Shown here piece after piece: positions 1 through 64,000 of a stretch of DNA of 64,000 nt. Each line of letters opens with the position of its first letter. Positions within the stretch are counted from its first letter, which is position 1. Source of the DNA: Podarcis filfolensis (Eukaryota); assembly GCA_964270895.1 (NCBI GenBank), contig OZ185441.1. One strand, written 5' to 3'. Under the pieces are notes generated by a model. That model saw nothing but the letters and a program-made list of their open reading frames with translations, ran no database searches and was not told the DNA's origin. Both the position numbers and the translations under genes were made by a program.

Positions 1-251
1 TCCTTGCTTTGTTTTCTCCAGAGCAACACCTTTGAGTTTTTCAGGGCTTTAATATGCTGCCGCTGCTGCTAAATGTTCTGTTGATACGGCCATTTTCAGC
101 AAGCAGTGGCATAACAGCACATCCTCAGCATATCAAAGATTCTGGAGCTTTGAAGTCTCCGAAACATTAGCTTTGCTAATGAACTGGGCTTGTGCGTAAG
201 CCACCTTGGTTTGCTGCACCTTCGCTTTCTGATTTTGATTTCTGCCTGATG

Positions 252-443
252 AGACTTGCCTTTGGTTCTAGGCAGAGGTGTCAATCTTTTTTTGGGGGGG
301 GGGGAGGGAAGGTAGGTAAGCCCTGCTTCACATAATTGATCGCAAGACTTGCCTTTGGTTCTAGGCAGAGGTGTCAATCTTTTTTTGGGGGGGGAAGGGA
401 AGGTAGGTAAGCCCTGCTTCACATAATTGATCGCAAGACTTGC
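252..443. repeat. Tandem duplication of about 92 bp
   Basis: Units 252-344 and 345-435 differ essentially only around the T/G homopolymer. Confidence 0.85.
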
Positions 444-645
444 TGCACGGACACCCTTTGAATGGCAATGCCCATCAACTTTGGATGGGGGCAGGCCTCC
501 TCAAATATTTTATGGTGGGGGGAGCAAAGGGATATTGATCGCTAGGCGTTGGCTCCTGTGGGACTCGGATTCTAAAGAAGATGGGTCAAATGAACATTGC
601 TAACTGTATGCATGCATGGAGGGAACTTGTGTGGGTAAGACACTA

Positions 646-764
646 CAGTGGTACCTCCGGTTGCAGACGGGATCTGTTCTGGAGGTCCAGTTGGATCCCG
701 AGGTTTCCGCAACCAGAGGCATCCTGAAGTTTACGTGACCAGAGGGTTACGTAACTGGAGGTAC
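646..764. mobile_element. Tc1/mariner-type MITE fragment
   Basis: TA|CAGTGGTACCTC left TIR; the right TIR GGAGGTAC is followed by a SINE. Confidence 0.6.
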
Positions 765-768
765 TGGA

Positions 769-1030
769 GCCAGCATGGTTTAGAGGTTAAGAGCAGTGCA
801 CTCGTAATCTGGTGAACCGGGTTCGCTTCCCTGCTTCTCCACATGCAGCTGCTGGGTGACCTTGGGCTAGTCACACTTCTCTGAAGTCTCTCAGCCCCAC
901 TCACCTCACAGAGAGTTTGTTGTGGGGGAGGAAGGGAAAGGAGAATGTTAGCCGCTTTGAGACTCCTTAGGGTAGTGATAAAGCAGGATATCAAATCCCA
1001 AACTCTTTTTCTTCTACTACTACTACTACT
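769..1030 (+). mobile_element. tRNA-derived CORE SINE (Squam3/Ther1-like)
   Basis: tRNA-like head TGGTTTAGAGGTTAAGAGC, core GGGTGACCTTGGGCTAGTCAC, CTT/CTA tail; at least 5 near-identical copies in the window. Confidence 0.8.
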
Positions 1031-1732
1031 GTATTTATATCTTCTTTTTGAAGTCACTTCAGCCTCAGATGTACCCCTACATTGTAAAAACTCCTCTAGG
1101 ATAGTGAGGTTGCTGCTGAGATAACTACTTCAAAAAACCCTCCAATGATGCCACGAAGGTGGCGTAGTGCCTGTTTTGTTATTTAACTGTGCTATTTTCT
1201 GCTGATGGCTTCTGCTCCTGGGTTTTGAAATGTGCTTACCTATACGTCTCCAGATTGTCGGGAGAGAAGATACATCTTTAACTCATTAGCTATAATGCAT
1301 ACATTGTGAAATAGGGGCAGAATTGTATCTCTTATCATGATCACTGTACTCAACAAAGAAGCACATGTGTCTGTTCGGAGAAGCTTGACTTTAATTATTA
1401 TAAACTGCTCAGACATTGACTAATACTTTAAGTGTACTGTAGGTCAATTTGTAACAGATTCACAATGAATTGCATCTCCTTAAAAGTGTGCCTGTTTGAG
1501 CTTTGGTCTTCTTCATTTTTCTTACAGCTACCTGCCCTTATTTTGTGCATCACCACCCTGCATCAGGGATCGGGGGAAAATTCAGCTCAGTTCACATTTA
1601 CAGACAAACCTACCAAATCTGCACTTCTGCAAAGTGGAACCCAGCTGTCCTTCAAAATTCGCAGTTTCCTGAATTTTGCAGTGCAGTTCTCTGACTGAGT
1701 GATGTGTACAAAAATGCATACACTAGGGTAAA

Positions 1733-1981
1733 GCCAGTGTGGTGTAGTGGTTAAGAGCGGTAGACTTGTAATCTGGGGAACCGGGTTCGCATCTCCGCTC
1801 CTCCACATGCAGCTGCTGGATGACCTTGGGCTGGTCACACTTCTTTGAAGTCTCTCAGCCCCACTCACCTCACAGAGTGTTTGTTGTGGGGGAGGAAGGG
1901 AAAGGAGAATGTTAGCCGCTTTGAGACTCCTTCAGGTAGTGATAAAGTGGGATATCAAATCCAAACTCTTCTTCTTCTTCT
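1733..1981 (+). mobile_element. Squam3-like SINE
   Basis: Same consensus, (CTT)n tail. Confidence 0.8.
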
Positions 1982-2110
1982 AAAGTGTGCACATAAATGC
2001 ATATATTAGTGAAACCAGCATACAAAGACACACTGCATTAGGACATTTTCACGAGGATTATTTATTTGTAAAGGGGGGGCAGTGCACAGAAATGCTGTTT
2101 ACCTTCCCAC

Positions 2111-2251
2111 TGGAGCGGTATCTATTTATCTACTTGCACTATTTGGCAACAGGACAGAGCAACAGGAGCTCACCCCGTCACGGGGATTCGAACCGCCAAC
2201 CTTCCGATTGGCAATTCCAAGAGGCTCAGTGGTTTAGACCACAGCGCCACC
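2111..2251 (-). mobile_element. Sauria SINE, partial
   Basis: Reverse complement of the 5' half of the copy at 5586-5933. Confidence 0.75.
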
Positions 2252-3428
2252 TAAATCCCAGCCTTTGCTAAATTCAGGAATATATGAGTTTTCTCCGATT
2301 CGGACACTTCACTGAAGGCAGAGATTATGGGGAGTCTGCCCCCCCCCATTTCATAATATAAATGCTGGCAGAAGGGCAGAGCTCTCCATTTCTCATCTGT
2401 CAGCAGATGTATTTCTCTCTCTCCATGCTTAGTTATCTTTGAGTGCTTAGTTACATGGCCCTACAGTACAATGCCATGCACACCACTTTTGTCTTCATAG
2501 TTTGTGTTCTATCAGCCAACCAGCAGGCTAAATGCTAAACTTCCATTAGCTCCTTTAATTATCTGCGCAATGCAAACATTTTACCACTTTGCACTTATAC
2601 CACCCGTCAACCTTTATACTCTTATTAGTACATGTTGCCACTGTAGCACTGCACCCATAATGGGGAGACAGAACTACTCTGAGGATGATAATATCTAGCA
2701 TTTATATAGCCAATTTCAGGCTGTGAAAGCACTTTGCATACATTGACTTGCCAGTCATTACAATAGCCTTGCAGACAACAGGCAATTATCGCTATAACAT
2801 CCACAGCAGAGATGTGTGAGTGGGACGAGGGGTGCAGATGAGACAATAGTGGTTTGGTAAAGGCAAAGGGTTCTTGACTCCAGTGGGATATGAACAAGGG
2901 ACCATGCAGTTCATGGCTTGCATATACATTCCCACTCAGCAGGCAATTTTGGTTATGGAAAAACTTTTGGGGAAGCACCTGACTTCTACTGGTAATGTAT
3001 CAGCGCAGGGCACATTAGGCGAGATCAAGACTAGGCTGCTAAAATTCTAATAAATTTTCAGAGAAGGTAAGTATTTTTTTTTACTTTATTTGTTTGTTTT
3101 GAAGGTTGGCAACGCCCCACCCTTATTCCAAATCCTCAGGTGTGAGTCAAGAATATCTAGGGAAGGTGATGAATGTGCTTGAGCCTCAATCTTCACTTAC
3201 ATCTTTTTCACCCAAGGCTGATTCTGCTTGCAGCACCAAGCCGTAGTGTTGCATAACAACATAAAACAACAGCAGCCACAAGACAGCCTGCAGTCGTTCC
3301 TAGAAAGCTCCAGAAACTGCTTTTTACACAATTCTGTGCACTTACAGTGAAACACTGATGATGTTCTATACAGAGGGTTTTGAACAGTGTTCTTTGGATT
3401 ATCAGGGACCTTGGCAGGCAGGCTATTT

Positions 3429-3564
3429 CAGGCTTCCTCAACCTTGGCCCTCAGGATGTTTTTGACCTACAACTCCCATGATCCCTAGCTAGCAGGACCA
3501 GTGGTCAGGGATGATGGGAACTGTAGTCTCAAAACATCTGGAGGACCGAGGTTGAGGAAGCCTG
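3429..3564. mobile_element. hAT-type MITE
   Basis: TIR CAGGCTTCCTCAACCT, 8-bp TSD GGCTATTT/GGCTATCT. Confidence 0.8.
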
Positions 3565-4839
3565 GGCTATCTGGAAGACGAGTTAACCAATCTCTGCTAT
3601 TACTATTATGCAGCCCCTGGAGAGCGTCGAGAGTATTCCAGAATCAGGTGCATTGCTAGTTCACACAGGGCAATTCTGAGGTCCAACAGACCAGATCAGT
3701 GCTCCATGTGCACATCAATCTTTGGCTTGTGGGCCTAATTAGGCCCACCATATCTCCTTGAGCTATTTTGGCCAAGCCATGTGCACCTGTCGTGCACCTA
3801 ACATCACATATGAAGCTATATGAGGTCAGGGGTAGGGCACACAGAAAGGGTGTCTCTGATCAGGCATCTCTGATCATCAACTCCTGCAAAGGCCTGTGCC
3901 CAGCATTTTGCAAGCAAAATGATTAATTGTTTGGCCTTCCATAGTGTAGTATACAGTGCTTTGAAAGCACTGACAACCAGCTGATTTTCAGGGCTTGCAA
4001 AACAAAGGCAGGCTCGTTCCTTATATTCCCTGCCCCCACATGCCAAATTTGAATGAAGTCAGGTGAACTTTTTTGCACAGCATGGTGCATAGGGCTTTGC
4101 AAGCCCCACTGATCAACTGGTCATTGAGCTTTGCAAAACCCAGTGCACAGCACTATGAAAAAGAGGTTACCTGATATCATTGTGACATCAGGGGATTGAC
4201 AAGTGAGAAGCCCCACCTACATCTCGAACGTGGCCCAAGTGGAGGCAGGAAATGAGGATCCAGCTAACCAGCTTGATCAACTTCCCAACCCCCCCTAGAA
4301 AAGGCTTGAGGAAGAGGTTGTTGAACTCTCAGCTCCCACCAGCCCCGGTCAGCATGGACGATGATCAAGAATGATGGGAGATGTAATCCAACAACATCAG
4401 GAGGACTATAGTTTCCCCATCCCTTCTCTGTAATATGCATAGGAGTTCCATGGAATAAAGGCAATGAGGAAAGAATGACCGGAAGATCAAAAATGTGACA
4501 ATCACTACATCAGCCACATTAACTGTGAATGCCAACACTGAATCACTTGCAGACGTTAAAGAATAGTTTCATAATACTGATTTGTGTGTGTGTGTTTTAA
4601 TGCTTTCAAATTGTTGGAGTGTAAGACTTCTGTGGGCGAGTTATAGATGCACCATGCATGATTGTTAACTTTCTACCTGTTTGCTCTGTACTCCAATTAA
4701 GATTCAGTGATGGCGATTATTACCAAGTATTACCATTAATGAACAAAATTTATTTTATGCCTCTTACACCAGCATAATTAGTCAGATTAAATTTCTATAC
4801 TTCCTTAAAGATTTGTAGATGCAAGCTAGATCTGTGCCA

Positions 4840-4921
4840 GTGGAGGTGGAAGAGGATCATTATAAATGACCCCGGTCCATAGGAACACACATCACTCTCC
4901 ATTAGACTCCTTGAAGGCAAG
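4840..4921 (+). promoter_or_regulatory. Core promoter and non-coding exon 1 of serpin gene A
   Basis: GTGGAGGTGG 4840-4849, TATAAA 4861-4866, Inr-like TCACTCT 4892-4898, donor AAG|GTAAAT after 4921; same layout as promoters of genes B, C, D. Confidence 0.7.
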
Positions 4922-5585
4922 GTAAATGTCTATCCTTTTCGAGGGTGATTGAAATGCTGGATTAAGTTAAGGGGCTTTGCAAAAATAGAAGTTGCTAAAG
5001 AAATGGGTGGGGGAAGATGATCATTGCTAACATGCCTTGTGTCTGGCATTTTGGAGAAGGAGATTATGCTAACCCTAGTACTGCTTTTACTGCATCCCCC
5101 ATGACCTCCAGGTCTGGCTGGCTGGCTTTCCCAGGCCACAACCCTTCCTAGGCCACACGGCTTTATAGATCTGCTCTTGCCTGGCTGAAATGCCTGGCCC
5201 CGGCCTCTACTGGTATGTGGCCCCTGGAAGGTTGCCCATGGGAGAAAATGACTCTTAGGCTGAATTTTTTTCCCCTTTATCCATGCTCCATGCTACACCA
5301 ACTCTCAAATGGTAGAGCTATTCCTTAACGGTACTGCTGCTTCCTGTTAAAGTCACCCCCCCCCCGGACAGAAAGCAAACAAATATGTTCGGATTTTCTC
5401 CCCATCCCGCTGATTTCCTGCATGCTGGGAGAGTGTTTCTTGGATGTCTGCATCCAGCCATTCAATTCCGACATCTGCATTCTGAGTTCAGGAAATGCTG
5501 CACCTCTTGATTCTGGTTGATTGCATAACCTGGTGCTTGGCTGCAAATGGTAATCTGTAATTTGTCAATGGGTATATGTAACTTG

Positions 5586-5933
5586 GAGGGACGCGGGTGG
5601 CGCTGTGAGTTAAACCACAGAGCCTAGGACTTGCTGATCAGAAGGTTGGCGGTTCGAATCCCCGCGACGCGGTGAGCTCCCGTTGCTCGGTCCCTGCTCC
5701 TGCCAACCTAGCAGTTTGAAAGCACGTCAAAGTGCAAGTAGATAAATAGATACCGCTCCAGCGGGAAGGTAAACGGCGTTTCCGTGTGCTGCTCTGGATT
5801 CGCCAGAAGCGGCTTAGTCATGCTGGCGACAGCATGTACGCCGGCTCCCTCGGCCAATAAAGCGAGATGAGTGCCGCAACCCCAGAGTCGGTCACGACTG
5901 GACCTAATGGTCAGGGGTCCCTTTACCTTTACC
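5586..5933 (+). mobile_element. Sauria SINE, near full length, in intron 1 of gene A
   Basis: GGGACGCGGGTGGCGCTGTG head, ACCTTT tail, 13-bp TSD TATATGTAACTTG (5573-5585 and 5934-5946). Confidence 0.88.
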
Positions 5934-6095
5934 TATATGTAACTTGTAAGAAATTTAGTGGAGTTTCTTTTTTTTCACATCTTCATGCAGTGGAACCTTA
6001 CAAAGAGATGCAATTCAGAAGCCACAGATGCTCTTTTTGTGGTTCCTATTCTTCTTATTTCTCTTCTCTCCCCCCCCGAACATTCAGATTTCACA

Positions 6096-6263
6096 ATGAC
6101 CACCCTCAGTGAGGCAAATGCTAAGTTTGCCCTAGACTTTTACCGCCAGGTGGTCCATGAGCACCCATGCGAAAATGTCCTGTTTTCTCCTGCGAATCTC
6201 ACAGCAGCAGTTGGCCTGCTCCTCTATGCCTCTGGTTGTGATACAGCAGCTCATTTGGAAAAG
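6096..6263 (+). CDS. Gene A exon 2 (first coding exon)
   Basis: Acceptor CAG| at 6087, ATG 6096, MTTLSEANAKFALDFY...HLEK, donor GTAGGT; 168 bp. Confidence 0.93.
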
Positions 6264-9200
6264 GTAGGTATCAAATTGCACTGTTCTATTATTATTTTCA
6301 TGCTTAGTTTGACAAGTGTGTGTGCATGTGTTGTAAATAAACTCAATAAAAACAACAACAAATTGCACTGCTACAACCTTAGGAAGTCTTACATGTGCCA
6401 CTTTAGTGTATTAATTGCCTTGTAAGTAGTACATCTTTTCCTTCCCAATATATATTATTACATTAAAAAAAAAAACCCACAATCTAACAACATCTGAAAA
6501 AGTGAATGAGTAGGTGCCCCAGATTTATAGTAGTAGCTATTTAGCAGTAGTAGCTATTTATTTCTTAATTGCCCTCCTCAAATATTGCTCCAGGTGATGT
6601 AAACAATTTTTAAAAAAATACATTTTAAGAGAGAGGATAGCTCAGTTGGTAGAGCATGAGACTCTTGATCTCGGGGTCATGGTTTTAAGCCCCACATTGG
6701 GTGAAAGATTCCTGCATTGCAAGGGGCTGGACTGCATTGCCCTGGTGGTCACTTCCAACTCTACAATTCTATGATTCTATACATGCACAAGCAATTTCAC
6801 CTTAGATTATGCACTAGAGATACGTTTTCCAACACTCTAAGCCAGCTGTCAGCAACCTTGCACCCTCCAGATATTTTGGACTTCAACTCCCATCAGATCC
6901 CAGCCATGTTTTTGTCATCCAAAACATCTGGAGGACACCAGGCCAGGGAAGATTTCACAACAACAATAATATCCTCATCCTGTTTGTAATATTTGCCCAT
7001 TATATCCAGTCTTTGGAGAGTAGCCATAGCTATAGCTAAGTGGTAGAGTACATGCCTTGCACACAGAAAGTCTCTTGTTATATACCTAGCATCTCCATCT
7101 TAAAAGGATAAGGTGGAAGGTTAAAGTAAGAGGTCTGCTTGACACCCTGGAGAACAACTGTCAGCCAGGGTAGACAACACTGGGATAGATGGACAATCTT
7201 GACTCGGAACAAGGCATCTTCCTACATTCCTAGTCTTGCTACATTCAAGTATATTGTTGACGTGAACGAGCAGTTGCACAATCCCAAGTAGAGCAAGTCA
7301 GCAACTGGTCTGAATACACATGACACAGCTCCACTAGTAAGTTAAGCTAGTTTGGACCTGTACTCTACTTAGGAGAAACGTATATGTTAGTCACTCTGTG
7401 GTCTTATGAAAGAGTATGCTCTACAGCTTCTACTGTTAGAAGATTAATGGAAATCCAAGGAAGAGGAGATCAAAATATTCAGTATAATGGGACAGACCTC
7501 CTGGATTGTGCTGCTTCAGGCTGCAAGGTGGTGGGGATAGGGATATCAGTTAGAAAACGATATTAGAAGAAAGGTCTAACTCTTTTTTATCCTTATATCT
7601 TATATCCAGACATTAAACAGTGCTTTTCTGACAATATGGTTTCTAAACGCTTTATGTGCTTTGACCTTATCGTACCACAGATATGCATGCCAACCAAATA
7701 CATTGTTGAAACCTTCTAAGTCCAACACATCAGTATTTTCAAGAAGCAGCCATTCTCTCAGCCAGCAAAAAGTGGCTGATTCATAATAAAGTTTAAGGTC
7801 TGGCAGGGCAAATCCACCTCTTTCTTTAGCATCAGTTAATATCTTAAATTTTATTCGAGGCTTCTTGCCCTGCCAGACAAATCTGGAAATATCTCTCTGC
7901 CACTTCTTGAAACAGTCCATTTTGTCTAAGATTTGCAATGTTTGAAACAAAAACAATATCCTTGGCAACACATTCATTTTTGTCACAGCAATTCGGCCTA
8001 ACAGTGATAACTTCAGATTTGACCATATTTCTAAGTCCTTTTTCACTTCAATCCAACATTTTTCATCGTTATCCTTAAATAAATTCACATTCTTAGCAGT
8101 CATATTAACCCCTAAATATTTCACTTTCTTAACCAGTGTTAATCCTGTCTCCTTCTGAAACTTATCTCTCTCAGTCACAGTTAGATTTTTCTCTAAAACC
8201 TTAGTTTTCATCTTGTTCAACTTAAAGCCTGCTACCTGTCCAAATTCTTGAATCAGTTCCAGTACTCTTTTAGTACTAGATTCTGGTTCCTGTAAAGTCA
8301 ATACCAAATCATCAGCAAATGCTTTCAGTTTGTACTGTTTAGCTCCCACTTGCATACCTTTAACCAATTGGTCCCTTCTAATCATATTTAGCAAAACCTC
8401 CAGGACCGATATAAAAAGCAATGGAGAGATTGGGCAACCTTGTCGTGTTCCTTTCTCAATCCTAAATTCTTCCGTCACAACATTATTCACAATTAATTTA
8501 TCCTTTTGTTCTGAATAAATTGCACCTATACCATTTCCAAAACCTTGACCTACCCCCATCCCCTGTAGATTCTTCTTCATAAAACTCCAAGAGAAAGATC
8601 TAACTCTTTAATGGGGGAGGGGTAGTCATAAAAACACATTATATTGTTGTTTTGTTCAATGGCTTCATTGTCTAAAACAACAACAAAGAATCTTATTGTG
8701 AATGGTCTAAGCCAGGCTTGAAAAATGCCTGGCTTAGAGCCACTAAATCAACGATAGTCAATGTTGTTGGACACCAACTTGCATCAGACCTAGTCAACAT
8801 GGTCAGTGCTCAGGGATGATGTGAGCTATAATCTAACAACAGCTGTAGGACATTATATCTACTGTCCCCACACTGAGGGCTTATCCACACTTACTTTTCC
8901 TCCACGCTTTCCATACATGGTCTGTACCTTAAAGCTCCATCTGAGCGCCCTCACTTTTTAATTTTGCTCTAGAGCTTTTCCCGTAAATTCCCACTCTTTA
9001 CTGTTGAATTGGAGCAAGTGGCAATACATAGAAAACCCAAATGGTTGTTTGCTCTGTTTCAGCTTTAAAGAACGGGTTTTCACGGGGAAAGCTCCGGAGC
9101 AAAAAAGAGAGAGGGGAGCTAGGACACAGAATTTGTGCCTGGAAAGAGTGAGGCAAAATATATTTGTGGATAAGCCTGGGCCACATGCAAAACATCAGTC

Positions 9201-12200
9201 ATATATAGGGTGTCACTGGGGATGGGGTCCAGGGGGGCTCAATAAAGTTCCTAAGGAGCAAAAGTGGGGAGGTTGACCTGTATCTCCCTGTCGCATTCAT
9301 CAATTCTTCCATACTCTCAAAGAAAAGCACCCATGTGTATGCTTGTTTGAAAGAATCCTTATTTAGGGGAAAGAACAATATCTCCTCTGTAAGGATTTGG
9401 GTTCACATTTTATCTTTCCCACAATTAATGAACTAACTAGTATTGTCTCATTGTTTACTTCCATGACTGAAGTTCTCTTACAATTCCATTCCAGATACTT
9501 CACTGGGATGAACTTAAAGAGTGTGCCGCTCCAGTACGGAGAAGATATTTCAGGACAAGAAGAAGCTATGGTCGCTTGGAAGACAGACTAAGAACTCCTT
9601 TATATTTTCGTACCTCTCCAACAGTGGTATTTCTTTATTTAACTTTCTTGTATTTTGCTTGAATTAGACCAGTAGCTAAAAGTATTCAGTAGTTTGGGAA
9701 ACAAGCAATGCATAGTCAATTGACTAACAATTATATAATTGTTTTAATGAACTTTTTGCTGCTGTTTGCTTTTATTTATATGCTATTGTGGTAGATATAG
9801 TGATTGCAATGTTTATTGTTTTTAATGCTATTGTGATTATTGCGAGTCTCTTTGAGCTAAACCGGTTGATGGAAAAGCAGTATACAAATATTATATCAAA
9901 TATAGGGGAGAAGGGAATGTTGCCAGTTTAGTTGGGGGTAAAATCACACGCAACAGAGGGTTAGGACTGTGGATACATCTGAGGAGCTGGGGATGTGCAG
10001 ACAGCCTACAGTCAGGAAAACCGAAGGCAATAGATCGAGAAAGAGATATTTAAAAGAAAAGTGGATGCAGAAAAAGCAAAGGGCACAGAAGAAAGGGAAC
10101 TGTGCAAGAAGAGGTTGACCAGAGAACGAAGTTCTCTACAACTTTACAAGAAGATAAGGATGGGGATGTTCTGCTATGTGGGAAAGGAAAATGGAAAGAT
10201 AAGCAGACAGTGGCAGGAAAAGCTATGGTGCTGTTGAAATCTGTAAGTTGCGGGTTCACACATTTCAGAAGTTATTCATCTGGTTTATGGAGGGCAGTGA
10301 CAGGGGTTGGGCGAACATGCTCTTCTCCACTCTCTCTCAAACAATTCCAATTGTGTGTGTTGGGGTGGAGCATGCATTAATTAGAATGTGTCAAGGGGTC
10401 TATCGAGAAGAGATGATTCTTGTGAAGGGGAGAATGCATCAACTTGCTCTGTGTTTTCTTGGGGAGGGCCTCTGCACACTGCTTAATAGTTTGTTTTCCC
10501 ATACTACATTAAATGGACAGCATTTGACATTCCACTGGACACAGAAGTGCTTTGTTTTCATTTTAGGGCCTTCGCTCTCACGATATTAAAGAGGGGTTGC
10601 GTCTAGGAGCAGCTCCACGTGGCAGTCCTACAGACAGCAGGCAGAGACCCGAATCTCCATGTTGTCCTCCACATGAGGTAATGGACCCAAACTGGGAAAT
10701 GTAAGAGAATTAGTTGAGCTGTAAGAGCTAGTAAGACTTGATATTGTGTGTAGCTTCTAACAGCGTAATCCTAGCATGTTTACTCAGAAGTAGGGATGGA
10801 AGGGTGTGTCATTTTCAGTTCTCCCAGGTTCTCATTTTTCCAATCTTAAATTCAGTTCTCCACATTTCTGCTAAAAATGCATTTTATAGATTAAAAAATC
10901 CTCATAAAAATTCTTCAACATTTTAGTTCAAATTTCTCCTATTAAACACATCTTTGCATGCAGTTTTTTAAGGTTCTTATTTATATTTTCCAAATTTATA
11001 CATTTCATTAGTTTTCCAATCAATTTAACATTTCCAAATTTTGACTTCCCCTCTTTCTGCAGTTGCTTAAATTATCTTTTTAATATCTTCTGCATATCCA
11101 GGTTCAAATAACTTGCTCATTTATTTATCTACTGTAAATATATACACTAAAAAATTCCAGGTTATTACATCAATCCTGCTAATGTTTTTATCTGTTTACA
11201 GTTTATGTGTAAATATTCAGTAAACCATTTCCATTCTTTTATAAAAAGTTTGTTATCTTTGCATGTGGTTTTGACTGATATATTGCATCCTTGCAAGCAA
11301 TTTCTCCTGTTACAATGCATTTATATGCTATATTCACCTATATGTTCATATTTATGCACCGTATCCCCTAATATATGCATTTTTAAAAACACTCTTCATT
11401 GGAGAAATGCATCACAAAATTCAAATAAGTGTGAATTTCAAAGGATGGTTATGAACCCACCAGGTAGCCCTAAGAAAGCGACTCTTTCCCATCAGGAATA
11501 CAGAGTAAACCCTTGCAGGGTTATTTTTACTTTATTTTTAATATCTATTTATAGCCCTTTATAGTTTTGTGGTTTTATTTTATGATTTTGATCATTTGTA
11601 CTTTTTATAATTGTGATAACAAAACAGTTTGTTTTAAGAAGTGCAAAAATAGTATGTGATGTTCTTTGAACACTTAGTGTAGTGGTTAAGAGCAGTGGAC
11701 TTGTAATCTGGTGAACCAGGTTCGATTCCCCACTCCTCCACATGCAGCTGTTGGGTGACCTTGGGCTAGTCACACTTCTCTGAAGTCTCTCAGCCTCACT
11801 CACCTCACAGAGTGCTTGTTGTGGGGGGATGAAGGGAAAGGAGATTGTTAGCTGCTTTGAGACTCCTTAGGGTAGTGATAAAACGGGATATCAAATCCAA
11901 ACTCTTCTTCTTCTTGACAAAATGCTGAGTATTAGTACTATTATACGTGGAAAATTGGAGAAACATGCAGCACAGGTTTTAATAAAGAATGAGTGATTCC
12001 AGGTCTCCTGTATAGTAGCCCCTTCAATATGTTCTATGGGTGGAAGTCAACCACATTTTACTGAGAGCAGACCCATTGAAATTAATGAGAAAGACTATTA
12101 GGTCCTTAAATGTCAGTAAGTATACTCTGAGTAAAACTTAGTTGAATACCAACCTTTGTAATAGACTCTGTAGAGAAACATCCAAAGCAGTTGAAGATGT

Positions 12201-15200
12201 TAATCACGTAACTCTAATTGTGAAGAGATTGGGAACAATTAACTATGTGCCCTGGACATGATTGACACATACATGGGCATCCTTTGATTTCTAATTCCTT
12301 AGTTACTCTCCACAATATGTGTGAACTGGCTCCATTGACACATAGGAATAAGTTACATTTAGGGCTCAGTCACATGTGCAATTAATCAAGCGATGAACAC
12401 ACAGAGCTCAGATGTTTAGATGTATGATATAATGACATTAGTTTTGTTCCTTGAAGGTGCCTGATTATGAGTGTGAGAAACCCGCAGCAGTCCACACTGC
12501 TTTCCACAGAATCCTTGCAGAACTCAATAAGTCCAGCACCAACTATGAGCTGAGCTTTGCCAACCGGCTCTACGGAGACCAGTCCATTGCTTTTCTTCAG
12601 GTAATTTCTGGACGGTTCATTATGCGGTCCAACTTTCAAAGAGTAGTGTCATATCTCCAAAACAGTTTGGTACAAATGCTTTACCTGGTTTGCTATTATT
12701 CAAAACTTGGATAAATTGATAATGCTTGTTGTTAGCTGCTTAATTCTAGACACAGAGAGACAGAACTTTCAGTAATGTGTTAAATAATTATTCCTGTTTT
12801 CATACAGAAATTCCTGTACTGTGCTCTGAAACTGTACTTGACTGAGGTGGATGGAGCTGACATTCACTATGCCCCAGAAGAAGTCCGGAGGCTGATAAAC
12901 CTTTGGGCTGAAGTCCAGACACATGGTATTATTATGAAGTGGGGTTTTTTTTGGGGGGGGGGAGGAGTAAGCTGTATGCCTGCAAGACCCTTCTCATTCC
13001 TGGATCCAGCAAGTGTTAACATCTAAGCAAGGATTCAAACTTATGGAATAGCTAGGCTAGCTTCCTAGTAATAGCCAAAGTAAAGGTAATAGCCAAAGTA
13101 AAGGTAAAGGTAAAGGTAAAGGGACCCCTGACTGTTAGGTCCAGTCGCGGACGACTCTGGGGTTGTGGCACTCATCTCGCTTTATTGGTTGAGGGAGCTG
13201 GCGTACAGCTTCCGGGTCATGTGGCCAGCATGACTAAGCCACTTCTGGTGAACCAGAGCAGCACATGAAAATGCTGTTTACCTTCCTGCTGGAGCGGTAC
13301 CTATTTATCTACTTGCACTTTGACGTACTTTTGAACTGCTGGGTGGGCAGGAGCAGGGACCGAGCAACGGGAGCTCTGGAATAACTTGTGATCTGATGCC
13401 ATCCCTTTGAAGCTAAGTGTATTAGCACACACTACAGTTAATGTAGCAGCAGCCATTTGCTTAGTTAGTATACTTTGTATATTAGCAATAAAAAGAAATT
13501 CAAGTTTGCAGGTTTTATTTCCCTTAAGCAAATAAAGGATTGCCTCTTCCTGAAGACATTAATGTTTCCCGCAATCCCATTTGTATATGGCTGGGCATGA
13601 TATCTTTTCCAGACTGAAACCTTCCTTTAATTATTAATGGGTCCATATACCTAAAGATCCAGAAGCCTTCTCGTATTTAATATTTATGTAGCGCCATCAA
13701 CGTGCAGGACACTTTACAGGGTGACGTAAGCAAATAGATAGATCCTTGCCTCAAAGAGGTCACAGTGCAAGGTCACATCCTTATTCAACTAAATGGTTGT
13801 GCCAGCAGAAGCCAGCACAATGCTTCCTGTGATGCAATAGGACTTTCCCTCTCTCCTCCCCACCATGTGCCCTTGTGTCCTTTCCAAATCTCCTTTAAAT
13901 CTGCAATATGCTTAAATGTATGGTATGGATGTGATCCCAATGTAAATATCTGTGAAGGAGACAACAGACATGGGTGACTCATCCTTGGTAACAAGGGATG
14001 GATGTGAGTCTTCCTTCCTGTACTACAAATAAACTACAGAAGGCCTTACCCCCAACATTGTTTTAAAGGTAAAATCCAGGATCTTCTCCCGAAGGACAGC
14101 TTTGATTGTCTCGCTCAACTTCTGCACGTGAACACTCTCTACTTTAAAGGGCAATGGGATGTGAAATTTGACAAAGAACTCACCAGAGTAGATAGATTCT
14201 ACTTGACTGAGGTAAGTTCCAGAAATATACCTGTTCCAGAAATATACCTAGAGGTTTGTATTTCCTTATGCTCTAAATGTTTTCAGAGCAAGAAGAGGAC
14301 TCTAAGAAATAGTGTCTATGTGGCACCATTGCTGGTTTCAGGTACTTTTCAAAGGTTACTAAAGCTCTGTTGGAACAACGGGGTCTTTATGAGCTACACA
14401 GGAATAATGCAACATAAACCACTCAACCTGGTTTCAAAGAAGATTCAACCACCACTTTCCTTGTTGATCATATGAGTTGGGAAGGAGAATATAAAACTGG
14501 TTCTGTATTGTTTTCTGAGATTTTCTAGCTCTGCAGAATTCTTTTGTTTTTAAACAAGAGAACGAGTGAACAAAGGAGGGTGCAAGAACATTAAAATTCC
14601 CTTGTTTCTAGACCAACTCATAAGCAGATCTTGGTGGTGAAGACTACAGTGTATTAACCATCCTAGCCCACCATTGTAAAAAGTGCCTGTATCAGCTCAT
14701 AAGCTGCACTCACAGTTTCAGTTTCTGTTGCCAGCAACTCCCTTCTGTATGTCCTTTTTCTCTGTAAGGCTCTTGCAAAATTCTTGTTGGTTGCACAACA
14801 TCTGTGTGGCCTTTTCTTAATAAGTCTGCCTCTGTTGTTTATCTCTAGTACAGGGGTAGCCAACATGGCGCCTTCCAGATTCTGTTCGATTCTTAACTCC
14901 CTGTGACCTCAGGTAGTCAGGGATGATAGGAGTTGTAGTCCACAACATCTGGAGGGGAACACTGGTTCTTTTCCACATTACTCAAATCTCCATTGCTTCT
15001 GTACATGAAGTTTACATGTTTAGTCATGATGGCTAAAAGCCACAGGTAGACCTATCTTCCATGATATTGGACCACTTCTTTTAAAACACCATATAAAATA
15101 GTGACTGTCCTATCATTGTGTGACAATGATGTCTGTGACTTTAGTAAAGTGGTATATGAATAAATATTTAAGAAATTTCTTCTGATCCTACTGCAAATCA

Positions 15201-18200
15201 ATTTAATTGGATGGGTCTATGTCAGGCTTCCTCAACCTTGGCCCTCCAGATGTTTTTGGCCTACAACTCCCATGATCCCTAGCTAGCAGGACCAGTGGTC
15301 AGGGATGATGGTAATTGTAGTCTCAAAAACATCTGGAGGGCCGATGTTGAGGAAGCCTGGTCTATGTTCTAAAAGAGTAGTTCCTGAGCTTTTTCTCCCA
15401 CAGACCACTTGAAAATTGCAGAGAGTATTGATTTTTCTGCCTGTTGTATCTATTGTATTGGTCTGTGCATAAACATTTCAGTTGTTGTTTTTCCTCACCC
15501 CACCCAACTAAACTAAGAACAAGAACATGCATAGGGAGACCCGTAAATTGTTGCTTGTGATTATAAGTTATAATGTGACTGGTGTTTTGAAATTTTCATG
15601 GGTGCCCATGATTTGAATTTGAATTTGTCAGCATCTTGAGCCAAACAGGTGTTTTGAAACTCTAAAAGGATTTCCGCGTGTCTGAATTGGTAAGCTTGAA
15701 TATGTCATTTCAGAGTTTTCTGCAGATCAGTTACTGACAAAAACAAAACTAATCCACAGAGCACAAAGATGAGTTGACTTTCTGTTTTCCTTCATATTTC
15801 TCACAGGACGTTTGCACAAATGTACAGCTGATGTACCGGAAGGGCCAGTATAATATCGGCACAATTGAGGGATGTGATGTGCAGATGCTTGAGATTCCCT
15901 ACAGAAACAATGAGCTGAGTTTGTTCATATTGCTGCCCAGAGACTGCGACCCTGAATCTCTTCAACAGGTAACATTCTGATGATTCCTCCCCCTTTGCAT
16001 AGGGCTGACATCTCCTTTACAAACAGGTTCTGAAACTGAAGTTGCTTGTAGCACTGACAAAACCAAAAAGCAAAGCCCCTCATTTTTGTGCCAGGCTTGG
16101 CAATCCAGAGGATCCCTATTGCTTGCCAGCTGTAGGGCTTGTTGTTGTCTTCCCCTGTTGTTGTCCACACCTGAAGAGGGCTCTGGGGCCTGAGCACACA
16201 CATTCGTTATAGCTCACTAAGCCAGGTCACAGTTTATGGTTCAAGTTTGAGAGTTAGGAAGATAGGTCGGCATCAGTGAAGTGCTTCTGCTAGTGCAAGG
16301 ACCTCTGTTTCTGCAACTGAACTTCTCCTCCCTCTCCTCCTTTGTGCAATCCAAAGTCCTTGCAACTGTGCAACTGTGCAATCCAAAGTCCTTGCCAACT
16401 GTGGTGATCACACAGGGTCCCCGGACGTTTGACGGTCTATTGATCCCTGTGCCACCACTGTGATTGCCTCTTCGCTGCCACCAACCCGTTTCTCTCGGGT
16501 ACACACGGAGTCCAGACAGTTGTTAACATTAACAAATAATCAAGTTTATTTTATAGGCATGAACAAGCTTATGGTTTCAGTTATTTTTTCTTGGCAGTTT
16601 CTTAATCTTAGTTTCTTTTACTGTCCTATACATTCCTAACAACTTCAAACTGATTATCCCAACTATCTATCTGACTCCACCTAACAATTCCTCTCACTCT
16701 CTCACAACACAACTCAACCAACCCACAGACTTATCCTCCCTCTTTCTTCTCCAACCCCCAACTCTCAACTGACTTCTAACTCTAAGTCCTCCTATCAGTT
16801 TCTCTCTGACCAATCACATCACACTCATTTAACTCTTTCCTTATGAGCCACCTAGGAGGCAAACGCCACACCAACCTATGTTTCTAACTCTCAAACCCTT
16901 GTAAAACTGCCTTCAACCAGGCCAGGTGATTTATCCAGCATTGCCCACTCAAGCGTGGCAGTGTTTCAAATGCATCATATACTATACAGTGGTACCTCAG
17001 GTTAAGTACTTAATTCGTTCCGGAGGTCCGTACTTAACCTGAAACTGTTCTTAACCTGAAGCACCACTTTAGCTAGTGGGGCCTTCTGCTGCTGCCGAGC
17101 CGCCGGAGCACAATTTCTGTTCTCATCTTGAAGCACTATTTCTGGGTTAGCGGAGTCTGTAACCTGAAGCGTATGTAACCCGAGGTACCACTGTACTGGA
17201 GAGCTTCTACACTCAAAGGGCAAGCTCTATCACTGAGCTGTGGTCACTGAGTTCCTGTTACACATTTCCTACACTTCCAACTGCAGTCAGTGTGAACCCT
17301 CCCAAGCTGGCTGCTGCTCGGTTATCAAATTCTTTTACTTTTGCCACCCTCCGACTGCAGTACCTCTGCTGTGCCACCCCTGCTCCCAACTGCATTACAT
17401 AGTCTCTCTTCTGGACCAATTTAGCTGTGGTCTGAGGTAAATGGACCCAGCACAACCAGGGAATCGCAAACTGGTCCCACCAACTTTGAGACTCTAGAAA
17501 TGTGTCACAAGGCACCATTTGACTGTTTATAAATTTCAACCTTGTATGAGCAGCCCCCGCCTGGCTGATGTCATGTCATGTTACAAATTATGCATGCGTT
17601 GAATCTCAAATGTCAGTATGACATTTTTGAAACCACTGAAAAATAATTGGGGGTATGATGTGCTAGAAAAATATTATTGTGTCAATGTTTGTTGCCAAAT
17701 TTATGTCATGCGGTTATTTGCGTGGACAGGCGGAGTCCCCCAAACCCTGGGCACCCCCCCATGTGGAATAACGACTCAAGACAACGTGCTATGGGATTAA
17801 ATTGGCCACAACTTTATTATATTACAGATGTGGGTAGACCTGGGCTCAGGCATTGGGCGTTATCCCTCCCCAGTCCCCAGCTGAGGATCTAGAAAACATC
17901 AGGGTTATCCAGTGTGTGTGGGGGGGATGGGCCAGCTCTGGAGAACATATGTTCAAGCAGAGATAGCCGCCCCCGTTACGCCGCCGTCACAGGGGAGAGC
18001 AATGACGACCTCTCGGCGTACGGTCAAAGACTCCCCTCAGAAACCCCTTTAATAGGGAACTCTGGTATCGCCGCTGCAAAGAGGAAGGGGGTGTGGGTCA
18101 CCGCTGCACGCCCCTCCCATTCAGGAAGATAGACTAAGGGATTCCGCCCAAGGCTTGATACCGCCACCCGAGACCGCACAGTTGCAGTCTACACCTGAAA

Positions 18201-18884
18201 AGACCCTTCATCATCCGCCAACCAATCCGACAGGCCATGCCTGATGTCACTCAGCCAACGCTCATTACCAAGGCTCGATAGGTGCCCACCACCGGGCCTG
18301 AATAGCTCCTTCATGTATACTTTAATGCTGGGATGCTTCACGACCCGACCTCCCATGCACGTGGTTGCCGAGCGCAACGCCCTATTGACTTTTTCAATAG
18401 CGTAGTTAAGTCTGGTGGATTTGATGTTAATCTGGTTTCTTTTATTGATCAGTGTATCAATCACATCACTGTCATTTCTTTGCACCTCCAGCTGGAAGAT
18501 GGACTTAGCTACGAGCAACTGCTCAACTGGTCCTGCATTCTGAAGCCAGAAGAAGTTGAGGTGGTTATCCCGAAATTCAGCTTAGAAAAGAGCATCGAAG
18601 TTAATGCATACTTAGACCTGTCACCTCTGACTGATCCCGAGAAAGCAGATTTATCTGGCGCAACCACAACAGAAGGTGTGGCTCTGACTCAGCTTGTCCA
18701 CGATACTTTCATCGAGATTGATGAGGAGGGCGGTGAAGAAGCAGAGGCCCCCGCATGCCCAAGGGATAGGCGCCCACGTCAGGAACCAAAGGCATTCCTG
18801 GCTAACCATCCTTTCTTGTATTTTGTCCTGCACAAATGCACCCAAAGCCTTATTGCCTTTGGTAAATTTGCTAGACCAGAATAA
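6096..18884 (+). CDS. Serpin gene A: clade B (ov-serpin) family, predicted non-inhibitory, about 456 aa, 8 coding exons
   Basis: Coding exons 6096-6263, 9495-9626, 10567-10677, 12457-12600, 12808-12925, 14069-14211, 15807-15968, 18492-18884; all GT-AG and in frame. Serpin motifs NVLFSP, SFANRLY, INLW..QT.GKI.DLL, VNTLYFKGQW, LEIPY, IPKFSLE, FLANHPFLYF..FGKFARPE. The 168/118/143-bp exons match ovalbumin-type gene structure; no signal peptide. Confidence 0.9.
6632..6780 (+). mobile_element. tRNA-Lys-derived SINE with CR1-type tail
   Basis: GATAGCTCAGTTGGTAGAGCATGAGACTCTT head; TTCCAACTCTACAATTCTATGATTCTAT tail. Confidence 0.7.
7030..7232 (+). mobile_element. Degenerate tRNA-derived SINE
   Basis: GCTAAGTGGTAGAGTACATG head; GATGGAC...AAGGCATCTTCCTACATTCCT tail. 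Confidence 0.55.
7586..8591 (-). mobile_element. L1/Tx1-like LINE internal RT fragment in gene A intron 2
   Basis: ORF 7600-8580 with GTRQGCPISPLLF and AFADDL; 18-bp TSD AGAAAG(G/A)TCTAACTCTTT at 7568-7585 and 8592-8609; same family as 33410-35988. Confidence 0.92.
9495..9626 (+). CDS. Gene A exon 3a (end of helix C and Arg-rich CD loop)
   Basis: ttccattccag|ATA CTT CAC TGG: ILHWDELKECAAPVRRRYFRTRRSYGRLEDRLRTPLYFRTSPTV, homologous to VLHWDEVKEC in genes C/D; donor GTATTT is weaker, so the 3' end is less certain. Confidence 0.8.
10567..10677 (+). CDS. Gene A exon 3b (extra CD-loop exon)
   Basis: tttgttttcattttag|GGC...GAG|gtaatg, 111 bp, phase 0-0, GLRSHDIKEGLRLGAAPRGSPTDSRQRPESPCCPPHE; its end resembles PEPRCPRR of exon 3b in C/D. 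Confidence 0.7.
10793..11445. repeat. Unclassified AT-rich interspersed repeat; related pieces near 1570-1720, 41470-41590, 45345-45640, 52040-52445, 60465-60790
   Basis: Recurring blocks such as GGAGAACTAAATTTAAGATT and AATTTGCACTAAAATGCT seen on both strands; boundaries approximate. Confidence 0.55.
11676..11915 (+). mobile_element. Squam3-like SINE
   Basis: Same consensus, (CTT)n tail. Confidence 0.8.
12457..12600 (+). CDS. Gene A exon 4
   Basis: VPDYECEKPAAVHTAFHRILAELNKSSTNYELSFANRLYGDQSIAFLQ; AG/GT boundaries; 144 bp. Confidence 0.92.
12808..12925 (+). CDS. Gene A exon 5
   Basis: KFLYCALKLYLTEVDGADIHYAPEEVRRLINLWAEVQTHG; 118 bp, phase 0-1. Confidence 0.93.
13095..13376 (-). mobile_element. 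Sauria SINE, 5'-truncated
   Basis: (AAAGGT)n tail and reverse-complement body. Confidence 0.8.
14069..14211 (+). CDS. Gene A exon 6
   Basis: KIQDLLPKDSFDCLAQLLHVNTLYFKGQWDVKFDKELTRVDRFYLTE; 143 bp, phase 1-0. Confidence 0.93.
15223..15359. mobile_element. hAT-type MITE
   Basis: TIR CAGGCTTCCTCAAC, perfect 8-bp TSD GTCTATGT. Confidence 0.85.
15807..15968 (+). CDS. Gene A exon 7
   Basis: DVCTNVQLMYRKGQYNIGTIEGCDVQMLEIPYRNNELSLFILLPRDCDPESLQQ; 162 bp. Confidence 0.92.
16400..16870 (-). mobile_element. Solo LTR in gene A intron 7
   Basis: TG...CA termini, 5-bp TSD CCAAC; second copy at 51441-51925; AATAAA on the minus strand. Confidence 0.8.
16987..17193. mobile_element. Tc1/mariner-type MITE
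   Basis: TA|CAGTGGTACCTC...GAGGTACCACTG|TA. Confidence 0.88.
17704..18395. mobile_element. CpG-rich LTR-like insertion, boundaries uncertain
   Basis: Starts TGTCA, CpG-rich, TTTATT motif; absent from the 188-bp intron 7 of gene C; no TSD found. Confidence 0.4.
18492..18884 (+). CDS. Gene A exon 8 (RCL and C-terminus)
   Basis: LEDGLSYEQLLNW...IDEEGGEEAEAPACPRDRRPRQEPKAFLANHPFLYFVLHKCTQSLIAFGKFARPE*; 393 bp. Confidence 0.93.
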   Translation: MEDGLSYEQLLNWSCILKPEEVEVVIPKFSLEKSIEVNAYLDLSPLTDPEKADLSGATTTEGVALTQLVHDTFIEIDEEGGEEAEAPACPRDRRPRQEPKAFLANHPFLYFVLHKCTQSLIAFGKFARPE

Positions 18885-18904
18885 GCAGCACTCTAGTGGC
18901 TGGG

Positions 18905-19285
18905 AATAAAACTGATATAAGCATAACACAGCTACAGTACAGTGAGAGGTAGACAACATGAGACATTTGGTACCAGGATTTCCTTTTATAACAGTGCTTG
19001 AAACCCAGCAGATCTTAATCCAGAATAAAACATCTAAATCCTAAATCTCCTAACCCTTTTTATATGCTAATATTTACATGGCTGCTGGCAAAAAGCTCTT
19101 GAAAACTGCTGGAAGTTTTCCTAATCTTTCAGGGTGACCTTTGTTCGCTGGATTAGAATTGTTGCTTGTGCAAGACTTTTCTCATAACCCCCACCCACCA
19201 CCCAAAAGAAGCGTCACTGTGTTCAGTGCGAGTAACATTTTTCTGTACCACTGATTCTTAATAAAAGCAAGCATTCAAATAAAAC
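18905..19285 (+). terminator. Candidate polyadenylation signals of gene A
   Basis: AATAAA at 18905, about 19260 and about 19279; the distal block (AATAAA.CAAGCATT.AATAA.ACATTGTTG) is conserved near 50337-50370 in gene C. Confidence 0.55.
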
Positions 19286-19369
19286 ATTGTTGTCTTTTTT
19301 TCTTCAAAGATGTATGTTTCACTCAGTCAAACATGCTGATGGCCCTACCAAGTAGGGCCAGCCATGCTT

Positions 19370-19770
19370 TTCTTTTTTCTTTTGGTACTTAGGCAAATCT
19401 TTGGTTTTCCCCAAACCTGCTGAGTCCTCGGAGATCTGCCCCCTGCCTTGCAGGTCTTTTCCACCTGGCCTGGGAGGGCAGGGTTCTGGTTGACTCCAGC
19501 TACAAAAACTGAGTCTGCTGAACTCTTGGGCTGAGATGTTGTTTAGGGGGTTATGCTGGGGAACGTTGTTGCTGATATTATTATTTTTGTATCTTTATTT
19601 TAGATCTTATAATTTATGTGCAACATGTTTGATTTGGTTGTGTATTTTTTGATGTTTTACTGATTGCTTATGACTACTTTTGTTATGCTGTAATTATGTA
19701 TTTTCTCATGTTGTAAGCTGCCTTGGGCCTGGTTTGAAGCACGGAAAGACTTCATACAAATAAAAATGAT
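19370..19770 (+). mobile_element. Degenerate L2-like 3' end
   Basis: Ends TGTAAGCTGCCTTGGGCC...AAATAAAA, similar to the reverse complement of 36245-36580. Confidence 0.4.
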
Positions 19771-20840
19771 GTATTATATATGTATGATTCCTCCCTATTG
19801 TGTGGATACAGTGCCATTTTGGCTACATATGAATCCACATTCAGCAAATGAGTTTCCTATTAGAATACAAGATTTTTAAAAATCTGAGAACAGTATGTAA
19901 GAGGTCCGATTCAATGGGAGCAGATGTACCTCAGATCTCAGCATGCAAGGCGAAAACATGTTTTTCTTAACATGCACATCAGAAGGTCTCTACTTTCTCT
20001 ACATTATGGGAACAGTTAAAGAACTGCAGTAATTTTGAAGGCAAGACCAAGCATACTTTCAAGTAAAAGTTCATTAAGTGAAAGAACAATAACAGGAAGA
20101 AGATCTGTTGGTGTTATCATGGAAACTGGCCAATAAATGCCCCATGGCAACAGTGGGCAGACCTCAAGCTTCTCAGGTCTACTTTGTTTAAGAACTCCAA
20201 TATTTACAAACCAGAGCACAAAAAGCACACAGGTAGAACTACAGAACTAGATGCCTCTGGGTGCATTCTGAGGAATTTAAATTCAACTCACAGTCCGATC
20301 TCTTAATAGTTAATCTCTGGTTACCCCATACTTGGCAATCTAATCTGAGGTGGTGGAGGGGAAAGGGTACTGTATTTAAACAGTTGGGAGCCAGTGGTTG
20401 GATTCAACTAAGTCCCACTCAGAGCAGATCCACTGAAACTAATGAACCCACTCTAATCATGTCCACTAAATTCAGTAGATCTACTCTGAGCAGGACTTGC
20501 ATTGGGCACCACTCAGGATCTTTTGCATATCTATTAAATACAATCCAGAGATCAATGAGTAGATCCTGATCTGCCATCTGCCCATCCTTGCCCCGTGGTA
20601 TTATTTGCAAAACCATAGTAAACACACCATTCCAAATACAATACAGCGTATGTGTGTGAACATTTTCAGCCTCATGAAACTTTCCAGCTAGGAAAATGTG
20701 ACTTTCCTGCAAGACACAGGCTAGCTGTCTAAAAGATGCTTGGATTCCCTGTTACAATGGGGGGGGGGGTGGTTTCATCTGGAAATGCCACCTAATGTGT
20801 CATATGCCTCCTAAATTCTTCAAACGTTGTTGAAAATGAA

Positions 20841-20871
<31 letters not shown>

Positions 20872-22329
20872 ATTTGTGTAGAGGGTCAGGTGTACTACCT
20901 GAAGAGCCCATATGTTTTCCAGGAAATCTCCATACAGCCTCGAAGGGATGCTTCACTGAGAAACATGATTTGATGATAATCTATGTGTGAAAAATAATAA
21001 TGGATGGAACACAGGAGGAAGTATATCCTATCTAGACAGTAGACAAAATCATGCACACATTCGATTTGCATATTTAGTAGCTACAAAGGGAACACTTTTA
21101 AATATGCATCTTTGGCTTATTTCCTGTCACTTATTCACCACCAAATCTATTGCATAGCATCCCCCCCCCCGCCTGTTTGTGGATGCAGAGCAACGTTTTC
21201 TCAGCTATTGCATGCATATAGTTTGGTAAGTTTACATCTACATTGGAAAATTGCATTAATGAAAAGGGGATGTTCAGCCAAAGGTGATACAATACTTGGC
21301 TACCTTGCTTTAAAAAGCCAAACGTCATTACAGATCCTAAACAAGGATATATTGATCAAAACATCAATTGCTACTTTATTTCTCAAAACAGGCCAGGGCA
21401 GTATACATTCGCCTCCCTGCTCTCCTCTCAATACCTTGGTGAGATACTTTCAGCTGACACATAAGCATAGCTGTCAACTTTTCCTTTTTCTTGCGAGGAA
21501 TCCTATTCGGAATAAGGGAATTTCCCTTAAAAAAAGGAAAAGTTGACAGCTATGCGCATAAGCATCCTTCAGGCTCTCAGAAGAACATGGGGGGGTGGGT
21601 GGGCTTCAAACTTGCTAGGGGAAGAAGGTGCAATTGCCCTGCCTCCAGTGTGTGCCAGGGACACCCACTAATCCTTCATGCATTGAACGTGGAGATCTGA
21701 TGGGAAACTGCAGCTACATTCAATAACATGCAGTTAGATTGAGAGCTGGTCCACCTATGAGGCAGGATGAAGCACCCGCCTTAGGCGATGGAAGTGCAAG
21801 AGGTTGTGCTCCACCCACTCCACTGCTTCTGCCACCCAACATTGCCACTTGTCTTCCTTACCCCCAGGCAGAGAAGCTGAGTGGCAACGCTTTAAGGCAT
21901 GCCTGGGCTCCTGCAGAGTATGCCAAGACCCAGGGCATTCCTGCATGCCACATTGCTCCTTGTCTTCTGCTGCCCGCCACTCCCACCCAAGGGGAGAAGG
22001 TCAGTGGCAATGCTGGGACAGGAGGTGACAGTTCCCATTTGCTCAGGTGGTGAAGTGGGCCCCTGGTTAGACTGCTCTCTGCCATTGGAAACCTTGCAGA
22101 ATTTGGGTTCCTGGCTGAAGGGAATAGTCTAACTGCTTTGAGCAGAACGTTGTTGGAATTGCCTCGTAGAGTTTTGAAGGCAAGAGAGGATGGGTATTGG
22201 AACTGCTAAAAATTAGCCGCTGTTTCTTTAATACAAAAGGAACTGACTCTGCATGAGTCAGCAGCCTACAACGAATCGGCAAAGCCTGCATGACTCATGC
22301 AACCTTTCACCTACATATGCTTGTATATA

Positions 22330-22560
22330 CAGTGGTACCTCGGGTTACAGACGCTTCAGGTTACAGGCACTTCAGGTTACAGACTCCGCTAACCCAGAAA
22401 TAGTACCTCGGGTTAAGAACTTTGCTTTAGGATGAGAACAGAAATGGCGCGGCAGCAGCGGGAGGCCCCATTAGCTAAAGTGGTGCTTCAGGTTAAGAAC
22501 AGTTTCAGGTTAAGAACGGACCCCCAGAATGAATTAAGTTCTTAACCCGAGGTACCACTG
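22330..22560. mobile_element. Tc1/mariner-type MITE
   Basis: TA-flanked TIRs CAGTGGTACCTCGGGTTA. Confidence 0.88.
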
Positions 22561-23134
22561 TATAGAGTGGTCATTGTTTGTGTGTGGCATGGGTTGGGTT
22601 AGTTGAAAGCTGGTTGAGTTAATATGTATAAAGCTGTCGGTCGCGGTGGGATAAGAAGATTTTTAAGAATAAAAGCAGCAATACTCTGCAAAGATACTCT
22701 TTCTCACGGACTCTTTTGTGCCAACTAGGGTCCAAGGACCAGGCGAAGGAATCAAAGGAGGTCAGAACCTTTTCTTTTTCGAACACTGACAAACACATTC
22801 TCGCACTTCCTTTCTATTTGAGCTCTCACATGTTCTTCTGAACACCTGAAGAGTGTTATAAAGACTTCCTGAAGGCTCCACAGCAAGATAATGGTGGCTG
22901 CATTTCTTAGTCACTTTATACAGCAAAAAATGTCTCAAAATGACTTAAAAGCACAAAGAGGTAGAACCATTTAAAAACCAAAGAAATAAAGAAAACAACA
23001 CGCAATGCATTTTTTAAATTTTTTACATTTTTCTCGACTGAGTGTAAGCAAATAATGATGAAGTGAGTCTTTCCCAAACCAACCTTTCAGCTTACTGGAT
23101 CATAAGGATCTGGGATGGAAGCTCTCCTTGAGCA

Positions 23135-23375
23135 CTGATAACAACATAAGAAGACTGTGCTGGATCGGATGGCTGTGGGAAACCCTCAGGTGGGATTCCA
23201 GCACAAGAGCACTCTCTGCTGTGGTTTCCAGCAAACTGGTATTCAGAAGCATTAATGCCTCCATCTGTGGAGTGGAGCAGAGCAGAGCCATCATAGCTAG
23301 TAGCATGGATAGTCCTCTCCTCCACCGATTTGTCTAATCCTCTTTGAAAGTCATCTAGGTTGGTGGCCATCACTG
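23135..23375 (-). mobile_element. CR1 LINE 3' fragment
   Basis: Minus strand reads MATNLDDFQRGLDKSVEER, the typical CR1 ORF2 end. Confidence 0.65.
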
Positions 23376-23399
23376 GGAATAATCCCCCAGTGTTACTTT

Positions 23400-23590
23400 C
23401 TGAACATAGTCCTTTTCAGAGCTGCTGAGAGATCCAGGAGAAGTAATAATGTGGCATTCTCTTGTCTCTTTCATGGATCCAAAAAAGGTCATCTATCAGT
23501 GTGACCAAGACTGATTTGGTTCTGAAACTGGGTCTGAACCCAAATTGTATCAGATTTTGATGACCAGTCTCATCCAGGAACATCTGCTTG
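23400..23590 (-). mobile_element. L2 LINE RT fragment
   Basis: QFGFRPSFRTKSVLVTLIDDL, a degenerate QSGFRPG.GTETAL motif. Confidence 0.7.
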
Positions 23591-23908
23591 ATGGTATTTT
23601 CACAGTAGTAATTTGGGCCACCTGTGGAAAAATCCAGTGGTTCCATGTTAAAACCATGGGCAATATTCAATATTGGATGGGCAATATCCAACTGGAGCTC
23701 TTCCCAAACTCCCCTCCCCTCCTGTTCTGTGAGTGGATGCCTTCATTAAATGGATATCATCACATCTATATTTTATGCAAGACAACAGATGCTTACGTGT
23801 GATTACTGAGCACATCCTCAATGCATAATACTCTTAGTAGTTTTCATTATGCAAATTACAAATCAAATCACTAGCTACTCGGTATAAATGCAAACTGGAA
23901 TAATGACA

Positions 23909-23994
23909 GTGGGGGTGTACAGAGCTTTCTATATAGCCTGGTACATTCTAAAACAAAAGCACCAGATGCAACAAGCTACCTCTTGGAAGAGAAG
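23909..23994 (+). promoter_or_regulatory. Core promoter and exon 1 of serpin pseudogene B
   Basis: GTGGGGGTGT 23909-23918, TATATA 23930-23935, donor GAGAAG|GTAAAT after 23994; same spacing as the paralogs. Confidence 0.6.
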
Positions 23995-24814
23995 GTAAAT
24001 GCTTCTGTTCTTGTGAATTACCGTAAGGTTTTGCTGGTGCCATTGCAAAGGAAGAAATGGGCTTTGGAGAAACAGGGAATAATGTGCCAATATGCAGCAG
24101 GTGGCGCCAGTCAAGCTGCTCCTTGCTTGAGATCGGGAGTCAACGTTAAATTTGGGCTTGGAGACTTCATTTGCAACTCTGGAGCTGCTTATTCCAGAGT
24201 TGTCCTATTGATCTTAGCTGGAGAGCTCTGGAGCAAGCAGATTGTTTGTGTCGTGGTTGCTAAGCCACAATCTGTGGACAGTGGTGTTCCATGTTTAGCC
24301 TCCCTGGCTTGGTCTGTTGTGGATCATGATGGGATACACAACTGATATTAAGGAATGTTGGAATTTTGTTTGGTACCAGCAAAGTTGCTACTTATTGTAT
24401 GCTGGGTTCTTTTTGGGTCCCCCCCCAAAAAAATTAGTCAACAGTGGCTTTTCCTTCCAGTATGCAAAAATGTACCGAAGTGAGTTTAAATAAGATTTTC
24501 AAAGTTACTATTAAAAACTGTTTACTCATGGAAAGCAAAACCAGCCATGTTGTTCCATTAATGGGGGTGGGGAATCCAAATCTACAACAGAGTAACGAAT
24601 CAAGTTCTCCAGAACTTCCCATGAGGCAGGACGCTGAAAAAAATGAGGGGTGGGATGGGGGAGAGCAAAGTAGTGTAGTTGCAGCCAGAAATTTGCAGTA
24701 TATTAAAATCTTGAGCAGGAATGCAGTTTTGCAGGCATCATTGAATTAACAGCTCAAGGTACAAGGCAGATTGCAAGCTATACGCTGGGCATTTAGGTAC
24801 AGTCTGAAGGCAAA

Positions 24815-24912
24815 TGAAGCTAGGTCTGGTCAGTGTTTGGATGGGAGACCTCTGAGGATCCACATGTATGCCACATTGCGTTCCATGATGGTGGGATACA
24901 AAACATAATAAA
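24815..24912 (+). mobile_element. 5S rRNA-derived (SINE3-like) fragment
   Basis: GAAGCTAG..GGTCTGGTCAGTGTTTGGATGGGAGACC resembles the 5S internal control region, followed by an AT-rich tail. Confidence 0.5.
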
Positions 24913-25345
24913 TTCAAAACACATATTGGGTGGGGAAATAGATCATAACCAATCTATTGGTTATGTGGTTCCACTTTTGGATACAATAAAAGGGTCTGCT
25001 TTGGGATACATTCAAGAATAAATACCCCAAATGCAGTGTATTTCTTGTATACTTCAGAGTAAGGTATATCAATCAAGCTGGCGAAATGGTTTTGTTATCT
25101 TCCTTTAGAGCAAGAATGGGCAGTCGTGGACTTTGGGGTTAAAAATTTCAGCAGCACTCTGTCCGACATAAAAGCACTCTGTCCGACATAAAAGTTCATG
25201 CCCCCTGCCTCTCGCCTTCCGTTGCTCATCATTGTTGCAGCATTCCCTGTTGCACCCTCTCAGCTAGTTGCCCAGTGCGGGCAAACTGGTTGCCCTCCCC
25301 TAAGTCCACTTCTGGGATTGGGAACTTGTGGCCCATGAGGTGTTG

Positions 25346-25346
<1 letters not shown>

Positions 25347-25396
<50 letters not shown>
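25347..25396. repeat. (TTG)n microsatellite
   Basis: Direct observation. Confidence 0.95.
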
Positions 25397-26440
25397 AGTA
25401 CAATTCTTATCAGCCCCATCCAGCAAGGCTAATGGTCAGGGGTGATGTAATCCAACAATATGGAGGGCCACAGGTTCTCCATTGCTCCTTTATAATGATG
25501 AGATTAGCTAGGATTTTTGCACAGGAATTACAGCTACCCATTTTGAGTTTCAAGTCGAAGTAATGACTTTTTTGGGGAAAGTGAGTCCCTATTTGTAAGG
25601 ATACACATCTTTCCCTTTTTCTTTTTTTAAACAACCCTGTTCATGAGCATAGTTCCCTCCTCAGCCTTTGCACCAATTTTTATTCCAATTACTACATCTT
25701 TTTCTTTTTCTTTTTCAGTTAATTATATGGGTTTAACTCAGACAGTTAGAAACCATGTATTTAAGGGCTAATGTCAAGATGTTACATGGACACTGTTAAA
25801 ATTGTTCATGAAAAGCACCTCCCATTTCAGCTCAGCCCTAGTGGAAATTACACAGAGATTTCCCTCCCTTCAACTGGAAGATTGACAGCTATTTTGTGTT
25901 TGTTGTTCAGTCTGTGATATGAGAATACAAATGCTTAGTTCATCATATACAGACGCTGTTTGTGAGAAAACAAACCATACCTTTTGCTTGTCATACTCTG
26001 AAAGGAGGAGGCTGAAAAAACTAGACTTGGAGAATTCATTTTTTTTAAAAAAATTGTTCTACTGCTGTTTTTCCAGGGCTGAAGGATTTCGCAATGACTT
26101 CCCTCAGTGAAGCAAATGCTAAGTTTGCCACTGACTTCTTCCATCTGCTGAGAAAAGAACCCATGTGGAAATATCCTGTTTTCTCCAGTTAATCTCTCCA
26201 CTGCCCTTCACCTGCTGCTTTACGGATCACGGCATGATACCAAAGCTGAAATTGAAAAGGTAGGATGCATATTTATTTCCCAGTCTTTCTCTAACATCAT
26301 GAGAAGCCAGTAAGAGAAACCGAGAGGACATGAGTTACCAAAGTCACCTTATGAATTTCATACCCATGCAGAGATTTGGACCCTGGTTTCCTCACATGAG
26401 TGGATGAAGCTGCCTGTTATATTGGTCCATCTAGTCTAGA

Positions 26441-26485
<45 letters not shown>

Positions 26486-26960
26486 ATATTTATACCCCGC
26501 CCATCTGGCTGGGTTTCCCCAGTCACTCTGGGTGGCTCCCAACAGAATACTAAAAACAGAATAAAACTTCAAACATTTAAAACTTCCCTGAAGGGTTGCC
26601 TTCAGATGTCTTCTAAAAGTCATAGTTGTTTATTTCTTTGACATCTGATGGGAGGGCATTCCACAGGGCGAGCGCCATTACTAAGAAGACCTCTGCCTGG
26701 TTCCCTGCAACATCACTTCTCGCAGGGAGGGAACCACCAGAAGGCCCTCAGAGGTGGACCTCAGTGTCCGGGCTGAACGATGGGGGTGGAGATGCTCCTT
26801 CGGGTAGACAGGGCCGAGGCTGCTTTGGGCTTTAAAGGTCAGCACCAACTCTTTGAATTGTGCTCGGAAACATTCCGGGAGCCAATGTAGGTCTTTCAGG
26901 ACCAGTGTTATATGGTCTCGGCGGCAGCCCCCAGTCACCAGTCTAGCTGCTGCATCCAAT
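26441..26960 (-). mobile_element. L2 LINE 3' end with (ATC)n tail
   Basis: AAARLVTG..RRDHITLVLKDLHWLP..FRAQFK.LVLTFKA; typical tail GGGCGGGGTATAAAT. Confidence 0.88.
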
Positions 26961-27255
26961 TTACAGTGGCTCTCCAATAACTCGTTTCCACATTTTCTAC
27001 TAGAAATCTTTTTAGGACAGAGCTTGCTGCCAAGCTTTGGCCCACTTTTACCCAGCATCCAGGTCTACTTGCTCTCTTGTTCATTTAATTACATTAAGAT
27101 TTAGATTTATATGCCACTTAATCAAAAGAAATATCCAAGTGCTTTACATAAACTGATATAAAATATTAAAGAAAGCACTAAAGAGACACTTTCGAAACAG
27201 TAGAACATAGTACAACTATAAAATAAATTAGAAGAAAAATAAATGTCAAGCTATC

Positions 27256-27689
27256 TGTAATGGCTTTAGGGGTTGCTTGTGCGTAAGTTACCGCCGCTCT
27301 GGGCTAGGTTGGCTGGTTAAACCGTTTCTCGCTGGACAGCCATCCACTCCGTGGCTGTTCAGTCGCTGGCAGAATCCATCAGTGGCCGTTTCTTAAACCT
27401 CTTCCAGCAAAGAAGCTCTTTGACGCCAAGTCGCTGCCTACTTTCCCTGCGCGGAAGTCTTCTGCGCAGGGTGGGTGTGGGCAGCGGAGGACCTGTGCTC
27501 TCCTCGCTGGTCTCCTGCGAAGAGTCCTGGAGCCCCCTCTCTGCTTCCCCCATCGGCCCCCCTCTATCCCTGGTGTTGCGCTGATTTTCTTCCCCAGCCG
27601 GAGACCTGCCTCTCTCCCTGCTTGGCCCCTCTCCAGCATCGCTGTGGAGCCTCGCCTCCTCCGCTAGTTCCGATGGCAGTTCCCTGACA
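27256..27689 (-). mobile_element. Solo LTR (Gypsy-like)
   Basis: TG...CA termini, 5-bp TSD CTATC (27251-27255 and 27690-27694). Confidence 0.8.
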
Positions 27690-29283
27690 CTATCCAAGCA
27701 GGAATTAAAATAGAAGTTCAGGCTTCTATTACACTTACCCTGCTTTCCTCTGAGGAAACTCAGAATACTTTATAGGAGACTCTTGCCTGGCAGTGACAAA
27801 GTTAAGAAATCCCAGGGATGGGGAGTCTGTTGGGAAGTCATTTTGCTTTAAATCTGCAAAATGTTTATGACCAGACATCTCTAGTCGCAGAAGCTGAGTG
27901 CTATGTCCTCCAAGTTTATTATCATGCTCCAACTGCAGTTTTATTTCCTTTCTATAGCGTACAAGTATGGTACTGCAATTTCGACAATGTTCTGGGGGTG
28001 CTGTATTGCTTATCAAGTGCACAGTAGTTAAGGGATATACATGTATGTGTGAACGTGTTCCTAGTTTAATATAAAAAGGCAAGAAACTGTAGGGAATTTT
28101 TTATATAGGACTAATTAATGCATTATCATTTTTTAATCTTTTAGGTGCTTCATCATCTCAGCAAAGCTAAAGAACATGCAAGATCAGGAACCAGAAGTGA
28201 CTCTGAAACAGCAACAAAAATTGACCATTTCGGAAGCAAACTAAGCATAGACCTTTCAAACTTTTCAAACGGTGTGTAGGGTTGTTTTTTTTAATGAACT
28301 GAGTGGCTCTTCATAATTCCGTTAGAGAAACATATCTTATTTCATAAAATTTATATACCGCTTGATTGTAGAAAACCCCCTCAAAGCAGTTTAATATACA
28401 TTAGTATTGCATTTCTAAAGTCACTAGAGATAAGCAAATGCTAGCAGTTTACGTATGCGAATACTGCATTTCTTAAGCCAGAAATCTTATCCCAAATGCT
28501 GTTAGGCTGTTGCCTTTGATGGGCTTCGCTTTTAAAGCTTAAAACGCAGGCAGTGGAAAGGTAGAACACAAAAATCAAGACAATTCAGCCCTTGCTATAT
28601 TTTGGGGGAGCGTGTAGGACAAATAGAGAAAACAACCCAAGGAGAAGTTTGCTATCTGTTGAAAGGGTTTGGACAAGTGGCAGAGAATTGGCTGGCCTGG
28701 CTATTGCTGCGACACTCCTTTTGCTGCTGTAACATTTGACACTGCAAAAAAGCAGGTAGTAAGGATGCTGCAAGGCTTTCTGGAGTGCCTGCTGTTTACC
28801 TCACTTTGAGGCCTTGTGGATAAGGTGCCTCCCAGAGAATACCTGCTCTGCTGAGGTTCTACTACAATGTCGACAAATAGCAGCTCACAGTTGCTTTAAC
28901 CTAGAGGTACATTGAGGGTCACTGACGCATACAAGCACACTGAGACCTAGAAGTACACTGAGGGTCAAAATGGCCCCAGAAAGCCTGTGGTTGTCATGAC
29001 TGTGAGAACAGAATGATCCCCAAAGGCAGGCAGGGAGAAGAAAAGGAGATGGCTGCATTGACTGTAGGCCTTTTGACCACCTCAAAAGCATCAATGTCTT
29101 GTGCCGGCCCTAGCCCTGTTTCTGTAGGTGAGGATTGTGCATACCCTAAGGTTACCAGACGTTCCTGTTTCCTGGGGACAGTCCCCAGATTTACAAACCA
29201 GTTCCCATACAAAATCCATTGAAGCTGAAAAGTGTCCCTGGATTCATTGAAAAAAATCTGGTAACCTTAGCATACCCCAAAGT

Positions 29284-29284
29284 A

Positions 29285-29321
<37 letters not shown>

Positions 29322-29420
29322 TAATTTTTATTTATACCCCGCCTTTCCCAGACAAGGCCAGGCTCAGGGCAGCTAACAAACAATAATAAAAACGAATTGA
29401 ATGAATACAACTTAAAAAAA
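29284..29420 (-). mobile_element. L2-like 3' tail with (AAT)n microsatellite
   Basis: TTTATACCCCGCCTTTCCC...GGCTCAGGGCAGCTAACA next to (AAT)n. Confidence 0.6.
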
Positions 29421-29617
29421 AGATTAAAATAAAATAAATAAAAACCCAGGAGGTAATGAAATAACGAAGACCTAGAAGGGAAGATAGGGTAGAACAAGAT
29501 GCTCTTCAGAGGGTATTTATTCTTCTTTTTGTAGTAGTAGCAGCATTTACATTGGGGAAGATAAAGTTAAGTTAAAAGTAATGATATGTAGGAGACATTG
29601 GCCCTATCTGGTGTGGT

Positions 29618-29735
29618 GCCAGTGTAATGTGGTGGTTAAAGTGTTGAGGTAAGAAGAGAGAGAACAGGGTTTGAAACTCCACTCAGCCATGTAGCTCACT
29701 GGGTGACCTTGGGCCAGTCACCAACTCTCAGTCTG
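29618..29735 (+). mobile_element. Old Squam3/MIR-like SINE fragment
   Basis: GTAGCTCACTGGGTGACCTTGGGCCAGTCAC core. Confidence 0.55.
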
Positions 29736-30214
29736 GGGGGGATGAAATGGAAGGTGGCAGGGGTGGATTTGGGTAATATGGAGTCCTGAGGACAAAATTT
29801 GGCACACCCCCTCTTATTTATTTATTATCATCATCATGGATTTGTGTGTCAGATAATTGCAGTTGTATAAGAGAAGAAAAAGGCTATACTTGCTTATTCT
29901 GACTCTACCATCACATCCTTGCCAGCACTGCTCTACACCAACCATGTGTTGGGGGAAGTTGGAAAAGAGTAGCCTGCCCAATAAGTGTAGATTCTATATC
30001 TGATTTAGAACCTTTATCATGCAGGGTTTGAAATCACATGGTGAGTCGAGGCATATAAAGAAGTTCCCCCTTTTAGACCTCCCTCCGAACAACTGGAAAG
30101 CATGGGGGGCAAGTACAATGACCATAAGTCTGTGATGGGTGTACACCCAAACAGGGCAAATCAGTGCTGTATATTCTTCAATTTAAATGCACATTAAACT
30201 TTCATTGTTTGCAG

Positions 30215-30726
30215 CTCAGACCACTGGTTGTGAAGCTGAGGAAGGAGCCTCCTCACCTGTAACACCTGGAGAAGATGAGAGACGAGCAGATGACAACCTG
30301 GAGTTGTCAGTGGCGGAAACCACTGGCGAGCTTGATTCTGAGGAAGCTTCTCCCTCTTACTTTATTCCTTGGAGGAAACATCTCCAGGGAATGGAAGAGG
30401 CTGAATATCTAGCTCAAGAACAGTCATCTCCAAAAGGAAAAGTATCCCGGAATCCATCTACTTCACGTGAAAACCTGGAAGAACAACCTGTCAGTGAAAA
30501 CATGGCAGCTGCAGAAGCAGGTCTCCACACATCTTCCTATGCAGCCAGTGATAATATTAGCGCCCTGTTGTCTGAGTTCAGACGCACAGTGAAACATGCA
30601 GACGACAATGTGCAGGCGTTCAAGGAAACTTTTGGTATTTTTAAAGAATGTTGTGACAAAGTGTGTACAAGCATGTCAAATCTGCAAGCTGTTCTAGAAG
30701 CTCTAGTTACCATCCTAAGAGAGTAG
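30215..30726 (+). CDS. Unidentified acidic ORF with predicted C-terminal amphipathic/coiled-coil helix; probable terminal exon
   Basis: Stop-free for about 170 codons; acceptor ttcattgtttgcag| at 30214 (phase 1); matching phase-1 donor GTAG|GTGAGG at 29127 after ATG 29013; no family recognised. Confidence 0.4.
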
Positions 30727-32456
30727 AGGAGAAGCAGCCTTTATGGGAAGGAAATACATTAAATAAGTTTATTGAACTGGAAGTCTGTTCTAAATTAACC
30801 AACGGTTTATGTGTTTTCCCCTGCACAATGGGACAACAGAGGCTGGATCCAGATAACCTCTTTTTTCCACATCTTAACCTTGCGTGTGGTAAAATAATCC
30901 TTACCACTTAGCAGGATGATAGAGAGGGTTCATATGGAATAACATAGGGCAGCTTCCTTCAGGGTGCATATAATCACTTCACAAGATGGCTGCCTGAGAC
31001 CCAGATAGGTGATCAAATTACCACAGGATGGAGTTACTAAACCTGGTTATCTGTATCATTCTTCAAGTGGGAAGGTAACTGCCGTCCCCATACGCAGATT
31101 AGGTGCAAATGTGTGGTAAAAATGCAGGGCAAACTGCTGTCTGTGTCCAGTCTCTTTACTATCCTGCCAAGAAGAAAGGAGAATTTCAACAACTTCTTAG
31201 GTACAGCTGTCTGGCAAAATTCTCATCTGTATTCACTCAATGGCCATTTGTGCTGGACATTCATGGTGGGATTTATTGCTAAGACATGGAATTGTAAAAA
31301 TAGTGCTCTGAGAAAAGGGACGGGGAGGGGGGGACTCTTTTCCCAGTCTAATACCATCCCAAACAATCAAAACATGCCCTGACCCAGCCTGTTAGGTCTT
31401 TTAAGTAATTCAATTTGCCTGATTATCAAAGATAAACTTTCAATACTGAAATTTCTAAAGTTCTTTTTAGTAGTTTCAAAAAGTGAAAATCTGGACACAA
31501 AAGTTGTTGAGATTTTTTTGGCACACTTGTAGAGCTTTTTTCCCTTTCTTTCTTTCTTTCTTTCTTTTTGGCCAAAGTTGTTTAATTTTCAATTCTGCCT
31601 GGATGCTATTTCTGATACGCAAATCCCGGATATGTTAGTCTAGTCTTATTTTTAGGATGTTTAAGGGATTCCCCTTAGAAAAGAAGAAGTTATTTTCTTG
31701 ATGCTTTCTTCTGTTTCATTGTATTAATGTTTATCCATTCTGCATCTGTATTGTCGTCTTTTCTTTTTCTGTAAACTGCTTTGGGAGGTCGCACATCTAA
31801 AAAAGCAGCTTGTGAATGTTTAACGTAAATAAAAGAAATAAATACCTCAGTCTGCAATTTGCTCTTAATTGGGAAGTGGGGAGGGTGAATGCCTTCCTCT
31901 GAGAAACAACCCATTCTGCATTCCAATCTTGATTGTCATTGCCACCCAACACCTGAATATGTGTACTAGGATTATAACTTTTTTATAACCTCATGTTCCT
32001 CTAGCTTAGTCACGTGAACTTTTGCCTAAAAACAAATGAATGAACTGTCATTTCCAAATCTTCTGGGGAAAAGGTCACCCCGAAATCAATGAATAGATTT
32101 TTGCATATGTATAATGTATTATGCAATTATAAATAATAATTATAATTATGTATCATAATACAGAAAAAATACAGCCTGCAAATTTTCTAATACTTGTACA
32201 ATGTTTGGTACATTGTACAACACTTATTATTGTTTAGAATAAATTGAGGTTCATCTTTGTTTCTGTTGCAAGCACCATAAAGTTCCCACATCACTCTGAT
32301 TGTGCGTTCTGCGCATTGACTACTTCTTGGTATCTGGAGTACAGATGGCTCCTGCTTCCGGTGATTCTCCAATACCCACAATGCTTTTTTTGCAAGGTTT
32401 CAATGTTTCTGAAAAGTTCTTGAAATCATTTACATTGAGTAGGAACATTGCATATA

Positions 32457-32707
32457 CAGTCATACCTCAGCTCCCGAATGCCTTTGGAGTTGAATGTTCA
32501 GGCTCCCGAACAACCGAAAACCGAAAGTGAGTGTTCCAGTTTTCGAACGTTCTTCTGGAAGCCGAATGTTCGAAAGGGCTTTTGAGGCTTCTGATTGGCT
32601 GCAGGAGCTTCCTGCAGCCAATCAGATGCCACGCTTTGGAAGTCAAACGTTTCGGAAGTCAAACGGACTTCCGGAATGGATTCTGTTCAACTTCTGAGGT
32701 ACGACTG
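32457..32707. mobile_element. Tc1/mariner-type MITE with internal hairpin
   Basis: TA|CAGTCATACCTC...GAGGTACGACTG|TA; 16-bp perfect inverted repeat at 32591-32625. Confidence 0.8.
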
Positions 32708-33409
32708 TACAGCGATTCCAATTTTTCATTTTGGGGAGATTTTTTTCACAACTGAGAAGAATGAGTCCCCTTTTCAGTGTTTCTAAGCAAATGTTAATCC
32801 CTTTATGATAATGTTCTTTGCAGTACTGAAGTAGAACGCTTAAGTAGATTTGCCGGTTGTAGAGCAATGTGCATTCATGATTATTTGTGCTCATGATGCT
32901 ATAGGAACAGTCACATGCAATTCTGCTTCCAATACAAGTTTACACCTGCAAAAGATTTGGGGCTGACACTCAGCTTCATTTCCAATCCTGCAACTTTCCT
33001 GCTGAAATCCCATATATTTTCATACCACAATGTTTTAGTTTCTTTTTGTCCTGCTTCTGTTGTGCTACAATCCTGCCAGACAGCAATAATGCAGTAGCAC
33101 ATGGGAAACATCACAGAACAAACTAAAAAAGAATAAATTCACCTGCAATTTTCTATCATTGTGTCAAGAATGTGTTTCAGAATATACCTGTGATAAAACA
33201 CCACTCTGGAGGGGACTGATGTTTAAATGGATTGAATTCAATGGAACCCCTTCACCTTAATGGGTAGATCCAGTGCTTTTCCCCCCTGGGGGTACACAAG
33301 GTCATGAATAGACTGTACCACTTCATACTGCAGGAAAGTGTGTGTATACATTTTTATAAATGCTCCTCTGCATAAAAGCTCCCTTCTAATAAATAATAAG
33401 TAAAAATGC

Positions 33410-35988
33410 CAGATCATGGAGGGGAAGAGGGCACCGGAAACGTGGAAAGAAGCATTCATCACATTGATACCCAAGCTAGAATCTGAAAAGACCCAGCTTA
33501 AGAACTACCGTCCCATCTCACTCCTGAATGTGGATTACAAAATATTTGCAGATATTTTAGCAAGTAGACTTAAAAAGGTCTTAAATGAAGTAATTCACAA
33601 GGACCAAGCTGGCTTTCTCCCTGGTAGACATTTATATGGAAATACCAGAAACATCATTGACATTTTGGAACTATTGCAAACCAATAGGAACACAAGGGCG
33701 GTTTTAATCTTCATTGATGCGGAGAAAGCATTTGATAATATATCTTGGAAGTTTATGAAGAAAAATTTGGAAGGGATGGGAGTGGGACGGGGGTTTGAAA
33801 ATGGAATAGAAGCAATCTATTCAGAACAGAAAGCTAAATTAATAGTGAACAATGTGGTGACGGAGGAATTTAAAATTGAAAAAGGGACACGACAAGGGTG
33901 CCCTCTATCCCCTCTTTTATTCATTTCAGTCCTGGAGGTGCTATTGAACATGATTAGGGAGGACCGGTTGGTACAAGGGATAGAGGTCGGAGTGAAACAA
34001 TATAAACTGAAAGCTTTTGCAGATGACTTAGTTTTGACATTACAGGAGCCAGAACCCAGTACAAAAAGAGTTTTAGAACTTATTCATGAGTTTGGTCGGG
34101 TTGCAGGATTTAAGTTGAACAAACAAAAGACTAAGGTTTTGGCCAAAAACTTGACATCTACAGAAACAGAGGGGTTTCAGAGAGAAACAGAATTAAATGT
34201 GGTTAAAAAGGTGAAATACCTAGGGATTTATTTGTCTTCCAAAAATTTGAACTTATTTAAAGACAATTATGAAAAATGTTGGTCGGAAATTAAGAAGGAC
34301 TTAGAAATTTGGTCAAGATTAAAACTTTCCTTGTTGGGTCGAATAGCAGCTATAAAAATGAATGTATTGCCGAAAATGTTATTTTTGTTTCAGACCCTAC
34401 AGATCGTGGACAGAGTGGAATGTTTTGGAAAATGGCAGAAGGATATATCTGGGTTTGTCTGGCAGGGCAAAAAGCCTCGAATAAAGTTTAAAATACTAAC
34501 TGACTCGAAAGAAAGAGGAGGGTTTGCCCTGCCGGACTTGAGGTTATATTATGAATCTGCAGCCTTCTGCTGGTTGAAAGATTGGTTTTTGTTAGAAAAC
34601 ACTGATGTCCTGGATCTGGAAGGGTTTGATAATGCTTTTGGTTGGCATGCATATCTATGGTACGACAAGGTTAAGGTTCATAAACTGTTCAAAAATCATA
34701 TTGTCAGAAAATCAATTTTTGCAGTCTGGATGAAATATAAGGACTTATTAGAGAGTAAAACCCCGAGGTGGCTATCACCAGTGGAGGCCAAGGCTCGAAA
34801 AAGACCCAATATGGAGGCCTATTGGCCGAAATATTGGGAAATAATTGAAAAAATTGGAGACAACTGGAAACTGCAGAGTCAGGATAAACTAAAAAATAAG
34901 GTGCGAGATTGGTTACACTATGCTCAAATTCAAGAGGTTTTTAAATTGGATAAAAAAGTTGGTTTCCAAGTGGAAAAATCGAAATTGGAGACAGAATTGC
35001 TAGAACCAAAAACTAAGGTATTATCGAGAATGTATAACTTGCTGCTTAAGTGGAATACACAGGATGAGACAGTTAAATCTGCCATGATAAAATGGGCACA
35101 GGATGTCGGACATAACATTATGTTTGAAGACTGGGAAAGGTTATGGAACAACGGGATAAAATTCACGGCATGTAGTGCCCTGAAAGAAAATATTATGAAA
35201 ATGTTATACCGGTGGTACATGACCCCAGTCAAACTAGCTAAGATATATCACCTATCTGATAACAAATGTTGGAAATGTAAGGAGGCAGAAGGGACATTTT
35301 TTCATCTCTGGTGGACCTGCCCAAAAGTGAAGGCCTTCTGGGAAATGATTTACAATGAACTGAAAAAGGTATTTAAGTATACCTTTCCCAAGAAACCAGA
35401 GGCCTTCCTGCTGGGCATGGTAGACCAGAAAGTGTCAAAGAAAGATAGAACTTTGTTTATGTATGCTACCACAGCAGCAAGAATACTCATCGCAAAGAAT
35501 TGGAAGACACAAGATTTACCCACGTTGGAGGAATGGCAGACGCAGTTGATGGACTATATGGAACTAGCTGAAATGACCGGCAGAATCCGAGATTTGGATG
35601 AAGAATCAGTCGAGGCGGATTGGAAAAAATTTAAAGACTATTTGCAAAAATACTATAAGCTGTATGAACTTTAAGACAGTGCATGTTTTTGGAAAGGTTA
35701 CGCTTTAGCAAATATGATTAAGCAAATGGTAAAATTAATGACAAATGAGAAAAGAAGTCAATGTGAATCAAACATTTTATGTTTATTTTAAAAGGTAACA
35801 AAGTTAAGATACAATATACTGAATATGGGTACATAATAATGGAAAGTTCCAACAAGGTTTGAAATAAGGTAACAAATTGCTGATATTGCTACTACAAAGA
35901 ACGCAGATCTGGAAGGTGTGGGGAAGTCCAATGGTTTTCTTTTTTGTTAAAAAAATCAAAAATTGTTTCTTGTAAAAAAAAAAAAAAA
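33410..35988 (+). mobile_element. Young 5'-truncated L1/Tx1-like LINE (RT and C-terminal Cys-rich domain)
   Basis: Uninterrupted 752-codon ORF 33416-35674 (NYRPISLLNVDYKIF, GTRQGCPLSP, FADDL, CWKC...HLWWTC); A-tail 35974-35991; 19-bp TSD AAATAATAAGTAAAAATGC (33391-33409 and 35989-36007). Confidence 0.96.
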
Positions 35989-36244
35989 AAATAATAAGTA
36001 AAAATGCAAATCAAGAAGAAAGGTTCTAGTTCATCTCTACTATGCTGCTTCTTCCCTTGCTATTTATGTTTATGATTGTTGGGTGTTTTATGCATTGTAA
36101 ACCACTTTAGTAGGTTATCCAACATGAAAGGCAACCTAATACATATTTGCCAGGATCCCACCCTCCCAATGCATTCATAAATGTGATTCCTTCCTGTGTC
36201 CTCTGCTGCAAAACAACAACAACAACAATAATAACAACAACAAT

Positions 36245-36580
36245 AATAATAATATTTTTTATACCCTGCCCTCCCTGGCCAAAACCGGGCTCAGAGCAGC
36301 TAACATCAAATATATAACACATCATGATAAAATCAGGCAGTCAAATTAAAATATATCCTAAAATCGTATCAGAATAAGAGTAAAATCCAGTCAGATTGGG
36401 GACCTTAAAAAAGCTGGGAGGCCACTTGTCATACACGTTCTTATAAAAGGGAAGGAGGAGTCAGACTGAATCCTGACCAAAGGCCTGGCAGAACAGCTCC
36501 GTCTTGCAGGCCCCTGAGGAAAGATGTCAAGTCCCACAGGGCCCTGGTCTCTTTTGGCAGCGCATTCCACCAGGCCAGTG
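36245..36580 (-). mobile_element. L2-like 3' end
   Basis: TTTATACCCTGCCCTCCC...GGGCTCAGAGCAGCTAACA; CGCATTCCACCAGG. Confidence 0.6.
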
Positions 36581-36728
36581 GACTCTGATGTGGACAAACA
36601 CAGTGCTCAAAATTCAATGACAGTAAACATTCATTTGTGAATGTTACAAATCCCCAAGAATCAGATGGTACGTGTCCACGTTGAAAACGACAGGTTCATA
36701 TTGTATCCCACCTCCCTCTCATAGCATC

Positions 36729-37276
36729 TGTCAGGATCAAGAGTTAATTAATAAAGAGTGAATTAGCAAAAACAAGATCAGGCCTAATGAGCACAGCAAC
36801 TCATCTTTAGTAGGTCTTACCACCATGAGGCAGTTGCGGAAACTGAAAGTCCCTGCCTTCTCGCAGCTGTCTAAGTCCCCTCCTCTCCAGGGTATTTTCC
36901 CCAAGCAATCAGTCTGCTTGTTGCCAATCACTCCTCCGCCCTTTACATGCCTCTTCTGGTTCTGGGAGACAAGCTTGTCACAGAAGGAGGGGGGGACACC
37001 TGCGACTCTTGACCAGCCTCACTCACCTCTGCCTCTTGACCTCCTCTCCTGCTTCAGCCTCTGCCTCTCATTCTGAACTTCTCTCTGTCACAGACTCTTC
37101 CAGCTCATTAAGCCCTGTTACTCCTTCAGCTTCTGACACCTCCTCTTCCTGATCTTCTCCCCCTGACCACTCATGGTTGTCCCACTACCACCACTCCTAG
37201 GGCTCTGAGCCTTCTTCCTTTGGGGGTTCCCCAGCTGGTTCCTCGCACCATTCCACTGCATCCAACCAGCCCACCA
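36729..37276 (-). mobile_element. Solo LTR
   Basis: TG...CA termini, 5-bp TSD GCATC (36724-36728 and 37277-37281). Confidence 0.75.
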
Positions 37277-37412
37277 GCATCTCATTCAACTAACCATCAT
37301 TACCACCATCATTCTCTTAGCATCACTGCAATGTATATTGTTTTCCCACCATTGCTATACATCATCGACTACTGCTGGTATGGGTAGGGGGCATACAGGG
37401 CAGTCTTTACAG

Positions 37413-37550
37413 CAGAAGTGAGGAACCTGTGGCCATCCGGATGTTGCTGGACTACAACTCCCAGCATCCCTGATCATTGCTCATGCTGGCGGGGGCTGAT
37501 AGGAGCTGGAGTCCAAAAGCATTTGAAGGGGCACAGGTTCCTCACCCCCA
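37413..37550. mobile_element. hAT-type MITE
   Basis: TIR GTGAGGAACCTGTG, 8-bp TSD CTTTACAG/CTTTATAG. Confidence 0.75.
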
Positions 37551-37746
37551 CTTTATAGACATCTTGTGTTTCATACACTATTTTGTCCTTTCCTGAGGCT
37601 CACTGCTGGATCTCAGCAGTGATGCAAACATCTTTTTCAGTCTTCACTTGTGTATCTCTAAAAATTGGCGGAATCTGTACCTTTGTTTGTTTGGATGTTC
37701 ACACAGTTCACAGGGTGTGTGGACTGTGAGTACTGGATGAGAGCAT

Positions 37747-38343
37747 TGTCACAAAAGTTGTGTGCCACCCTCAATCTCTGCAAGATTACTGGGGGCTCCA
37801 GGCGCTCCCCCAGGGTCTGTGTTCTTTTGGACAACTGAGACACGGCAGAGACTGTCGAAGCTTTAAGAAATATGGTTTATTCACCTATTTACACCATCAG
37901 TCTGCATGGGGGAGTACAGATCTTACGGCACGGTCATTTCAAGAGCGGCTTGTCCCCCACAGCAGAGGAGTCCAAGGCATCCCTCTCAGCCAGCCTGCCC
38001 AAGATGGATCCCAGTCCTTCTTTTTCCTTCTCCTTCCCAGAACACCTTGCTAAAAGCTTTCTTTTCCTGTCACCTCACACCCAGTTGCCCTGGCAACGTT
38101 CCAAACCACCAGTCTCTGTTCACACCTCAGGGCAAAAGGGGAGGACAGTTCTCTTGCATTGCCAATGGCTCTCAATGGCCATGTATTGTTTCTTTAATGG
38201 CCCTTGCTTGGCCAGGTCATTTTGCATAGGCTAGCCCAGGAATGCCTCTGCAACTTGTATTTCTCCCTTTACATCCCAAGTAATCAAAATTCTAGCATTC
38301 ATTAATTTCTAGGGTTGGGGAGGTGTCCCCCCAATCTATAACA
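37747..38343. mobile_element. LTR-like repeat, boundaries uncertain
   Basis: Starts TGTCAC, GGTTTATT motif as in the other LTRs; no TSD found. Confidence 0.35.
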
Positions 38344-38621
38344 CTATTAGCATTACTTCATTGATATGATATTTACAAGACAGTGTTAATCACTAATACA
38401 TTTACTAAACAGGCAACTCTGATTCAGTGTAAATTGAAGAAAGTCACATTTGGTCCTGAGTTTAGAAACTTTCTGTCACATTAAAGAGTTGGGGGGGAGG
38501 GAGGAATATTACCTGTACTGAAGTCACTTGAAAATCATCCCCTCAACATTGCAAAGCCAGTCTTTTAATTCCTACACTGCATTATCATGAAGAGCATTGC
38601 TAACTCACCTAATGACTTCAG

Positions 38622-39483
38622 TGTTACGCCCAGAAGGGCTGATTTTATTTATTTATTACAACAGTAATTAGTGCAGTACAAATTAACGTGGTACAGCCCT
38701 GGTCCTAGTCAGCAAGTTCAGCTTCATCAAATAGCTCATATCGAACATATGGGCTCGCTCTAATTATATTTTATTAAGGAACTCTGCTCATTAATTCCAT
38801 TTGGCTCATTTAGATTGCGGAGGCATGCGAGACTGAAGGTTCATGGGCAGATTAAAATGCAACTAGATGGTGACATGCAACAACACTGCACCCTCTATTC
38901 TGCCACCCCCTCACCAACTCACCTTACACTGCAGCTATTCCAGGGCAGAGACGGGGGGAACTCAGGGCTACGAACAGCAGTGGTGGGGCTGGAGTCAGAA
39001 TACAAAATGGCGGACAGTGTGCCTGTCAGGGAATAAGTTTTATAAAGCGCGGAAGCTACCAGACCATTCTGGAACATTCTGGCGTTTCATTTGTAAAGTC
39101 TTCTGGAAGGAACAGAAAGCGCAGCTGCTGTTTACCAGGCTGTGCGCTATCTCTAAACTACTTTGAAGACAGCTGTCTACTGGGGAGTCCATTTACTCTT
39201 CTTTCATACTACACTATAGGTTTACTTCACTTTCATTTCATTGTTGTGTGGTGCATTTTTACTGCTGGAAACTGGATTTTGCTCTAAACGAGCTACGTTT
39301 GCCTTGCTAGGCAGCTAGCAAAGAACTGTACGCTTTATACCTTAGTAAATCTTTAATAAAGACTTTTACCGACTGTGTGAGTTTCTGGAATCCACGCATC
39401 TGCCAGACTTCTGCTAATCAAACATGAAGACGGGAGCGTCTCTGGTTTTTTTAGCATCGTTACTCGTCAGTGCCATCCTATCA
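38622..39483 (+). mobile_element. LTR-like repeat, boundaries uncertain
   Basis: Starts TGTTAC, CpG-containing, AATAAA near 39355, ends ATCA; no TSD found. Confidence 0.35.
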
Positions 39484-39759
39484 ATGTCAAGGTCTACATA
39501 TAAGACACTGTGATCTGGCATCCTAAATTTGGCAGAGGGGACAAAGTAATGCTCTTGAATCTTGTGACCAACAGCCCTTAAAAACCCTTTCAAGGTGGCT
39601 TTTCATGGAATATTTAATATATTAAATGCCATACCATCCAACTGCCCTGAAAATGCTAGGACCTTCCTGAAAACCCTGTAGCCATCACAGCTTCTCATGG
39701 TGTCACAGAGACTCCCAAATTCCCAAGGGGCCTTCTCTTCAGTACAGCGTTTCAGCATA

Positions 39760-40014
39760 CAATGGTACCTTGGGTTAAGAACTTAATTTGTTCTGGAGGT
39801 CCGTTCTTAACCTGAAACTGTTCTTAACCTGAGGTACCACTTTAGCTAATGGGGCCTCCTGCTGCCGCCGTGCCACCATGCGATTTCTGTTCTCATCCTG
39901 AAGCAAAGTTCTTAACCCGAGGTACTATTTCTGGGTTAGCGGAGTCTGTAACCTGAAGCATCTGTAACCTGAAGTGCCTGTAACCTGAAGTGTCTGTAAC
40001 CTGAGGTACCACTG
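39760..40014. mobile_element. Tc1/mariner-type MITE
   Basis: TA-flanked TIRs; internal (TGTAACCTGAAG) repeats. Confidence 0.85.
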
Positions 40015-40250
40015 TATTACTGTTTAAGAACTTCCAAGAAATAGGAGTTCACCGCCTTTTGTGGGAGTCTGTCCCACCACCAAACAACTCTTACTATCAG
40101 AAAGTTCTTCCTGATGTTCATGTATACTACACATCCCAGGCAGCGATACAGCTGGGTAATTTAAGACTCTGGACTTCACAGTTGCAGTGGGGTGTGTGTC
40201 TTTAGATGGAAATGTGTATTACTGCACTTACTGGTCTTATGGGGGTGCTC

Positions 40251-40635
40251 TTTTTTTGAATATTTTATTTTCCAGAATTTTTGAAACAACCATTTCCCAT
40301 CCATCCTAACACCAAATTCATCTTGTTTGACTTCCCCCCTCCCTCCCCGGTTTCCATTTTTAAAAAAATTATCCCCTTGCGTATCATTAGTTTTCCGATT
40401 AATTTTCACTTCTTCATTTTTTACTGAAATACCAACTTGCTTCATAAATGCTACACCAACCCTGCTATTGTTTTAACATATTTACAGTGTTCTTTAATGT
40501 TCTTTATAAATTTAATCCAATCTTGATCAAATTTCTTCTCGTCTTGATGTCTGATCTTTATGGTAAGTTTTGCCATTTCGGCATACTCTAGCATCTTAAT
40601 TTTCTATTCTTATTTCATTGGTACACCATCTTCTT
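40251..40635 (-). mobile_element. L1/Tx1-like LINE 3' end
   Basis: Minus strand reads KMLEYAEMAKLTIKIR..DEKKFDQDWIKF; AATAAA and A-tail; 16-bp TSD with 2 mismatches (40235-40250 and 40636-40651). Confidence 0.8.
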
Positions 40636-43487
40636 TCCTATGGGGTTGCTCTATAAATGTCAATATTTATTTCTTTACTTGCTTCAAAATGTGGTAAGCC
40701 AACTCCTCTGCTTTTGCAGATCCTTCTTCTCTGTCTTCCGAGTGGGGCACTGGATGTCCATCCTGGCAGAATTACTTTGAGGATACTTTGGCAGACTTTA
40801 TGGCTTCCATACGGAGTTTGAAAACGTTTGTGCTAATTGATATACTAGACACAACCAGTGCACATTCTATGTGCTAACTCCCATTTGTACCCTTAGGGTT
40901 AAGGCAAGCTGTGTGTGGGTTATTGCCAACATATCATTTCCATTTATCTGAGGCTTGTTAATCCCCTCACCTGCCAGACAGAGTTGTTAGGTGACATCAT
41001 GTTCTCTTTCCCATTTGTGCCATTTTCCGCTGATGCCTTTTGCTCCTGGTGACGTGAACGTGCTTAGCTAGATGTCTCCAGATTGTCTGGGCAGAATGTT
41101 TTCCTACAAGAACACTCATCTCCATGCATTATGTGAAGTCTTCAGTTATGAAATGGGGACAGACTTGTAGAGCTTCTGTTGCAATTACTGCATACACAAA
41201 AGGGCACACGTCCTTGTTAAAAGTGGGGGCTGTAATTCAGCAGTTCCTGATAATGTACACAATAAAAGGCTTGAATTGTAATTGAAGGTAGCTTGCAGCT
41301 GACTGTTAAACTACACAGCAGACATTGTATATGCTAAGCTGGGTGCTTCTTTTGTGCTCTGTTTTTCTGTTTCAACATTTGAAAAACTATATGAAAAAAG
41401 GCAATCTTTTGAGACTCTGAAAAGCAGAATTATATGATTGTTGTATCCATGCATGATGAAACATCCATACACACATCTAAGAGGGCAAGAGGAATTTGAC
41501 TTCTGTGAATTTTGATGTGAACTGACCTGCCGTCTGCTCCAAGTGTGTGGATCAGAATGCAATTATCTTTCACATTTTGCATGGCTCCAAATGTTGCAAT
41601 ACAGTTCTTAGCTTAAGCACCAAGATGCTTTAAAAATGCCTGTTTCAAGATAACACACCTTTAGAAATGTGTACACTGAGATGAAATAATATACCTCTTT
41701 AAATAGACATTTTGCGAATAAATCACTTGGATCACCTGGGGAAATTATACTTGTGCCACCTACAGCATATCATAAGGTGGTAACCCCAAAATGGGCATTT
41801 TTTGCAGTTGCCTCGGTGCTGTGGAATGCCCTTTTCTCTGCCGTACGTGAAGCAGCAACCATCACTTGCTTCAGATACCACATAAAGACGTATCTTTTTG
41901 TCCAGTCTTTCCCTGACTCATAAGTTTAGACCCTGTTTCATGTGAATCCCCCAAATCTGTTTCTTGCTTGCTTGTACTAGCAGAAAGTGCCTGGCATTGC
42001 CCAGGAAGTCTAAGAACCCCCAAAATATTGTGATTTTTAAATGGATAGCATGATTTGTAGGTTTTTTGGACATGCATACATACTGATACAGGGTTCAGCG
42101 CATCCAACAGCATTCAAACGTACATGAAAACCATCTCCTCCACCTCAGGAAACCTCGTTTGTGACCATCACACCACATTGTGTGATGTCATGGGCAAGTC
42201 ACATTTCGGTTCACCATCTCGATTCAAAAGAGCATCTGGTGTCCAAATGAAGACCACTGCCTCCTCACTGGGAACCCTCATGCTGAGTTGGGAGACAATA
42301 TCTCAAGAGGCATCTAAACTGGCACAGTTGCAACTCACCATGCAATAGTGGGTGAAACCAAGTAAAACTGGGAAATGATATCTTCAGAGGTGTCCATATC
42401 ACCTCTGATTTTTGGACCCATCATGCCAAAAATCAGGTGAATTGGTGCCCATCATCCTAATGTGGATGAAGATTGCCACCTGCACCTCAGGAACTCTTGT
42501 GCCGAGTTTGGTGATGATATTTTGAGAGCAAGTGTGCCGAGACCTTGTGCCGAGTTTGGTGGTGATATTTTGAGAGACAGCTTAGCCGTCTGAGGCCCAG
42601 GGCAAGTGCACTCGGCTGTCCCCACCTGCTCTCCAGAGGCCTGGTTGTTATCAGAAGTATGCTGCCTTCTGCCTTGGAAATTTCATCAAGTCATTTTGGC
42701 TCATAGAAACATTCTCTGTGGATTTAACCAATCCATTTTGGAAGCCAACTAAATGGATGGTCATCACCATGTCCTCTAACAGTGAATTCATGAATTCATA
42801 TGTGCTGGGCTGCCATGTCATTTTCAATTTGCAACACATGTCATAATAATCTCCTGATACCTGAACTGAGGGTCTTGACATCTGCCCTAGGTTACGGCAT
42901 TCACCTGGATCCCAGGCCATGACACCCTGGTATCATTCCAACATTCCTCAGATGAAAATAGAGACATTTTCACCGGAGGAACGTTGGAGGGTATGTGGTT
43001 TGTGTGTTGTTGGTGTACATGTGATTTAAAATCGGAAACTTGATTTAAAAAAATTATTATTAAAACCAGCAGTGCTGTAAAACCTGGTGGTGGTGTTTTG
43101 TTAAGTTATCTTGCGATTAATGTTAACTGAATATTCACAAAACAAAACATAAAAAACTAAAGTGACACCACAACACCCCTGTCAGCCAAACAACCACTGC
43201 CCAAGACACTTGCTTTCCTTAGTGAGATGAGTGAGAAGCTACTTCTGGTTAAACGGAATGCACCACTCATACATGGCAACTCCATGTTGCCTCTTCTCTC
43301 AAGATAGGGGCAGCTTTAAAAACAAACAAAAACAGTTCGGTAATCACATTTCAATGGCATAGAAAATAAGAATATAGGTGTCTCTTTTGGCTCCTGGGAG
43401 GCTGAGCATCTGTTGAAAGGCCAGTGAGTTGGTTCACAAAGCAAAGGGCAGGGATGGAATATGGTTGCTGGTCTAGAATAATGGGTT

Positions 43488-43861
43488 AGGGATGCTGGTA
43501 GCACTGTGGTTTAAACCACTGAACCTCTTGGGCTTGCTGACTGGAAGGTCAACGGTTCGAATCCATGCGATGGGGTGAACTCCTGTTGCTCTGTCCCAGC
43601 TCCTGCCAACCTAGCAGTTCAAAAGCACGCCAGCGCAAGTAAATAAATAAGTAAATAAATAGGTACTGCTGTGGCAGCAAGGTCAACAGAGTTTCCATGC
43701 ACTCTGGTTTCCGCTTTGGTGTTCTGTTGCACCAGAAGTGGTTTAGTCCTGCTGGCCACATGACCCAGAAAGCTGTCTGTGGACAAACACCAGCTCCCTC
43801 GGCCTGAAGCGAGATGAGCGCATCACCCCCATAGTCGTCCAGGGGTCCTTTACCTTTACCT
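43488..43861 (+). mobile_element. Sauria SINE, older copy
   Basis: Body similar to 5586-5933; CCTTTACCTTTACCT tail. Confidence 0.82.
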
Positions 43862-44127
43862 AGAATAACGGCTTCAGGCAGGAGGCAGGAGGGCTCTGAC
43901 AGAGTCCTGGAGTCCATCCACCTTCTTCCCAAAGCCTAGCAAACACTAACTAGGCTTTAGGAAGGAGCCCTCATGCCTTCTTCCCAAATCCACTGTTGCT
44001 CCAGGAGCTGCTTCCATAGCCCCCATCCACTGGCTGGGGGAAATTGGGACGCCCTGTGATCAAGTCAGAAGCTGTGATGGTTTTAGGAGTTTTGTCACTG
44101 TCTCATACTTGGAGGTGAAACAAAATT

Positions 44128-44200
44128 TAAAAATTCCTTCCAGTAGCACCTTAGAGACCAACTAAGTTTGTTATTGGTATGAGCTTTCGTGTGTATGAGA
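44128..44200. mobile_element. Penelope-like element terminal fragment
   Basis: CCAGTAGCACCTTAGAGACCAACTAAGTTTGTT...GAGCTTTCGTG, recalled as a squamate PLE end. Confidence 0.45.
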
Positions 44201-44601
44201 TGTTTCTCAGTAAGTGAAGTGGTGGCGTGATGAAGGGAATAAGAAAGCAGTCCTCAGCATTTCCTGGTTATAGGAGCATCCATTCTTTTACTGGAGTCTC
44301 TTGGGAGAAAATACTGGTTTTAAGGGATAGTTTCGAGAGTCATTATCAGGAGTGCTTTGGACACTCTGCCAATACATGGAGATCTTCAGTGCTGAAAGGG
44401 CATGTCATAATCCATCTGCTGCTTGCAGTAGATGAAGTGCACATAATTATACAAACTCATATCTGAAGCATATGTGGCAATCCATGATAATTAGGTCTGA
44501 TTATTATAAATGTCCAGTTTTTGCACCGCACTGTTTTTATTATGTAAATTTGGTTTAATGAAATGGTTGCAGGTTTAGAACTTCAGGCTTGTTTAATGGT
44601 T

Positions 44602-44698
44602 GTGGGGGTGTGAGATGATCAGTATAAATACCAGCGTCTCACAGGAGGAGAGCATCACACTCACCTGCCAGACTCCTATCATCACAGCTGAAGCCAAG
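44602..44698 (+). promoter_or_regulatory. Core promoter and non-coding exon 1 of serpin gene C
   Basis: GTGGGGGTGT 44602-44611, TATAAA 44623-44628, donor AAG|GTAAGC after 44698. Confidence 0.8.
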
Positions 44699-44911
44699 GT
44701 AAGCAGCTCTCCTTTCAAGCATCCATGCAGCCTTGTGTTGGGTGATGTGCATCTTTACAGCAGTTCTTTTATCATGAGTAGTTCTTCAAAATTGTGGGTT
44801 TGGTGATAGAATGTATTGCAGTGCAGAAGTAGGAACAAGTATATCTGTATTCTGAAGGATCCTGAAATGATGAGCTGTTTTGGTCTTCCCTCAGAGCTTT
44901 TGAATTCCATC

Positions 44912-45079
44912 ATGACCACCCTGCCTGAAGCCAATGCTAAATTTGGAGTCGACTTTTTCAAAGTGTTGACCACTGAGCACCCATGCGACAACCTCGTGTT
45001 CTCCCCTGCGAACCTCACCGCAGGCCTGGGCCTACTCGCTTATGCATCTGGTTGTGAACAAGCAGATCAGATTGAGAAG
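44912..45079 (+). CDS. Gene C exon 2
   Basis: MTTLPEANAKFGVDFFKVLTTEHPCDNLVFSPANL...QIEK; 168 bp. Confidence 0.93.
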
Positions 45080-48000
45080 GTGGGTCTAATCAAGCAGTAG
45101 AGATGCAGCCTTCAGACTGGGCTCATCATTAGCAGATACCTTTCCATCACCGGTCATATTTGATACAAGTTGAGAAATGATCTCACTGTGGCTTGATCCA
45201 GTAATAAGCCCAGTCAACGTCTCTGCACAAAATCCCATAAATGTGCAGAGATCAAAGAATATTGCATCACTAGGCATGGAGTAGAAATTTGGTTGAATGG
45301 AATGGAAATCTTCCAAATTTGTAGTTTTCAAAACAATGTATGAGCCAAAAACAGCTCTTTTTTAATAGATTTGTACTTACCTGTACTTATTTTGTAAAAG
45401 TAATATTTACAAAAAATCATATATTAGGGGGAAATGTGCATAAAAATGAAGATATTAGTGAAAGTAGCATAACACATGCATTATACTGGGGAAATTACTT
45501 GCAGAAATGTGTACATTAGTAAAAGAAAATGCATCTAAAAATGGGTTTATTAGGAGAATTTCACACTAAAATGCTTGTGATTAAAAAAATAGCAAACTGT
45601 TGGAGAACTAAATTTAAGATTCGATTCCTTCAGGTCTCATCCTATATGAGATTTGTTGCTATCATCTCAAGGCAGAACCATAGATTGCCTAAAGTTTGTT
45701 TCAAAGATTAGTATGCAGGAAGATATCCATCCTGCCAATGTCACATATGATCTAAGAGTCATGTGAATCGTCCCTAATATACATATCAGGATAATAGGTG
45801 CTGCTGTTATAATATTGCCTGTGCAACTGAAGCAATGTTCCAATTTCATTCAAGGTCCTGCATTGGGATGAAGTGAAAGAGTGTGACAAACCCAGAAGCA
45901 GGAGCCTGGGACATTCAACAACCAGACTAAGAAGGGTATGTAGAAGAACGCTTGGATAAAGGTGTATTCCTCCCCTGCCCATAGAACCCAGCTTGCATAT
46001 TAGTATTATCTCCTGTTATCTCAACATCAAATCCATGCCTGTTGGGAAGAAACATATCTGAAGGAAGAACAGAGGCAGCGAGCAGTCAATCAATGAAAGC
46101 GCAAATGTCACTTTCACAAATACATTTGAAACAAAATTTTCAGATGTGAAGTTAACTGCCCCTCCTTAAGTTGAATGGGGAATACAGCCTGCAATTATTT
46201 GTGGTATATTTGTGGCTTCTCATTTGTGGTATCAGTGCAACATTGGGAAAACTATAGAGTTCTATGAGTCTACTTATGGATACGTACATTTTGTAACTTC
46301 ATTGCAGGCACAAGAAAAAGTTGAAACCTGCCCCAGACCAAGACCGCGTCCTGAGCCAACCAAGCCTGAAGCAACTCGCCCCAGACCAAGACCCCGTCCT
46401 GAGCCAACCAAGCCTGAACCAACTTGCCCCAGACCAAGACCCCGTCCTGAGCCAACCAGGCCTGAGCCAACTTGCCCCAAACCAAGACCCCGCCCTGAAC
46501 CAGAGCAACCTAAACCTTGTGACAAGAGACGAGTCATTCACCGCCCAGCTCCTTGCCCTGAGCCCGAGCCCGAGCCCGAGCCACGTTGTCCTAGACGCGT
46601 AAGTTGTGAAACATCTGGAGAGTTTCATCTAGATGATTTTTTCTTTATTTTTTATTTAAAATTTAGGGGGCTGTCTCTAAGCATTCTACATGGTACACAC
46701 AACTTGTGATAAAATCGACAGGAAAGTAGGAATGAAACCGCTAAATTCTTGCTTAGATGTGAAGTTCACTGGGTGATGTTGAGTCAGTCACCATCAACCC
46801 CCATCTAACGTTGCTGTGAGCATAAAATTGAGTAAATCACAAGAAAGGTGTGCTGGGCTGCCTGCAGGGATTCAGATGTGATAAACGTTTACTTCAGAGT
46901 AGGCATTCCTGAGTTCAGTATAACTTTCAAGCATTCCTGCCTGAGATAAGGGTATAGATTTTCTTTCTCACAAGACAAACCCTTAAGAAGCAGCCAGGTG
47001 TCATGAGAATTAACCTTCTATTTTGAATCCTTAGGATGTTCCCTGCTACGAGTGTGAGGAGCCTGAAGGCATCCATACAGCATTCAGCAAAATCCTTGCG
47101 ACTCTTAATGAGCCCAGCAGCAACTATACCCTGAGCTTTGCCAACAAACTCTATGGAAACAATGACATTGCCTTCATCCAGGTAATGCTAATTTTGGCTC
47201 CTATGGGTGCTTCACTGTACTGTGAGAACCAAGTGCACATTGCAACCTGCAATTGACTGTATTCTACATAAATGGGCTCATCATCTACTGGTGTCTGTCA
47301 AAGCTGTGCCTCATTCCCAGGCCATCAGAGGAAATGATAACAATTACTTGCTCTACAAAGTGCTTTACCTACAAAATCCAGTGATGGTGGTGGTGGTTGC
47401 TGTTGCTTTTATTATTATTATGTATTATATTTATACCCCACTCATTGGGAGGAATTGGGAGGAACTGAATTTCTGAGGGCATTAGGCAGCAATTGGAAAA
47501 TTCCCAAATGAGAAAGGTGATTATGGATAATATATGGATCCAATGTTTTCTTGTTCTGTTCAGAAATTCCTTTACTGTGCTCTGAAACTGTACTTGACTG
47601 AAGTGGAGAACGCTGATCTGCATAATGCCCCAGAGGAAGTAAGGAGACTCATCAACCTTTGGGTCGAAGTCCAGACACATGGTAAGACCACAGCACACTC
47701 CAATGACTTCTTGATATAACTTTCATGACAGGGAGGTCATGATTTTTATTCTGCAAACTAGGAACCAATTAAATCTTACTGAACCGACAATCAGTTAAGA
47801 GCCCATTGTGGAATAGCCTCTACTCTCTTCCAAACCAGAGGAAAGGTCAGATTATCAAAACAAATGAAACTGGTGCCCATAATATTTTGTTTATTAAAAC
47901 ATTTAAATACCTCCATTCGGCTGCAAAGGACCACTCAGGGTATAATTAAGTACTTCATCTATCAAGTTGCTTAATTTATCTTCTATAAATAGTGAGTTAG

Positions 48001-48658
48001 AAGTTTTATGCTAACTCATACAGTGTAATATTATAACTAAAATCTGAATATATATATTTTTTATTTTTAAGAAAACCTACTATATCCATTTCTTTCCCAG
48101 GTAAGATCAAGGACCTTCTCCCCAAGGACAGCTTTGACTGCCTTGTTCAGCTCCTGCTGGTGAATGCTCTCTACTTCAAAGGACAATGGGAAGTGAAATT
48201 TGACAAAGAGCTCACAGAAGAAGCTCCCTTTTACCCTCATCATGCAGATGAGGTGAGTTAGAAACATATTCCTAGCTTCCTTGCTTCTTTTGTGCAGAGA
48301 CAATGTACCTTGTAACTTCCAGAATACACGTTTAGTGTTGGAGTTGAGTTGCCCCAATGAGGTCTTGATGGAGGTCACTTGAAACACTTGGTGCAAGGAA
48401 GGCTCTGCAATGCTGGACGGTCATCACCCCTTTTAGTTGAAGATGATGGCCCAAAACTAGAGTTAGCTGTCCTAGAGCCCCACTGCTAACAATGGGGTTT
48501 AATTTGGCCACTTGATACCAGTCCAATTGATTTCAATTTAGTAGGATTGTTGCTGAAATTACAAAAGAGAATAATCTGCTGTCTCCCTTTTCTTTTTCTC
48601 TGGGAGGTGTTTTTTGTTTTGTTTTTTTTGTTTTGCAATGCCGAATCTCATGCTGTCA

Positions 48659-48690
<32 letters not shown>

Positions 48691-49505
48691 ACTTCCCAAA
48701 GAAAACTAAGTTCCTTCTCTCTTTTTAAATATTTCCTTTTTTCCTTTTCTTCACAGAAGGAATGCCACAGCGTGCAGCTGATGCACAGGAAGGGGGTCTA
48801 CAATGCAGGGACAATTGACCTATGCGACGTTCAAGTCCAAGTTGTTGAGATCCCCTACAAGAACAATGAACTGACCTTCGTTCTGCTGCTGCCAGTAGAC
48901 TGCAGTGCAGAAGCTCTTGAACAGGTAAATGGTCTTTCCATTCCTATGATACTGTCCATGGCCTTATTCACCTTATCCATCTCTGGCCCTCAATTTCAAT
49001 AATACTGGTGTGGAAAAAGTCTGCTGATATATTTTTCTTATTGTATTCACCCTTGTTTTGATTCAATCTGGGATTGGAATGATATCACTATAACTTCTAT
49101 GTGTTCCTCTAGCTGGAAGATGGACTTAGCCACGAGCATCTGCTTGACCTGTCCTGTCATCTGAAGGCCATTGAGGTGGATTTGGCCATTCCCAAGTTCA
49201 GCTCAGAGAAGAGCATTGAAGCCAACGAATACCTGAATCTGCCGGATCTGACTGACCACGAAAAGTCCGATTTCTCTGGAGCAACCACAACAGAAGGCGT
49301 GGCTCTGACTCAGCTGGTCCATGATGCTGCTATCGAGATTGATGAGGAGGGTGGTGAAGAACCAGAGCCAGTCCCTTGCCCCAAAGATAGGCGTCCACGT
49401 CGGGAACCTGTGGAGATTCGGGCTGACCGTCCTTTCCTCTATTTCGTCCAGCACAATTGCACCCAGAGCATCATTGCTCTCGGTAGATTTGCTAAGCCAG
49501 AATAA
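44912..49505 (+). CDS. Serpin gene C: clade B serpin with Pro/Arg/Cys repeat CD loop, predicted non-inhibitory, about 505 aa
   Basis: Coding exons 44912-45079, 45855-45935, 46308-46598, 47035-47181, 47564-47681, 48101-48252, 48757-48924, 49113-49505; all GT-AG, continuous frame, serpin core motifs as in gene A. Confidence 0.92.
45855..45935 (+). CDS. Gene C exon 3a
   Basis: caag|GTC...AGG|gtatgt; VLHWDEVKECDKPRSRSLGHSTTRLRR; 81 bp. Confidence 0.88.
46308..46598 (+). CDS. Gene C exon 3b (repeat-containing CD-loop exon)
   Basis: ttcattgcag|GCA...CGC|gtaagt; 291 bp, 97 aa, AQEKVETCPRPRPRPEPTKPE...PEPRCPRR. Confidence 0.88.
46326..46517 (+). repeat. Coding tandem repeat, 4 x 48 bp (T[C/R]P[R/K]PRPRPEP.[K/R/Q]P..)
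   Basis: Four in-frame 16-codon units are directly visible. Confidence 0.93.
47035..47181 (+). CDS. Gene C exon 4
   Basis: DVPCYECEEPEGIHTAFSKILATLNEPSSNYTLSFANKLYGNNDIAFIQ; 147 bp. Confidence 0.93.
47564..47681 (+). CDS. Gene C exon 5
   Basis: KFLYCALKLYLTEVENADLHNAPEEVRRLINLWVEVQTHG; 118 bp. Confidence 0.93.
48101..48252 (+). CDS. Gene C exon 6
   Basis: KIKDLLPKDSFDCLVQLLLVNALYFKGQWEVKFDKELTEEAPFYPHHADE; 152 bp (3 codons longer than gene A). Confidence 0.93.
48757..48924 (+). CDS. Gene C exon 7
   Basis: KECHSVQLMHRKGVYNAGTIDLCDVQVQVVEIPYKNNELTFVLLLPVDCSAEALEQ; 168 bp. Confidence 0.93.
49113..49505 (+). CDS. Gene C exon 8 (RCL and C-terminus)
   Basis: LEDGLSHEHLLDL...IDEEGGEEPEPVPCPKDRRPRREPVEIRADRPFLYF...LGRFAKPE*; 393 bp. 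Confidence 0.93.
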   Translation: MEDGLSHEHLLDLSCHLKAIEVDLAIPKFSSEKSIEANEYLNLPDLTDHEKSDFSGATTTEGVALTQLVHDAAIEIDEEGGEEPEPVPCPKDRRPRREPVEIRADRPFLYFVQHNCTQSIIALGRFAKPE

Positions 49506-50760
49506 AGGAAGAGTTTTGATGCATGGAACAAGATCAATGGAAAACGGATATGGAAGATGTTTTATAGAAAAAAACCTAGTATTTTCCCCTCTCTGCCTCA
49601 TATTTTGTAATGTCAATCATTGCAGATATTTGGTCCAAGAGAACTTTCATTTGGTGGTGGGCCTAATTTTCATGGTATGATAATGATGCTGTTGTCCTAC
49701 CTGTCTGCAATTCTTTCTCCGCCTATTTTACAACTTTTTGAGGAAAATCTTGCCTCCTGAGTGCTGAATATTGTCCTAGTTCTTAAACAGAAATCTAGGT
49801 AATCAGAACAGCTGATAAAACAGAAAAGTCTATATTCTGAATGGAAGAGAGCTTCTTTCCCTTAAGGTCTTGCATGAAGCGCAATATTCAGGGCATGCAG
49901 TTTTCCGTGCTACTATAGCACTGTGATGGAAGAAGCTGCCCTTCTTTGGGCTACAGTTGACAGCAGAATGGAGCCTGGAGGCAGGAATATGTCACTACTC
50001 TGGAATCTGCTTCCTGATGAATGTTTTCCTGTTGATTCCTGTTGCAATCCTGTCTGAATAACTGAAACATATTTGTATGCCTTCTGCTGAATTACTTTCC
50101 CTGAAGTCAGTATGAGGATTCCAGCCTACACCTACTTACCTTTGAGTAAGCTCTGCTGAATTCAGTGGGACTTACTTTTGAGTAGACACATATAGCATTG
50201 CAGTACAAAAACAGTAAACTGTAGTCTGGCTCCTCAAACTGATTCCCCCCCCCCTATGATGTCTGTGAGACTATACTCTTTCTTTGAAACCTATGAAACC
50301 CTGTTGCATCTTTTTTTCTGAACTGCACAATATCTCAATAAACAAAGCATTTAATAACATTGTTGTTTTGTCGTTTTCACTTATGTGAGGTGTATTGTAG
50401 AGTATGGGTTCTCAAGAGCTGTGATTAAAAGTCTTCCCAAGGTACTCAGACAACAGTTTTTTTAAGCCTCACCTAGTGTTCTAAAGCCAAACTATAAGAT
50501 AGGAATCCCCCATCCACATCCAAAAACTGAGACACAGGAATACAGCTAGAAATACACACAAACATAGCCACGCAAACAACCCTCAGTTCTGCTCCCCCCC
50601 TCAACTTAAACACGGCTAGACAAGACCCCACAGCCCCATGTAAACACAGTCAGTCAAGCCCCCCTGAAAATAATCTCTACCCAAACACAGGGAAGCAACA
50701 TTTCCAAAATAAACCTATACGAAAACAGTCACGCAATACCCACCACACCCATCCAAACAT

Positions 50761-50990
50761 AGTGTGGTGTAGTGGTTAAGAGCAGTGGACTTGTAATCTG
50801 GTGAACCGGGTTCGATTCCCTGCTCCTCCACATGCAGCTGCTGGGTGACCTTGGGCTAGTCACACTTCTCTGAAGTCTCTCAGCCCCACTCACCTCACAG
50901 AGTGTTTGTTGTGGGGGAGGAAGGGAAAGGAGATTGTTAGCTGCTTTGAGACTCCTTAGGGTAGTGATAAAGTGGGATATCAAATCCAAA
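50761..50990 (+). mobile_element. Squam3-like SINE
   Basis: Same consensus; tail missing. Confidence 0.8.
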
Positions 50991-51440
50991 CAGGGAACTG
51001 CCCCACCCAAAAGGACTACCCGAACCCAGCCAGGATACTCTTCTGAAAAAAACACACACAAGGACACAAATACCCCACAAACTGCATACCAACACAGCCA
51101 GGAACAACCTTCCCTCCAGCTGAGAAAACCCCACAAAAACATAGCCCAGGAACACTCCCAACCACTTACGCAATCACAGCCAGACAACACCCCCCCTTTC
51201 CCAAACCCCCAAACACCAACCAAGAACTATCACCTTCATTCCGATGCTCCCTCTATACACAGCCAAGCACTCCCTCTTCCCAACCACTCCAAAAATCCTA
51301 CACAAATGCAGCCTTGCAGCATTTTGCTCCCCTCCAAGATACCCCACACAAGACAGCTGGGCAGCATGAAGCCCTGTCCCCACTCAAAACACTCAGTCAG
51401 ACTATCACTTGAAATCCCATACAAAACATGGGAAGGGGTG

Positions 51441-51925
51441 TGTGGCAATCACACAGGGTCCCCGGACGTTTGGTGGTCTATTGATCCCTGTGCCACCACT
51501 GTGATTGCTTCCCCGCTGCCACCAACCCGTTTCTCCCAGGTACACATGGAGTCCAGACAGTTGTTAACATTAAACCAAATAAACAAGTTTATTTTATAAG
51601 CATTAACAAGTTTATTGTTTCAGATAATTTTTCTTGTAAGTTTCTTAATCTTAGTTTCTTTTACCGGCCTAAAACTTCCTAATAACTTCTAACTGATTAT
51701 CCCAACTGTCTATCTGACTCCTCTTAACAGATTCTCTCACTCTCTCACATCAAACTATCCCAACCCACAGACTTATCTTCCCTTTCTCTTTTCTAACACC
51801 TGACTGACTGCTTAAAAACACTAACTCTAACTCCTCCCCTTGGGTTCCCACTGGCCAATCACTTCACTCTCATTTAACCCTTTCTTTATGACCCAGCATG
51901 TTTGCCTAGGAGGGCAAATGCCACA
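51441..51925 (-). mobile_element. Solo LTR, same family as 16400-16870
   Basis: TGTGG...GCCACA; flanks GGGTG/GGGGG. Confidence 0.78.
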
Positions 51926-52621
51926 GGGGGGGAATTCACATAGTGAATTAAATAAAAAGTTGAGAGATGAACATACTTTCCTTTGCAATGCTGAGGTAAT
52001 CTCTAAGAAAGCAGAAAGCTTTTTGTTCTTAGTAGGGATGAGTTGTCCTGCCTGTTTTGGTTCTGCCAGTTTCTCATATTTCCAGTCTTAAACTCCACTT
52101 TGTTTCTGCAGCAATTTTCAATTTCTTTTTTTTTTTTAAGTGAAAATTTGCCAGCATTTTAGTGTGAATTTGTCCTACATTTTGTTTGTTATTTTGCTAC
52201 TATACACATTTTTTGCAAACATAATTTCCCTAATAAAATTCATTTTTGTATGTTGTTTCCACTAATATACGCATTTTTGTACACACTAGTTGCCTGGTTA
52301 ACTGCATTGCAAAATTCAGAGAAATGCAAATTTCAAAGAGTACCTGTGTTTTGGTTCAAATATTGTTTCAGAAAGTGCAAAGTTGGTAGGTTTATGTTTA
52401 AATGAGAAGTTTATCAAATTTCTCCTCCATTCCAACAGCTTAGCAAAATACAATAGGAACATTCCAAGTCAATTCAGAATCTGGGCAACGTGTATCAATC
52501 TAGTAAGGAATTTTCAGTCATGGCCGGGCGTGCAGCACTTTGATGTGGCAGAGGTTGGATCGGAGATCCAAATGCCAAGCTACATATTTGACTCAACATA
52601 GCACACAAAGTATCCATTTCC

Positions 52622-53264
52622 TAGAAGAAGGAACATTTTGTCATATGTGGTGGGAATGTAAAAAGGTGAAAAGCTTCTGGGAGATGATATATAATGAGAT
52701 GGAAAAAATGTTGAAATATACATTTATAAAGAAACCAGAAGCATTCTTACTGGGCACTGTAGGAAGTGATATAAATAGAAAGGACTGTAAGTTGTTTTTA
52801 TATGCAACAACGGCAGCAAGATTGTTATTGGCCCAAAAATGGAAGCAAGAAGAACTACCGACGAAAGAAGAATGGAGGATGAAATTAATGGACTATGCAG
52901 AATTGGATAAACTAACAGGAAGGATTCGAAACCGTCGGAACCAGAAATTCACAGAAGACTGGAGTAAATTTACAGACTATTTGAAAAGTATTTGTGATGA
53001 TCAGAGTATGCTTGTAGGTCTGCAAGTAGTTTTGTGAGGAGTATTATTGGAATTATTGCAAAAATGGATAAGGGGAAGGATGGTTAGTTAAAACAATTAA
53101 AGGCAATATGAATTTAAGAAATGCATAAAAGGTGGTCAAAATGGTGGATCATAAGAGGTGCTGATGGAAGTCCAAAAAAAAAAAAAAAAGATTATATAAG
53201 TGATGAAGTTCTGTGGTATGTATTGTAATTTATATGCTAAAATTAATAAAAATTATTATATTAA
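52622..53264 (+). mobile_element. L1/Tx1-like LINE 3' fragment
   Basis: EEGTFCHMWWECKKVKSFW...TTAARLLLAQKWK; AATAAA 53245-53250; 15-bp TSD AAAGTATCCATTTCC (52607-52621 and 53265-53279). Confidence 0.9.
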
Positions 53265-54069
53265 AAAGTATCCATTTCCCAGAGGTAAAAGTTTGTACAG
53301 AAACCCATCAACACCGCCCTCCTCCATAGCAAACATTGCCAGACACCTGCCCCCAAATACATAAACAAACACAACCAGGCAACACTCCCAAACCCCTCAC
53401 ACAAAAGCTGTCATGTAACACCTCCCCTCTGCACAGAAATACCCCACACAACACAACTTGCTAAAAATTGCTCTGATCCACCCACAAATATAGCCAGCAA
53501 CACACACCCACAACACAAACTGATGCATGTAACACACACATTCAGACTCCCCAAATAACACACCCATGCAAATATGCATGCAATGAGAGACTCAGGCAGA
53601 CTGAGGGGATGAAGCCAATAGTGGGGCCAACAGTCAAGAGGGCAGTTTCTGCATGTGCTGTAGAGGGAAGCGAGGGGCAGATGAGGCTCTTCAACCTGGG
53701 AAGGTAGTCAATCTAAGAGAAGAAGGAAAACTCTGGTTGTTTTGGAGGACATCTCTGGAAGGAGGAAAGGCTAAGGGGTAAACCCTACACAAATCTGGAG
53801 TGGAGTCCCTAAGGTGGTTGGATGGCACCTTGTAGGAACTGCTCCTGGGAACTGCTGCAGCCAAGCTGGTGCCAAATGCATTGCTCTGCTTTCCTTTGGC
53901 CCACATCAGCGAGGCCAAAAGGGGAGCCAAGACCTCCATACACATTGCCCAGGCTTGTGCCCCAGGGAGGTCACTTTGGTGCTGCTACCTCAGCGGTCTA
54001 ACTTCACTCCCAGAGGCACACTCGATTGTCTCTCGAGACAGATGGATGCCAACAACGACAAACTGGTGA

Positions 54070-55050
54070 GCAATCTGGCCATTGCATTTTGCACCAGCTG
54101 AAGTTTCCAAACCATCTTCAGAGGTGGTCCCACGTACTGTGCAACACATTACAGTAATCCAGCTTGGATGTTACCAGACCGTAGGCCACAGAAGTTAGGC
54201 TATCCCCGTACTGATAGAGGCATAGCTGGACCACCAGATGAAGCTGACAGAAGGCCACCTGAGCCTCCAGTGACAGCAGTGGCTAGGAGAGCACCCCCAA
54301 GCTGTGTACTCGCTCCTTCAGAGGGAGTGTAACCCCTCAAGAGCAGGCAGTCTTCCACCCATCTGGTCTAGGGAACCAACCACTAACAGTGCCTATGTCT
54401 TATCTGAATTTAGCTTCAGTTTATTGGCTCTCATCCAGTCCATTACAAAAGCATGACACCCACTCATCCACTGCCACACCTGTAGATGTAAAAGAGAAAT
54501 AGAGCCATATGTCATCAGCATACTGCTGACTACACACTCTGAAACTGAATGGCTCCATTCAGCAGCTTCATGTAGATATTAAACAACACAGGGGATAAAA
54601 TTGAGCCCTGAGAGACCCCACATGGAAGGTCCCATGGTGCCGAGAAACACTCCCCAAGCATCACCTGCTGAAGACAACTATCCAAGTAGGACCAGAACCA
54701 CTGCAAAGCACTCGCAACTCAGATAGCCTCTCCAGGGGGATACATTGGTTGATGGTATTGAAAGCTGCTGAGAGGTCAAGGAGGATTTACAGGGACACAT
54801 TGCCCCTGTCTGTCTCCCAACAGAGCTCAGCATATATGGTGACCAGGGCAGTTTCTGTGCCAAAGCCAGGCCAAAACCCTGATTGAAATGGATCTAGAAA
54901 ATCCAAGAGCACCTGGATCTGGTCAGTGACCACCTGCTGAAGAACCTTGCCCAGAGGAGGGAGGTTGGCAGCTGACTGGCAATTAGGTTCTTAGACTCTG
55001 GGGATAGTTTCTTAAGAAGTGGTCTTGTTTTCTTCAAACAAGCAGGAACC
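54070..55050 (-). mobile_element. Degenerate L2 LINE RT region
   Basis: Minus strand LDPFQSGFRPGFGTETALV...LLDLSAAF and downstream RT motifs, with stops and frameshifts. Confidence 0.8.
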
Positions 55051-56474
55051 ACCCCCTCTTGGCATTGACCACCTCCATGGCCTAGGCAGCTGTCTCCTCT
55101 TCCAAGAGGAGCAAGGGTCCAATCCAAGCACCTTGTCTGCACCCTCCAGCCTCATCTATTGAAATTCACCCAACAAAACAGGATTAGATTTTGCATTACC
55201 CTGCAGTTTGTCCATTTGAATACAGAGGTACAGGGTTCGTCAATGAGGGCGGAGGTGTATCTACACCTGCACCATGTCATTGTGGGTGGCTACATGCCAG
55301 TATCGCAATCGCCACTTCCTTCTTCCTTCACCTGGGGCATAAACAGGAAGGAAAAGGCATGAATAAGGGGAGGGTTTTCAAACCTGCAATAAGTTACCAC
55401 TCACTCTTGTGGAGGGTGGGATCTAGAATCATTCTAGACTGAAAGCAGCTGTTGAGGATGAGTATAAATGATTCTGGATTGAGAAAAATCTATGTTTTCC
55501 TACTACAAACTGGTCAGTGCGAATGCAGTCCATATCTGAGAATACCCCGTGTGTAGGGGCAATTTTGATCACAAAAAAAATGTAAACCACCCTGTAAACC
55601 ACCCATTTCCTAGTACTGCAGTTATCACTGTCACCGTCCACTGAGACTTTGATGTGCAATTATAACATTTTTCTAAGTAAAACGAATTTCCAGTCATAGC
55701 CATGCTTCCAATCGTTTGAAAGAGGAAGAGGCTGAGACATCTTGGTGGTGCCAAGATATTGAGGAGAGTGGGTGTCAGGACTTCTTCAGCCAGAACTTGC
55801 CCTCTCAGGTGGCAGCCATTGCCATTATAAGAGAACAAGGGGTTGTTCCAGCACCTCTTTTTCTGGCAAAATAGCACTGGTGGATGTAGTTGAGATTTGG
55901 TGTCATTGCTCAGTGGCTTCTATTGGGAAAGGTTCAAGCTACATGAGACACTCAAATTCCACGAACCATTTCCCTGAGATATTTTTAAAAGCCCGCTCAC
56001 CCCTCTTGGTGCGGTGGCGTTGCAGGATGACAGAGGCTTCACTGGGGGCCTCGGTGAGGGAACTTGAACTTCAGTGCCCCTTCCTGATAGGCGGTGGGGG
56101 CATAAGCCCCTGTCCCCTATCAGGAACTGGATCCTAGCCTGTGCCCTGCTTTGTCAAATGGGGATGCTGGCTGGGCCTTGGGCCGTGCCAGGGGGTGGAG
56201 CCGATGGAGCAGGTAGGCTTCCCTCAGATCTGCCCCTTGCCCCATTTAAGCGGCCTACACCTGGGGCACTACCTGTTCGTTAAAAGTGATCTGGTCTGCA
56301 AATTTATAGAGGGGAGGAGCTGTTCAATGGCGGTCCAAGATATTTTGCCGTCAGATTTTCCCCCTTCTAGGTCAACACTGTAAAAAGGCTTGCTGTGTTT
56401 TTGTAGACCAGTTCCTGCCTTCTGTTATCCCCTCCACCAGCGGCGGCTAGTGCTCAGTGGAACGGGTGGAGAAG

Positions 56475-56736
56475 TCACCAGGGACGGAGAACTTTAAAGT
56501 ATTAAGATCAGAAAGCGGAAAACATGAAAACAACGAGAAGAGGCAGGAACAAAGATTTGGAGATATGCTTCAGAGGTCCAGACTATGGGGAGCCCAGAAA
56601 AAATAATAATTACAATTTGGATTATAATTTGGTTGTTTTTTTATTTTAGTTTTTTTATTTTTAATTGGATTATGATTCGGATATCGGGATTGGCTGTTTT
56701 TATTCGAAAATCAATAAAAATGATTTTTTAAAAAGA
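56475..56736 (+). mobile_element. LINE 3' end (L1/Tx1-like 3' UTR)
   Basis: AATAAA 56713-56718 and A-rich end; 16-bp TSD GGAAC(G/T)GGTGGAGAAG (56459-56474 and 56737-56752). Confidence 0.65.
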
Positions 56737-58844
56737 GGAACTGGTGGAGAAGACAGGTAGGCAATTGGTTGATGGAGCCAGATCCAATGGTGAACAAAGC
56801 CAACTCATTTCTCATTCCCCCCCCTGTCCTCCTGGGTAAGTTGTACACAGGAAAGACTGGGAGTAAAGAGGAAGAGCCTGGCAGGGTGTGCCACACCTGC
56901 ACTGGTTGTATGAAAGACAGGTGAGGGCTGAGTGAAGGCAGACTGATTTTGTTGGAGCAGTGCCCCACTAGCCCTAGTAGGTGACCTCTCCACTGCCCTC
57001 CTTATGAGACCTACTTAAAAAGATTGCATTTAAGAAGTAACCCTGTTACAGCTGGCCAAGCTTACAGGCTAATAAAGACCTATATCAGCATCAATATAGA
57101 TGTCCCTACCTGCTCTCTCTATATCTCAAATACTACCATTCACTAATGAAGCTCCAGGATGATTTACATCAATAAAGAATGTAAAAACAGTGCAATAAAA
57201 TATAAGCTGGATATGATAAAAAGCAATTCAAAAACCGTAAGAATGGTAGAAGAGGGCAGGACTTGATTTCTATGCACACAGTGGTGTAGCATGGGGGGCA
57301 GAGTGCAAAATTCTGAGAGAGGGGCAACCAGGCAAACAGGCTCACCCATCAAAGCTCCATGGCTGAGCTCCTGCCACTCCCTGGAGCTGCACGGAGGCAA
57401 GCCGTGCCCAGGCCAGGCCTTTGGGGTTGGAGTCACGCATCCTTCTCCTCATGGCCAGTGAAGGGACGCCTGTGTGCTCCACCCTTGGGCTGGCTGAGCC
57501 GGGAGGCAGCAGAGCCGCCAAGCCTAGAAGCCACATGGTCATCGCCACCAACAGTGGCAGCAGCAGCAGCCATGTGAGCCATGTGCCTCACAGGTTCGGT
57601 GCACATCCCCCAGCACATGCCTCCACCCCAACTGCCCAGTCCAACACTTGCCCAGTCCAACCAGCAACCCATGCTACACCACTGCATCCACACCCAACTG
57701 CTAGAGATCTAGTAATCTTTAAATTCAGCAATTCTTAATTCTTAAATATAGGAACAGCATGAATTGAAAGCAGGCTGGGGCATCCAGTTCTTTGAAGCCT
57801 CCTTCAGAAATAATAGGGGAGGGAGCACACCTCCCGTTGGTGGTCCCCTGCTTGTGCTTTCGCTTGGTGGCAGTGGCAGAAACGAGTACATTTCCCACAC
57901 TGCCCAGCCTGCCATGGAAGGCTTAGAGGACATCTTACTTAACGAAGTGCTTGCCTAGCAACTTGTCTCTCTTAAACAAGAACTGAAGAGTAACGAGAAA
58001 TTTCTGACTCCCAGCTAGATATCAATAACTCCATTGCCACCTAGTGACTAAATCATATAATGACACTGTCCAAACAATTCGGAAAGTTAAGAAGACACTT
58101 GCTGACATAGACATGAGTTAACACTCGCTGTGCCCAAACTCCCTCCAACACTGGGCGAAGGTGTAGAATTAATCTGTTTTCAGTCAATTCCCATCTAAGT
58201 CAAGTGATTTCTTCCTTGATATAGATGTCCTTTTCCTTCCATAAAATGGGAAATGCTTCCAGCTGCACTGTCACTGACTAGTGATAAGTGATTGGTTATA
58301 TTGGAAACTTCAATTTCTGACATTGTAGTTTTGCTTTTTTACCTTATAACATCATCTGTTGTTTGCTTATTGGACCTGTTTATATGAATTTGTAGTATTT
58401 GTATCTTCTTGTTCTTCTCTTTACTTTCATTACTTTGTGCCCAGAATTGGGATTGAAAATATTAAATGAGGATCTTCAGAGCAGAAACATAAATGCTCCT
58501 CAGAGCTCATATGTATTAAATAGTTCATGGCACAATGAATTATCTGGGTGAATTCTAGCAGATCACAGAACAGCTTATTTATCCTAGTCCTGCCTGCTTT
58601 TCCTGACTGCTCTTTGGGACATTGGTCATATTTTAGATTATTTTTTTTGTTCTAAGCCATGTGAATAACATGCTACCCCAGGATGGATTGTAGTTTGTGA
58701 ACCCTAAAAGCACATAGCAAGTTATGGCTCTCCAGATGTTACAACATACAAAGAATCTAGATAGGTAGAACTAAAGTTACAACTGATGCAGCCTTCTGTT
58801 TTGAACAATGTTCAGTCTGGTGTTTCTTGAAAGGTGGCATATAT

Positions 58845-59100
58845 GCCAGTGTGGTGTAGTGGTTAAGAGCGATAGACTCGTAATCTGGGGAACCGGGTTC
58901 GCGTCTCTGCTCCTCCACATGCAGCTGCTGGGTGACCTTGGGCTAGTCACACTTCTTTGAAGTCTCTCAGCCCCACTCACCTCACAGAGTGTTTGTTGTG
59001 GGGGAGGAAGGGAAAGGAGAATGTTAGTCGCTTTGAGACTCCTTAAAGGGAGTGAAAGGCGGGATATCAAATCCAAACTCTTCTTCTTCTTCTCTTCTTC
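58845..59100 (+). mobile_element. Squam3-like SINE
   Basis: Same consensus, (CTT)n tail. Confidence 0.8.
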
Positions 59101-59709
59101 AAAAACAACAGCTTTCCTCTGCCACTCACGCTCAGCATCTTGAATTGTATTTGGAACTATAGTGCCTTTGGACTCGGACATTTCATTGAGCCATTTTGAC
59201 TGATAGAAACATTTTTCCCAATCTATTTTTTAAAACATCTAATCGAGTGATCCTCACCATTTCCTCCAGTGGTGAATTCATACCCACTGTCCTGCTGTGT
59301 CATTTTCAATTTCTTACACATTTTTTTCAAAGCCCATGTAGGGTGGTGTGGGGAATAAGAAAGGAGCCCTCTGCCTTTCCTGGCTCTAGGGACACACATT
59401 CTTTCAATGGAGTCTCTTGGGGGGGAAACTTGGTTTTAAGGGACAGTTTCAAGGGGATATTTGGAGTGCTTTGGGACACACTGACAATACACCAATGCTG
59501 ACAGGGTGTGTCACATTGTGCCTGCACTTTGCACTAGATGAAGTATACATAATTAAGCAAAGTCATATAGGGAGTATATGTGGCAACCCAAGATAATTAC
59601 CTCTGATCATTAGAAATGTCCAGTTTTTGCATCGTACTGGTTTCATTATGTAAATTTGAATTAATCTAATTTTTTGCAGATTCAGAAAATACAAAGTAGT
59701 TTAATGGTT

Positions 59710-59806
59710 GTGGGGGTGTGAGATGATCAGTATAAATACCAGCGTCTCACAGGAGGAGAGCATCACATTCACCTGCCAGACTCCTATCATCACAGCTGAA
59801 GCCAAG
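59710..59806 (+). promoter_or_regulatory. Core promoter and non-coding exon 1 of serpin gene D
   Basis: GTGGGGGTGT 59710-59719, TATAAA 59731-59736, donor after 59806; nearly identical to gene C. Confidence 0.8.
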
Positions 59807-60019
59807 GTAAGCAGCTCTTCTTTCAAGCATCCATGCAGCCTTGTGTTGGGTGATGTGCATCTTTACAGCAGTTCTTTTATCATGGATAGTTCTTCAAAAT
59901 TGTGGGTTTGGTGATAGAATGTATTGCAGTGCAGAAGTAGGAACAAGTATATCTGTATTCTGAAGGATCCTGAAATGATGAGCTGTTTTGGTCTTCCCTC
60001 AGAGCTTTTGAATTCCATC

Positions 60020-60187
60020 ATGACCACCCTGCCTGAAGCCAATGCTAAATTTGGAGTTGACTTTTTCAAAGTGTTGACCACTGAGCACCCATGCGACAAC
60101 CTTGTGTTCTCCCCTGTGAACCTCACCGCAGGCCTGGGTCTCCTCGCTTATGCATCTGGTTGTGAACAAGCAGATCAGATCGAGAAG
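60020..60187 (+). CDS. Gene D exon 2
   Basis: 168 bp, MTTLPEANAKFGVDFF...QIEK. Confidence 0.92.
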
Positions 60188-63100
60188 GTGGGTCTAATCA
60201 AGCAGTAGAGATGCAGCCTTCAGACTGGGCTCATCATTAGCAGATACCTTTCCATCACCGGTCATATTTGATACAAGTTGAGAAATGATCTCACTGTGGC
60301 TTGATCCAGTAATAAGCCCAGTCAACGTCTCTGCACAAAATCCCATAAATGTGCAGAGATCAAAGAATATTGCATCACTAGGCATGGAGGAGAAATTGGG
60401 TTGAATGGAATGGAAATCTTCCAAATGGAATCTTCCAAATTTGTAGTTTTCAAAACAATGTATGAGCCAAAAACAGCTCTTTTTAAATAGATTTGTACTT
60501 ACCTGTACTTGTTTTGTAAAAATATTTACAAAAAATCATATATTAGGGGGAAATTTGCATAAAAATGCAGATATTAGCGAAAGTAGCATAACATGCATTG
60601 TATTGGAGAAACTGCTTGCAAAAATGTGTACATTAGTAAAAGAAAATGCATCTGAAATGGCTTTATTAGGAGAATTTCGCACTAAAATGCTTGTGAATTT
60701 TCATGTGGATCTTTTTTAAAAAAATAAATAAAAAATAGCAAACTGTTGCAAAATGTGGAGAACTAAATTTAAGATTTGATTCCTTTAATTCTCATCCTAT
60801 ATGAGATTTGTTTCTATCATCTCAAGGCAGAACCATAGATTGCCTGAAGTTTGTATGTATGTTTGGATCATTAATTTAGCATGATTCAGATATCATGGGC
60901 CAAACATGTTGAATCATTTCAAAGAGTAGTATGCAGGAAGATATCCATCCTGCAAATGTCACATATGATCTAAGAGTCATGTGACATACATATCAGGATA
61001 ATAAGTCCTGCTGTTATATTATTGCCTGTGCAACTGAAGCAATGTTCCAATTTTATTCAAGGTCCTGCATTGGGATGAAGTGAAAGAGTGTGACAAACCC
61101 AGAAGCAGGAGCCTGGGACATTCAACAACCAGACTAAGAAGGGTATGTAGAAGAACGCTTGGAGGTGTATTCCTCCCCTGCCCAAAGAACCCAGCTTGCA
61201 TATTAGTATTATCTCCTGTTATCTCAACATCAACTCCATGCCTGTTGGGCAAAAACATCTCTAAAGGAAGAAAAGGGGCCTTGAGCACTGAATCAGCTCT
61301 TAAAAGTGCAAATGTCATTTTCATAAATATATTTGCAACAAAATATTTGGATGAAGGAGGATTAAAGCATCAATATATGTGTCTGATATCAGTGCAACAT
61401 CAGAACAAGGATTGGCTGATGTTTGAAAAACAAATTTGGTTTCATGCCACCATTTCTTATTCCTTTATTGTAAATGGGCTGGAAATGAACTACCTATGGA
61501 TACAGACATTTTATAACTTCATTGCAGACCCAAGGTGCTGGTGGTGCCAAACCGAGACCCCGTCCTGAACCTAAACCTTGTGACAAGAGACGAGTCATTC
61601 ACCGCCCAGCTCCTTGCCCTGAGCCCGAGCCCGAGCCACGTTGTCCTAGACGCGTAAGTTGTGAAACATCTGGAGAGTTTCATCAAAATAATAATAATAA
61701 TCTCTCACACACACAAATAGACATTTAGGGGGTTATCTCTAAGTATTCTAAATGATACCACACAACTTGTGATAAAATCCACAGGAAAGTAGGAATGAAA
61801 CCGCTAAATTCTTGCTTAGATGTGAAGTTCACTGGGTGATGTTGAGTCAGTCACCATCAACCCCCATCTAACATTGCCGTGAGCATAAAATTGAGTAAAT
61901 CACAAGAAAGATGAGCTGGGCTGCCTGGAGGGATTCAGATGTGATAAATGTTTACTTCAAAGTAGGCATACCTGAGGTCGACTTTCAAGCAAGCTTTGTT
62001 GCTTAAGCTAAGTTTGTAAGTTTTCTTTCTCACAAGAAATACCCTTAAGAAGATAAGTAGCCAGGTGTTGTGAGAATTAACCTCCTTCTTTTTGAATCCT
62101 TAGGATGTTCCTTGCTATGAGTGTGAGAAGCCTGAAGGAATCCATACGGCATTCAGCAAAATCCTTGCGACTCTTAATGAGCCCAGCGCCAACTATACTC
62201 TGAGCTTTGCCAACAAGCTCTATGGAAACAAGGACATTGCCTTCATCCAGGTAACTCTAATTTTGGCCCCTATGGGTGCTCCACTGCACTGTGAGAACCA
62301 AGTGCACATTGCAACCTGCTAGTGACTGTATTCTACCATAAATGGATTCATCATCTACTGGTGTCTGTCAAACTTGTGCCTCATTCCCAGGCAACCAGAG
62401 AGATCTGCTACGGTAATGATTATCTGCTCTATGAAAGTCTCCACCTGCAAAATTTAGTGTTCTGAAACTACAAAGAGGCACTGAATCTTTAAGGGAATTA
62501 GGCAGTACTCAAATGCGAGAGAATACTCTGGACATTTTCTGTTTTGTTATATATTTACTGATACATGGATCCAATGTTTTCTTGTTCTGTTCAGAAATTC
62601 GTTTTCTGTGCTCTCAAACTGTACTTGACTGAAGTGGATGGTGTGGATTTCCATAATGCCCCTGAGGAAGTGAGGAGACTCATCAACCTTTGGGTTGAAA
62701 CCCGTACACATGGTAAGATCACAGAATGCACTAGTGACCTCTTCCTGACATAACTTTCATGATAGGGAGGTCTCCGGTCTTTGTTCTTCTCATGCTGGTT
62801 CAAAAAACCAGTTAAATCTTTCTTATTCTCCAAGAATAAGCTAAGAGCCCACTGTGACCTCTGCTTTCCTTCAAACATGAGGAAAGGTAGGATTGATTTG
62901 TTGCAATAAACTGGTGCCCATACTATTTTATTTGCTTATAAAAACAGTTAAATGCTCCCATTCTGTTGCAAAGGACTACTTAGGGTATAATTAAGTACTT
63001 TATTCAAGCTGTTCCATTTATTCTCCATTAACCGTGAACTACAAATTGTATGCCCCCATTCCCCAAAAACCCATCGTAACAATTTCTTTGCCAGGTAAAA

Positions 63101-63925
63101 TCAAGGACCTTCTCCCCAAGGACAGCTTTGATTGCCTTGTTCAGCTCCTGCTGGTGAATGCTCTCTTCTTCAAAGGACAATGGGAAGTGAAATTTGACAA
63201 AGAGCTCACAGAAGAAGCTCCCTTTTACCCTCATCATGCAGATGAGGTGAGTTAGAAACGTATTCCTAGCTTCCTTGCTTCTTTTGTGCAGAGACAATGT
63301 ACCTTGTAACTTCCAGAATACACATTTAGTGTTGGTGTTGAGTTGCCCCAATGAGGTCTTGATGGAGGTCACTTGAAACACTTGGTGCAAGGAAGGCTCT
63401 GCAATGCTGGACGGTCATCACCCCTTTTAGTTGAAGATGACGGCCCAAAACTAGAGTTAGCTGTCCTAGAGCCCCACTGCTAACAATGGGGTTTAATTTG
63501 GCCACTTGATACCAGTCCAATTGATTTCAATTTAGTAGGATTGTTGCTGAAATTACAAAAGAGAATAATCTGCTGTCTCCCTTTTCTTTTTCTCTGGGAG
63601 GTGTTTTTTGTTTTGTTTTTTTGTTTTGCAATGCCGAATCTCATGATCTGAAAGAAAGAAAGAAAAAAAGAAAGAAAGAAAGAAAGAAAGAACTTCCCAA
63701 AGAAAACTAAGTTCCTTCTCTCTTTTTAAATATTTCCTTTTTTCCTTTTCTTCACAGAAGGAATGCCACAGCGTGCAGCTGATGCACAGGAAGGGAGTCT
63801 ACAATGCAGGGACAATTGACCTATGCGACGTTCAAGTCCAAGTTGTTGAGATCCCCTACAAGAACAATGAACTGACCTTCGTTCTGCTGCTGCCAGTAGA
63901 CTGCAGTGCAGAAGCTCTTGAACAG
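60020..63925 (+). CDS. Serpin gene D (close paralog of C; last exon lies beyond the window)
   Basis: Coding exons 60020-60187, 61062-61142, 61528-61653, 62104-62250, 62595-62712, 63095-63246, 63758-63925; open frame so far. Confidence 0.9.
61062..61142 (+). CDS. Gene D exon 3a
   Basis: 81 bp, VLHWDEVKECDKPRSRSLGHSTTRLRR. Confidence 0.88.
61528..61653 (+). CDS. Gene D exon 3b (short form)
   Basis: 126 bp, TQGAGGAKPRPRPEPKPCDKRRVIHRPAPCPEPEPEPRCPRR, ttcattgcag| and |gtaagt. Confidence 0.87.
62104..62250 (+). CDS. Gene D exon 4
   Basis: 147 bp, DVPCYECEKPEGIHTAF...DIAFIQ. Confidence 0.92.
62595..62712 (+). CDS. Gene D exon 5
   Basis: 118 bp, KFVFCALKLYLTEVDGVDFHNAPEEVRRLINLWVETRTHG. Confidence 0.92.
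63095..63246 (+). CDS. Gene D exon 6
   Basis: 152 bp, KIKDLLPKDSFDCLVQLLLVNALFFKGQW...HADE. Confidence 0.92.
63758..63925 (+). CDS. Gene D exon 7
   Basis: 168 bp, KECHSVQLMHRKG...EALEQ, same protein sequence as gene C. Confidence 0.92.
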
Positions 63926-64000
63926 GTAAATGGTCTTTCCATTCCTATGATACTGTCCATGGCCTTATTCACCTTATCCATCTCTGGCCCTCGATTTCAA

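Follow-up and report, generated by a model that had tools for sequence, protein, structure and literature searches.

A squamate-specific ov-serpin subfamily with an extra CD-loop exon and a hinge predicted to be non-inhibitory

Three clade B serpin genes, G1, G3 and G4, lie in tandem on the + strand of the window, the whole 64,000-nt stretch of lacertid lizard DNA that was analysed. They belong to a distinct, squamate-specific ov-serpin subfamily whose ancestor was an inhibitory B3/B4/B11-group gene with the canonical eight exons. Judged by its hinge sequences, the loss of protease inhibition in this family is well supported. We consider it about an even call that this ancient clade turned from protease inhibitors into abundant non-inhibitory proteins. 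The initial annotation of the window did not recognise the subfamily as described, and no paper describing it was found in the searchable literature.

The initial annotation counted four tandem paralogs, three of which stand as genes. G1 (4861-18884, +) and G3 (44623-49505, +) are complete, with products of 456 and 505 aa; G4 begins at 59731 (+) and extends beyond the window end at 64000, with 7 of its 8 coding exons (320 aa) inside. The supposed fourth paralog, G2, was rejected. It is a solitary coding exon 1, frameshifted because it lacks 2 bp that the intact copy in Zootoca has, and no other serpin exon was found in the window between 26.3 and 44.9 kb. AG/GT splice sites are present at every exon of the G1, G3 and G4 models, and the features are as follows.

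4861..4922, + strand: G1 TATA box (4861-4867, TATAAAT) and non-coding exon 1, donor 4922/GTAAAT; from Zootoca identity and the parallel with G3
6096..6263, + strand: G1 coding exon 1, helices A-C, start MTTLSEANAKF; gene model and Pfam Serpin match
9495..9626, + strand: G1 CD-loop exon a, 132 nt, phase 0-0, beginning ILHWDELKEC; gene model and Zootoca identity
10567..10677, + strand: G1 CD-loop exon b, the extra exon, 111 nt, phase 0-0; gene model and Zootoca identity
12457-12600, 12808-12925, 14069-14211, 15807-15968 and 18492-18884, + strand: G1 coding exons 4-8; model, serpin matches and dN/dS against Zootoca
26094..26259, + strand: G2, lone copy of coding exon 1 with 2-bp deletion and frameshift; comparison with the intact Zootoca copy
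44623..44698, + strand: G3 TATA and non-coding exon 1 (end 44698), with intron 1 to 44892; RNA contig end and G4 alignment
44912..45079, + strand: G3 coding exon 1; gene model and RNA junction 45079/45855
45855..45935, + strand: G3 CD-loop exon a, 81 nt; gene model and RNA junctions
46308..46598, + strand: G3 CD-loop exon b, 291 nt; TRF and RNA junctions
47035-47181, 47564-47681, 48101-48252, 48757-48924 and 49113-49505, + strand: G3 coding exons 4-8; all junctions in RNA
59731..59806, + strand: G4 TATA box and non-coding exon 1; alignment with G3
60020-60187, 61062-61142, 61528-61653 and 62104-62250, + strand: G4 coding exons 1-4; gene model
62595-62712, 63095-63246 and 63758-63925, + strand: G4 coding exons 5-7; gene model

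Clade B serpins are described as having 7- or 8-exon plans only (PMC1308813). The intron positions and phases of the lizard genes fit this structure, and the exon boundaries of G1 match those mapped in a turtle sister gene; the sole departure is the extra CD exon that had been claimed. The family gene plan has nine exons, two of them phase 0-0 CD-loop exons (132+111 nt in G1, 81+291 nt in G3, 81+126 nt in G4), and the G1 coding exons measure 168 / [132+111] / 144 / 118 / 143 / 162 / 393 nt with phases kept. A shared promoter layout was also borne out: in G1, G3 and G4, TATAAAT is followed by a non-coding exon 1 of ~60-75 nt that ends ...GAAG[GC]CAAG/GTAA. The G1 layout parallels the RNA-supported exon 1 of G3, and Zootoca shows 100% identity over this stretch at its ortholog locus. 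Nucleotide identity with Zootoca is 96% for G1 CD-loop exon a, which the Zootoca model P0168 includes, and 97% for exon b.

RNA data show that the genes are transcribed, and in some samples the depth is very high. RNA contigs confirmed 7/7 internal splice junctions of G3 as well as its exon 1-exon 2 join, and the loose end of an RNA contig mapped to 44670-44696 in exon 1. The reading frame of G3 exon b is set by the RNA junctions 45935/46308 and 46598/47035. Some gene models translate the repeat exon in the wrong frame. A G4-type transcript was present in run X1, in which the 40 letters between the two sides of the 45935/46507 joint encode TQGAGGAKPRPRP. Word depth was in the thousands in run X1 vs ~20 in run X3 of the same study, Logan contig depth being a poor measure of expression. 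The G1 transcript was present in other samples of that study, and the paralogs differ in sample occurrence.

That the products are serpins is clear from both sequence and predicted fold. Pfam Serpin (PF00079) is matched by the last exon (E=2e-22) and the first (2.5e-8), and the relatives carry it too. The AF2 model of the P. muralis ortholog P0159 has a pTM of 0.76 and 346 residues at a pLDDT of at least 90, with the core above 90 and the CD loop at 40-59. In Foldseek, the best fold matches were native serpin B1, B3 and maspin (target-normalised TM 0.89-0.95), and ovalbumin and OVAX were among the good ones. The ends read from the sequence are clade-B-like: the proteins start MTTL(S/P)EANAKF at helix A and finish ...GRFAKPE, with no N- or C-terminal extension.

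In the tree, which covered fewer than all 13 human clade B members, the family is monophyletic (SH-aLRT 100, stem length 0.61), with turtle genes as sister group (support 97), and is nested among B3/B4/B11-like genes in an enclosing clade with SH-aLRT 99; B3/B4 also came first in the PDB sequence ranking. In the turtle sister gene there is only one CD exon, and the hinge reads GTEAAAAT. Database searches found the family in squamates only, from geckos to snakes, in ~25 species with several genes per species and intact reading frames, and a gecko genome also has CD exon b. The crown squamate split was preceded by at least three paralog lineages. The proposal of a lizard-lineage subfamily therefore holds as to a distinct subfamily, and its range has to be widened to all squamates, snakes and geckos included.

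The hinge of the reactive-centre loop (RCL) sets the family apart. The inhibitory consensus at P15-P9 is G-[TS]-E-A-A-A-[AST], where P14, P12 and P10 are small and uncharged, whereas the family has Gly at P14, Glu at P12 and P10, and Pro at P8. P14 is G in 43 of 53 members vs T in 188 of 208 other serpins; P12 is E in 45/53 vs A in 204/208. The canonical inhibitory hinge, found in 170 of the 208 others, occurs in none of 54 family members. Because charged and proline residues occupy inward-facing hinge positions, loop insertion should be prevented, and the proteins should therefore not trap proteases. This loss, which the initial annotation had predicted, is argued from sequence rules and known hinge mutants. 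A Glu/Pro hinge had been described for four paralogs; within the window it is seen in the last coding exons of G1 (EEGGEEAEAP) and G3 (EEGGEEPEPV), the RCL exon of G4 lying beyond 64000.

The same exons carry the polybasic RCL motifs CPRDRRPRQE (G1) and CPKDRRPRRE (G3). Conservation of CP[RK]DRRPRRE extends over lacertids, iguanians and a teiid, distal RCLs differ in gecko and skink members, and the hinge is conserved over the whole gecko-to-snake span. When G1 was compared with Zootoca, the RCL had an ω of 0.05, the body 0.21 and the CD loop 0.93; purifying selection acts on body and RCL. Since the conserved acidic-hinge and polybasic motif is so strongly constrained, the RCL shows no decay and is more than an inert remnant. 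A purely structural protein would not need so conserved an RCL, which hints at a protease- or partner-directed role.

The CD loops are modular, as proposed, repeat-based and length-variable, and change by expansion and contraction of short repeats. Estimated initially at roughly 75-130 aa, they measure 92 (G1), 136 (G3) and 81 aa (G4), and across the family they span 11 to 482 aa, with long examples in A. carolinensis (307 aa) and the gecko Eublepharis (482 aa). They are predicted to be disordered. In G3 exon b, TRF detected a 48-nt unit present in 3.7 copies; the unit encodes CPRPRPRPEPTKPEPT, and an EP run comes after the copies. This exon is near-identical in P. muralis P0159; G4 exon b (61528-61653) is short and has no repeat array. 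Net charges are +5, +8 and +6 in the G1, G3 and G4 loops, but the Eublepharis loop is at -16, so a basic loop is not a family trait. Loops are rich in Cys, Pro, Arg and Glu in lacertids, iguanians and snakes, and in Gln, Lys and His in geckos. The high Cys content reported earlier holds for G1 (14), G3 (19) and G4 (at least 13) and does not extend family-wide: in one gecko subclade the loops are rich in Q/H/D/E/K and Cys are few, so Cys/Pro richness is not universal. Family proteins contain 4 to 30 Cys (median 11 vs 4 outside the family), including family-specific Cys at ~10 body positions that outgroups lack and that are only 40-72% conserved.

Our favoured explanation starts from the 8-exon B3/B4/B11-group inhibitor gene, whose single CD exon and hinge the turtle sister keeps. 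On the squamate stem the hinge turned into EEGGEE[PA]E[AP], with Gly at P14, Glu at P12 and P10 and Pro at P8; the CD loop gained a further cassette exon of phase 0-0, and ~10 cysteines arose in the serpin body. This body would most likely be a soluble carrier presenting a cross-linkable low-complexity module in terminally differentiating epithelial cells (epidermis or its derivatives), comparable to SPRR or involucrin and to the transglutaminase-reactive CD loop of PAI-2; the acidic-hinge and polybasic RCL probably serves for binding or processing. It is plausible that the proteins are structural and become cross-linked in cornified epithelium. In composition, the Cys/Pro repeats, or the Gln/Lys repeats of geckos, would suit cross-linking by transglutaminase or disulfides. 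A femoral-gland proteome, searched against P. muralis proteins, has no such serpin listed in its article text. More tentatively, it is possible that squamates made cornification or secretion proteins of their own by inserting SPRR- or involucrin-like repeat cassettes into a disabled serpin at its CD loop. Carried by the serpin fold, an aggregation-prone, cross-linkable repeat would then stay soluble until terminal differentiation, the acidic-hinge and polybasic RCL would be the trigger or processing site, and paralogs that differ in their loops would be markers of separate epidermal layers or of a squamate-only shedding complex.

The conserved RCL can also be read as a sign that the proteins are still protease-directed, with the exposed RRPRR/E, a furin/kallikrein-like site, acting as bait, decoy substrate or non-canonical inhibitor for proprotein convertases or trypsin-like epidermal proteases, and with the CD loop only localising the protein. 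SERPINB8 inhibits furin through an Arg-rich RCL, and both the spread of CP[RK]DRRPRRE from lacertids to iguanians and a teiid and the RCL ω of 0.05 would fit such a role. Glu at P12 and P10 and Pro at P8 are incompatible with the serpin insertion step, however, no member among 54 has the canonical hinge, and gecko and skink distal RCLs differ, so we regard this as unlikely. Abundant transcripts, non-inhibitory sequence, the ovalbumin and OVAX fold matches and the differing sample occurrence of paralogs would suit an ovalbumin-like bulk protein that is secreted or stored (e.g. in oviduct or egg, renal sex segment or gland secretion), its cysteines forming stabilising disulfides and its loops serving as hydrophilic spacers. 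By sequence, however, there is no N-terminal signal peptide and the start MTTLPEANAKF resembles cytoplasmic ov-serpins; the new Cys, 40-72% conserved and 4 to 30 per protein, are unlike fixed disulfide pairs; and the femoral-gland article text lists none of these proteins. On balance we judge this unlikely too.

Two further readings fare worse. The positive loops of G1, G3 and G4 and the RRPRR in the RCL, which resembles a nuclear localisation signal, could mark a MENT-like nuclear protein whose binding partner in terminally differentiated cells is chromatin or nucleic acid; the CD loops of MENT and bomapin contain NLS or AT-hook motifs (PMC1308813). This is very unlikely, given that a search for RGRP/GRGR found no AT-hook, that the Eublepharis loop is strongly acidic and that MENT keeps an inhibitory hinge, which the squamate family does not. 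That the genes are functionless decaying duplicates, their odd hinge and loops products of neutral drift, is hardly credible: the long stem branch (0.61), a CD loop ω of ~0.9 and the broken G2 copy agree with decay, but frames are intact in ~25 species, ω is 0.21 in the body and 0.05 in the RCL, the hinge is conserved from gecko to snake, and the genes are spliced and abundantly transcribed. Selection and expression data contradict neutral decay of the family.

Known non-inhibitory clade B members such as maspin and ovalbumin are isolated cases; here a whole multigene clade, older than the gecko/non-gecko split, appears from its sequence to have abandoned inhibition, with a maspin-convergent hinge, an added ninth exon and a CD loop that has become a fast-evolving repeat platform. 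If the proteins have a structural part in the epidermis or gland secretions of squamates, barrier proteins would include a new class encoded outside the epidermal differentiation complex, and nature would offer an example of the serpin fold as carrier. Family genes are automatically annotated as "serpin B3-like", a name that, like "leukocyte elastase inhibitor-like" and "glutamic acid-rich protein-like", is misleading, as are inferences drawn from it. One such inference may be the interpretation of an expanded B3/B4 group in terms of inflammation control (PMC12400805), if the genes of that group belong to the squamate subfamily.

Among known systems, SERPINB3/B4 (SCCA1/2) and SERPINB11 are the closest named relatives by tree and PDB sequence score, sharing exon positions and phases, the lack of a signal peptide and a CD-loop exon that starts VLH[WF]. 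B3/B4 are nevertheless inhibitors with a GTEAAAAT hinge, one CD exon, a ~25-aa CD loop and 1-4 Cys, whereas the squamate family has a hinge that appears non-insertable, two CD exons, as many as 30 Cys and loops that reach 482 aa. Maspin (SERPINB5) is non-inhibitory, is the best PDB match to the last exon, and its hinge (EDGGDSIEVP vs EEGGEEAEAP) has P14 G, P10 E and P8 P in common with the family. Orthology was rejected (AU p=0.0004 for a family+B5 clade, with B5 outside the clade and two CD exons in the family genes), and the maspin gene has seven exons and lacks a CD exon (PMC1308813), so the hinges have become alike by convergence.

Functional CD loops have precedent among clade B serpins (PMC1308813). 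MENT, an avian SERPINB10-like protein, has one with an added function; it differs in its AT-hook and inhibitory hinge, and the squamate proteins, with no RGRP/GRGR motif, a non-canonical hinge and the NLS-like RRPRR in the RCL, were not assigned to MENT-like chromatin serpins. PAI-2 (SERPINB2) has a long interhelical C-D insert of 33 aa (residues 66-98; PDB 1BY7 title) that gives it a second function, Gln83/84/86 being transglutaminase cross-linking sites (Jensen 1994, cited in PMC1308813). PAI-2 differs in that it is still an inhibitor and its loop is non-repetitive and comes from one exon. SPRR and involucrin resemble the squamate proteins in their short tandem Pro-rich repeats with Cys or Gln/Lys, rapid change in repeat number from species to species and high expression. 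SPRR and involucrin genes are small, with one coding exon, lie in the epidermal differentiation complex and encode no folded domain. An EDC-type single-coding-exon gene was rejected for the squamate family: the likeness is one of composition only, and the repeats are encoded by a cassette, exon b of a 9-exon gene in a serpin cluster, and lie inside the serpin fold.

The 64-kb window contains no runs of N, and three clade-B serpin genes were identified on its + strand from tblastn matches to relatives, scans for ORFs and inspection of splice sites. These genes, G1, G3 and G4, lie in tandem:

4861, + strand: TATA box of G1; non-coding exon 1 ends at 4922
6096-6263, 9495-9626, 10567-10677, 12457-12600, 12808-12925, 14069-14211, 15807-15968, 18492-18884, + strand: coding exons of G1 (product 456 aa)
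44623, + strand: TATA box of G3; non-coding exon 1 ends at 44698
44912-45079, 45855-45935, 46308-46598, 47035-47181, 47564-47681, 48101-48252, 48757-48924, 49113-49505, + strand: coding exons of G3 (product 505 aa)
59731, + strand: TATA box of G4; seven coding exons within the window end at 63925 (320 aa), and the last exon lies past 64000

Splice boundaries are AG/GT throughout, and the shared promoter layout noted in the initial annotation is present in all three genes, as a TATA box followed by a non-coding exon 1. The encoded serpins are 90-97% identical to proteins of other lacertids (Podarcis muralis, Zootoca and Lacerta) that carry the automatic names "serpin B3-like" or "leukocyte elastase inhibitor-like"; our G3 model is matched almost exactly by P0159 of P. 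muralis (503 aa), with an identical frame in the repeat exon.

RNA support was sought in Logan contigs from four RNA runs aligned to 44800-49650. All seven internal junctions of G3 were seen exactly at the predicted sites, with GT..AG ends, and they fix the frame of its repeat exon as ...CPRPRPRPEPTKPEPT... A loose contig end maps to 44670-44696 and so defines the non-coding exon 1 and a 194-nt intron 1. Word depth for the G3 region was in the hundreds to thousands in run X1 and about 20 in run X3 of the same study, and a G4-type transcript was also detected. The last exon of G1 was found in different samples of that study from that of G3, which suggests paralog-specific expression.

A fourth complete paralog, among the four counted in the initial annotation, was ruled out at 19-44.8 kb. 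Two tblastn rounds, using 65 family proteins and subsequently 362 serpins, and a blastn search with every exon of G1 and G3 matched only a copy of coding exon 1 (G2, 26094-26259), the sole serpin-like piece between the two genes. Its acceptor, ATG and donor are good, but it lacks 2 bp present in the intact orthologous Zootoca exon, and the resulting frameshift runs into stops. Protein and DNA searches found no exon downstream of G2 up to the first coding exon of G3, some 18.6 kb away, or after its equivalent in about 4.5 kb of colinear Zootoca sequence. With a single frameshifted exon and nothing downstream, the count is therefore three genes and one relic. The position of the exon is conserved in Zootoca (locus L001:32318-32529, corresponding to 26060-26270 here), where an annotated serpin gene model begins at it and extends beyond the locus end; in Zootoca, either the exon may be used as an alternative first coding exon or the model that it opens may be mis-joined.

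G3 and G4 (44400-49010 against 59508-64000) form a mosaic. Identity is 97-100% over 48.2-48.9 kb and over 44.7-45.4 kb, the latter block comprising intron 1, coding exon 1 and the beginning of the next intron, but only 67-85% over 47.3-48.1 kb; CD-loop exon a is identical, whereas exon 5 is mismatched at 18 of its 118 nt. Such a mosaic points to gene conversion between the two tandem paralogs. Other features noted in the window are:

33416-35674, + strand: LINE-type retrotransposon remains, 752-aa ORF (Pfam RVT_1, E=5e-38)
7600-8580, - strand: LINE-type retrotransposon remains, 326-aa ORF (Pfam RVT_1, E=3e-17), in the G1 intron between coding exon 1 and CD-loop exon a
52540-53037, + strand: LINE-type retrotransposon remains, by eye like the C-terminal part of the 752-aa ORF; no Pfam match
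~910-1005, ~1875-1970, ~11810-11905, ~50900-50995, ~58985-59080: dispersed SINE-like repeat containing ...GTTAGCCGCTTTGAGACTCCTTAGGGTAGTGATAAAG..., which gives rise to a recurrent spurious ORF motif, AERLQRSVTSPRS
30187-30726, + strand: 179-aa ORF between G2 and G3, no Pfam match, probably not a gene

The three genes belong to a squamate clade of ov-serpins, here called the family, whose reactive-centre loop (RCL) has a non-canonical hinge. Every member carries E-E-G-G-E-E-[AP]-E-[AP]-P or a close variant in place of the E-E-G-T-E-A-A-A-A-T of other serpins. P14 is Gly in 43 of 53 family members and Thr in 188 of 208 other serpins, P12 is Glu in 45/53 as opposed to Ala in 204/208, and P10 is Glu in 30/53 as opposed to Ala in 188/208. 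The Glu/Pro hinge first noticed in the window is thus family-wide, and the canonical pattern occurs in 0/54 members compared with 170/208 others. Even-numbered hinge residues point inward in β-sheet A upon insertion, and charged or Pro substitution at P14, P12 or P10 converts inhibitors into substrates, as in ovalbumin (P14 Arg) and natural variants of C1-inhibitor and antithrombin. Distal to the hinge, the motif C-P-[RK]-D-R-R-P-R-[RQ]-E is common to lacertids, iguanians and one teiid.

The CD loops are as large as had been claimed (roughly 75-130 aa), measuring 92 aa in G1, 136 aa in G3 and 81 aa in G4. In the main alignment, family loops range from 11 to 151 aa, with a median of 50 aa compared with 21 aa in other serpins. 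In exon b of G3 a 48-nt unit is repeated 3.7 times (92% identity, TRF) and followed by a Glu-Pro run, whereas G4 is without the array; Pfam found no match in the G3 repeat exon. The dipeptide run (46555-46582, GCCCGA x4.5) differs by 6 nt in one related-species RNA run and in P0159, and is a length-variable microsatellite within coding sequence. Far longer loops occur in Anolis carolinensis (307 aa; a repeat unit of about 17 aa, CPRPRQHQEPSRPEPT, whose 14-residue core RPRQHQEPSRPEPT is matched exactly 14 times) and in Eublepharis (482 aa; some 20 to 30 copies of a unit of about 15 aa, HTKPSDDRHQAQEPQ). The theme C-P-R-P-R-P-x-P-E-P is common to lacertids and iguanians, one snake has a Pro-rich, Cys-poor variant of it, and one gecko subclade has units rich in Gln/His/Asp/Lys with few Cys. 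The AF2 model gives the CD loop a pLDDT of 40-59 and the core >90, and an ESM Atlas feature search with the A. carolinensis loop returned weak serpin leads only. Public annotations of the family mislead: in Phrynosoma platyrhinos, P0001 and P0170 translate the repeat exon out of frame (...APDQDHVLSQP...), and the leopard gecko protein with the 482-aa loop (P0363, 848 aa) bears the automatic name "glutamic acid-rich protein-like".

In each gene two phase 0-0 exons encode the CD loop, bringing the total to nine exons with non-coding exon 1 included. According to Kaiserman and Bird, every clade B serpin then known had seven or eight exons, the eight-exon genes having a single, variable exon for the CD loop (PMC1308813). 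The extra exon seen by the initial annotation is real in G1, G3 and G4. In the turtle sister gene (Chelonoidis, locus L003) the entire CD loop lies within one exon, and in the gecko Heteronotia (locus L002) exon b, skipped by the NCBI model, is open and homologous to its counterparts in other geckos; exon b is therefore a squamate-clade innovation predating gecko divergence. Some database isoforms are without exon a and/or exon b (P0178 compared with P0168; P0157), making cassette-like use possible, although such alternative use was not seen in the contigs of the four RNA runs over 44800-49650.

Exhaustive HMMER with the last exon as query gave 11 representatives at E 1e-22 or better, followed by ordinary serpins at ~35% identity, a sharp family boundary; all six source-named representatives are squamate. 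Two word-indexed searches gave about 60 family proteins, none from outside squamates. Members occur in geckos, skinks, lacertids, teiids, amphisbaenians, anguimorphs, iguanians and snakes, so that the proposed lizard-lineage subfamily is a distinct clade but a squamate-wide one. At least three subclades each contain geckos and non-gecko squamates, and the paralogs therefore predate crown Squamata. Squamates also retain canonical-hinge clade-B genes (P0297, P0314, P0329, P0358). No description of the subfamily was found in the searchable full-text literature. In a water-dragon genome paper, expanded "serpin B3/B4" groups were interpreted as inflammation control (PMC12400805), a reading that would need revisiting if those genes are family members.

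Sequence-level evidence demonstrates or strongly implies that the family has lost inhibition, has gained an extra exon, carries a repeat platform and is expressed. The proteins would act as a serpin-borne cross-linkable module in differentiating epithelia, a putative role proposed because of the SPRR-like or involucrin-like loop composition, the Cys enrichment, the high transcript depth and the PAI-2 precedent. Cys content is high, as originally noted (4-30 per protein, median 11 compared with 4 in other serpins), except that one gecko subclade has few loop Cys. Ten body positions and one RCL position are Cys in 40-72% of members and in 0/36 outgroups; this variable, compositional pattern would be easier to reconcile with surface cysteines open to cross-linking than with disulfides in fixed pairs. 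In the accessible part of a femoral-gland proteome paper, SERPINE2 is the only serpin listed. The proteins may instead have a protease- or partner-directed role, toward which the conserved RCL counts. Between G1 and its Zootoca ortholog (L001), in which all exons are colinear without indels, ω is 0.24 for the whole gene, 0.21 for the body, 0.05 for the RCL (5 synonymous changes and 1 non-synonymous) and, from few changes, 0.93 for the CD loop; ω is 0.20 across the common exons of G3 and G4. Judged by these rates, the genes are functional, the RCL being under constraint and the CD loop evolving freely.

In the tree (IQ-TREE, LG+C20 PMSF) the family is monophyletic (SH-aLRT 100) on a long stem of 0.61. 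Relative to a reference set from which named human B1, B2, B6-B10, B12 and B13 were absent, its sister group is a turtle clade (97), and the two lie among B11-, B3/B4-like and other sauropsid genes, with B5 outside. That the turtle sister genes share the family traits was rejected, given their single CD exon and canonical hinge. Maspin (B5) has a similar hinge and is the best PDB match for the last exon of the window serpins. A maspin origin of the hinge is rejected by the tree, in which constraining the family with B5 costs 37.6 lnL units (AU p=0.0004), and the maspin-like hinge is therefore convergent.

Follow-up and report, generated by a model that had tools for sequence, protein, structure and literature searches.

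Does a lizard serpin locus carry one coding exon more than its family is supposed to have? All clade B genes then known were described as having either seven or eight exons (Kaiserman & Bird 2005, PMC1308813), and the norm from which an earlier note on this DNA set out is indeed the published one. That note described an additional exon, here called 3b, in the loop between helices C and D (the CD loop) of three genes in the window, by which we mean the whole analysed stretch of 64,000 nucleotides from Podarcis filfolensis, and proposed that it reflected intron gain. Our analysis leads us to regard 3b as a genuine, ancient and extra coding exon of a squamate-specific clade B serpin subfamily, with a probability of about 0.8, and to favour a different origin for it.

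Exon structure of the serpin genes in the window

The features of genes A, C and D on which the argument depends are the following.

6087..6263, + strand: gene A exon 2, first coding exon, probable start; ATG at 6096, donor AAG/gtaggt, phase 0, Pfam Serpin positions 1-50
9495..9626, + strand: gene A exon 3; 132 bp, phase 0-0, weak donor GTG/gtattt
10527..10566, + strand: gene A, conserved intron flank 5' of exon 3b; branch-site and pyrimidine-tract region
10567..10677, + strand: gene A exon 3b; 111 bp, 37 codons, phase 0-0, Cys-Cys-Pro-Pro motif at its end
12457..12600, + strand: gene A exon 4; 144 bp, phase 0-0, Pfam Serpin positions 58-98
12808..12925, + strand: gene A exon 5; 118 bp
14069..14211, + strand: gene A exon 6; 143 bp, canonical sites
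15807..15968, + strand: gene A exon 7; 162 bp
18492..18884, + strand: gene A exon 8, stop codon included; reactive-loop hinge charged at P12 and P10, Pfam Serpin positions 237-370 (E 9.5e-24)
45855..45935, + strand: gene C exon 3; 81 bp, phase 0-0
46308..46598, + strand: gene C exon 3b; 291 bp, Pro/Arg/Glu/Cys-rich repeat
47035..47181, + strand: gene C exon 4; 147 bp
61062..61142, + strand: gene D exon 3; 81 bp
61528..61653, + strand: gene D exon 3b; 126 bp, repeat array largely missing
62104..62250, + strand: gene D exon 4; 147 bp

In all three genes exon 3b lies between exons 3 and 4, is a multiple of three in length, contains no in-frame stop codon and is flanked by AG and GT, and the CD-loop exon junctions read directly as phase 0 throughout. 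The coordinates, lengths (111, 291 and 126 bp) and GT-AG borders reported previously were reproduced by this reading, which gives ttttag/GGC as acceptor and GAG/gtaatg as donor of the gene A exon. Every exon of gene A is open with canonical sites and the gene is intact. The start of its exon 2 was placed at 6087 from an AG behind a long pyrimidine tract, and Zootoca models join an upstream exon to the equivalent acceptor. Exon 3 of gene A, which is conserved in Zootoca, Elgaria, Lerista and Paroedura, encodes the end of helix C and the basic initial part of the CD loop, and exon 4 encodes the end of the loop, helix D and strand 2A. A 48-bp tandem repeat in 3.7 copies lies inside gene C exon 3b. 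Genes C and D belong to a recent segmental duplicate (44227-48999 versus 59343-64000) and are therefore not independent of each other, and a gene 'B' is present as an exon-2 remnant only (26073-26271).

The assignment to clade B follows from several features. In gene A, exons 2, 4 and 8 match the serpin domain (PF00079), as does exon 8 of gene C. At the N-terminus of gene A, profile positions 1-50 correspond to residues 6-55, with the profile start within 5 residues of the ATG at 6096; there is no N-terminal signal peptide or extension, and the C-terminus ends 1 residue past the end of the profile, without an extension. The ov-serpin intron positions and phases are those expected (168 / 144-147 / 118 / 143 / 162-168 / 384-390 bp; phases 0,0,1,0,0), not only in the window but also in Elgaria and Paroedura. 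Indeed, the eight-exon genes SERPINB2, B10, B12, chicken ovalbumin and MENT share intron positions and phases with the lizard genes, and eight-exon clade B genes also share their exon sizes (168, 144-147, 118, 143, 162-168 and ~390 bp), a variable exon 3 for the CD loop with a phase-0 intron behind it, the arrangement in a tandem cluster and the lack of a signal peptide. The lizard genes differ from them in having an additional coding exon between exons 3 and 4. This further phase 0-0 exon, already described in the earlier note, is a departure from the seven-or-eight-exon layout: genes A and C, Zootoca and the A- and C-type genes of Paroedura each have eight coding exons, which with a non-coding first exon would make nine in total.

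The gene A exon 3b pattern taken alone is not beyond chance. The 2830-bp gene A intron holds 59 candidates of at least 111 bp in which an open frame in phase 0-0 runs from an AG to a GT, as against ~11 in shuffled sequences, and 10567-10677 stands out among the 59 only by the best donor score and a good pyrimidine tract. It is because of the comparison with other species, rather than the bare pattern, that we accept it as an exon.

Conservation and age of exon 3b among squamates

For this comparison the window exons were searched singly, with natural database proteins in place of full-length spliced models of the window genes. The Zootoca RefSeq model XP_034981384.1 (P0171) joins exons 3, 3b and 4 (132, 111 and 144 bp) in phase 0 throughout, and its sites and sequence match window gene A almost exactly. 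A-type genes of Lerista and Paroedura have a 3b of 102 and 132 bp, respectively, both with AG/GT borders in phase 0-0 and both aligning to the window 3b peptide, and the Paroedura C-type gene has one of 219 bp with the same borders and phase. Furthermore, Varanus model P0182 contains a peptide similar in sequence to 3b, and Podarcis muralis models P0166 and P0351 include gene C exon 3b. In Elgaria, only exons and a few short pieces can be aligned to gene A, 3b among them (72% over 167 nt, E 3e-19); there both splice sites are lost while the open frame is kept, which indicates that the exon is dispensable. The Cys-Pro motif noted earlier near the 3' end of 3b turned out to be encoded by TGTCC, five bases identical in all eight sequences compared, which come from lacertid, skink, anguid and gecko and include both A- and C-type genes. 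The survey of other squamates that had been suggested thus reveals a conserved exon in Zootoca, Lerista and Paroedura, and no oddity of the window. Although 59 comparable candidates occur in one gene A intron, the idea that 10567-10677 is a chance open frame and that the models including it are annotation artefacts has a negligible probability, given that Elgaria, Lerista, Paroedura and Zootoca conserve this stretch at the same place, with its frame and terminal motif, and that the Varanus model has a similar peptide.

In the tree, the squamate subfamily forms a clade with SH-aLRT 100 that is sister to turtle genes, and geckos are present in each of the A, C and type-3/4 clades. The A/C duplication accordingly predates crown squamates, making the layout with eight coding exons ancestral to this squamate-only subfamily; 3b itself is older than both the split between A-type and C-type genes and the split of geckos from other squamates. 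The turtle sister gene has a single 123-bp CD exon followed directly by exon 4, and 3b profiles detected no 3b-like sequence in that locus, over the exon and the ~620-bp intron that follows. No tuatara protein was among the matches listed in word searches, one of which covered the best 120 of 2618.

Conservation extends into the intron. In an ungapped comparison of five genes whose divergence dates from the squamate crown or earlier, the 40 nt preceding 3b are 52% identical, compared with 35 +/- 8% for non-homologous acceptors. The corresponding upstream values are 57% for exon 3 and 34-46% for exons 4-8, and the downstream flank of 3b is slightly raised (41% versus 31%). Between the window and Zootoca, gene A has a dN of ~0.03 and a dS of ~0.1-0.25, and among the exons compared (2, 3, 3b, 4, 5 and 8) the highest identities are those of 3 and 3b, at 96.2% and 97.3% versus 91-95% for exons 2, 4, 5 and 8. 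At the rate of the introns, 7 differences would be expected in exon 3b, which carries 3 (P = 0.08). None of the 40 listed differences between DNA contigs and the window falls within 10567-10677, which, with 117 further differences outside that listing, carries no firm implication. Its dN/dS, noisy over 34-37 codons, is 0.4 against Elgaria, 0.66 against Lerista and ~1 against gecko. Constraint at the protein level is weak and noisy, and dN/dS is too noisy to decide the matter.

Origin of the additional exon

How could such an exon have been added? We give slightly better than even odds to a tandem duplication, in which the neighbouring CD-loop exon 3 and its acceptor region were copied, placing 3b inside the phase-0 CD-loop intron. 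Exon 3 being symmetric, the copy would have left the reading frame intact, and as a new exon between two existing ones it would have called for no intron insertion into coding sequence. In all mapped loci exons 3 and 3b adjoin each other on the same strand, both in phase 0-0. When a profile of the A-type 3b acceptor was run against 254 kb, its matches beyond its own members and orthologues were confined to exon-3 and C-type 3b acceptors, with E-values of 0.005 to 0.13 for exon-3 acceptors and no unrelated match before E 8.9. Around the acceptor, exons 3 and 3b share 45% ungapped identity (null 31.5 +/- 6.9%), the highest of 21 exon-pair classes, and 19 of the first 30 bases of gene A 3b, counted by eye, are identical to exon 3. 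The reverse search, with an exon-3 DNA profile, gave no match to 3b, so that the duplication origin depends on marginal E-values. Exons 3 and 3b resemble other tandemly duplicated exons in their adjacency, common phase class, shared acceptor context and similar first ten codons; they differ in that the similarity is old and marginal and that models include both, giving no indication of mutually exclusive use.

We consider it unlikely that 3b arose instead by de novo exonisation of the phase-0 CD-loop intron, with its likeness to exon 3 due to chance or convergence. Candidate open frames between an AG and a GT are plentiful in such an intron, and the failure of the exon-3 profile to find 3b would fit this origin, but the best non-self matches of the 3b acceptor profile in 254 kb all fall on exon-3 or 3b acceptors and the 19 shared bases among the first 30 in gene A also speak against exonisation.

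True intron gain, as initially proposed, in which a spliceosomal intron was inserted into one long CD-loop exon, is quite improbable. A gecko type-4 paralogue has a single 117-bp CD exon that starts like exon 3 and ends like 3b (Ser-Pro-Cys-Pro), and this could be the unsplit ancestral state. However, type 4 groups with type 3 and the A and C clades are both split, making fusion or loss in type 4 the more economical explanation, and 3b donor profiles gave no match to the type-4 exon. The turtle sister gene does not provide an outgroup exon that is unbroken and colinear with 3 plus 3b. Furthermore, the 3b acceptor region resembles that of exon 3, and the likeness extends to intron bases, which is not expected from intron insertion; duplication is therefore favoured over intron gain. 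The CD exon of the type-3 paralogue was also tried as a 3b and dropped, as the exon-3 profile matches it (L010:3975-4026, E 7.6e-4).

Probable inclusion in the mRNA and possible role of the CD loop

In Podarcis filfolensis 3b is predicted to be included in the mRNA; a search of sequencing runs yielded no RNA run covering this stretch, four runs giving DNA contigs, and P0171:78-206 matched no transcript-derived protein fragment across exons 3, 3b and 4. Whether inclusion is constant is a separate question. That 3b is a regulated cassette exon, allowing one gene to make long-loop and short-loop serpins, perhaps with exon 3 behaving likewise, is a tentative reading to which we give somewhat less than even odds. 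The exon is symmetric in phase 0-0 (111, 291 and 126 bp) and, as had been pointed out, skipping it preserves the frame; models without it exist, and in Elgaria its splice sites are lost. The upstream flanks of exons 3 and 3b (57% and 52%) exceed those of exons 4-8 (34-46%), which is typical of regulated exons, and lacertid and agamid C-type models include all four combinations (3 and 3b, 3 only, 3b only, neither). However, the models with and without 3b come from different paralogues or annotation releases, with no named isoform pair of one gene among them, and one Sceloporus model labelled 'isoform X3' fuses two tandem genes into a chimera.

It is improbable that the lacertid gene A 3b is a mere relic, unspliced as in Elgaria, with a functional mRNA of eight exons or fewer. 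Lacertid annotations of the gene A orthologue do conflict with one another: the newest Zootoca RefSeq model, XP_060134225.1 (P0172), omits exons 3 and 3b by splicing exon 2 directly to exon 4, and the Lacerta agilis model P0169 begins within the intron between 3b and 4, downstream of both exons. The weak exon 3 donor in gene A points the same way, and the open frame without splice sites in Elgaria illustrates that an open frame alone is no proof of use. On the other hand, the AG, the GT, the reading frame and the length of the exon are preserved in both the window and Zootoca, none of the other exons compared is as similar between the two as 3 and 3b, and good splice sites are retained in the skink and gecko orthologues.

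As for the protein, 3b would lengthen the CD loop by a disordered segment rich in Pro, Ser, Arg and Cys, with the conserved Cys-Pro motif at its end, and this segment would lie outside the serpin fold. In the AlphaFold model of P0171, residues 86-166, which take in the whole of 3b, the greater part of exon 3 and the first part of exon 4, have a pLDDT <50 and no secondary structure, and helix D begins at residue 169. Pfam assigned no family to the 3b peptides, and Rfam gave no match on 9400-12700. A position outside the fold would leave the length free to vary (102 to >290 bp), allowing repeat growth, as in gene C, and loss, as in Elgaria. The hinge of gene A reads Glu-Glu-Gly-Gly-Glu-Glu-Ala-Glu-Ala-Pro, with Gly-Gly-Glu-Glu common to the subfamily; in place of the small uncharged P14-P9 residues of an inhibitory serpin, P12 and P10 are charged. 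Charged residues at these hinge positions disfavour serpin loop insertion. Thus, the subfamily is probably non-inhibitory, as well as fast-evolving, and the CD loop, rather than the reactive centre, seems to carry its function, conceivably as a docking or cross-linking arm.

Functional CD loops are known from other clade B serpins. That of MENT is one, to which the lizard loop may be likened in this respect. The C-type 3b repeats also resemble small proline-rich and cornified-envelope proteins in their content of Pro, Glu, Lys/Arg and Cys and in their short Pro-Glu-Pro units; unlike small proline-rich proteins, 3b has no Pfam match and gene A 3b is non-repetitive. The CD loop of PAI-2 (SERPINB2) serves as an attachment site, through transglutaminase cross-linking and a loop cysteine (PMC2693429, PMC2874763); like the lizard loop it is long, mobile and unneeded for the serpin fold, but it involves no extra exon, and the lizard loop is longer and Pro/Cys/Arg-rich, in a protein whose hinge argues against inhibition. 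The CD loop of bomapin (SERPINB10) combines a basic nuclear-localisation signal with a redox-active cysteine (PMC2874763), and, compared by features rather than by sequence similarity, gene A has a strongly basic exon 3 and clustered cysteines from 3b and exon 4. More speculatively, and with rather low probability, the squamate CD loop might be a modular, exon-encoded arm, built on a duplicated exon, expandable, optionally included and rich in Pro, Arg and Cys, which would have given non-inhibitory intracellular serpins a structural or cross-linkable character, in the cornified epidermis for instance, with arm length set by exon choice and repeat number.

Our literature searches found no description of a nine-exon ov-serpin or of squamate clade B serpins; a femoral-gland proteome paper names SERPINE2 as its only serpin. 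The exon is already present in RefSeq models, and we found no paper describing the layout. Clade B is a textbook example of conserved gene structure, in which the difference between seven and eight exons has been used to reconstruct history. A third, nine-exon architecture fixed in a whole reptile order would add a dated step to that history and suggests a route, duplication of a symmetric exon, by which CD-loop exons may multiply. On a practical level, lizard annotations handle exons 3 and 3b inconsistently and would benefit from a curated structure.

Extra CD-loop exons in a tandem serpin cluster

The window, which is free of N, carries clade B serpin genes in a tandem cluster on its + strand. 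The earlier note had proposed that three of them (A, C and D) possess an additional phase 0-0 exon in the CD loop, exon 3b, between exons 3 and 4.

Serpin features of the window, with exon limits from direct sequence reading
6.1-18.9 kb, +, gene A
9495-9626, +, gene A exon 3
10567-10677, +, gene A exon 3b, 111 bp
from 12457, +, gene A exon 4
26073-26271, +, gene 'B', an isolated remnant of serpin exon 2, its two halves matching in different frames
44.9-49.5 kb, +, gene C
45855-45935, +, gene C exon 3
46308-46598, +, gene C exon 3b, 291 bp, containing a 48-bp repeat (3.7 copies)
from 47035, +, gene C exon 4
60.0 kb to window end, +, gene D
61062-61142, +, gene D exon 3
61528-61653, +, gene D exon 3b, 126 bp
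from 62104, +, gene D exon 4

The coordinates, lengths, frames and GT-AG pairs proposed for the exon 3b region of all three genes match the sequence as read, and the CD-loop exon junctions are in phase 0 throughout. The AG/GT and open-frame pattern alone proves little for gene A exon 3b, as the 2830-bp intron holds 59 such candidates (at least 111 bp, phase 0-0), and shuffles of it give about 11. Splice sites are canonical in gene A, which is intact and has a dN well below dS; genes C and D stem from a recent segmental duplication, their introns retaining 80-100% similarity. Apart from that of gene 'B', no exon turned up in the 19-44 kb part of the window. Using single window exons as homology queries and natural database proteins as full-length stand-ins, we found the nearest database proteins to be lacertid (Podarcis, Zootoca), pointing to a lacertid lizard as the source.

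A short interspersed repeat occurs at 791-1016, 1735-1988, 11673-11924 (in the gene A 3b-4 intron), 50780-50990 and 58847-59068. Its contig word depth, in the millions in four of four runs, marks it as a very high-copy element, and our guess from its sequence would be a tRNA-like head. Two 120-codon open frames (35288-35647 and 52627-52986) share 61% identity and have no Pfam match; they are possibly repeat-borne.

Distribution and age of exon 3b

The gene A group forms a distinct subfamily, since a search with the last exon of gene A gave only nine representatives (E < 1e-30). Among the roughly 60 relatives of the closest full-length match listed by word search, all are squamate, with turtles next at about 41% identity. 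Exons 3, 3b and 4 of gene A are nearly letter-identical in Zootoca XP_034981384.1, a Varanus model (P0182) has a peptide similar to 3b, and C-type 3b peptides occur in many iguanian, agamid, lacertid, snake and gecko models, with the longest loop (up to 308 residues) in Anolis carolinensis. By aligning database models exactly onto genomic loci we could map exon 3b in other squamates, establishing it as real beyond the window.

Mapped exons in relatives, by paralogue class (AG/GT, phase 0-0)
Zootoca A-type: exon 3 132 bp, exon 3b 111 bp, exon 4 144 bp
Lerista A-type: exon 3b 102 bp
Paroedura A-type: exon 3 99 bp, exon 3b 132 bp
Paroedura C-type: exon 3 93 bp, exon 3b 219 bp

The Lerista A-type gene also has an intact exon 3 (at 11105 of its locus, L003), overlooked by its database model. 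A-type 3b peptides are alignable from lacertid to gecko, and the bases TGTCC of the Cys-Pro codons do not vary. Among the gene A exons compared with Zootoca, 3 and 3b show the highest nucleotide identity (96.2% and 97.3%, against 91-95% for exons 2, 4, 5 and 8), exon 2 being no better conserved than introns; 3b shows 3 differences, the intron rate predicting 7 (P = 0.08). Against Elgaria, only the exons and a few short pieces of gene A align, 3b being one of the aligned segments (72% over 167 nt, E 3e-19).

In a tree built from serpin bodies, the squamate-only clade has an SH-aLRT support of 100 and turtle genes as sister (support 92). Its paralogues fall into three clades (A, C and type 3/4), all of which include both geckos and non-geckos. 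Because both A- and C-type genes carry 3b in geckos and other squamates, the exon is older than crown Squamata. In the turtle sister gene, one 123-bp CD exon is followed by an intron of about 620 bp and exon 4, and 3b profile searches of its locus gave no match. Two models of closely related turtle genes disagree over 12 residues where the single CD exon ends (Natator depressus, L005:8939-9061), a difference that could stem from alternative donor sites. Our literature searches found no paper on a 9-exon clade B gene or on this squamate subfamily; exon 3b itself is already contained in RefSeq and Ensembl models.

Origin and dispensability

Clade B genes with 8 exons differ from those with 7 by one more exon, which codes for the CD loop (PMC1308813), and a further exon in squamates could have come about with no new intron breaking into a coding region. 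Like 3b, exon 3 is symmetric. An A-type 3b acceptor profile (45 nt of intron and 30 nt of exon), searched against 254 kb, matched, beyond its own members and orthologues, the exon-3 acceptors of gene C, Lerista A, gene D and Paroedura A (E 0.005-0.13) as well as C-type 3b acceptors, the next unrelated match having E 8.9. Near the acceptor, ungapped identity of exon 3 and 3b is 45%, against 31.5 +/- 6.9% for other exon pairs (rank 1 of 21 classes). The reverse profile, with exon 3 as source, found no match to 3b. As the acceptors match yet the reverse profile misses 3b, we put the probability that 3b arose by tandem duplication of exon 3 at roughly 0.55, judging from sequence comparison; de novo exonisation, which the reverse result leaves some room for, seems unlikely, and the intron gain invoked by the earlier note, which would not be expected to produce the acceptor matches, more improbable still. 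A type-4 paralogue of Paroedura picta has one 117-bp CD exon (L008:4021-4137) with an exon-3-like start and a 3b-like Ser-Pro-Cys-Pro end; exons 3 and 3b may have fused secondarily here, the simpler reading on the tree.

In Elgaria multicarinata the 111-bp frame of the 3b orthologue (L002:10526-10636) is still open and both splice sites are lost, the acceptor AG having become a (GT)n microsatellite and the donor GT having changed to TT. This agrees with the Elgaria model (P0179), which has exon 3 and skips 3b; 3b can therefore be lost without killing the gene, and the Elgaria copy looks like an exon seen soon after its death. Conservation of the upstream 40 nt is 57% for exon 3 and 52% for 3b, against 34-46% for exons 4-8 and a null of 35%; raised conservation of the upstream intron flank is typical for regulated exons. 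Every combination of exon 3 and 3b inclusion occurs among lacertid, agamid and phrynosomatid models, those that differ being different paralogues or annotation releases, and a newer Zootoca gene A model omits both exons. No transcript-like fragment covering the CD-loop exons was found among database proteins. Cassette use of 3b, as the earlier note envisaged, is a plausible hypothesis.

The Lacerta agilis RefSeq orthologue of gene A (P0169) begins downstream of exons 3 and 3b, opening with an ATG in the intronic equivalent of window 11446-11505 before splicing to exon 4; this start is probably a makeshift of the annotation and not a genuine first exon. In Sceloporus undulatus, 'isoform X3' (P0154, L009:1001-22374) takes exons 2-3 from one tandem paralogue and exons 3b-8 from its neighbour 15 kb downstream, so that it reflects either read-through transcription or a chimeric model.

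The extended loop and the hinge

In an AlphaFold model of the 9-exon protein from Zootoca (mean pLDDT 68, pTM 0.71), residues 86-166 are unstructured (pLDDT < 50), and helix D starts at 169. The whole of 3b lies in the unstructured stretch, together with the larger part of exon 3 and the beginning of exon 4; 3b is thus predicted to lengthen a floppy loop at the serpin body's side. In gene A, exon 3 contributes a strongly basic stretch to this loop, 3b a Ser/Pro/Arg-rich one ending in Cys-Cys-Pro-Pro, and the first part of exon 4 two more cysteines.

The reactive-loop hinge encoded in the last exons of genes A and C (18492-18884 and 49113-49505) has a Gly-Gly-Glu-Glu and a charged Glu at P12 and P10, all conserved across the squamate subfamily; the reactive loop of these exons is Arg/Pro-rich. 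Under established serpin rules, charged P12 and P10 residues argue against inhibitory loop insertion, and members of the subfamily are probably non-inhibitory. In PAI-2 (PMC2693429, PMC2874763) and bomapin (PMC2874763), the CD loop has been credited with cross-linking by transglutaminase, with a redox cysteine and with a nuclear signal. By analogy with these functional loops, the CD loop of these squamate genes would most likely serve as an arm for attachment, cross-linking or localisation.

Follow-up and report, generated by a model that had tools for sequence, protein, structure and literature searches.

A Pro/Arg-rich tandem-repeat arm in the CD loop of a predicted squamate clade-B serpin

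Introduction

The loop between helices C and D (CD loop) of clade-B serpins is known for second functions. In SERPINB2 (PAI-2), a long, exposed CD loop that derives from an extra exon holds transglutaminase glutamines and a Cys of a redox-dependent switch (as cited in PMC1308813). The CD loop of MENT, an avian SERPINB10-type serpin, contains an AT-hook and an NLS, and that of bomapin an NLS; in MENT, this basic insertion, the M-loop, provides a second, non-protease activity (PMC1308813). PAI-2 has a consensus hinge and is functional as an inhibitor, and its loop of about 33 residues is encoded by one exon, is not Pro-rich and has no tandem repeat. MENT has an inhibitory hinge as well, and its loop is not a Pro-rich tandem repeat either. 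Maspin (SERPINB5) and ovalbumin are non-inhibitory ov-serpins whose hinges depart from the inhibitory consensus. Maspin is not known to have a CD-loop exon.

SPRR/cornifin and EDC proteins are characterized by a composition dominated by P, C, K/R and E, by PEP and CP motifs and by short tandem repeats, which in SPRR/cornifin have a length of 8-9 aa and are accompanied by Q/K-rich head and tail domains. EDC genes have a single coding exon. Cornification proteins are generally of low complexity and cross-linked via Cys and Q/K (PMC11431283). Runs of the (EP)n/(KP)n type form rods in trypanosome procyclin. The TonB spacer is a rod of comparable physical type.

Here, we describe a clade-B serpin with a Pro/Arg-rich repeat arm, encoded in a 64,000-nucleotide stretch of DNA from Podarcis filfolensis that is referred to as the window. 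By analogy, the CD loop of PAI-2 is the best functional precedent for a putatively cross-linkable ov-serpin arm of this kind. In contrast to PAI-2, the lizard arm comprises two CD exons and about 130 residues (about 300 in Anolis) with a 16-aa repeat, and the lizard hinge lacks the inhibitory consensus. The AT-hook of MENT is absent from the arm, and maspin and ovalbumin, which share the non-consensus hinge, have no repeat arm. The likeness to SPRR/cornifin extends to composition and motifs, whereas the unit is 16 aa long, Arg prevails over Lys, Q/K-rich head and tail domains are absent, and the repeat exon is an internal exon within a serpin-B cluster. The EPEPEPEP stretch next to basic X-Pro runs is expected to be extended and rigid; the resemblance to procyclin and TonB is one of physical type only, the proteins and organisms being unrelated. 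No paper describing this repeat, the serpin clade that carries it, or a selectively kept tandem-repeat arm on a serpin was found in a literature search.

Gene organization and fold of the host serpin

The window contains three tandem serpin paralogs. Gene 1, the middle one, encodes a clade-B serpin of 505 aa in which the repeat is located on the third coding exon:

44912-45079, + strand: first coding exon (56 aa, helices A-C, ending in ...ADQIEK), with ATG start and GT donor, matching Pfam Serpin positions 1-51
45855-45935, + strand: canonical CD-loop exon (27 aa, VLHWDEVKECDKPRSRSLGHSTTRLRR), 81 nt, phase 0/0, AG/GT-bounded
46308-46598, + strand: extra CD-loop exon (97 aa; four 16-aa units and a Cys/EP tail), phase 0/0, AG/GT-bounded, recognized by repeat structure, splice sites and the Zootoca ortholog
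47035-47181, + strand: exon with DVPCYECEEPEGIHTAFSKIL... (end of the CD loop and helix D), from Pfam and the AlphaFold2 model
47564-47681, + strand: exon
48101-48252, + strand: exon
48757-48924, + strand: exon, from Pfam
49113-49505, + strand: last exon, with the reactive-centre loop EIDEEGGEEPEPVPCPKDRRPRREPVEIRADRPF and the stop codon, from Pfam and a PDB match

The flanking paralogs are organized as follows:

6096-18884, + strand: gene 0, an intact 456-aa paralog that groups with Zootoca P0171/P0172 in the tree
6096-6263, 9495-9626, 10567-10677, 12457-12600, 12808-12925, 14069-14211, 15807-15968 and 18492-18884, + strand: exons of gene 0
60020-63925, + strand: gene 2, partial because the window end cuts the gene, from comparison with gene 1 and the Zootoca ortholog
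60020-60187, 61062-61142, 61528-61653, 62104-62250, 62595-62712, 63095-63246 and 63758-63925, + strand: exons of gene 2
61528-61653, + strand: gene 2 homolog of the extra exon (42 aa, TQGAGGAKPRPRPEPKPCDKRRVIHRPAPCPEPEPEPRCPRR), with a single unit

Gene 0 also has an extra CD-loop exon (10567-10677), which contains no repeat (GLRSHD...CCPPHE). The canonical exon of gene 1 starts with VLHWDE, which aligns with VLHFDQ of SERPINB3, is present in the P. muralis protein P0166 and is 100% identical to the gene 2 copy. A 478-aa version of gene 1 without this exon was discarded, as the comparison with P0166 yields 505 aa. Both CD exons are of phase 0/0.

The serpin fold is well supported. P0166, which is 96% identical to gene 1, matches the serpin profile PF00079 with an E value of 9.8e-86 and aligns to residues 1-65 and 72-390 of SERPINB3, the insert corresponding approximately to its own residues 66-181; the exons that flank the CD loop match Pfam Serpin positions 1-51 and 58-97. 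This whole-fold match and the predicted native serpin structure place gene 1 in the serpin superfamily. Assignment to clade B follows from the position of the CD-loop exon, the top PDB hits, all of which are clade-B serpins, and the lack of an N-terminal extension (residue 1 of gene 1 aligns with residue 1 of SERPINB3). Visual inspection and the same alignment indicate no signal peptide.

The closest solved structures are those of SERPINB3/B4 (SCCA1/2), both by sequence (E value of 3.7e-73) and by fold, with TM values of 0.92-0.94 between native SERPINB3 and the AlphaFold2 model (about 0.9 for B1 and maspin). The gene architecture, with a VLH[FW]D... CD-loop exon, is also shared, and NCBI names the lizard genes 'serpin B3-like'. 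SERPINB3 differs, however, by its inhibitory hinge, near-neutral core, low number of Cys and CD loop of about 20 residues. Orthology to maspin, suggested because maspin is the top solved match of the last exon taken alone (E value of 2.6e-18), was rejected based on the full-length ranking, in which maspin (1.1e-56) falls below SERPINB3, SERPINB1, MENT and OVAX, and on a tree from which maspin itself is absent.

The repeat exon and the CD-loop arm

With 291 nt (97 codons), the extra exon lies between an AG and a GTAAGT. It is translated as AQEKVE, TCPRPRPRPEPTKPEA, TRPRPRPRPEPTKPEP, TCPRPRPRPEPTRPEP and TCPKPRPRPEPEQPKP, and finally CDKRRVIHRPAPCPEPEPEPEPRCPRR, and comprises two parts:

46326-46517, + strand: four 48-bp (16-codon) units in codon register, from the translation
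46518-46598, + strand: non-repeat, Cys-containing tail CDKRRVIHRPAPCPEPEPEPEPRCPRR, from comparison of the DNA with the gene 2 tail

The differences amount to 3-5 nt among units 1-3 and to 11-13 nt between these and unit 4. Tandem Repeats Finder detects a period of 48 over positions 46325-46502 (3.7 copies, 92% matches, score of 293) and a GCCCGA microrepeat of 4.5 copies at 46555-46582. The module can be written as C-P-[RK]-P-R-P-R-P-E-P plus T-[KR]-P-E-P-T. The 97 residues include P 35, R 19, E 14, T 7, K 6 and C 6, with only 2 Gln to set against the 6 Lys. The net charge is +10 (pI 10), and reaches +13 for both CD exons together. In each unit, which has two Glu, a mixed block follows the basic RPRPRP block. 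Pro directly follows 18 of the 25 basic residues, among them every one of the 18 Arg and Lys in the units, and the exon holds seven PxxP and six class-I-like [RK]xxPxxP motifs.

The AlphaFold2 model has the end of helix C at residue 57 and the beginning of helix D at residue 191. The core is predicted with a pLDDT of about 90, whereas residues 66-184 remain below 50 and show no secondary structure. According to this model, the two CD exons link helices C and D by a Pro-rich arm that spans about 130 residues and is disordered. An earlier, sequence-only reading had placed an exon with four 16-aa units, rich in Pro, Arg, Glu and Cys, in an ov-serpin CD loop and had proposed disorder prediction as a check. 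The translation, the period of 48, the composition, the Pfam and SERPINB3 alignments with the helix positions, and the low pLDDT all bear it out. Its loop length of about 130 aa holds once the 27 aa of the canonical exon, which lay outside the coordinates that it gave, are counted. The arm is not charge-alternating, as had been supposed, but built from basic and mixed blocks with a clear positive net charge.

Conservation and selection

Homologous exons were found in Lacertidae, Iguania, one snake and geckos, and homologous arrays are encoded in dozens of predicted serpins of squamates, in disagreement with the notion that no ov-serpin has such a repeat. Arm length varies between one unit and about 15 (about 40 to 260 residues), the upper end being reached in Anolis. 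Lacertids and iguanians have the module C-P-R-P-R-..-P-E-P in common, and Cys residues spaced by 16 or 11 are found again in different lineages. Anolis units display QHQ in place of PRP, with loss of part of the PxxP pattern. Zootoca already shows both the four-unit and the single-unit state, with the genes in the same order, and its number of repeat copies varies (3 versus 4) between two assemblies or annotations.

The closest P. muralis copy (L001) is uninformative on selection because its exons and introns are alike in their identity to the window (about 97.5% for both). Selection was, therefore, measured with Zootoca and Anolis. The Zootoca ortholog has the same 97 codons, with a dN/dS of 0.31 for the repeat exon versus 0.20 for the serpin core, and the array has 262 codons in both A. 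carolinensis and A. sagrei, with a dN/dS of 0.11. Within the Anolis array, differing codon pairs comprise 269 synonymous and 67 nonsynonymous cases. The short exon of gene 2 differs from its Zootoca ortholog at 6 nt, all 6 synonymous and none nonsynonymous, and gene 2 as a whole shows a dN/dS of 0.20 versus gene 1 and of 0.09 versus the Zootoca ortholog. The stated frame has the lowest dN/dS among the frames that stay open; alternative frames give values of 0.69-2.2 or contain stops, and in the Anolis comparison they reach at least 2 or contain stops. Splice sites are intact in all copies examined. On these substitution patterns, the repeat exon is under purifying selection in its stated frame. 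The dN/dS values of 0.11-0.31, the equal array lengths within each species pair and the module shared by lacertids and iguanians show that the repeat is not a recent, non-conserved minisatellite, which the sequence-only reading had named as the finding that would overturn it. The tail DNA of gene 1 and gene 2 is identical save for one 6-nt (EP) indel, whereas the flanking introns are only 85-89% identical.

Relationship to SPRR and other protein families

The description of the repeat as SPRR-like is adequate for composition only. Neither the exon nor the Anolis array matches any Pfam family, cornifin/SPRR included, at E values up to 10, and a search of the repeat against proteins of 53-170 aa, within 5.8 billion clusters, gave none at E ≤ 0.01. 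Among proteins of 277-880 aa, the CD-loop region was matched by squamate serpins only. Homology to SPRR/EDC proteins was rejected on the Pfam result and on the searches of these two size ranges. The gene type differs likewise, the repeat of period 16 being located outside the EDC, on an internal exon of a 505-aa serpin in a tandem serpin cluster. The only Pfam hit of the exon family is a sub-threshold one to procyclin (PF05887; 13-15 bits versus a cut-off of 100). No Rfam match was found within the 64-kb window.

The host clade

In the tree, the host is placed with B3/B4/B7/B11. The squamate sequences form a clade on a long stem branch (0.64) that lies outside mammalian B3/B4 and is sister to turtle 'B3' proteins. 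Inhibitory serpins have small uncharged residues from P15 to P9 (G-T/S-E-A-A-A-A/T), whereas the hinge of gene 1 reads G-G-E-E-P-E-P. The motif EEGGEE[AP]E[AP] occurs in nearly all 32 squamate-clade sequences, and 11 of 11 outgroups are of the EEGTEAAAA type; the inhibitory consensus is absent in every aligned clade member (EEGGEEPEP versus EEGTEAAAAT). As judged from the hinge, protease-inhibitor function has probably been lost. The hinge sequences contradict the interpretation, made in genome papers, of the lizard 'serpin B3/B4 expansion' as an increase in cathepsin inhibitors (PMC12400805). Most clade members share the reactive-centre loop motif CP[RK]DRRPRRE, and five residues in eight are basic in this loop. 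The core has a median net charge of -23 in the clade versus +1 in outgroups (-33 in gene 1 of the window) and a median of 10 Cys versus 3. From the tree and these shared features, the host is part of a clade that is confined to squamates and underwent remodelling on its stem branch.

Proposed function and alternatives

With moderate confidence, we propose that the arm is an extended basic tether, dotted with Cys, and that the acidic serpin body to which it is attached is non-inhibitory, a combination suited to multivalent binding or cross-linking. The body would have given up protease trapping and serve as a stable globular block, and the arm would be an extended tether of polyproline-II type. 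Trypsin-like cleavage inside the arm is expected to be blocked because every unit Arg and Lys precedes Pro. Regularly spaced Cys and basic blocks may provide multivalent contacts, electrostatic ones with acidic partners, possibly the acidic bodies of neighbouring molecules, which disulfides, and possibly transglutaminase acting on K/Q, could then fix, so that the protein would become a building block of a cross-linked matrix. The copy number (1, 4 or about 15) would set reach and valency. Because both CD exons are of phase 0/0, splicing could switch the arm on or off. The hypothesis that we favour places the protein in cornifying epidermis.

Several points count against this proposal, among them the disagreement of gene models on exon inclusion and the negative proteome comparison described below. 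Transglutaminase K/Q are not conserved, Podarcis having 6 Lys and 2 Gln versus 30 Gln and almost no Lys in the Anolis array. Clade-B serpins usually reside in the cytosol, a compartment in which disulfides do not form.

A wider version of this proposal appears possible but less likely than not: the squamate ancestor may have recruited the serpin fold for a structural protein, an acidic, Cys-rich, non-inhibitory globule with a basic, length-tunable polyproline tether, which would polymerize head to tail into a matrix locked by disulfides or transglutaminase (in the scaled integument or another cross-linked material specific to squamates, e.g., a parchment eggshell), as a non-EDC, cornification-type protein convergent with SPRRs. 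The arm sits on a whole clade of hinge-altered, acidic, Cys-enriched serpins; were the cross-linking reading true, a protease-inhibitor fold would have been turned into a matrix building block in squamates, and a non-EDC gene family would join the reptile skin or eggshell toolkit.

Alternatively, as in MENT, the Pro/Arg arm and DRRPRRE might bind DNA or RNA, or act as an NLS, and organize chromatin in terminally differentiating cells. This appears unlikely. The arm's net charge of +10 with its KRR cluster, the largely basic reactive-centre loop, the AT-hook and NLS of the MENT and bomapin CD loops (PMC1308813) and the lack of a signal peptide, as in nucleocytoplasmic ov-serpins, would all fit. 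However, no AT-hook core GRP is present in residues 57-186 of gene 1, every unit has two Glu, and the acidic body (net -33) should repel nucleic acid. The inhibitory hinge of MENT is missing in the squamate clade, and the periodic Cys and Cys-enriched core would be left unexplained.

The PxxP and class-I-like motifs, in an arm predicted to be disordered and exposed and whose exact peptide is under purifying selection, could make it a docking scaffold for SH3, WW, EVH1 or profilin that recruits signalling or cytoskeletal partners with a valency that depends on the copy number. We regard this as distinctly improbable, since conserved periodic Cys have no role in such ligands, the QHQ substitution in Anolis removes part of the PxxP pattern, and the acidic, Cys-rich, non-inhibitory body is not accounted for.

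Strings such as PRPRPRP resemble mammalian Pro/Arg-rich antimicrobial peptides. The arm could, accordingly, be the precursor of a peptide of antimicrobial type, freed by cleavage at basic sites: in gene 1 it lies between RLRR, with which the canonical exon ends, and CPRR, and the intervening stretch would resist trypsin-like cleavage. This reading has very little to recommend it, as these R-x-R-R flanks are not conserved (...MFK and ...CPER in Anolis, ...RLK and ...CPER in Sceloporus), two acidic residues per unit are unusual for such peptides, and neither a signal peptide, by eye or alignment, nor other evidence of secretion was found.

Annotation and transcript-derived records

Gene models of P. 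muralis include both CD exons, and Pogona has predicted isoforms of each kind, with the CD exons in or out. In the most recent Zootoca models (381 and 408 aa), one or both are left out. No Logan or other transcript-derived protein was present among the protein-search hits, and cluster look-ups for these serpins returned only genome-annotation and UniProt/UniParc accessions. Since the records are annotation-derived, exon inclusion rests on gene models together with selection. Judged on this basis, the exon belongs to the clade-B serpin as a genuine, translated cassette. That it is instead mostly skipped or non-functional, a tolerated low-complexity expansion included by annotation homology, is scarcely credible: the Zootoca models that omit it, the copy numbers (4 versus 1 between paralogs, 3 versus 4 in Zootoca) and exons no better conserved than introns in P. 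muralis, at a divergence of only about 2.5%, are outweighed by a dN/dS of 0.11-0.31 confined to the stated frame, the gene 2 exon with 0 nonsynonymous versus 6 synonymous changes, equal array lengths in two Anolis species and in window and Zootoca, the intact splice sites and the module kept between lacertids and iguanians.

These serpins were not found in the portion of the sand-lizard femoral-gland proteome supplements that was available to us. The arm itself should be close to invisible to tryptic proteomics, given the Pro that follows 18 of its 25 basic residues. Finally, annotation pipelines were seen to skip the repeat exon or to translate it in the wrong frame.

Organization of gene 1 and its paralogs

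The gene 1 model consists of eight coding exons on the + strand with AG/GT at all boundaries, and encodes a serpin of 505 aa that is 96–97% identical to several 503-aa Podarcis muralis paralogs. The P. muralis genomic locus L001 shows ~95.7% identity to the window across 17 kb, introns counted. Two CD-loop exons are found in each of the tandem paralogs (genes 0, 1 and 2). The canonical CD-loop exon of gene 1, located by comparison with the P. muralis 'serpin B3-like' protein P0166 (A0A670IAP9, 503 aa), lies after the first coding exon and before the repeat exon.

6096–18884, +: gene 0, intact, 456 aa
10567–10677, +: second CD-loop exon of gene 0 (GLRSHDIKEGLRLGAAPRGSPTDSRQRPESPCCPPHE), non-repetitive
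44912–45079, 45855–45935, 46308–46598 and 47035–47181, +: coding exons 1–4 of gene 1
45855–45935, +: canonical CD-loop exon of gene 1 (VLHWDEVKECDKPRSRSLGHSTTRLRR)
46308–46598, +: repeat exon of gene 1, flanked by AG (5') and GTAAGT (3'); 291 nt, 97 codons
47564–47681, 48101–48252, 48757–48924 and 49113–49505, +: coding exons 5–8 of gene 1
60020 onward, +: gene 2, incomplete, running off the window end
61528–61653, +: second CD-loop exon of gene 2, 42 aa; one PRPRPEP unit and the gene 1 tail

The second CD-loop exon of gene 0 is kept in the Zootoca serpin P0172, and has a Cys-Pro motif at its end, as does the repeat exon of gene 1.

Sequence of the repeat exon and its position in the fold

With its 291 nt the repeat exon has phase 0 at both ends and, like the canonical CD-loop exon, is a phase 0/0 cassette. 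The translation, which matches that of the sequence-only reading exactly, consists of AQEKVE, four 16-aa units (TCPRPRPRPEPTKPEA, TRPRPRPRPEPTKPEP, TCPRPRPRPEPTRPEP and TCPKPRPRPEPEQPKP) and a tail (CDKRRVIHRPAPCPEPEPEPEPRCPRR). Tandem Repeats Finder detects a period of 48 at 46325–46502 (3.7 copies, 92% matches, score 293) and a GCCCGA microrepeat at 46555–46582. The exon is rich in Pro (36%), Arg (20%), Glu (14%) and Cys (6%), with 19 Arg versus 6 Lys, a net charge of +10 and a pI of 10. All 18 R/K residues within the units directly precede Pro, so that the array would form a single 69-residue piece uncut by trypsin. Each unit carries one Cys except unit 2 of the window copy, where codon 46377–46379 is CGC (Arg) in the window and TGC (Cys) in P. 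muralis (L001) and Zootoca (locus L005), leaving the gene 1 array short of one periodic cysteine. The window contains no ambiguous base (N).

The exons flanking the CD-loop insert match serpin profile positions 1–51 and 58–97 (Pfam), and P0166 aligned to SERPINB3 residues 1–65 and 72–390, which places the insert at P0166 residues ~66–181. In an AlphaFold2 model of P0166, computed from a 43-sequence alignment, the core has a pLDDT of ~90 and superimposes on native SERPINB3, SERPINB1 and maspin with a TM score of ~0.9. Helix C spans residues 48–57 and helix D residues 191–203, and residues 66–184 lack secondary structure at a pLDDT below 50. Pfam positions, alignment and model agree with the CD-loop placement proposed from sequence, and the proposed loop size of ~130 aa is correct with the canonical CD-loop exon counted in.

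Selection on the repeat exon

Codon comparisons show the predicted arm of gene 1 to be under purifying selection, and several tests point the same way, toward a constrained coding exon as against a young MINISATELLITE. The Zootoca vivipara ortholog (L005:3501–3791) is likewise 97 codons long, contains four units and retains its AG/GT boundaries; dN is 0.057 and dS 0.187 (ratio 0.31), the serpin core of gene 1 gives a dN/dS of 0.20, and the flanking introns are 86–90% identical. The short exon of gene 2 and its Zootoca ortholog are separated by 6 nucleotide differences, every one synonymous. At the corresponding position, Anolis carolinensis and A. sagrei both have a 786-nt exon with ~15 units of CPRPRQHQEPSRPEPT (dN 0.031, dS 0.296, ratio 0.11). 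Differences between units of the A. carolinensis array fall mostly at synonymous sites, with 269 synonymous and 67 nonsynonymous codon pairs among those that differ. In the window/Zootoca and Anolis pairs, the other reading frames gave ratios of 0.69–2.2 or contained stops. Ratios that are low in the coding frame only do not fit a recent, non-conserved minisatellite, which the sequence-only reading had named among the findings that would count against it. Exons and introns of the nearest P. muralis copy (L001) are alike ~97.5% identical to the window, a divergence too small to show selection.

Distribution and relatives of the module

The module C-P-[RK]-P-R-P-x-P-E-P is old: with its cysteines spaced at 11 or 16 residues, it recurs in Podarcis, Zootoca, Sceloporus, Pogona and Anolis. 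Gene 1 has four unit copies and gene 2 one, and both states recur in Zootoca with the same gene order; the Zootoca count is three in an older model (489 aa) and four in the newer assembly. The arm varies in length among paralogs and lineages, reaching ~15 units in Anolis. In a snake (Candoia) and in geckos, the homologous exons share the initial xQEK motif and differ in their Pro-rich content. In P0003 (Euleptes europaea) and P0186 (Gekko kuhli), the geckos' members of the squamate clade, the homologous exon contains a 15-aa unit, KPRDDRHQAQEPEHT, of which P0003 has eight copies; a repeat has therefore expanded here more than once, with different sequences.

Comparison with small proline-rich proteins (SPRR) bears out the likeness in composition that had been proposed, but not homology. 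No Pfam family is matched by the repeat exon or the Anolis array at E up to 10; below threshold, the exon family has a single match, to trypanosome procyclin, an (EP)n protein. Among proteins of 53–170 aa in a 5.8-billion-cluster collection, none matched the repeat exon at E <= 0.01, and in the 277–880 aa band the CD-loop region was matched by squamate serpins only. Unlike SPRR, the exon has a 16-aa period, favors Arg over Lys and lacks Q/K-rich ends; unlike epidermal differentiation complex genes, it sits in a serpin-B cluster.

The sequence-only reading knew of no ov-serpin with such a repeat, yet public databases hold orthologs, named 'serpin B3-like' or 'leukocyte elastase inhibitor-like'. 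A full-text literature search turned up no account of the repeat or of what sets the clade apart, and the single paper to touch on the lizard serpin B3/B4 expansion interprets it as additional cathepsin inhibitors (PMC12400805). The database matches included no protein derived from a transcript, and gene models differ in inclusion. Both CD exons are present in the P. muralis models. In Zootoca, the 489-aa model has intact CD-loop exons of which one or both are left out of the newest models (381 and 408 aa; L005 and L004), and for Pogona isoforms of each type are predicted. In the Phrynosoma platyrhinos models P0001 and P0152, the homologous exon is read in the +1 frame (KPAPDQD...VLSQP).

Clade to which the host serpin belongs

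Maximum-likelihood analysis of 46 sequences, from which the CD-loop columns had been removed, recovered a squamate-only clade (SH-aLRT 100, stem length 0.64) whose sisters are turtle 'serpin B3' proteins; mammalian B3/B4 and B7/B11 are more distant. Gene 1 groups with P0166, and gene 0 with Zootoca P0171/P0172. The inhibitory hinge consensus is absent from every aligned squamate-clade serpin: nearly all have EEGGEE[AP]E[AP], versus EEGTEAAAAT in all outgroups. Charged residues and Pro in P14–P9 block serpin loop insertion, and the squamate-clade serpins are therefore probably non-inhibitors. The reactive-centre-loop motif CP[RK]DRRPRRE (window 49340–49440) is common to most of them. Median core net charge is −23 in the clade and +1 in outgroups, and median core cysteine count 10 and 3; the clade has conserved Cys positions of its own, among them one within the reactive-centre loop. 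The gene 1 body has a net charge of −33 and a pI of 4.7.

Two R-x-R-R motifs of convertase-type pattern are present in gene 1, RPRR (residues 469–472) and RLRR (residues 80–83), the latter closing the canonical CD exon and not conserved in iguanians.

Proposed working of the arm

In gene 1 the Pro-rich arm is disordered and basic, and the serpin body that bears it is acidic, rich in Cys and without the inhibitory hinge consensus. We infer that the arm acts as an extended tether. Such a tether would bind multivalently through electrostatic contacts and then become covalently linked, by disulfides or possibly transglutaminase, so that the serpin would serve as a building block of a matrix. CD loops that carry a function have precedent among clade-B serpins in PAI-2 (transglutaminase glutamines, redox switch), MENT and bomapin (PMC1308813). 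Lizard cornification proteins, with Cys and Q/K cross-links (PMC11431283), are low-complexity like the arm, for which cross-linking is a proposal; K and Q of the arm are not conserved between lineages. Cornifying epidermis is our favored guess for the site, with eggshell or oviduct as the alternative.

The arm might instead bind nucleic acid in a MENT-like manner, serve as an SH3/WW docking scaffold or be a precursor of Pro/Arg-rich peptides, or the exon might be mostly skipped; each explains the periodic cysteine and the remodelled body less well than cross-linking does.

Other features of the cluster

Exon identities between gene 1 (44912–48924) and gene 2 (60020–63925) are mosaic: 100% for the canonical CD exon, 99.4% for 48757–48924 and 84.7% for 47564–47681, with introns at 85–89%. 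This pattern suggests gene conversion among the paralogs. Between gene 0 and gene 1 lies a solitary remnant of the first coding exon of a serpin (exon A; 26082–26262, +), broken into two frames with stops inside; no further exons of this copy were found. A 176-aa open frame containing FLEEGTFCHMWWECKKVKSFWEMIYNEMEKMLKYTF (52507–53034, +) and a recurring frame beginning SLSAPLTSQSVCCGGGRERR (~50874 and ~58961, +) lie between the serpin genes and look like interspersed-repeat fragments.
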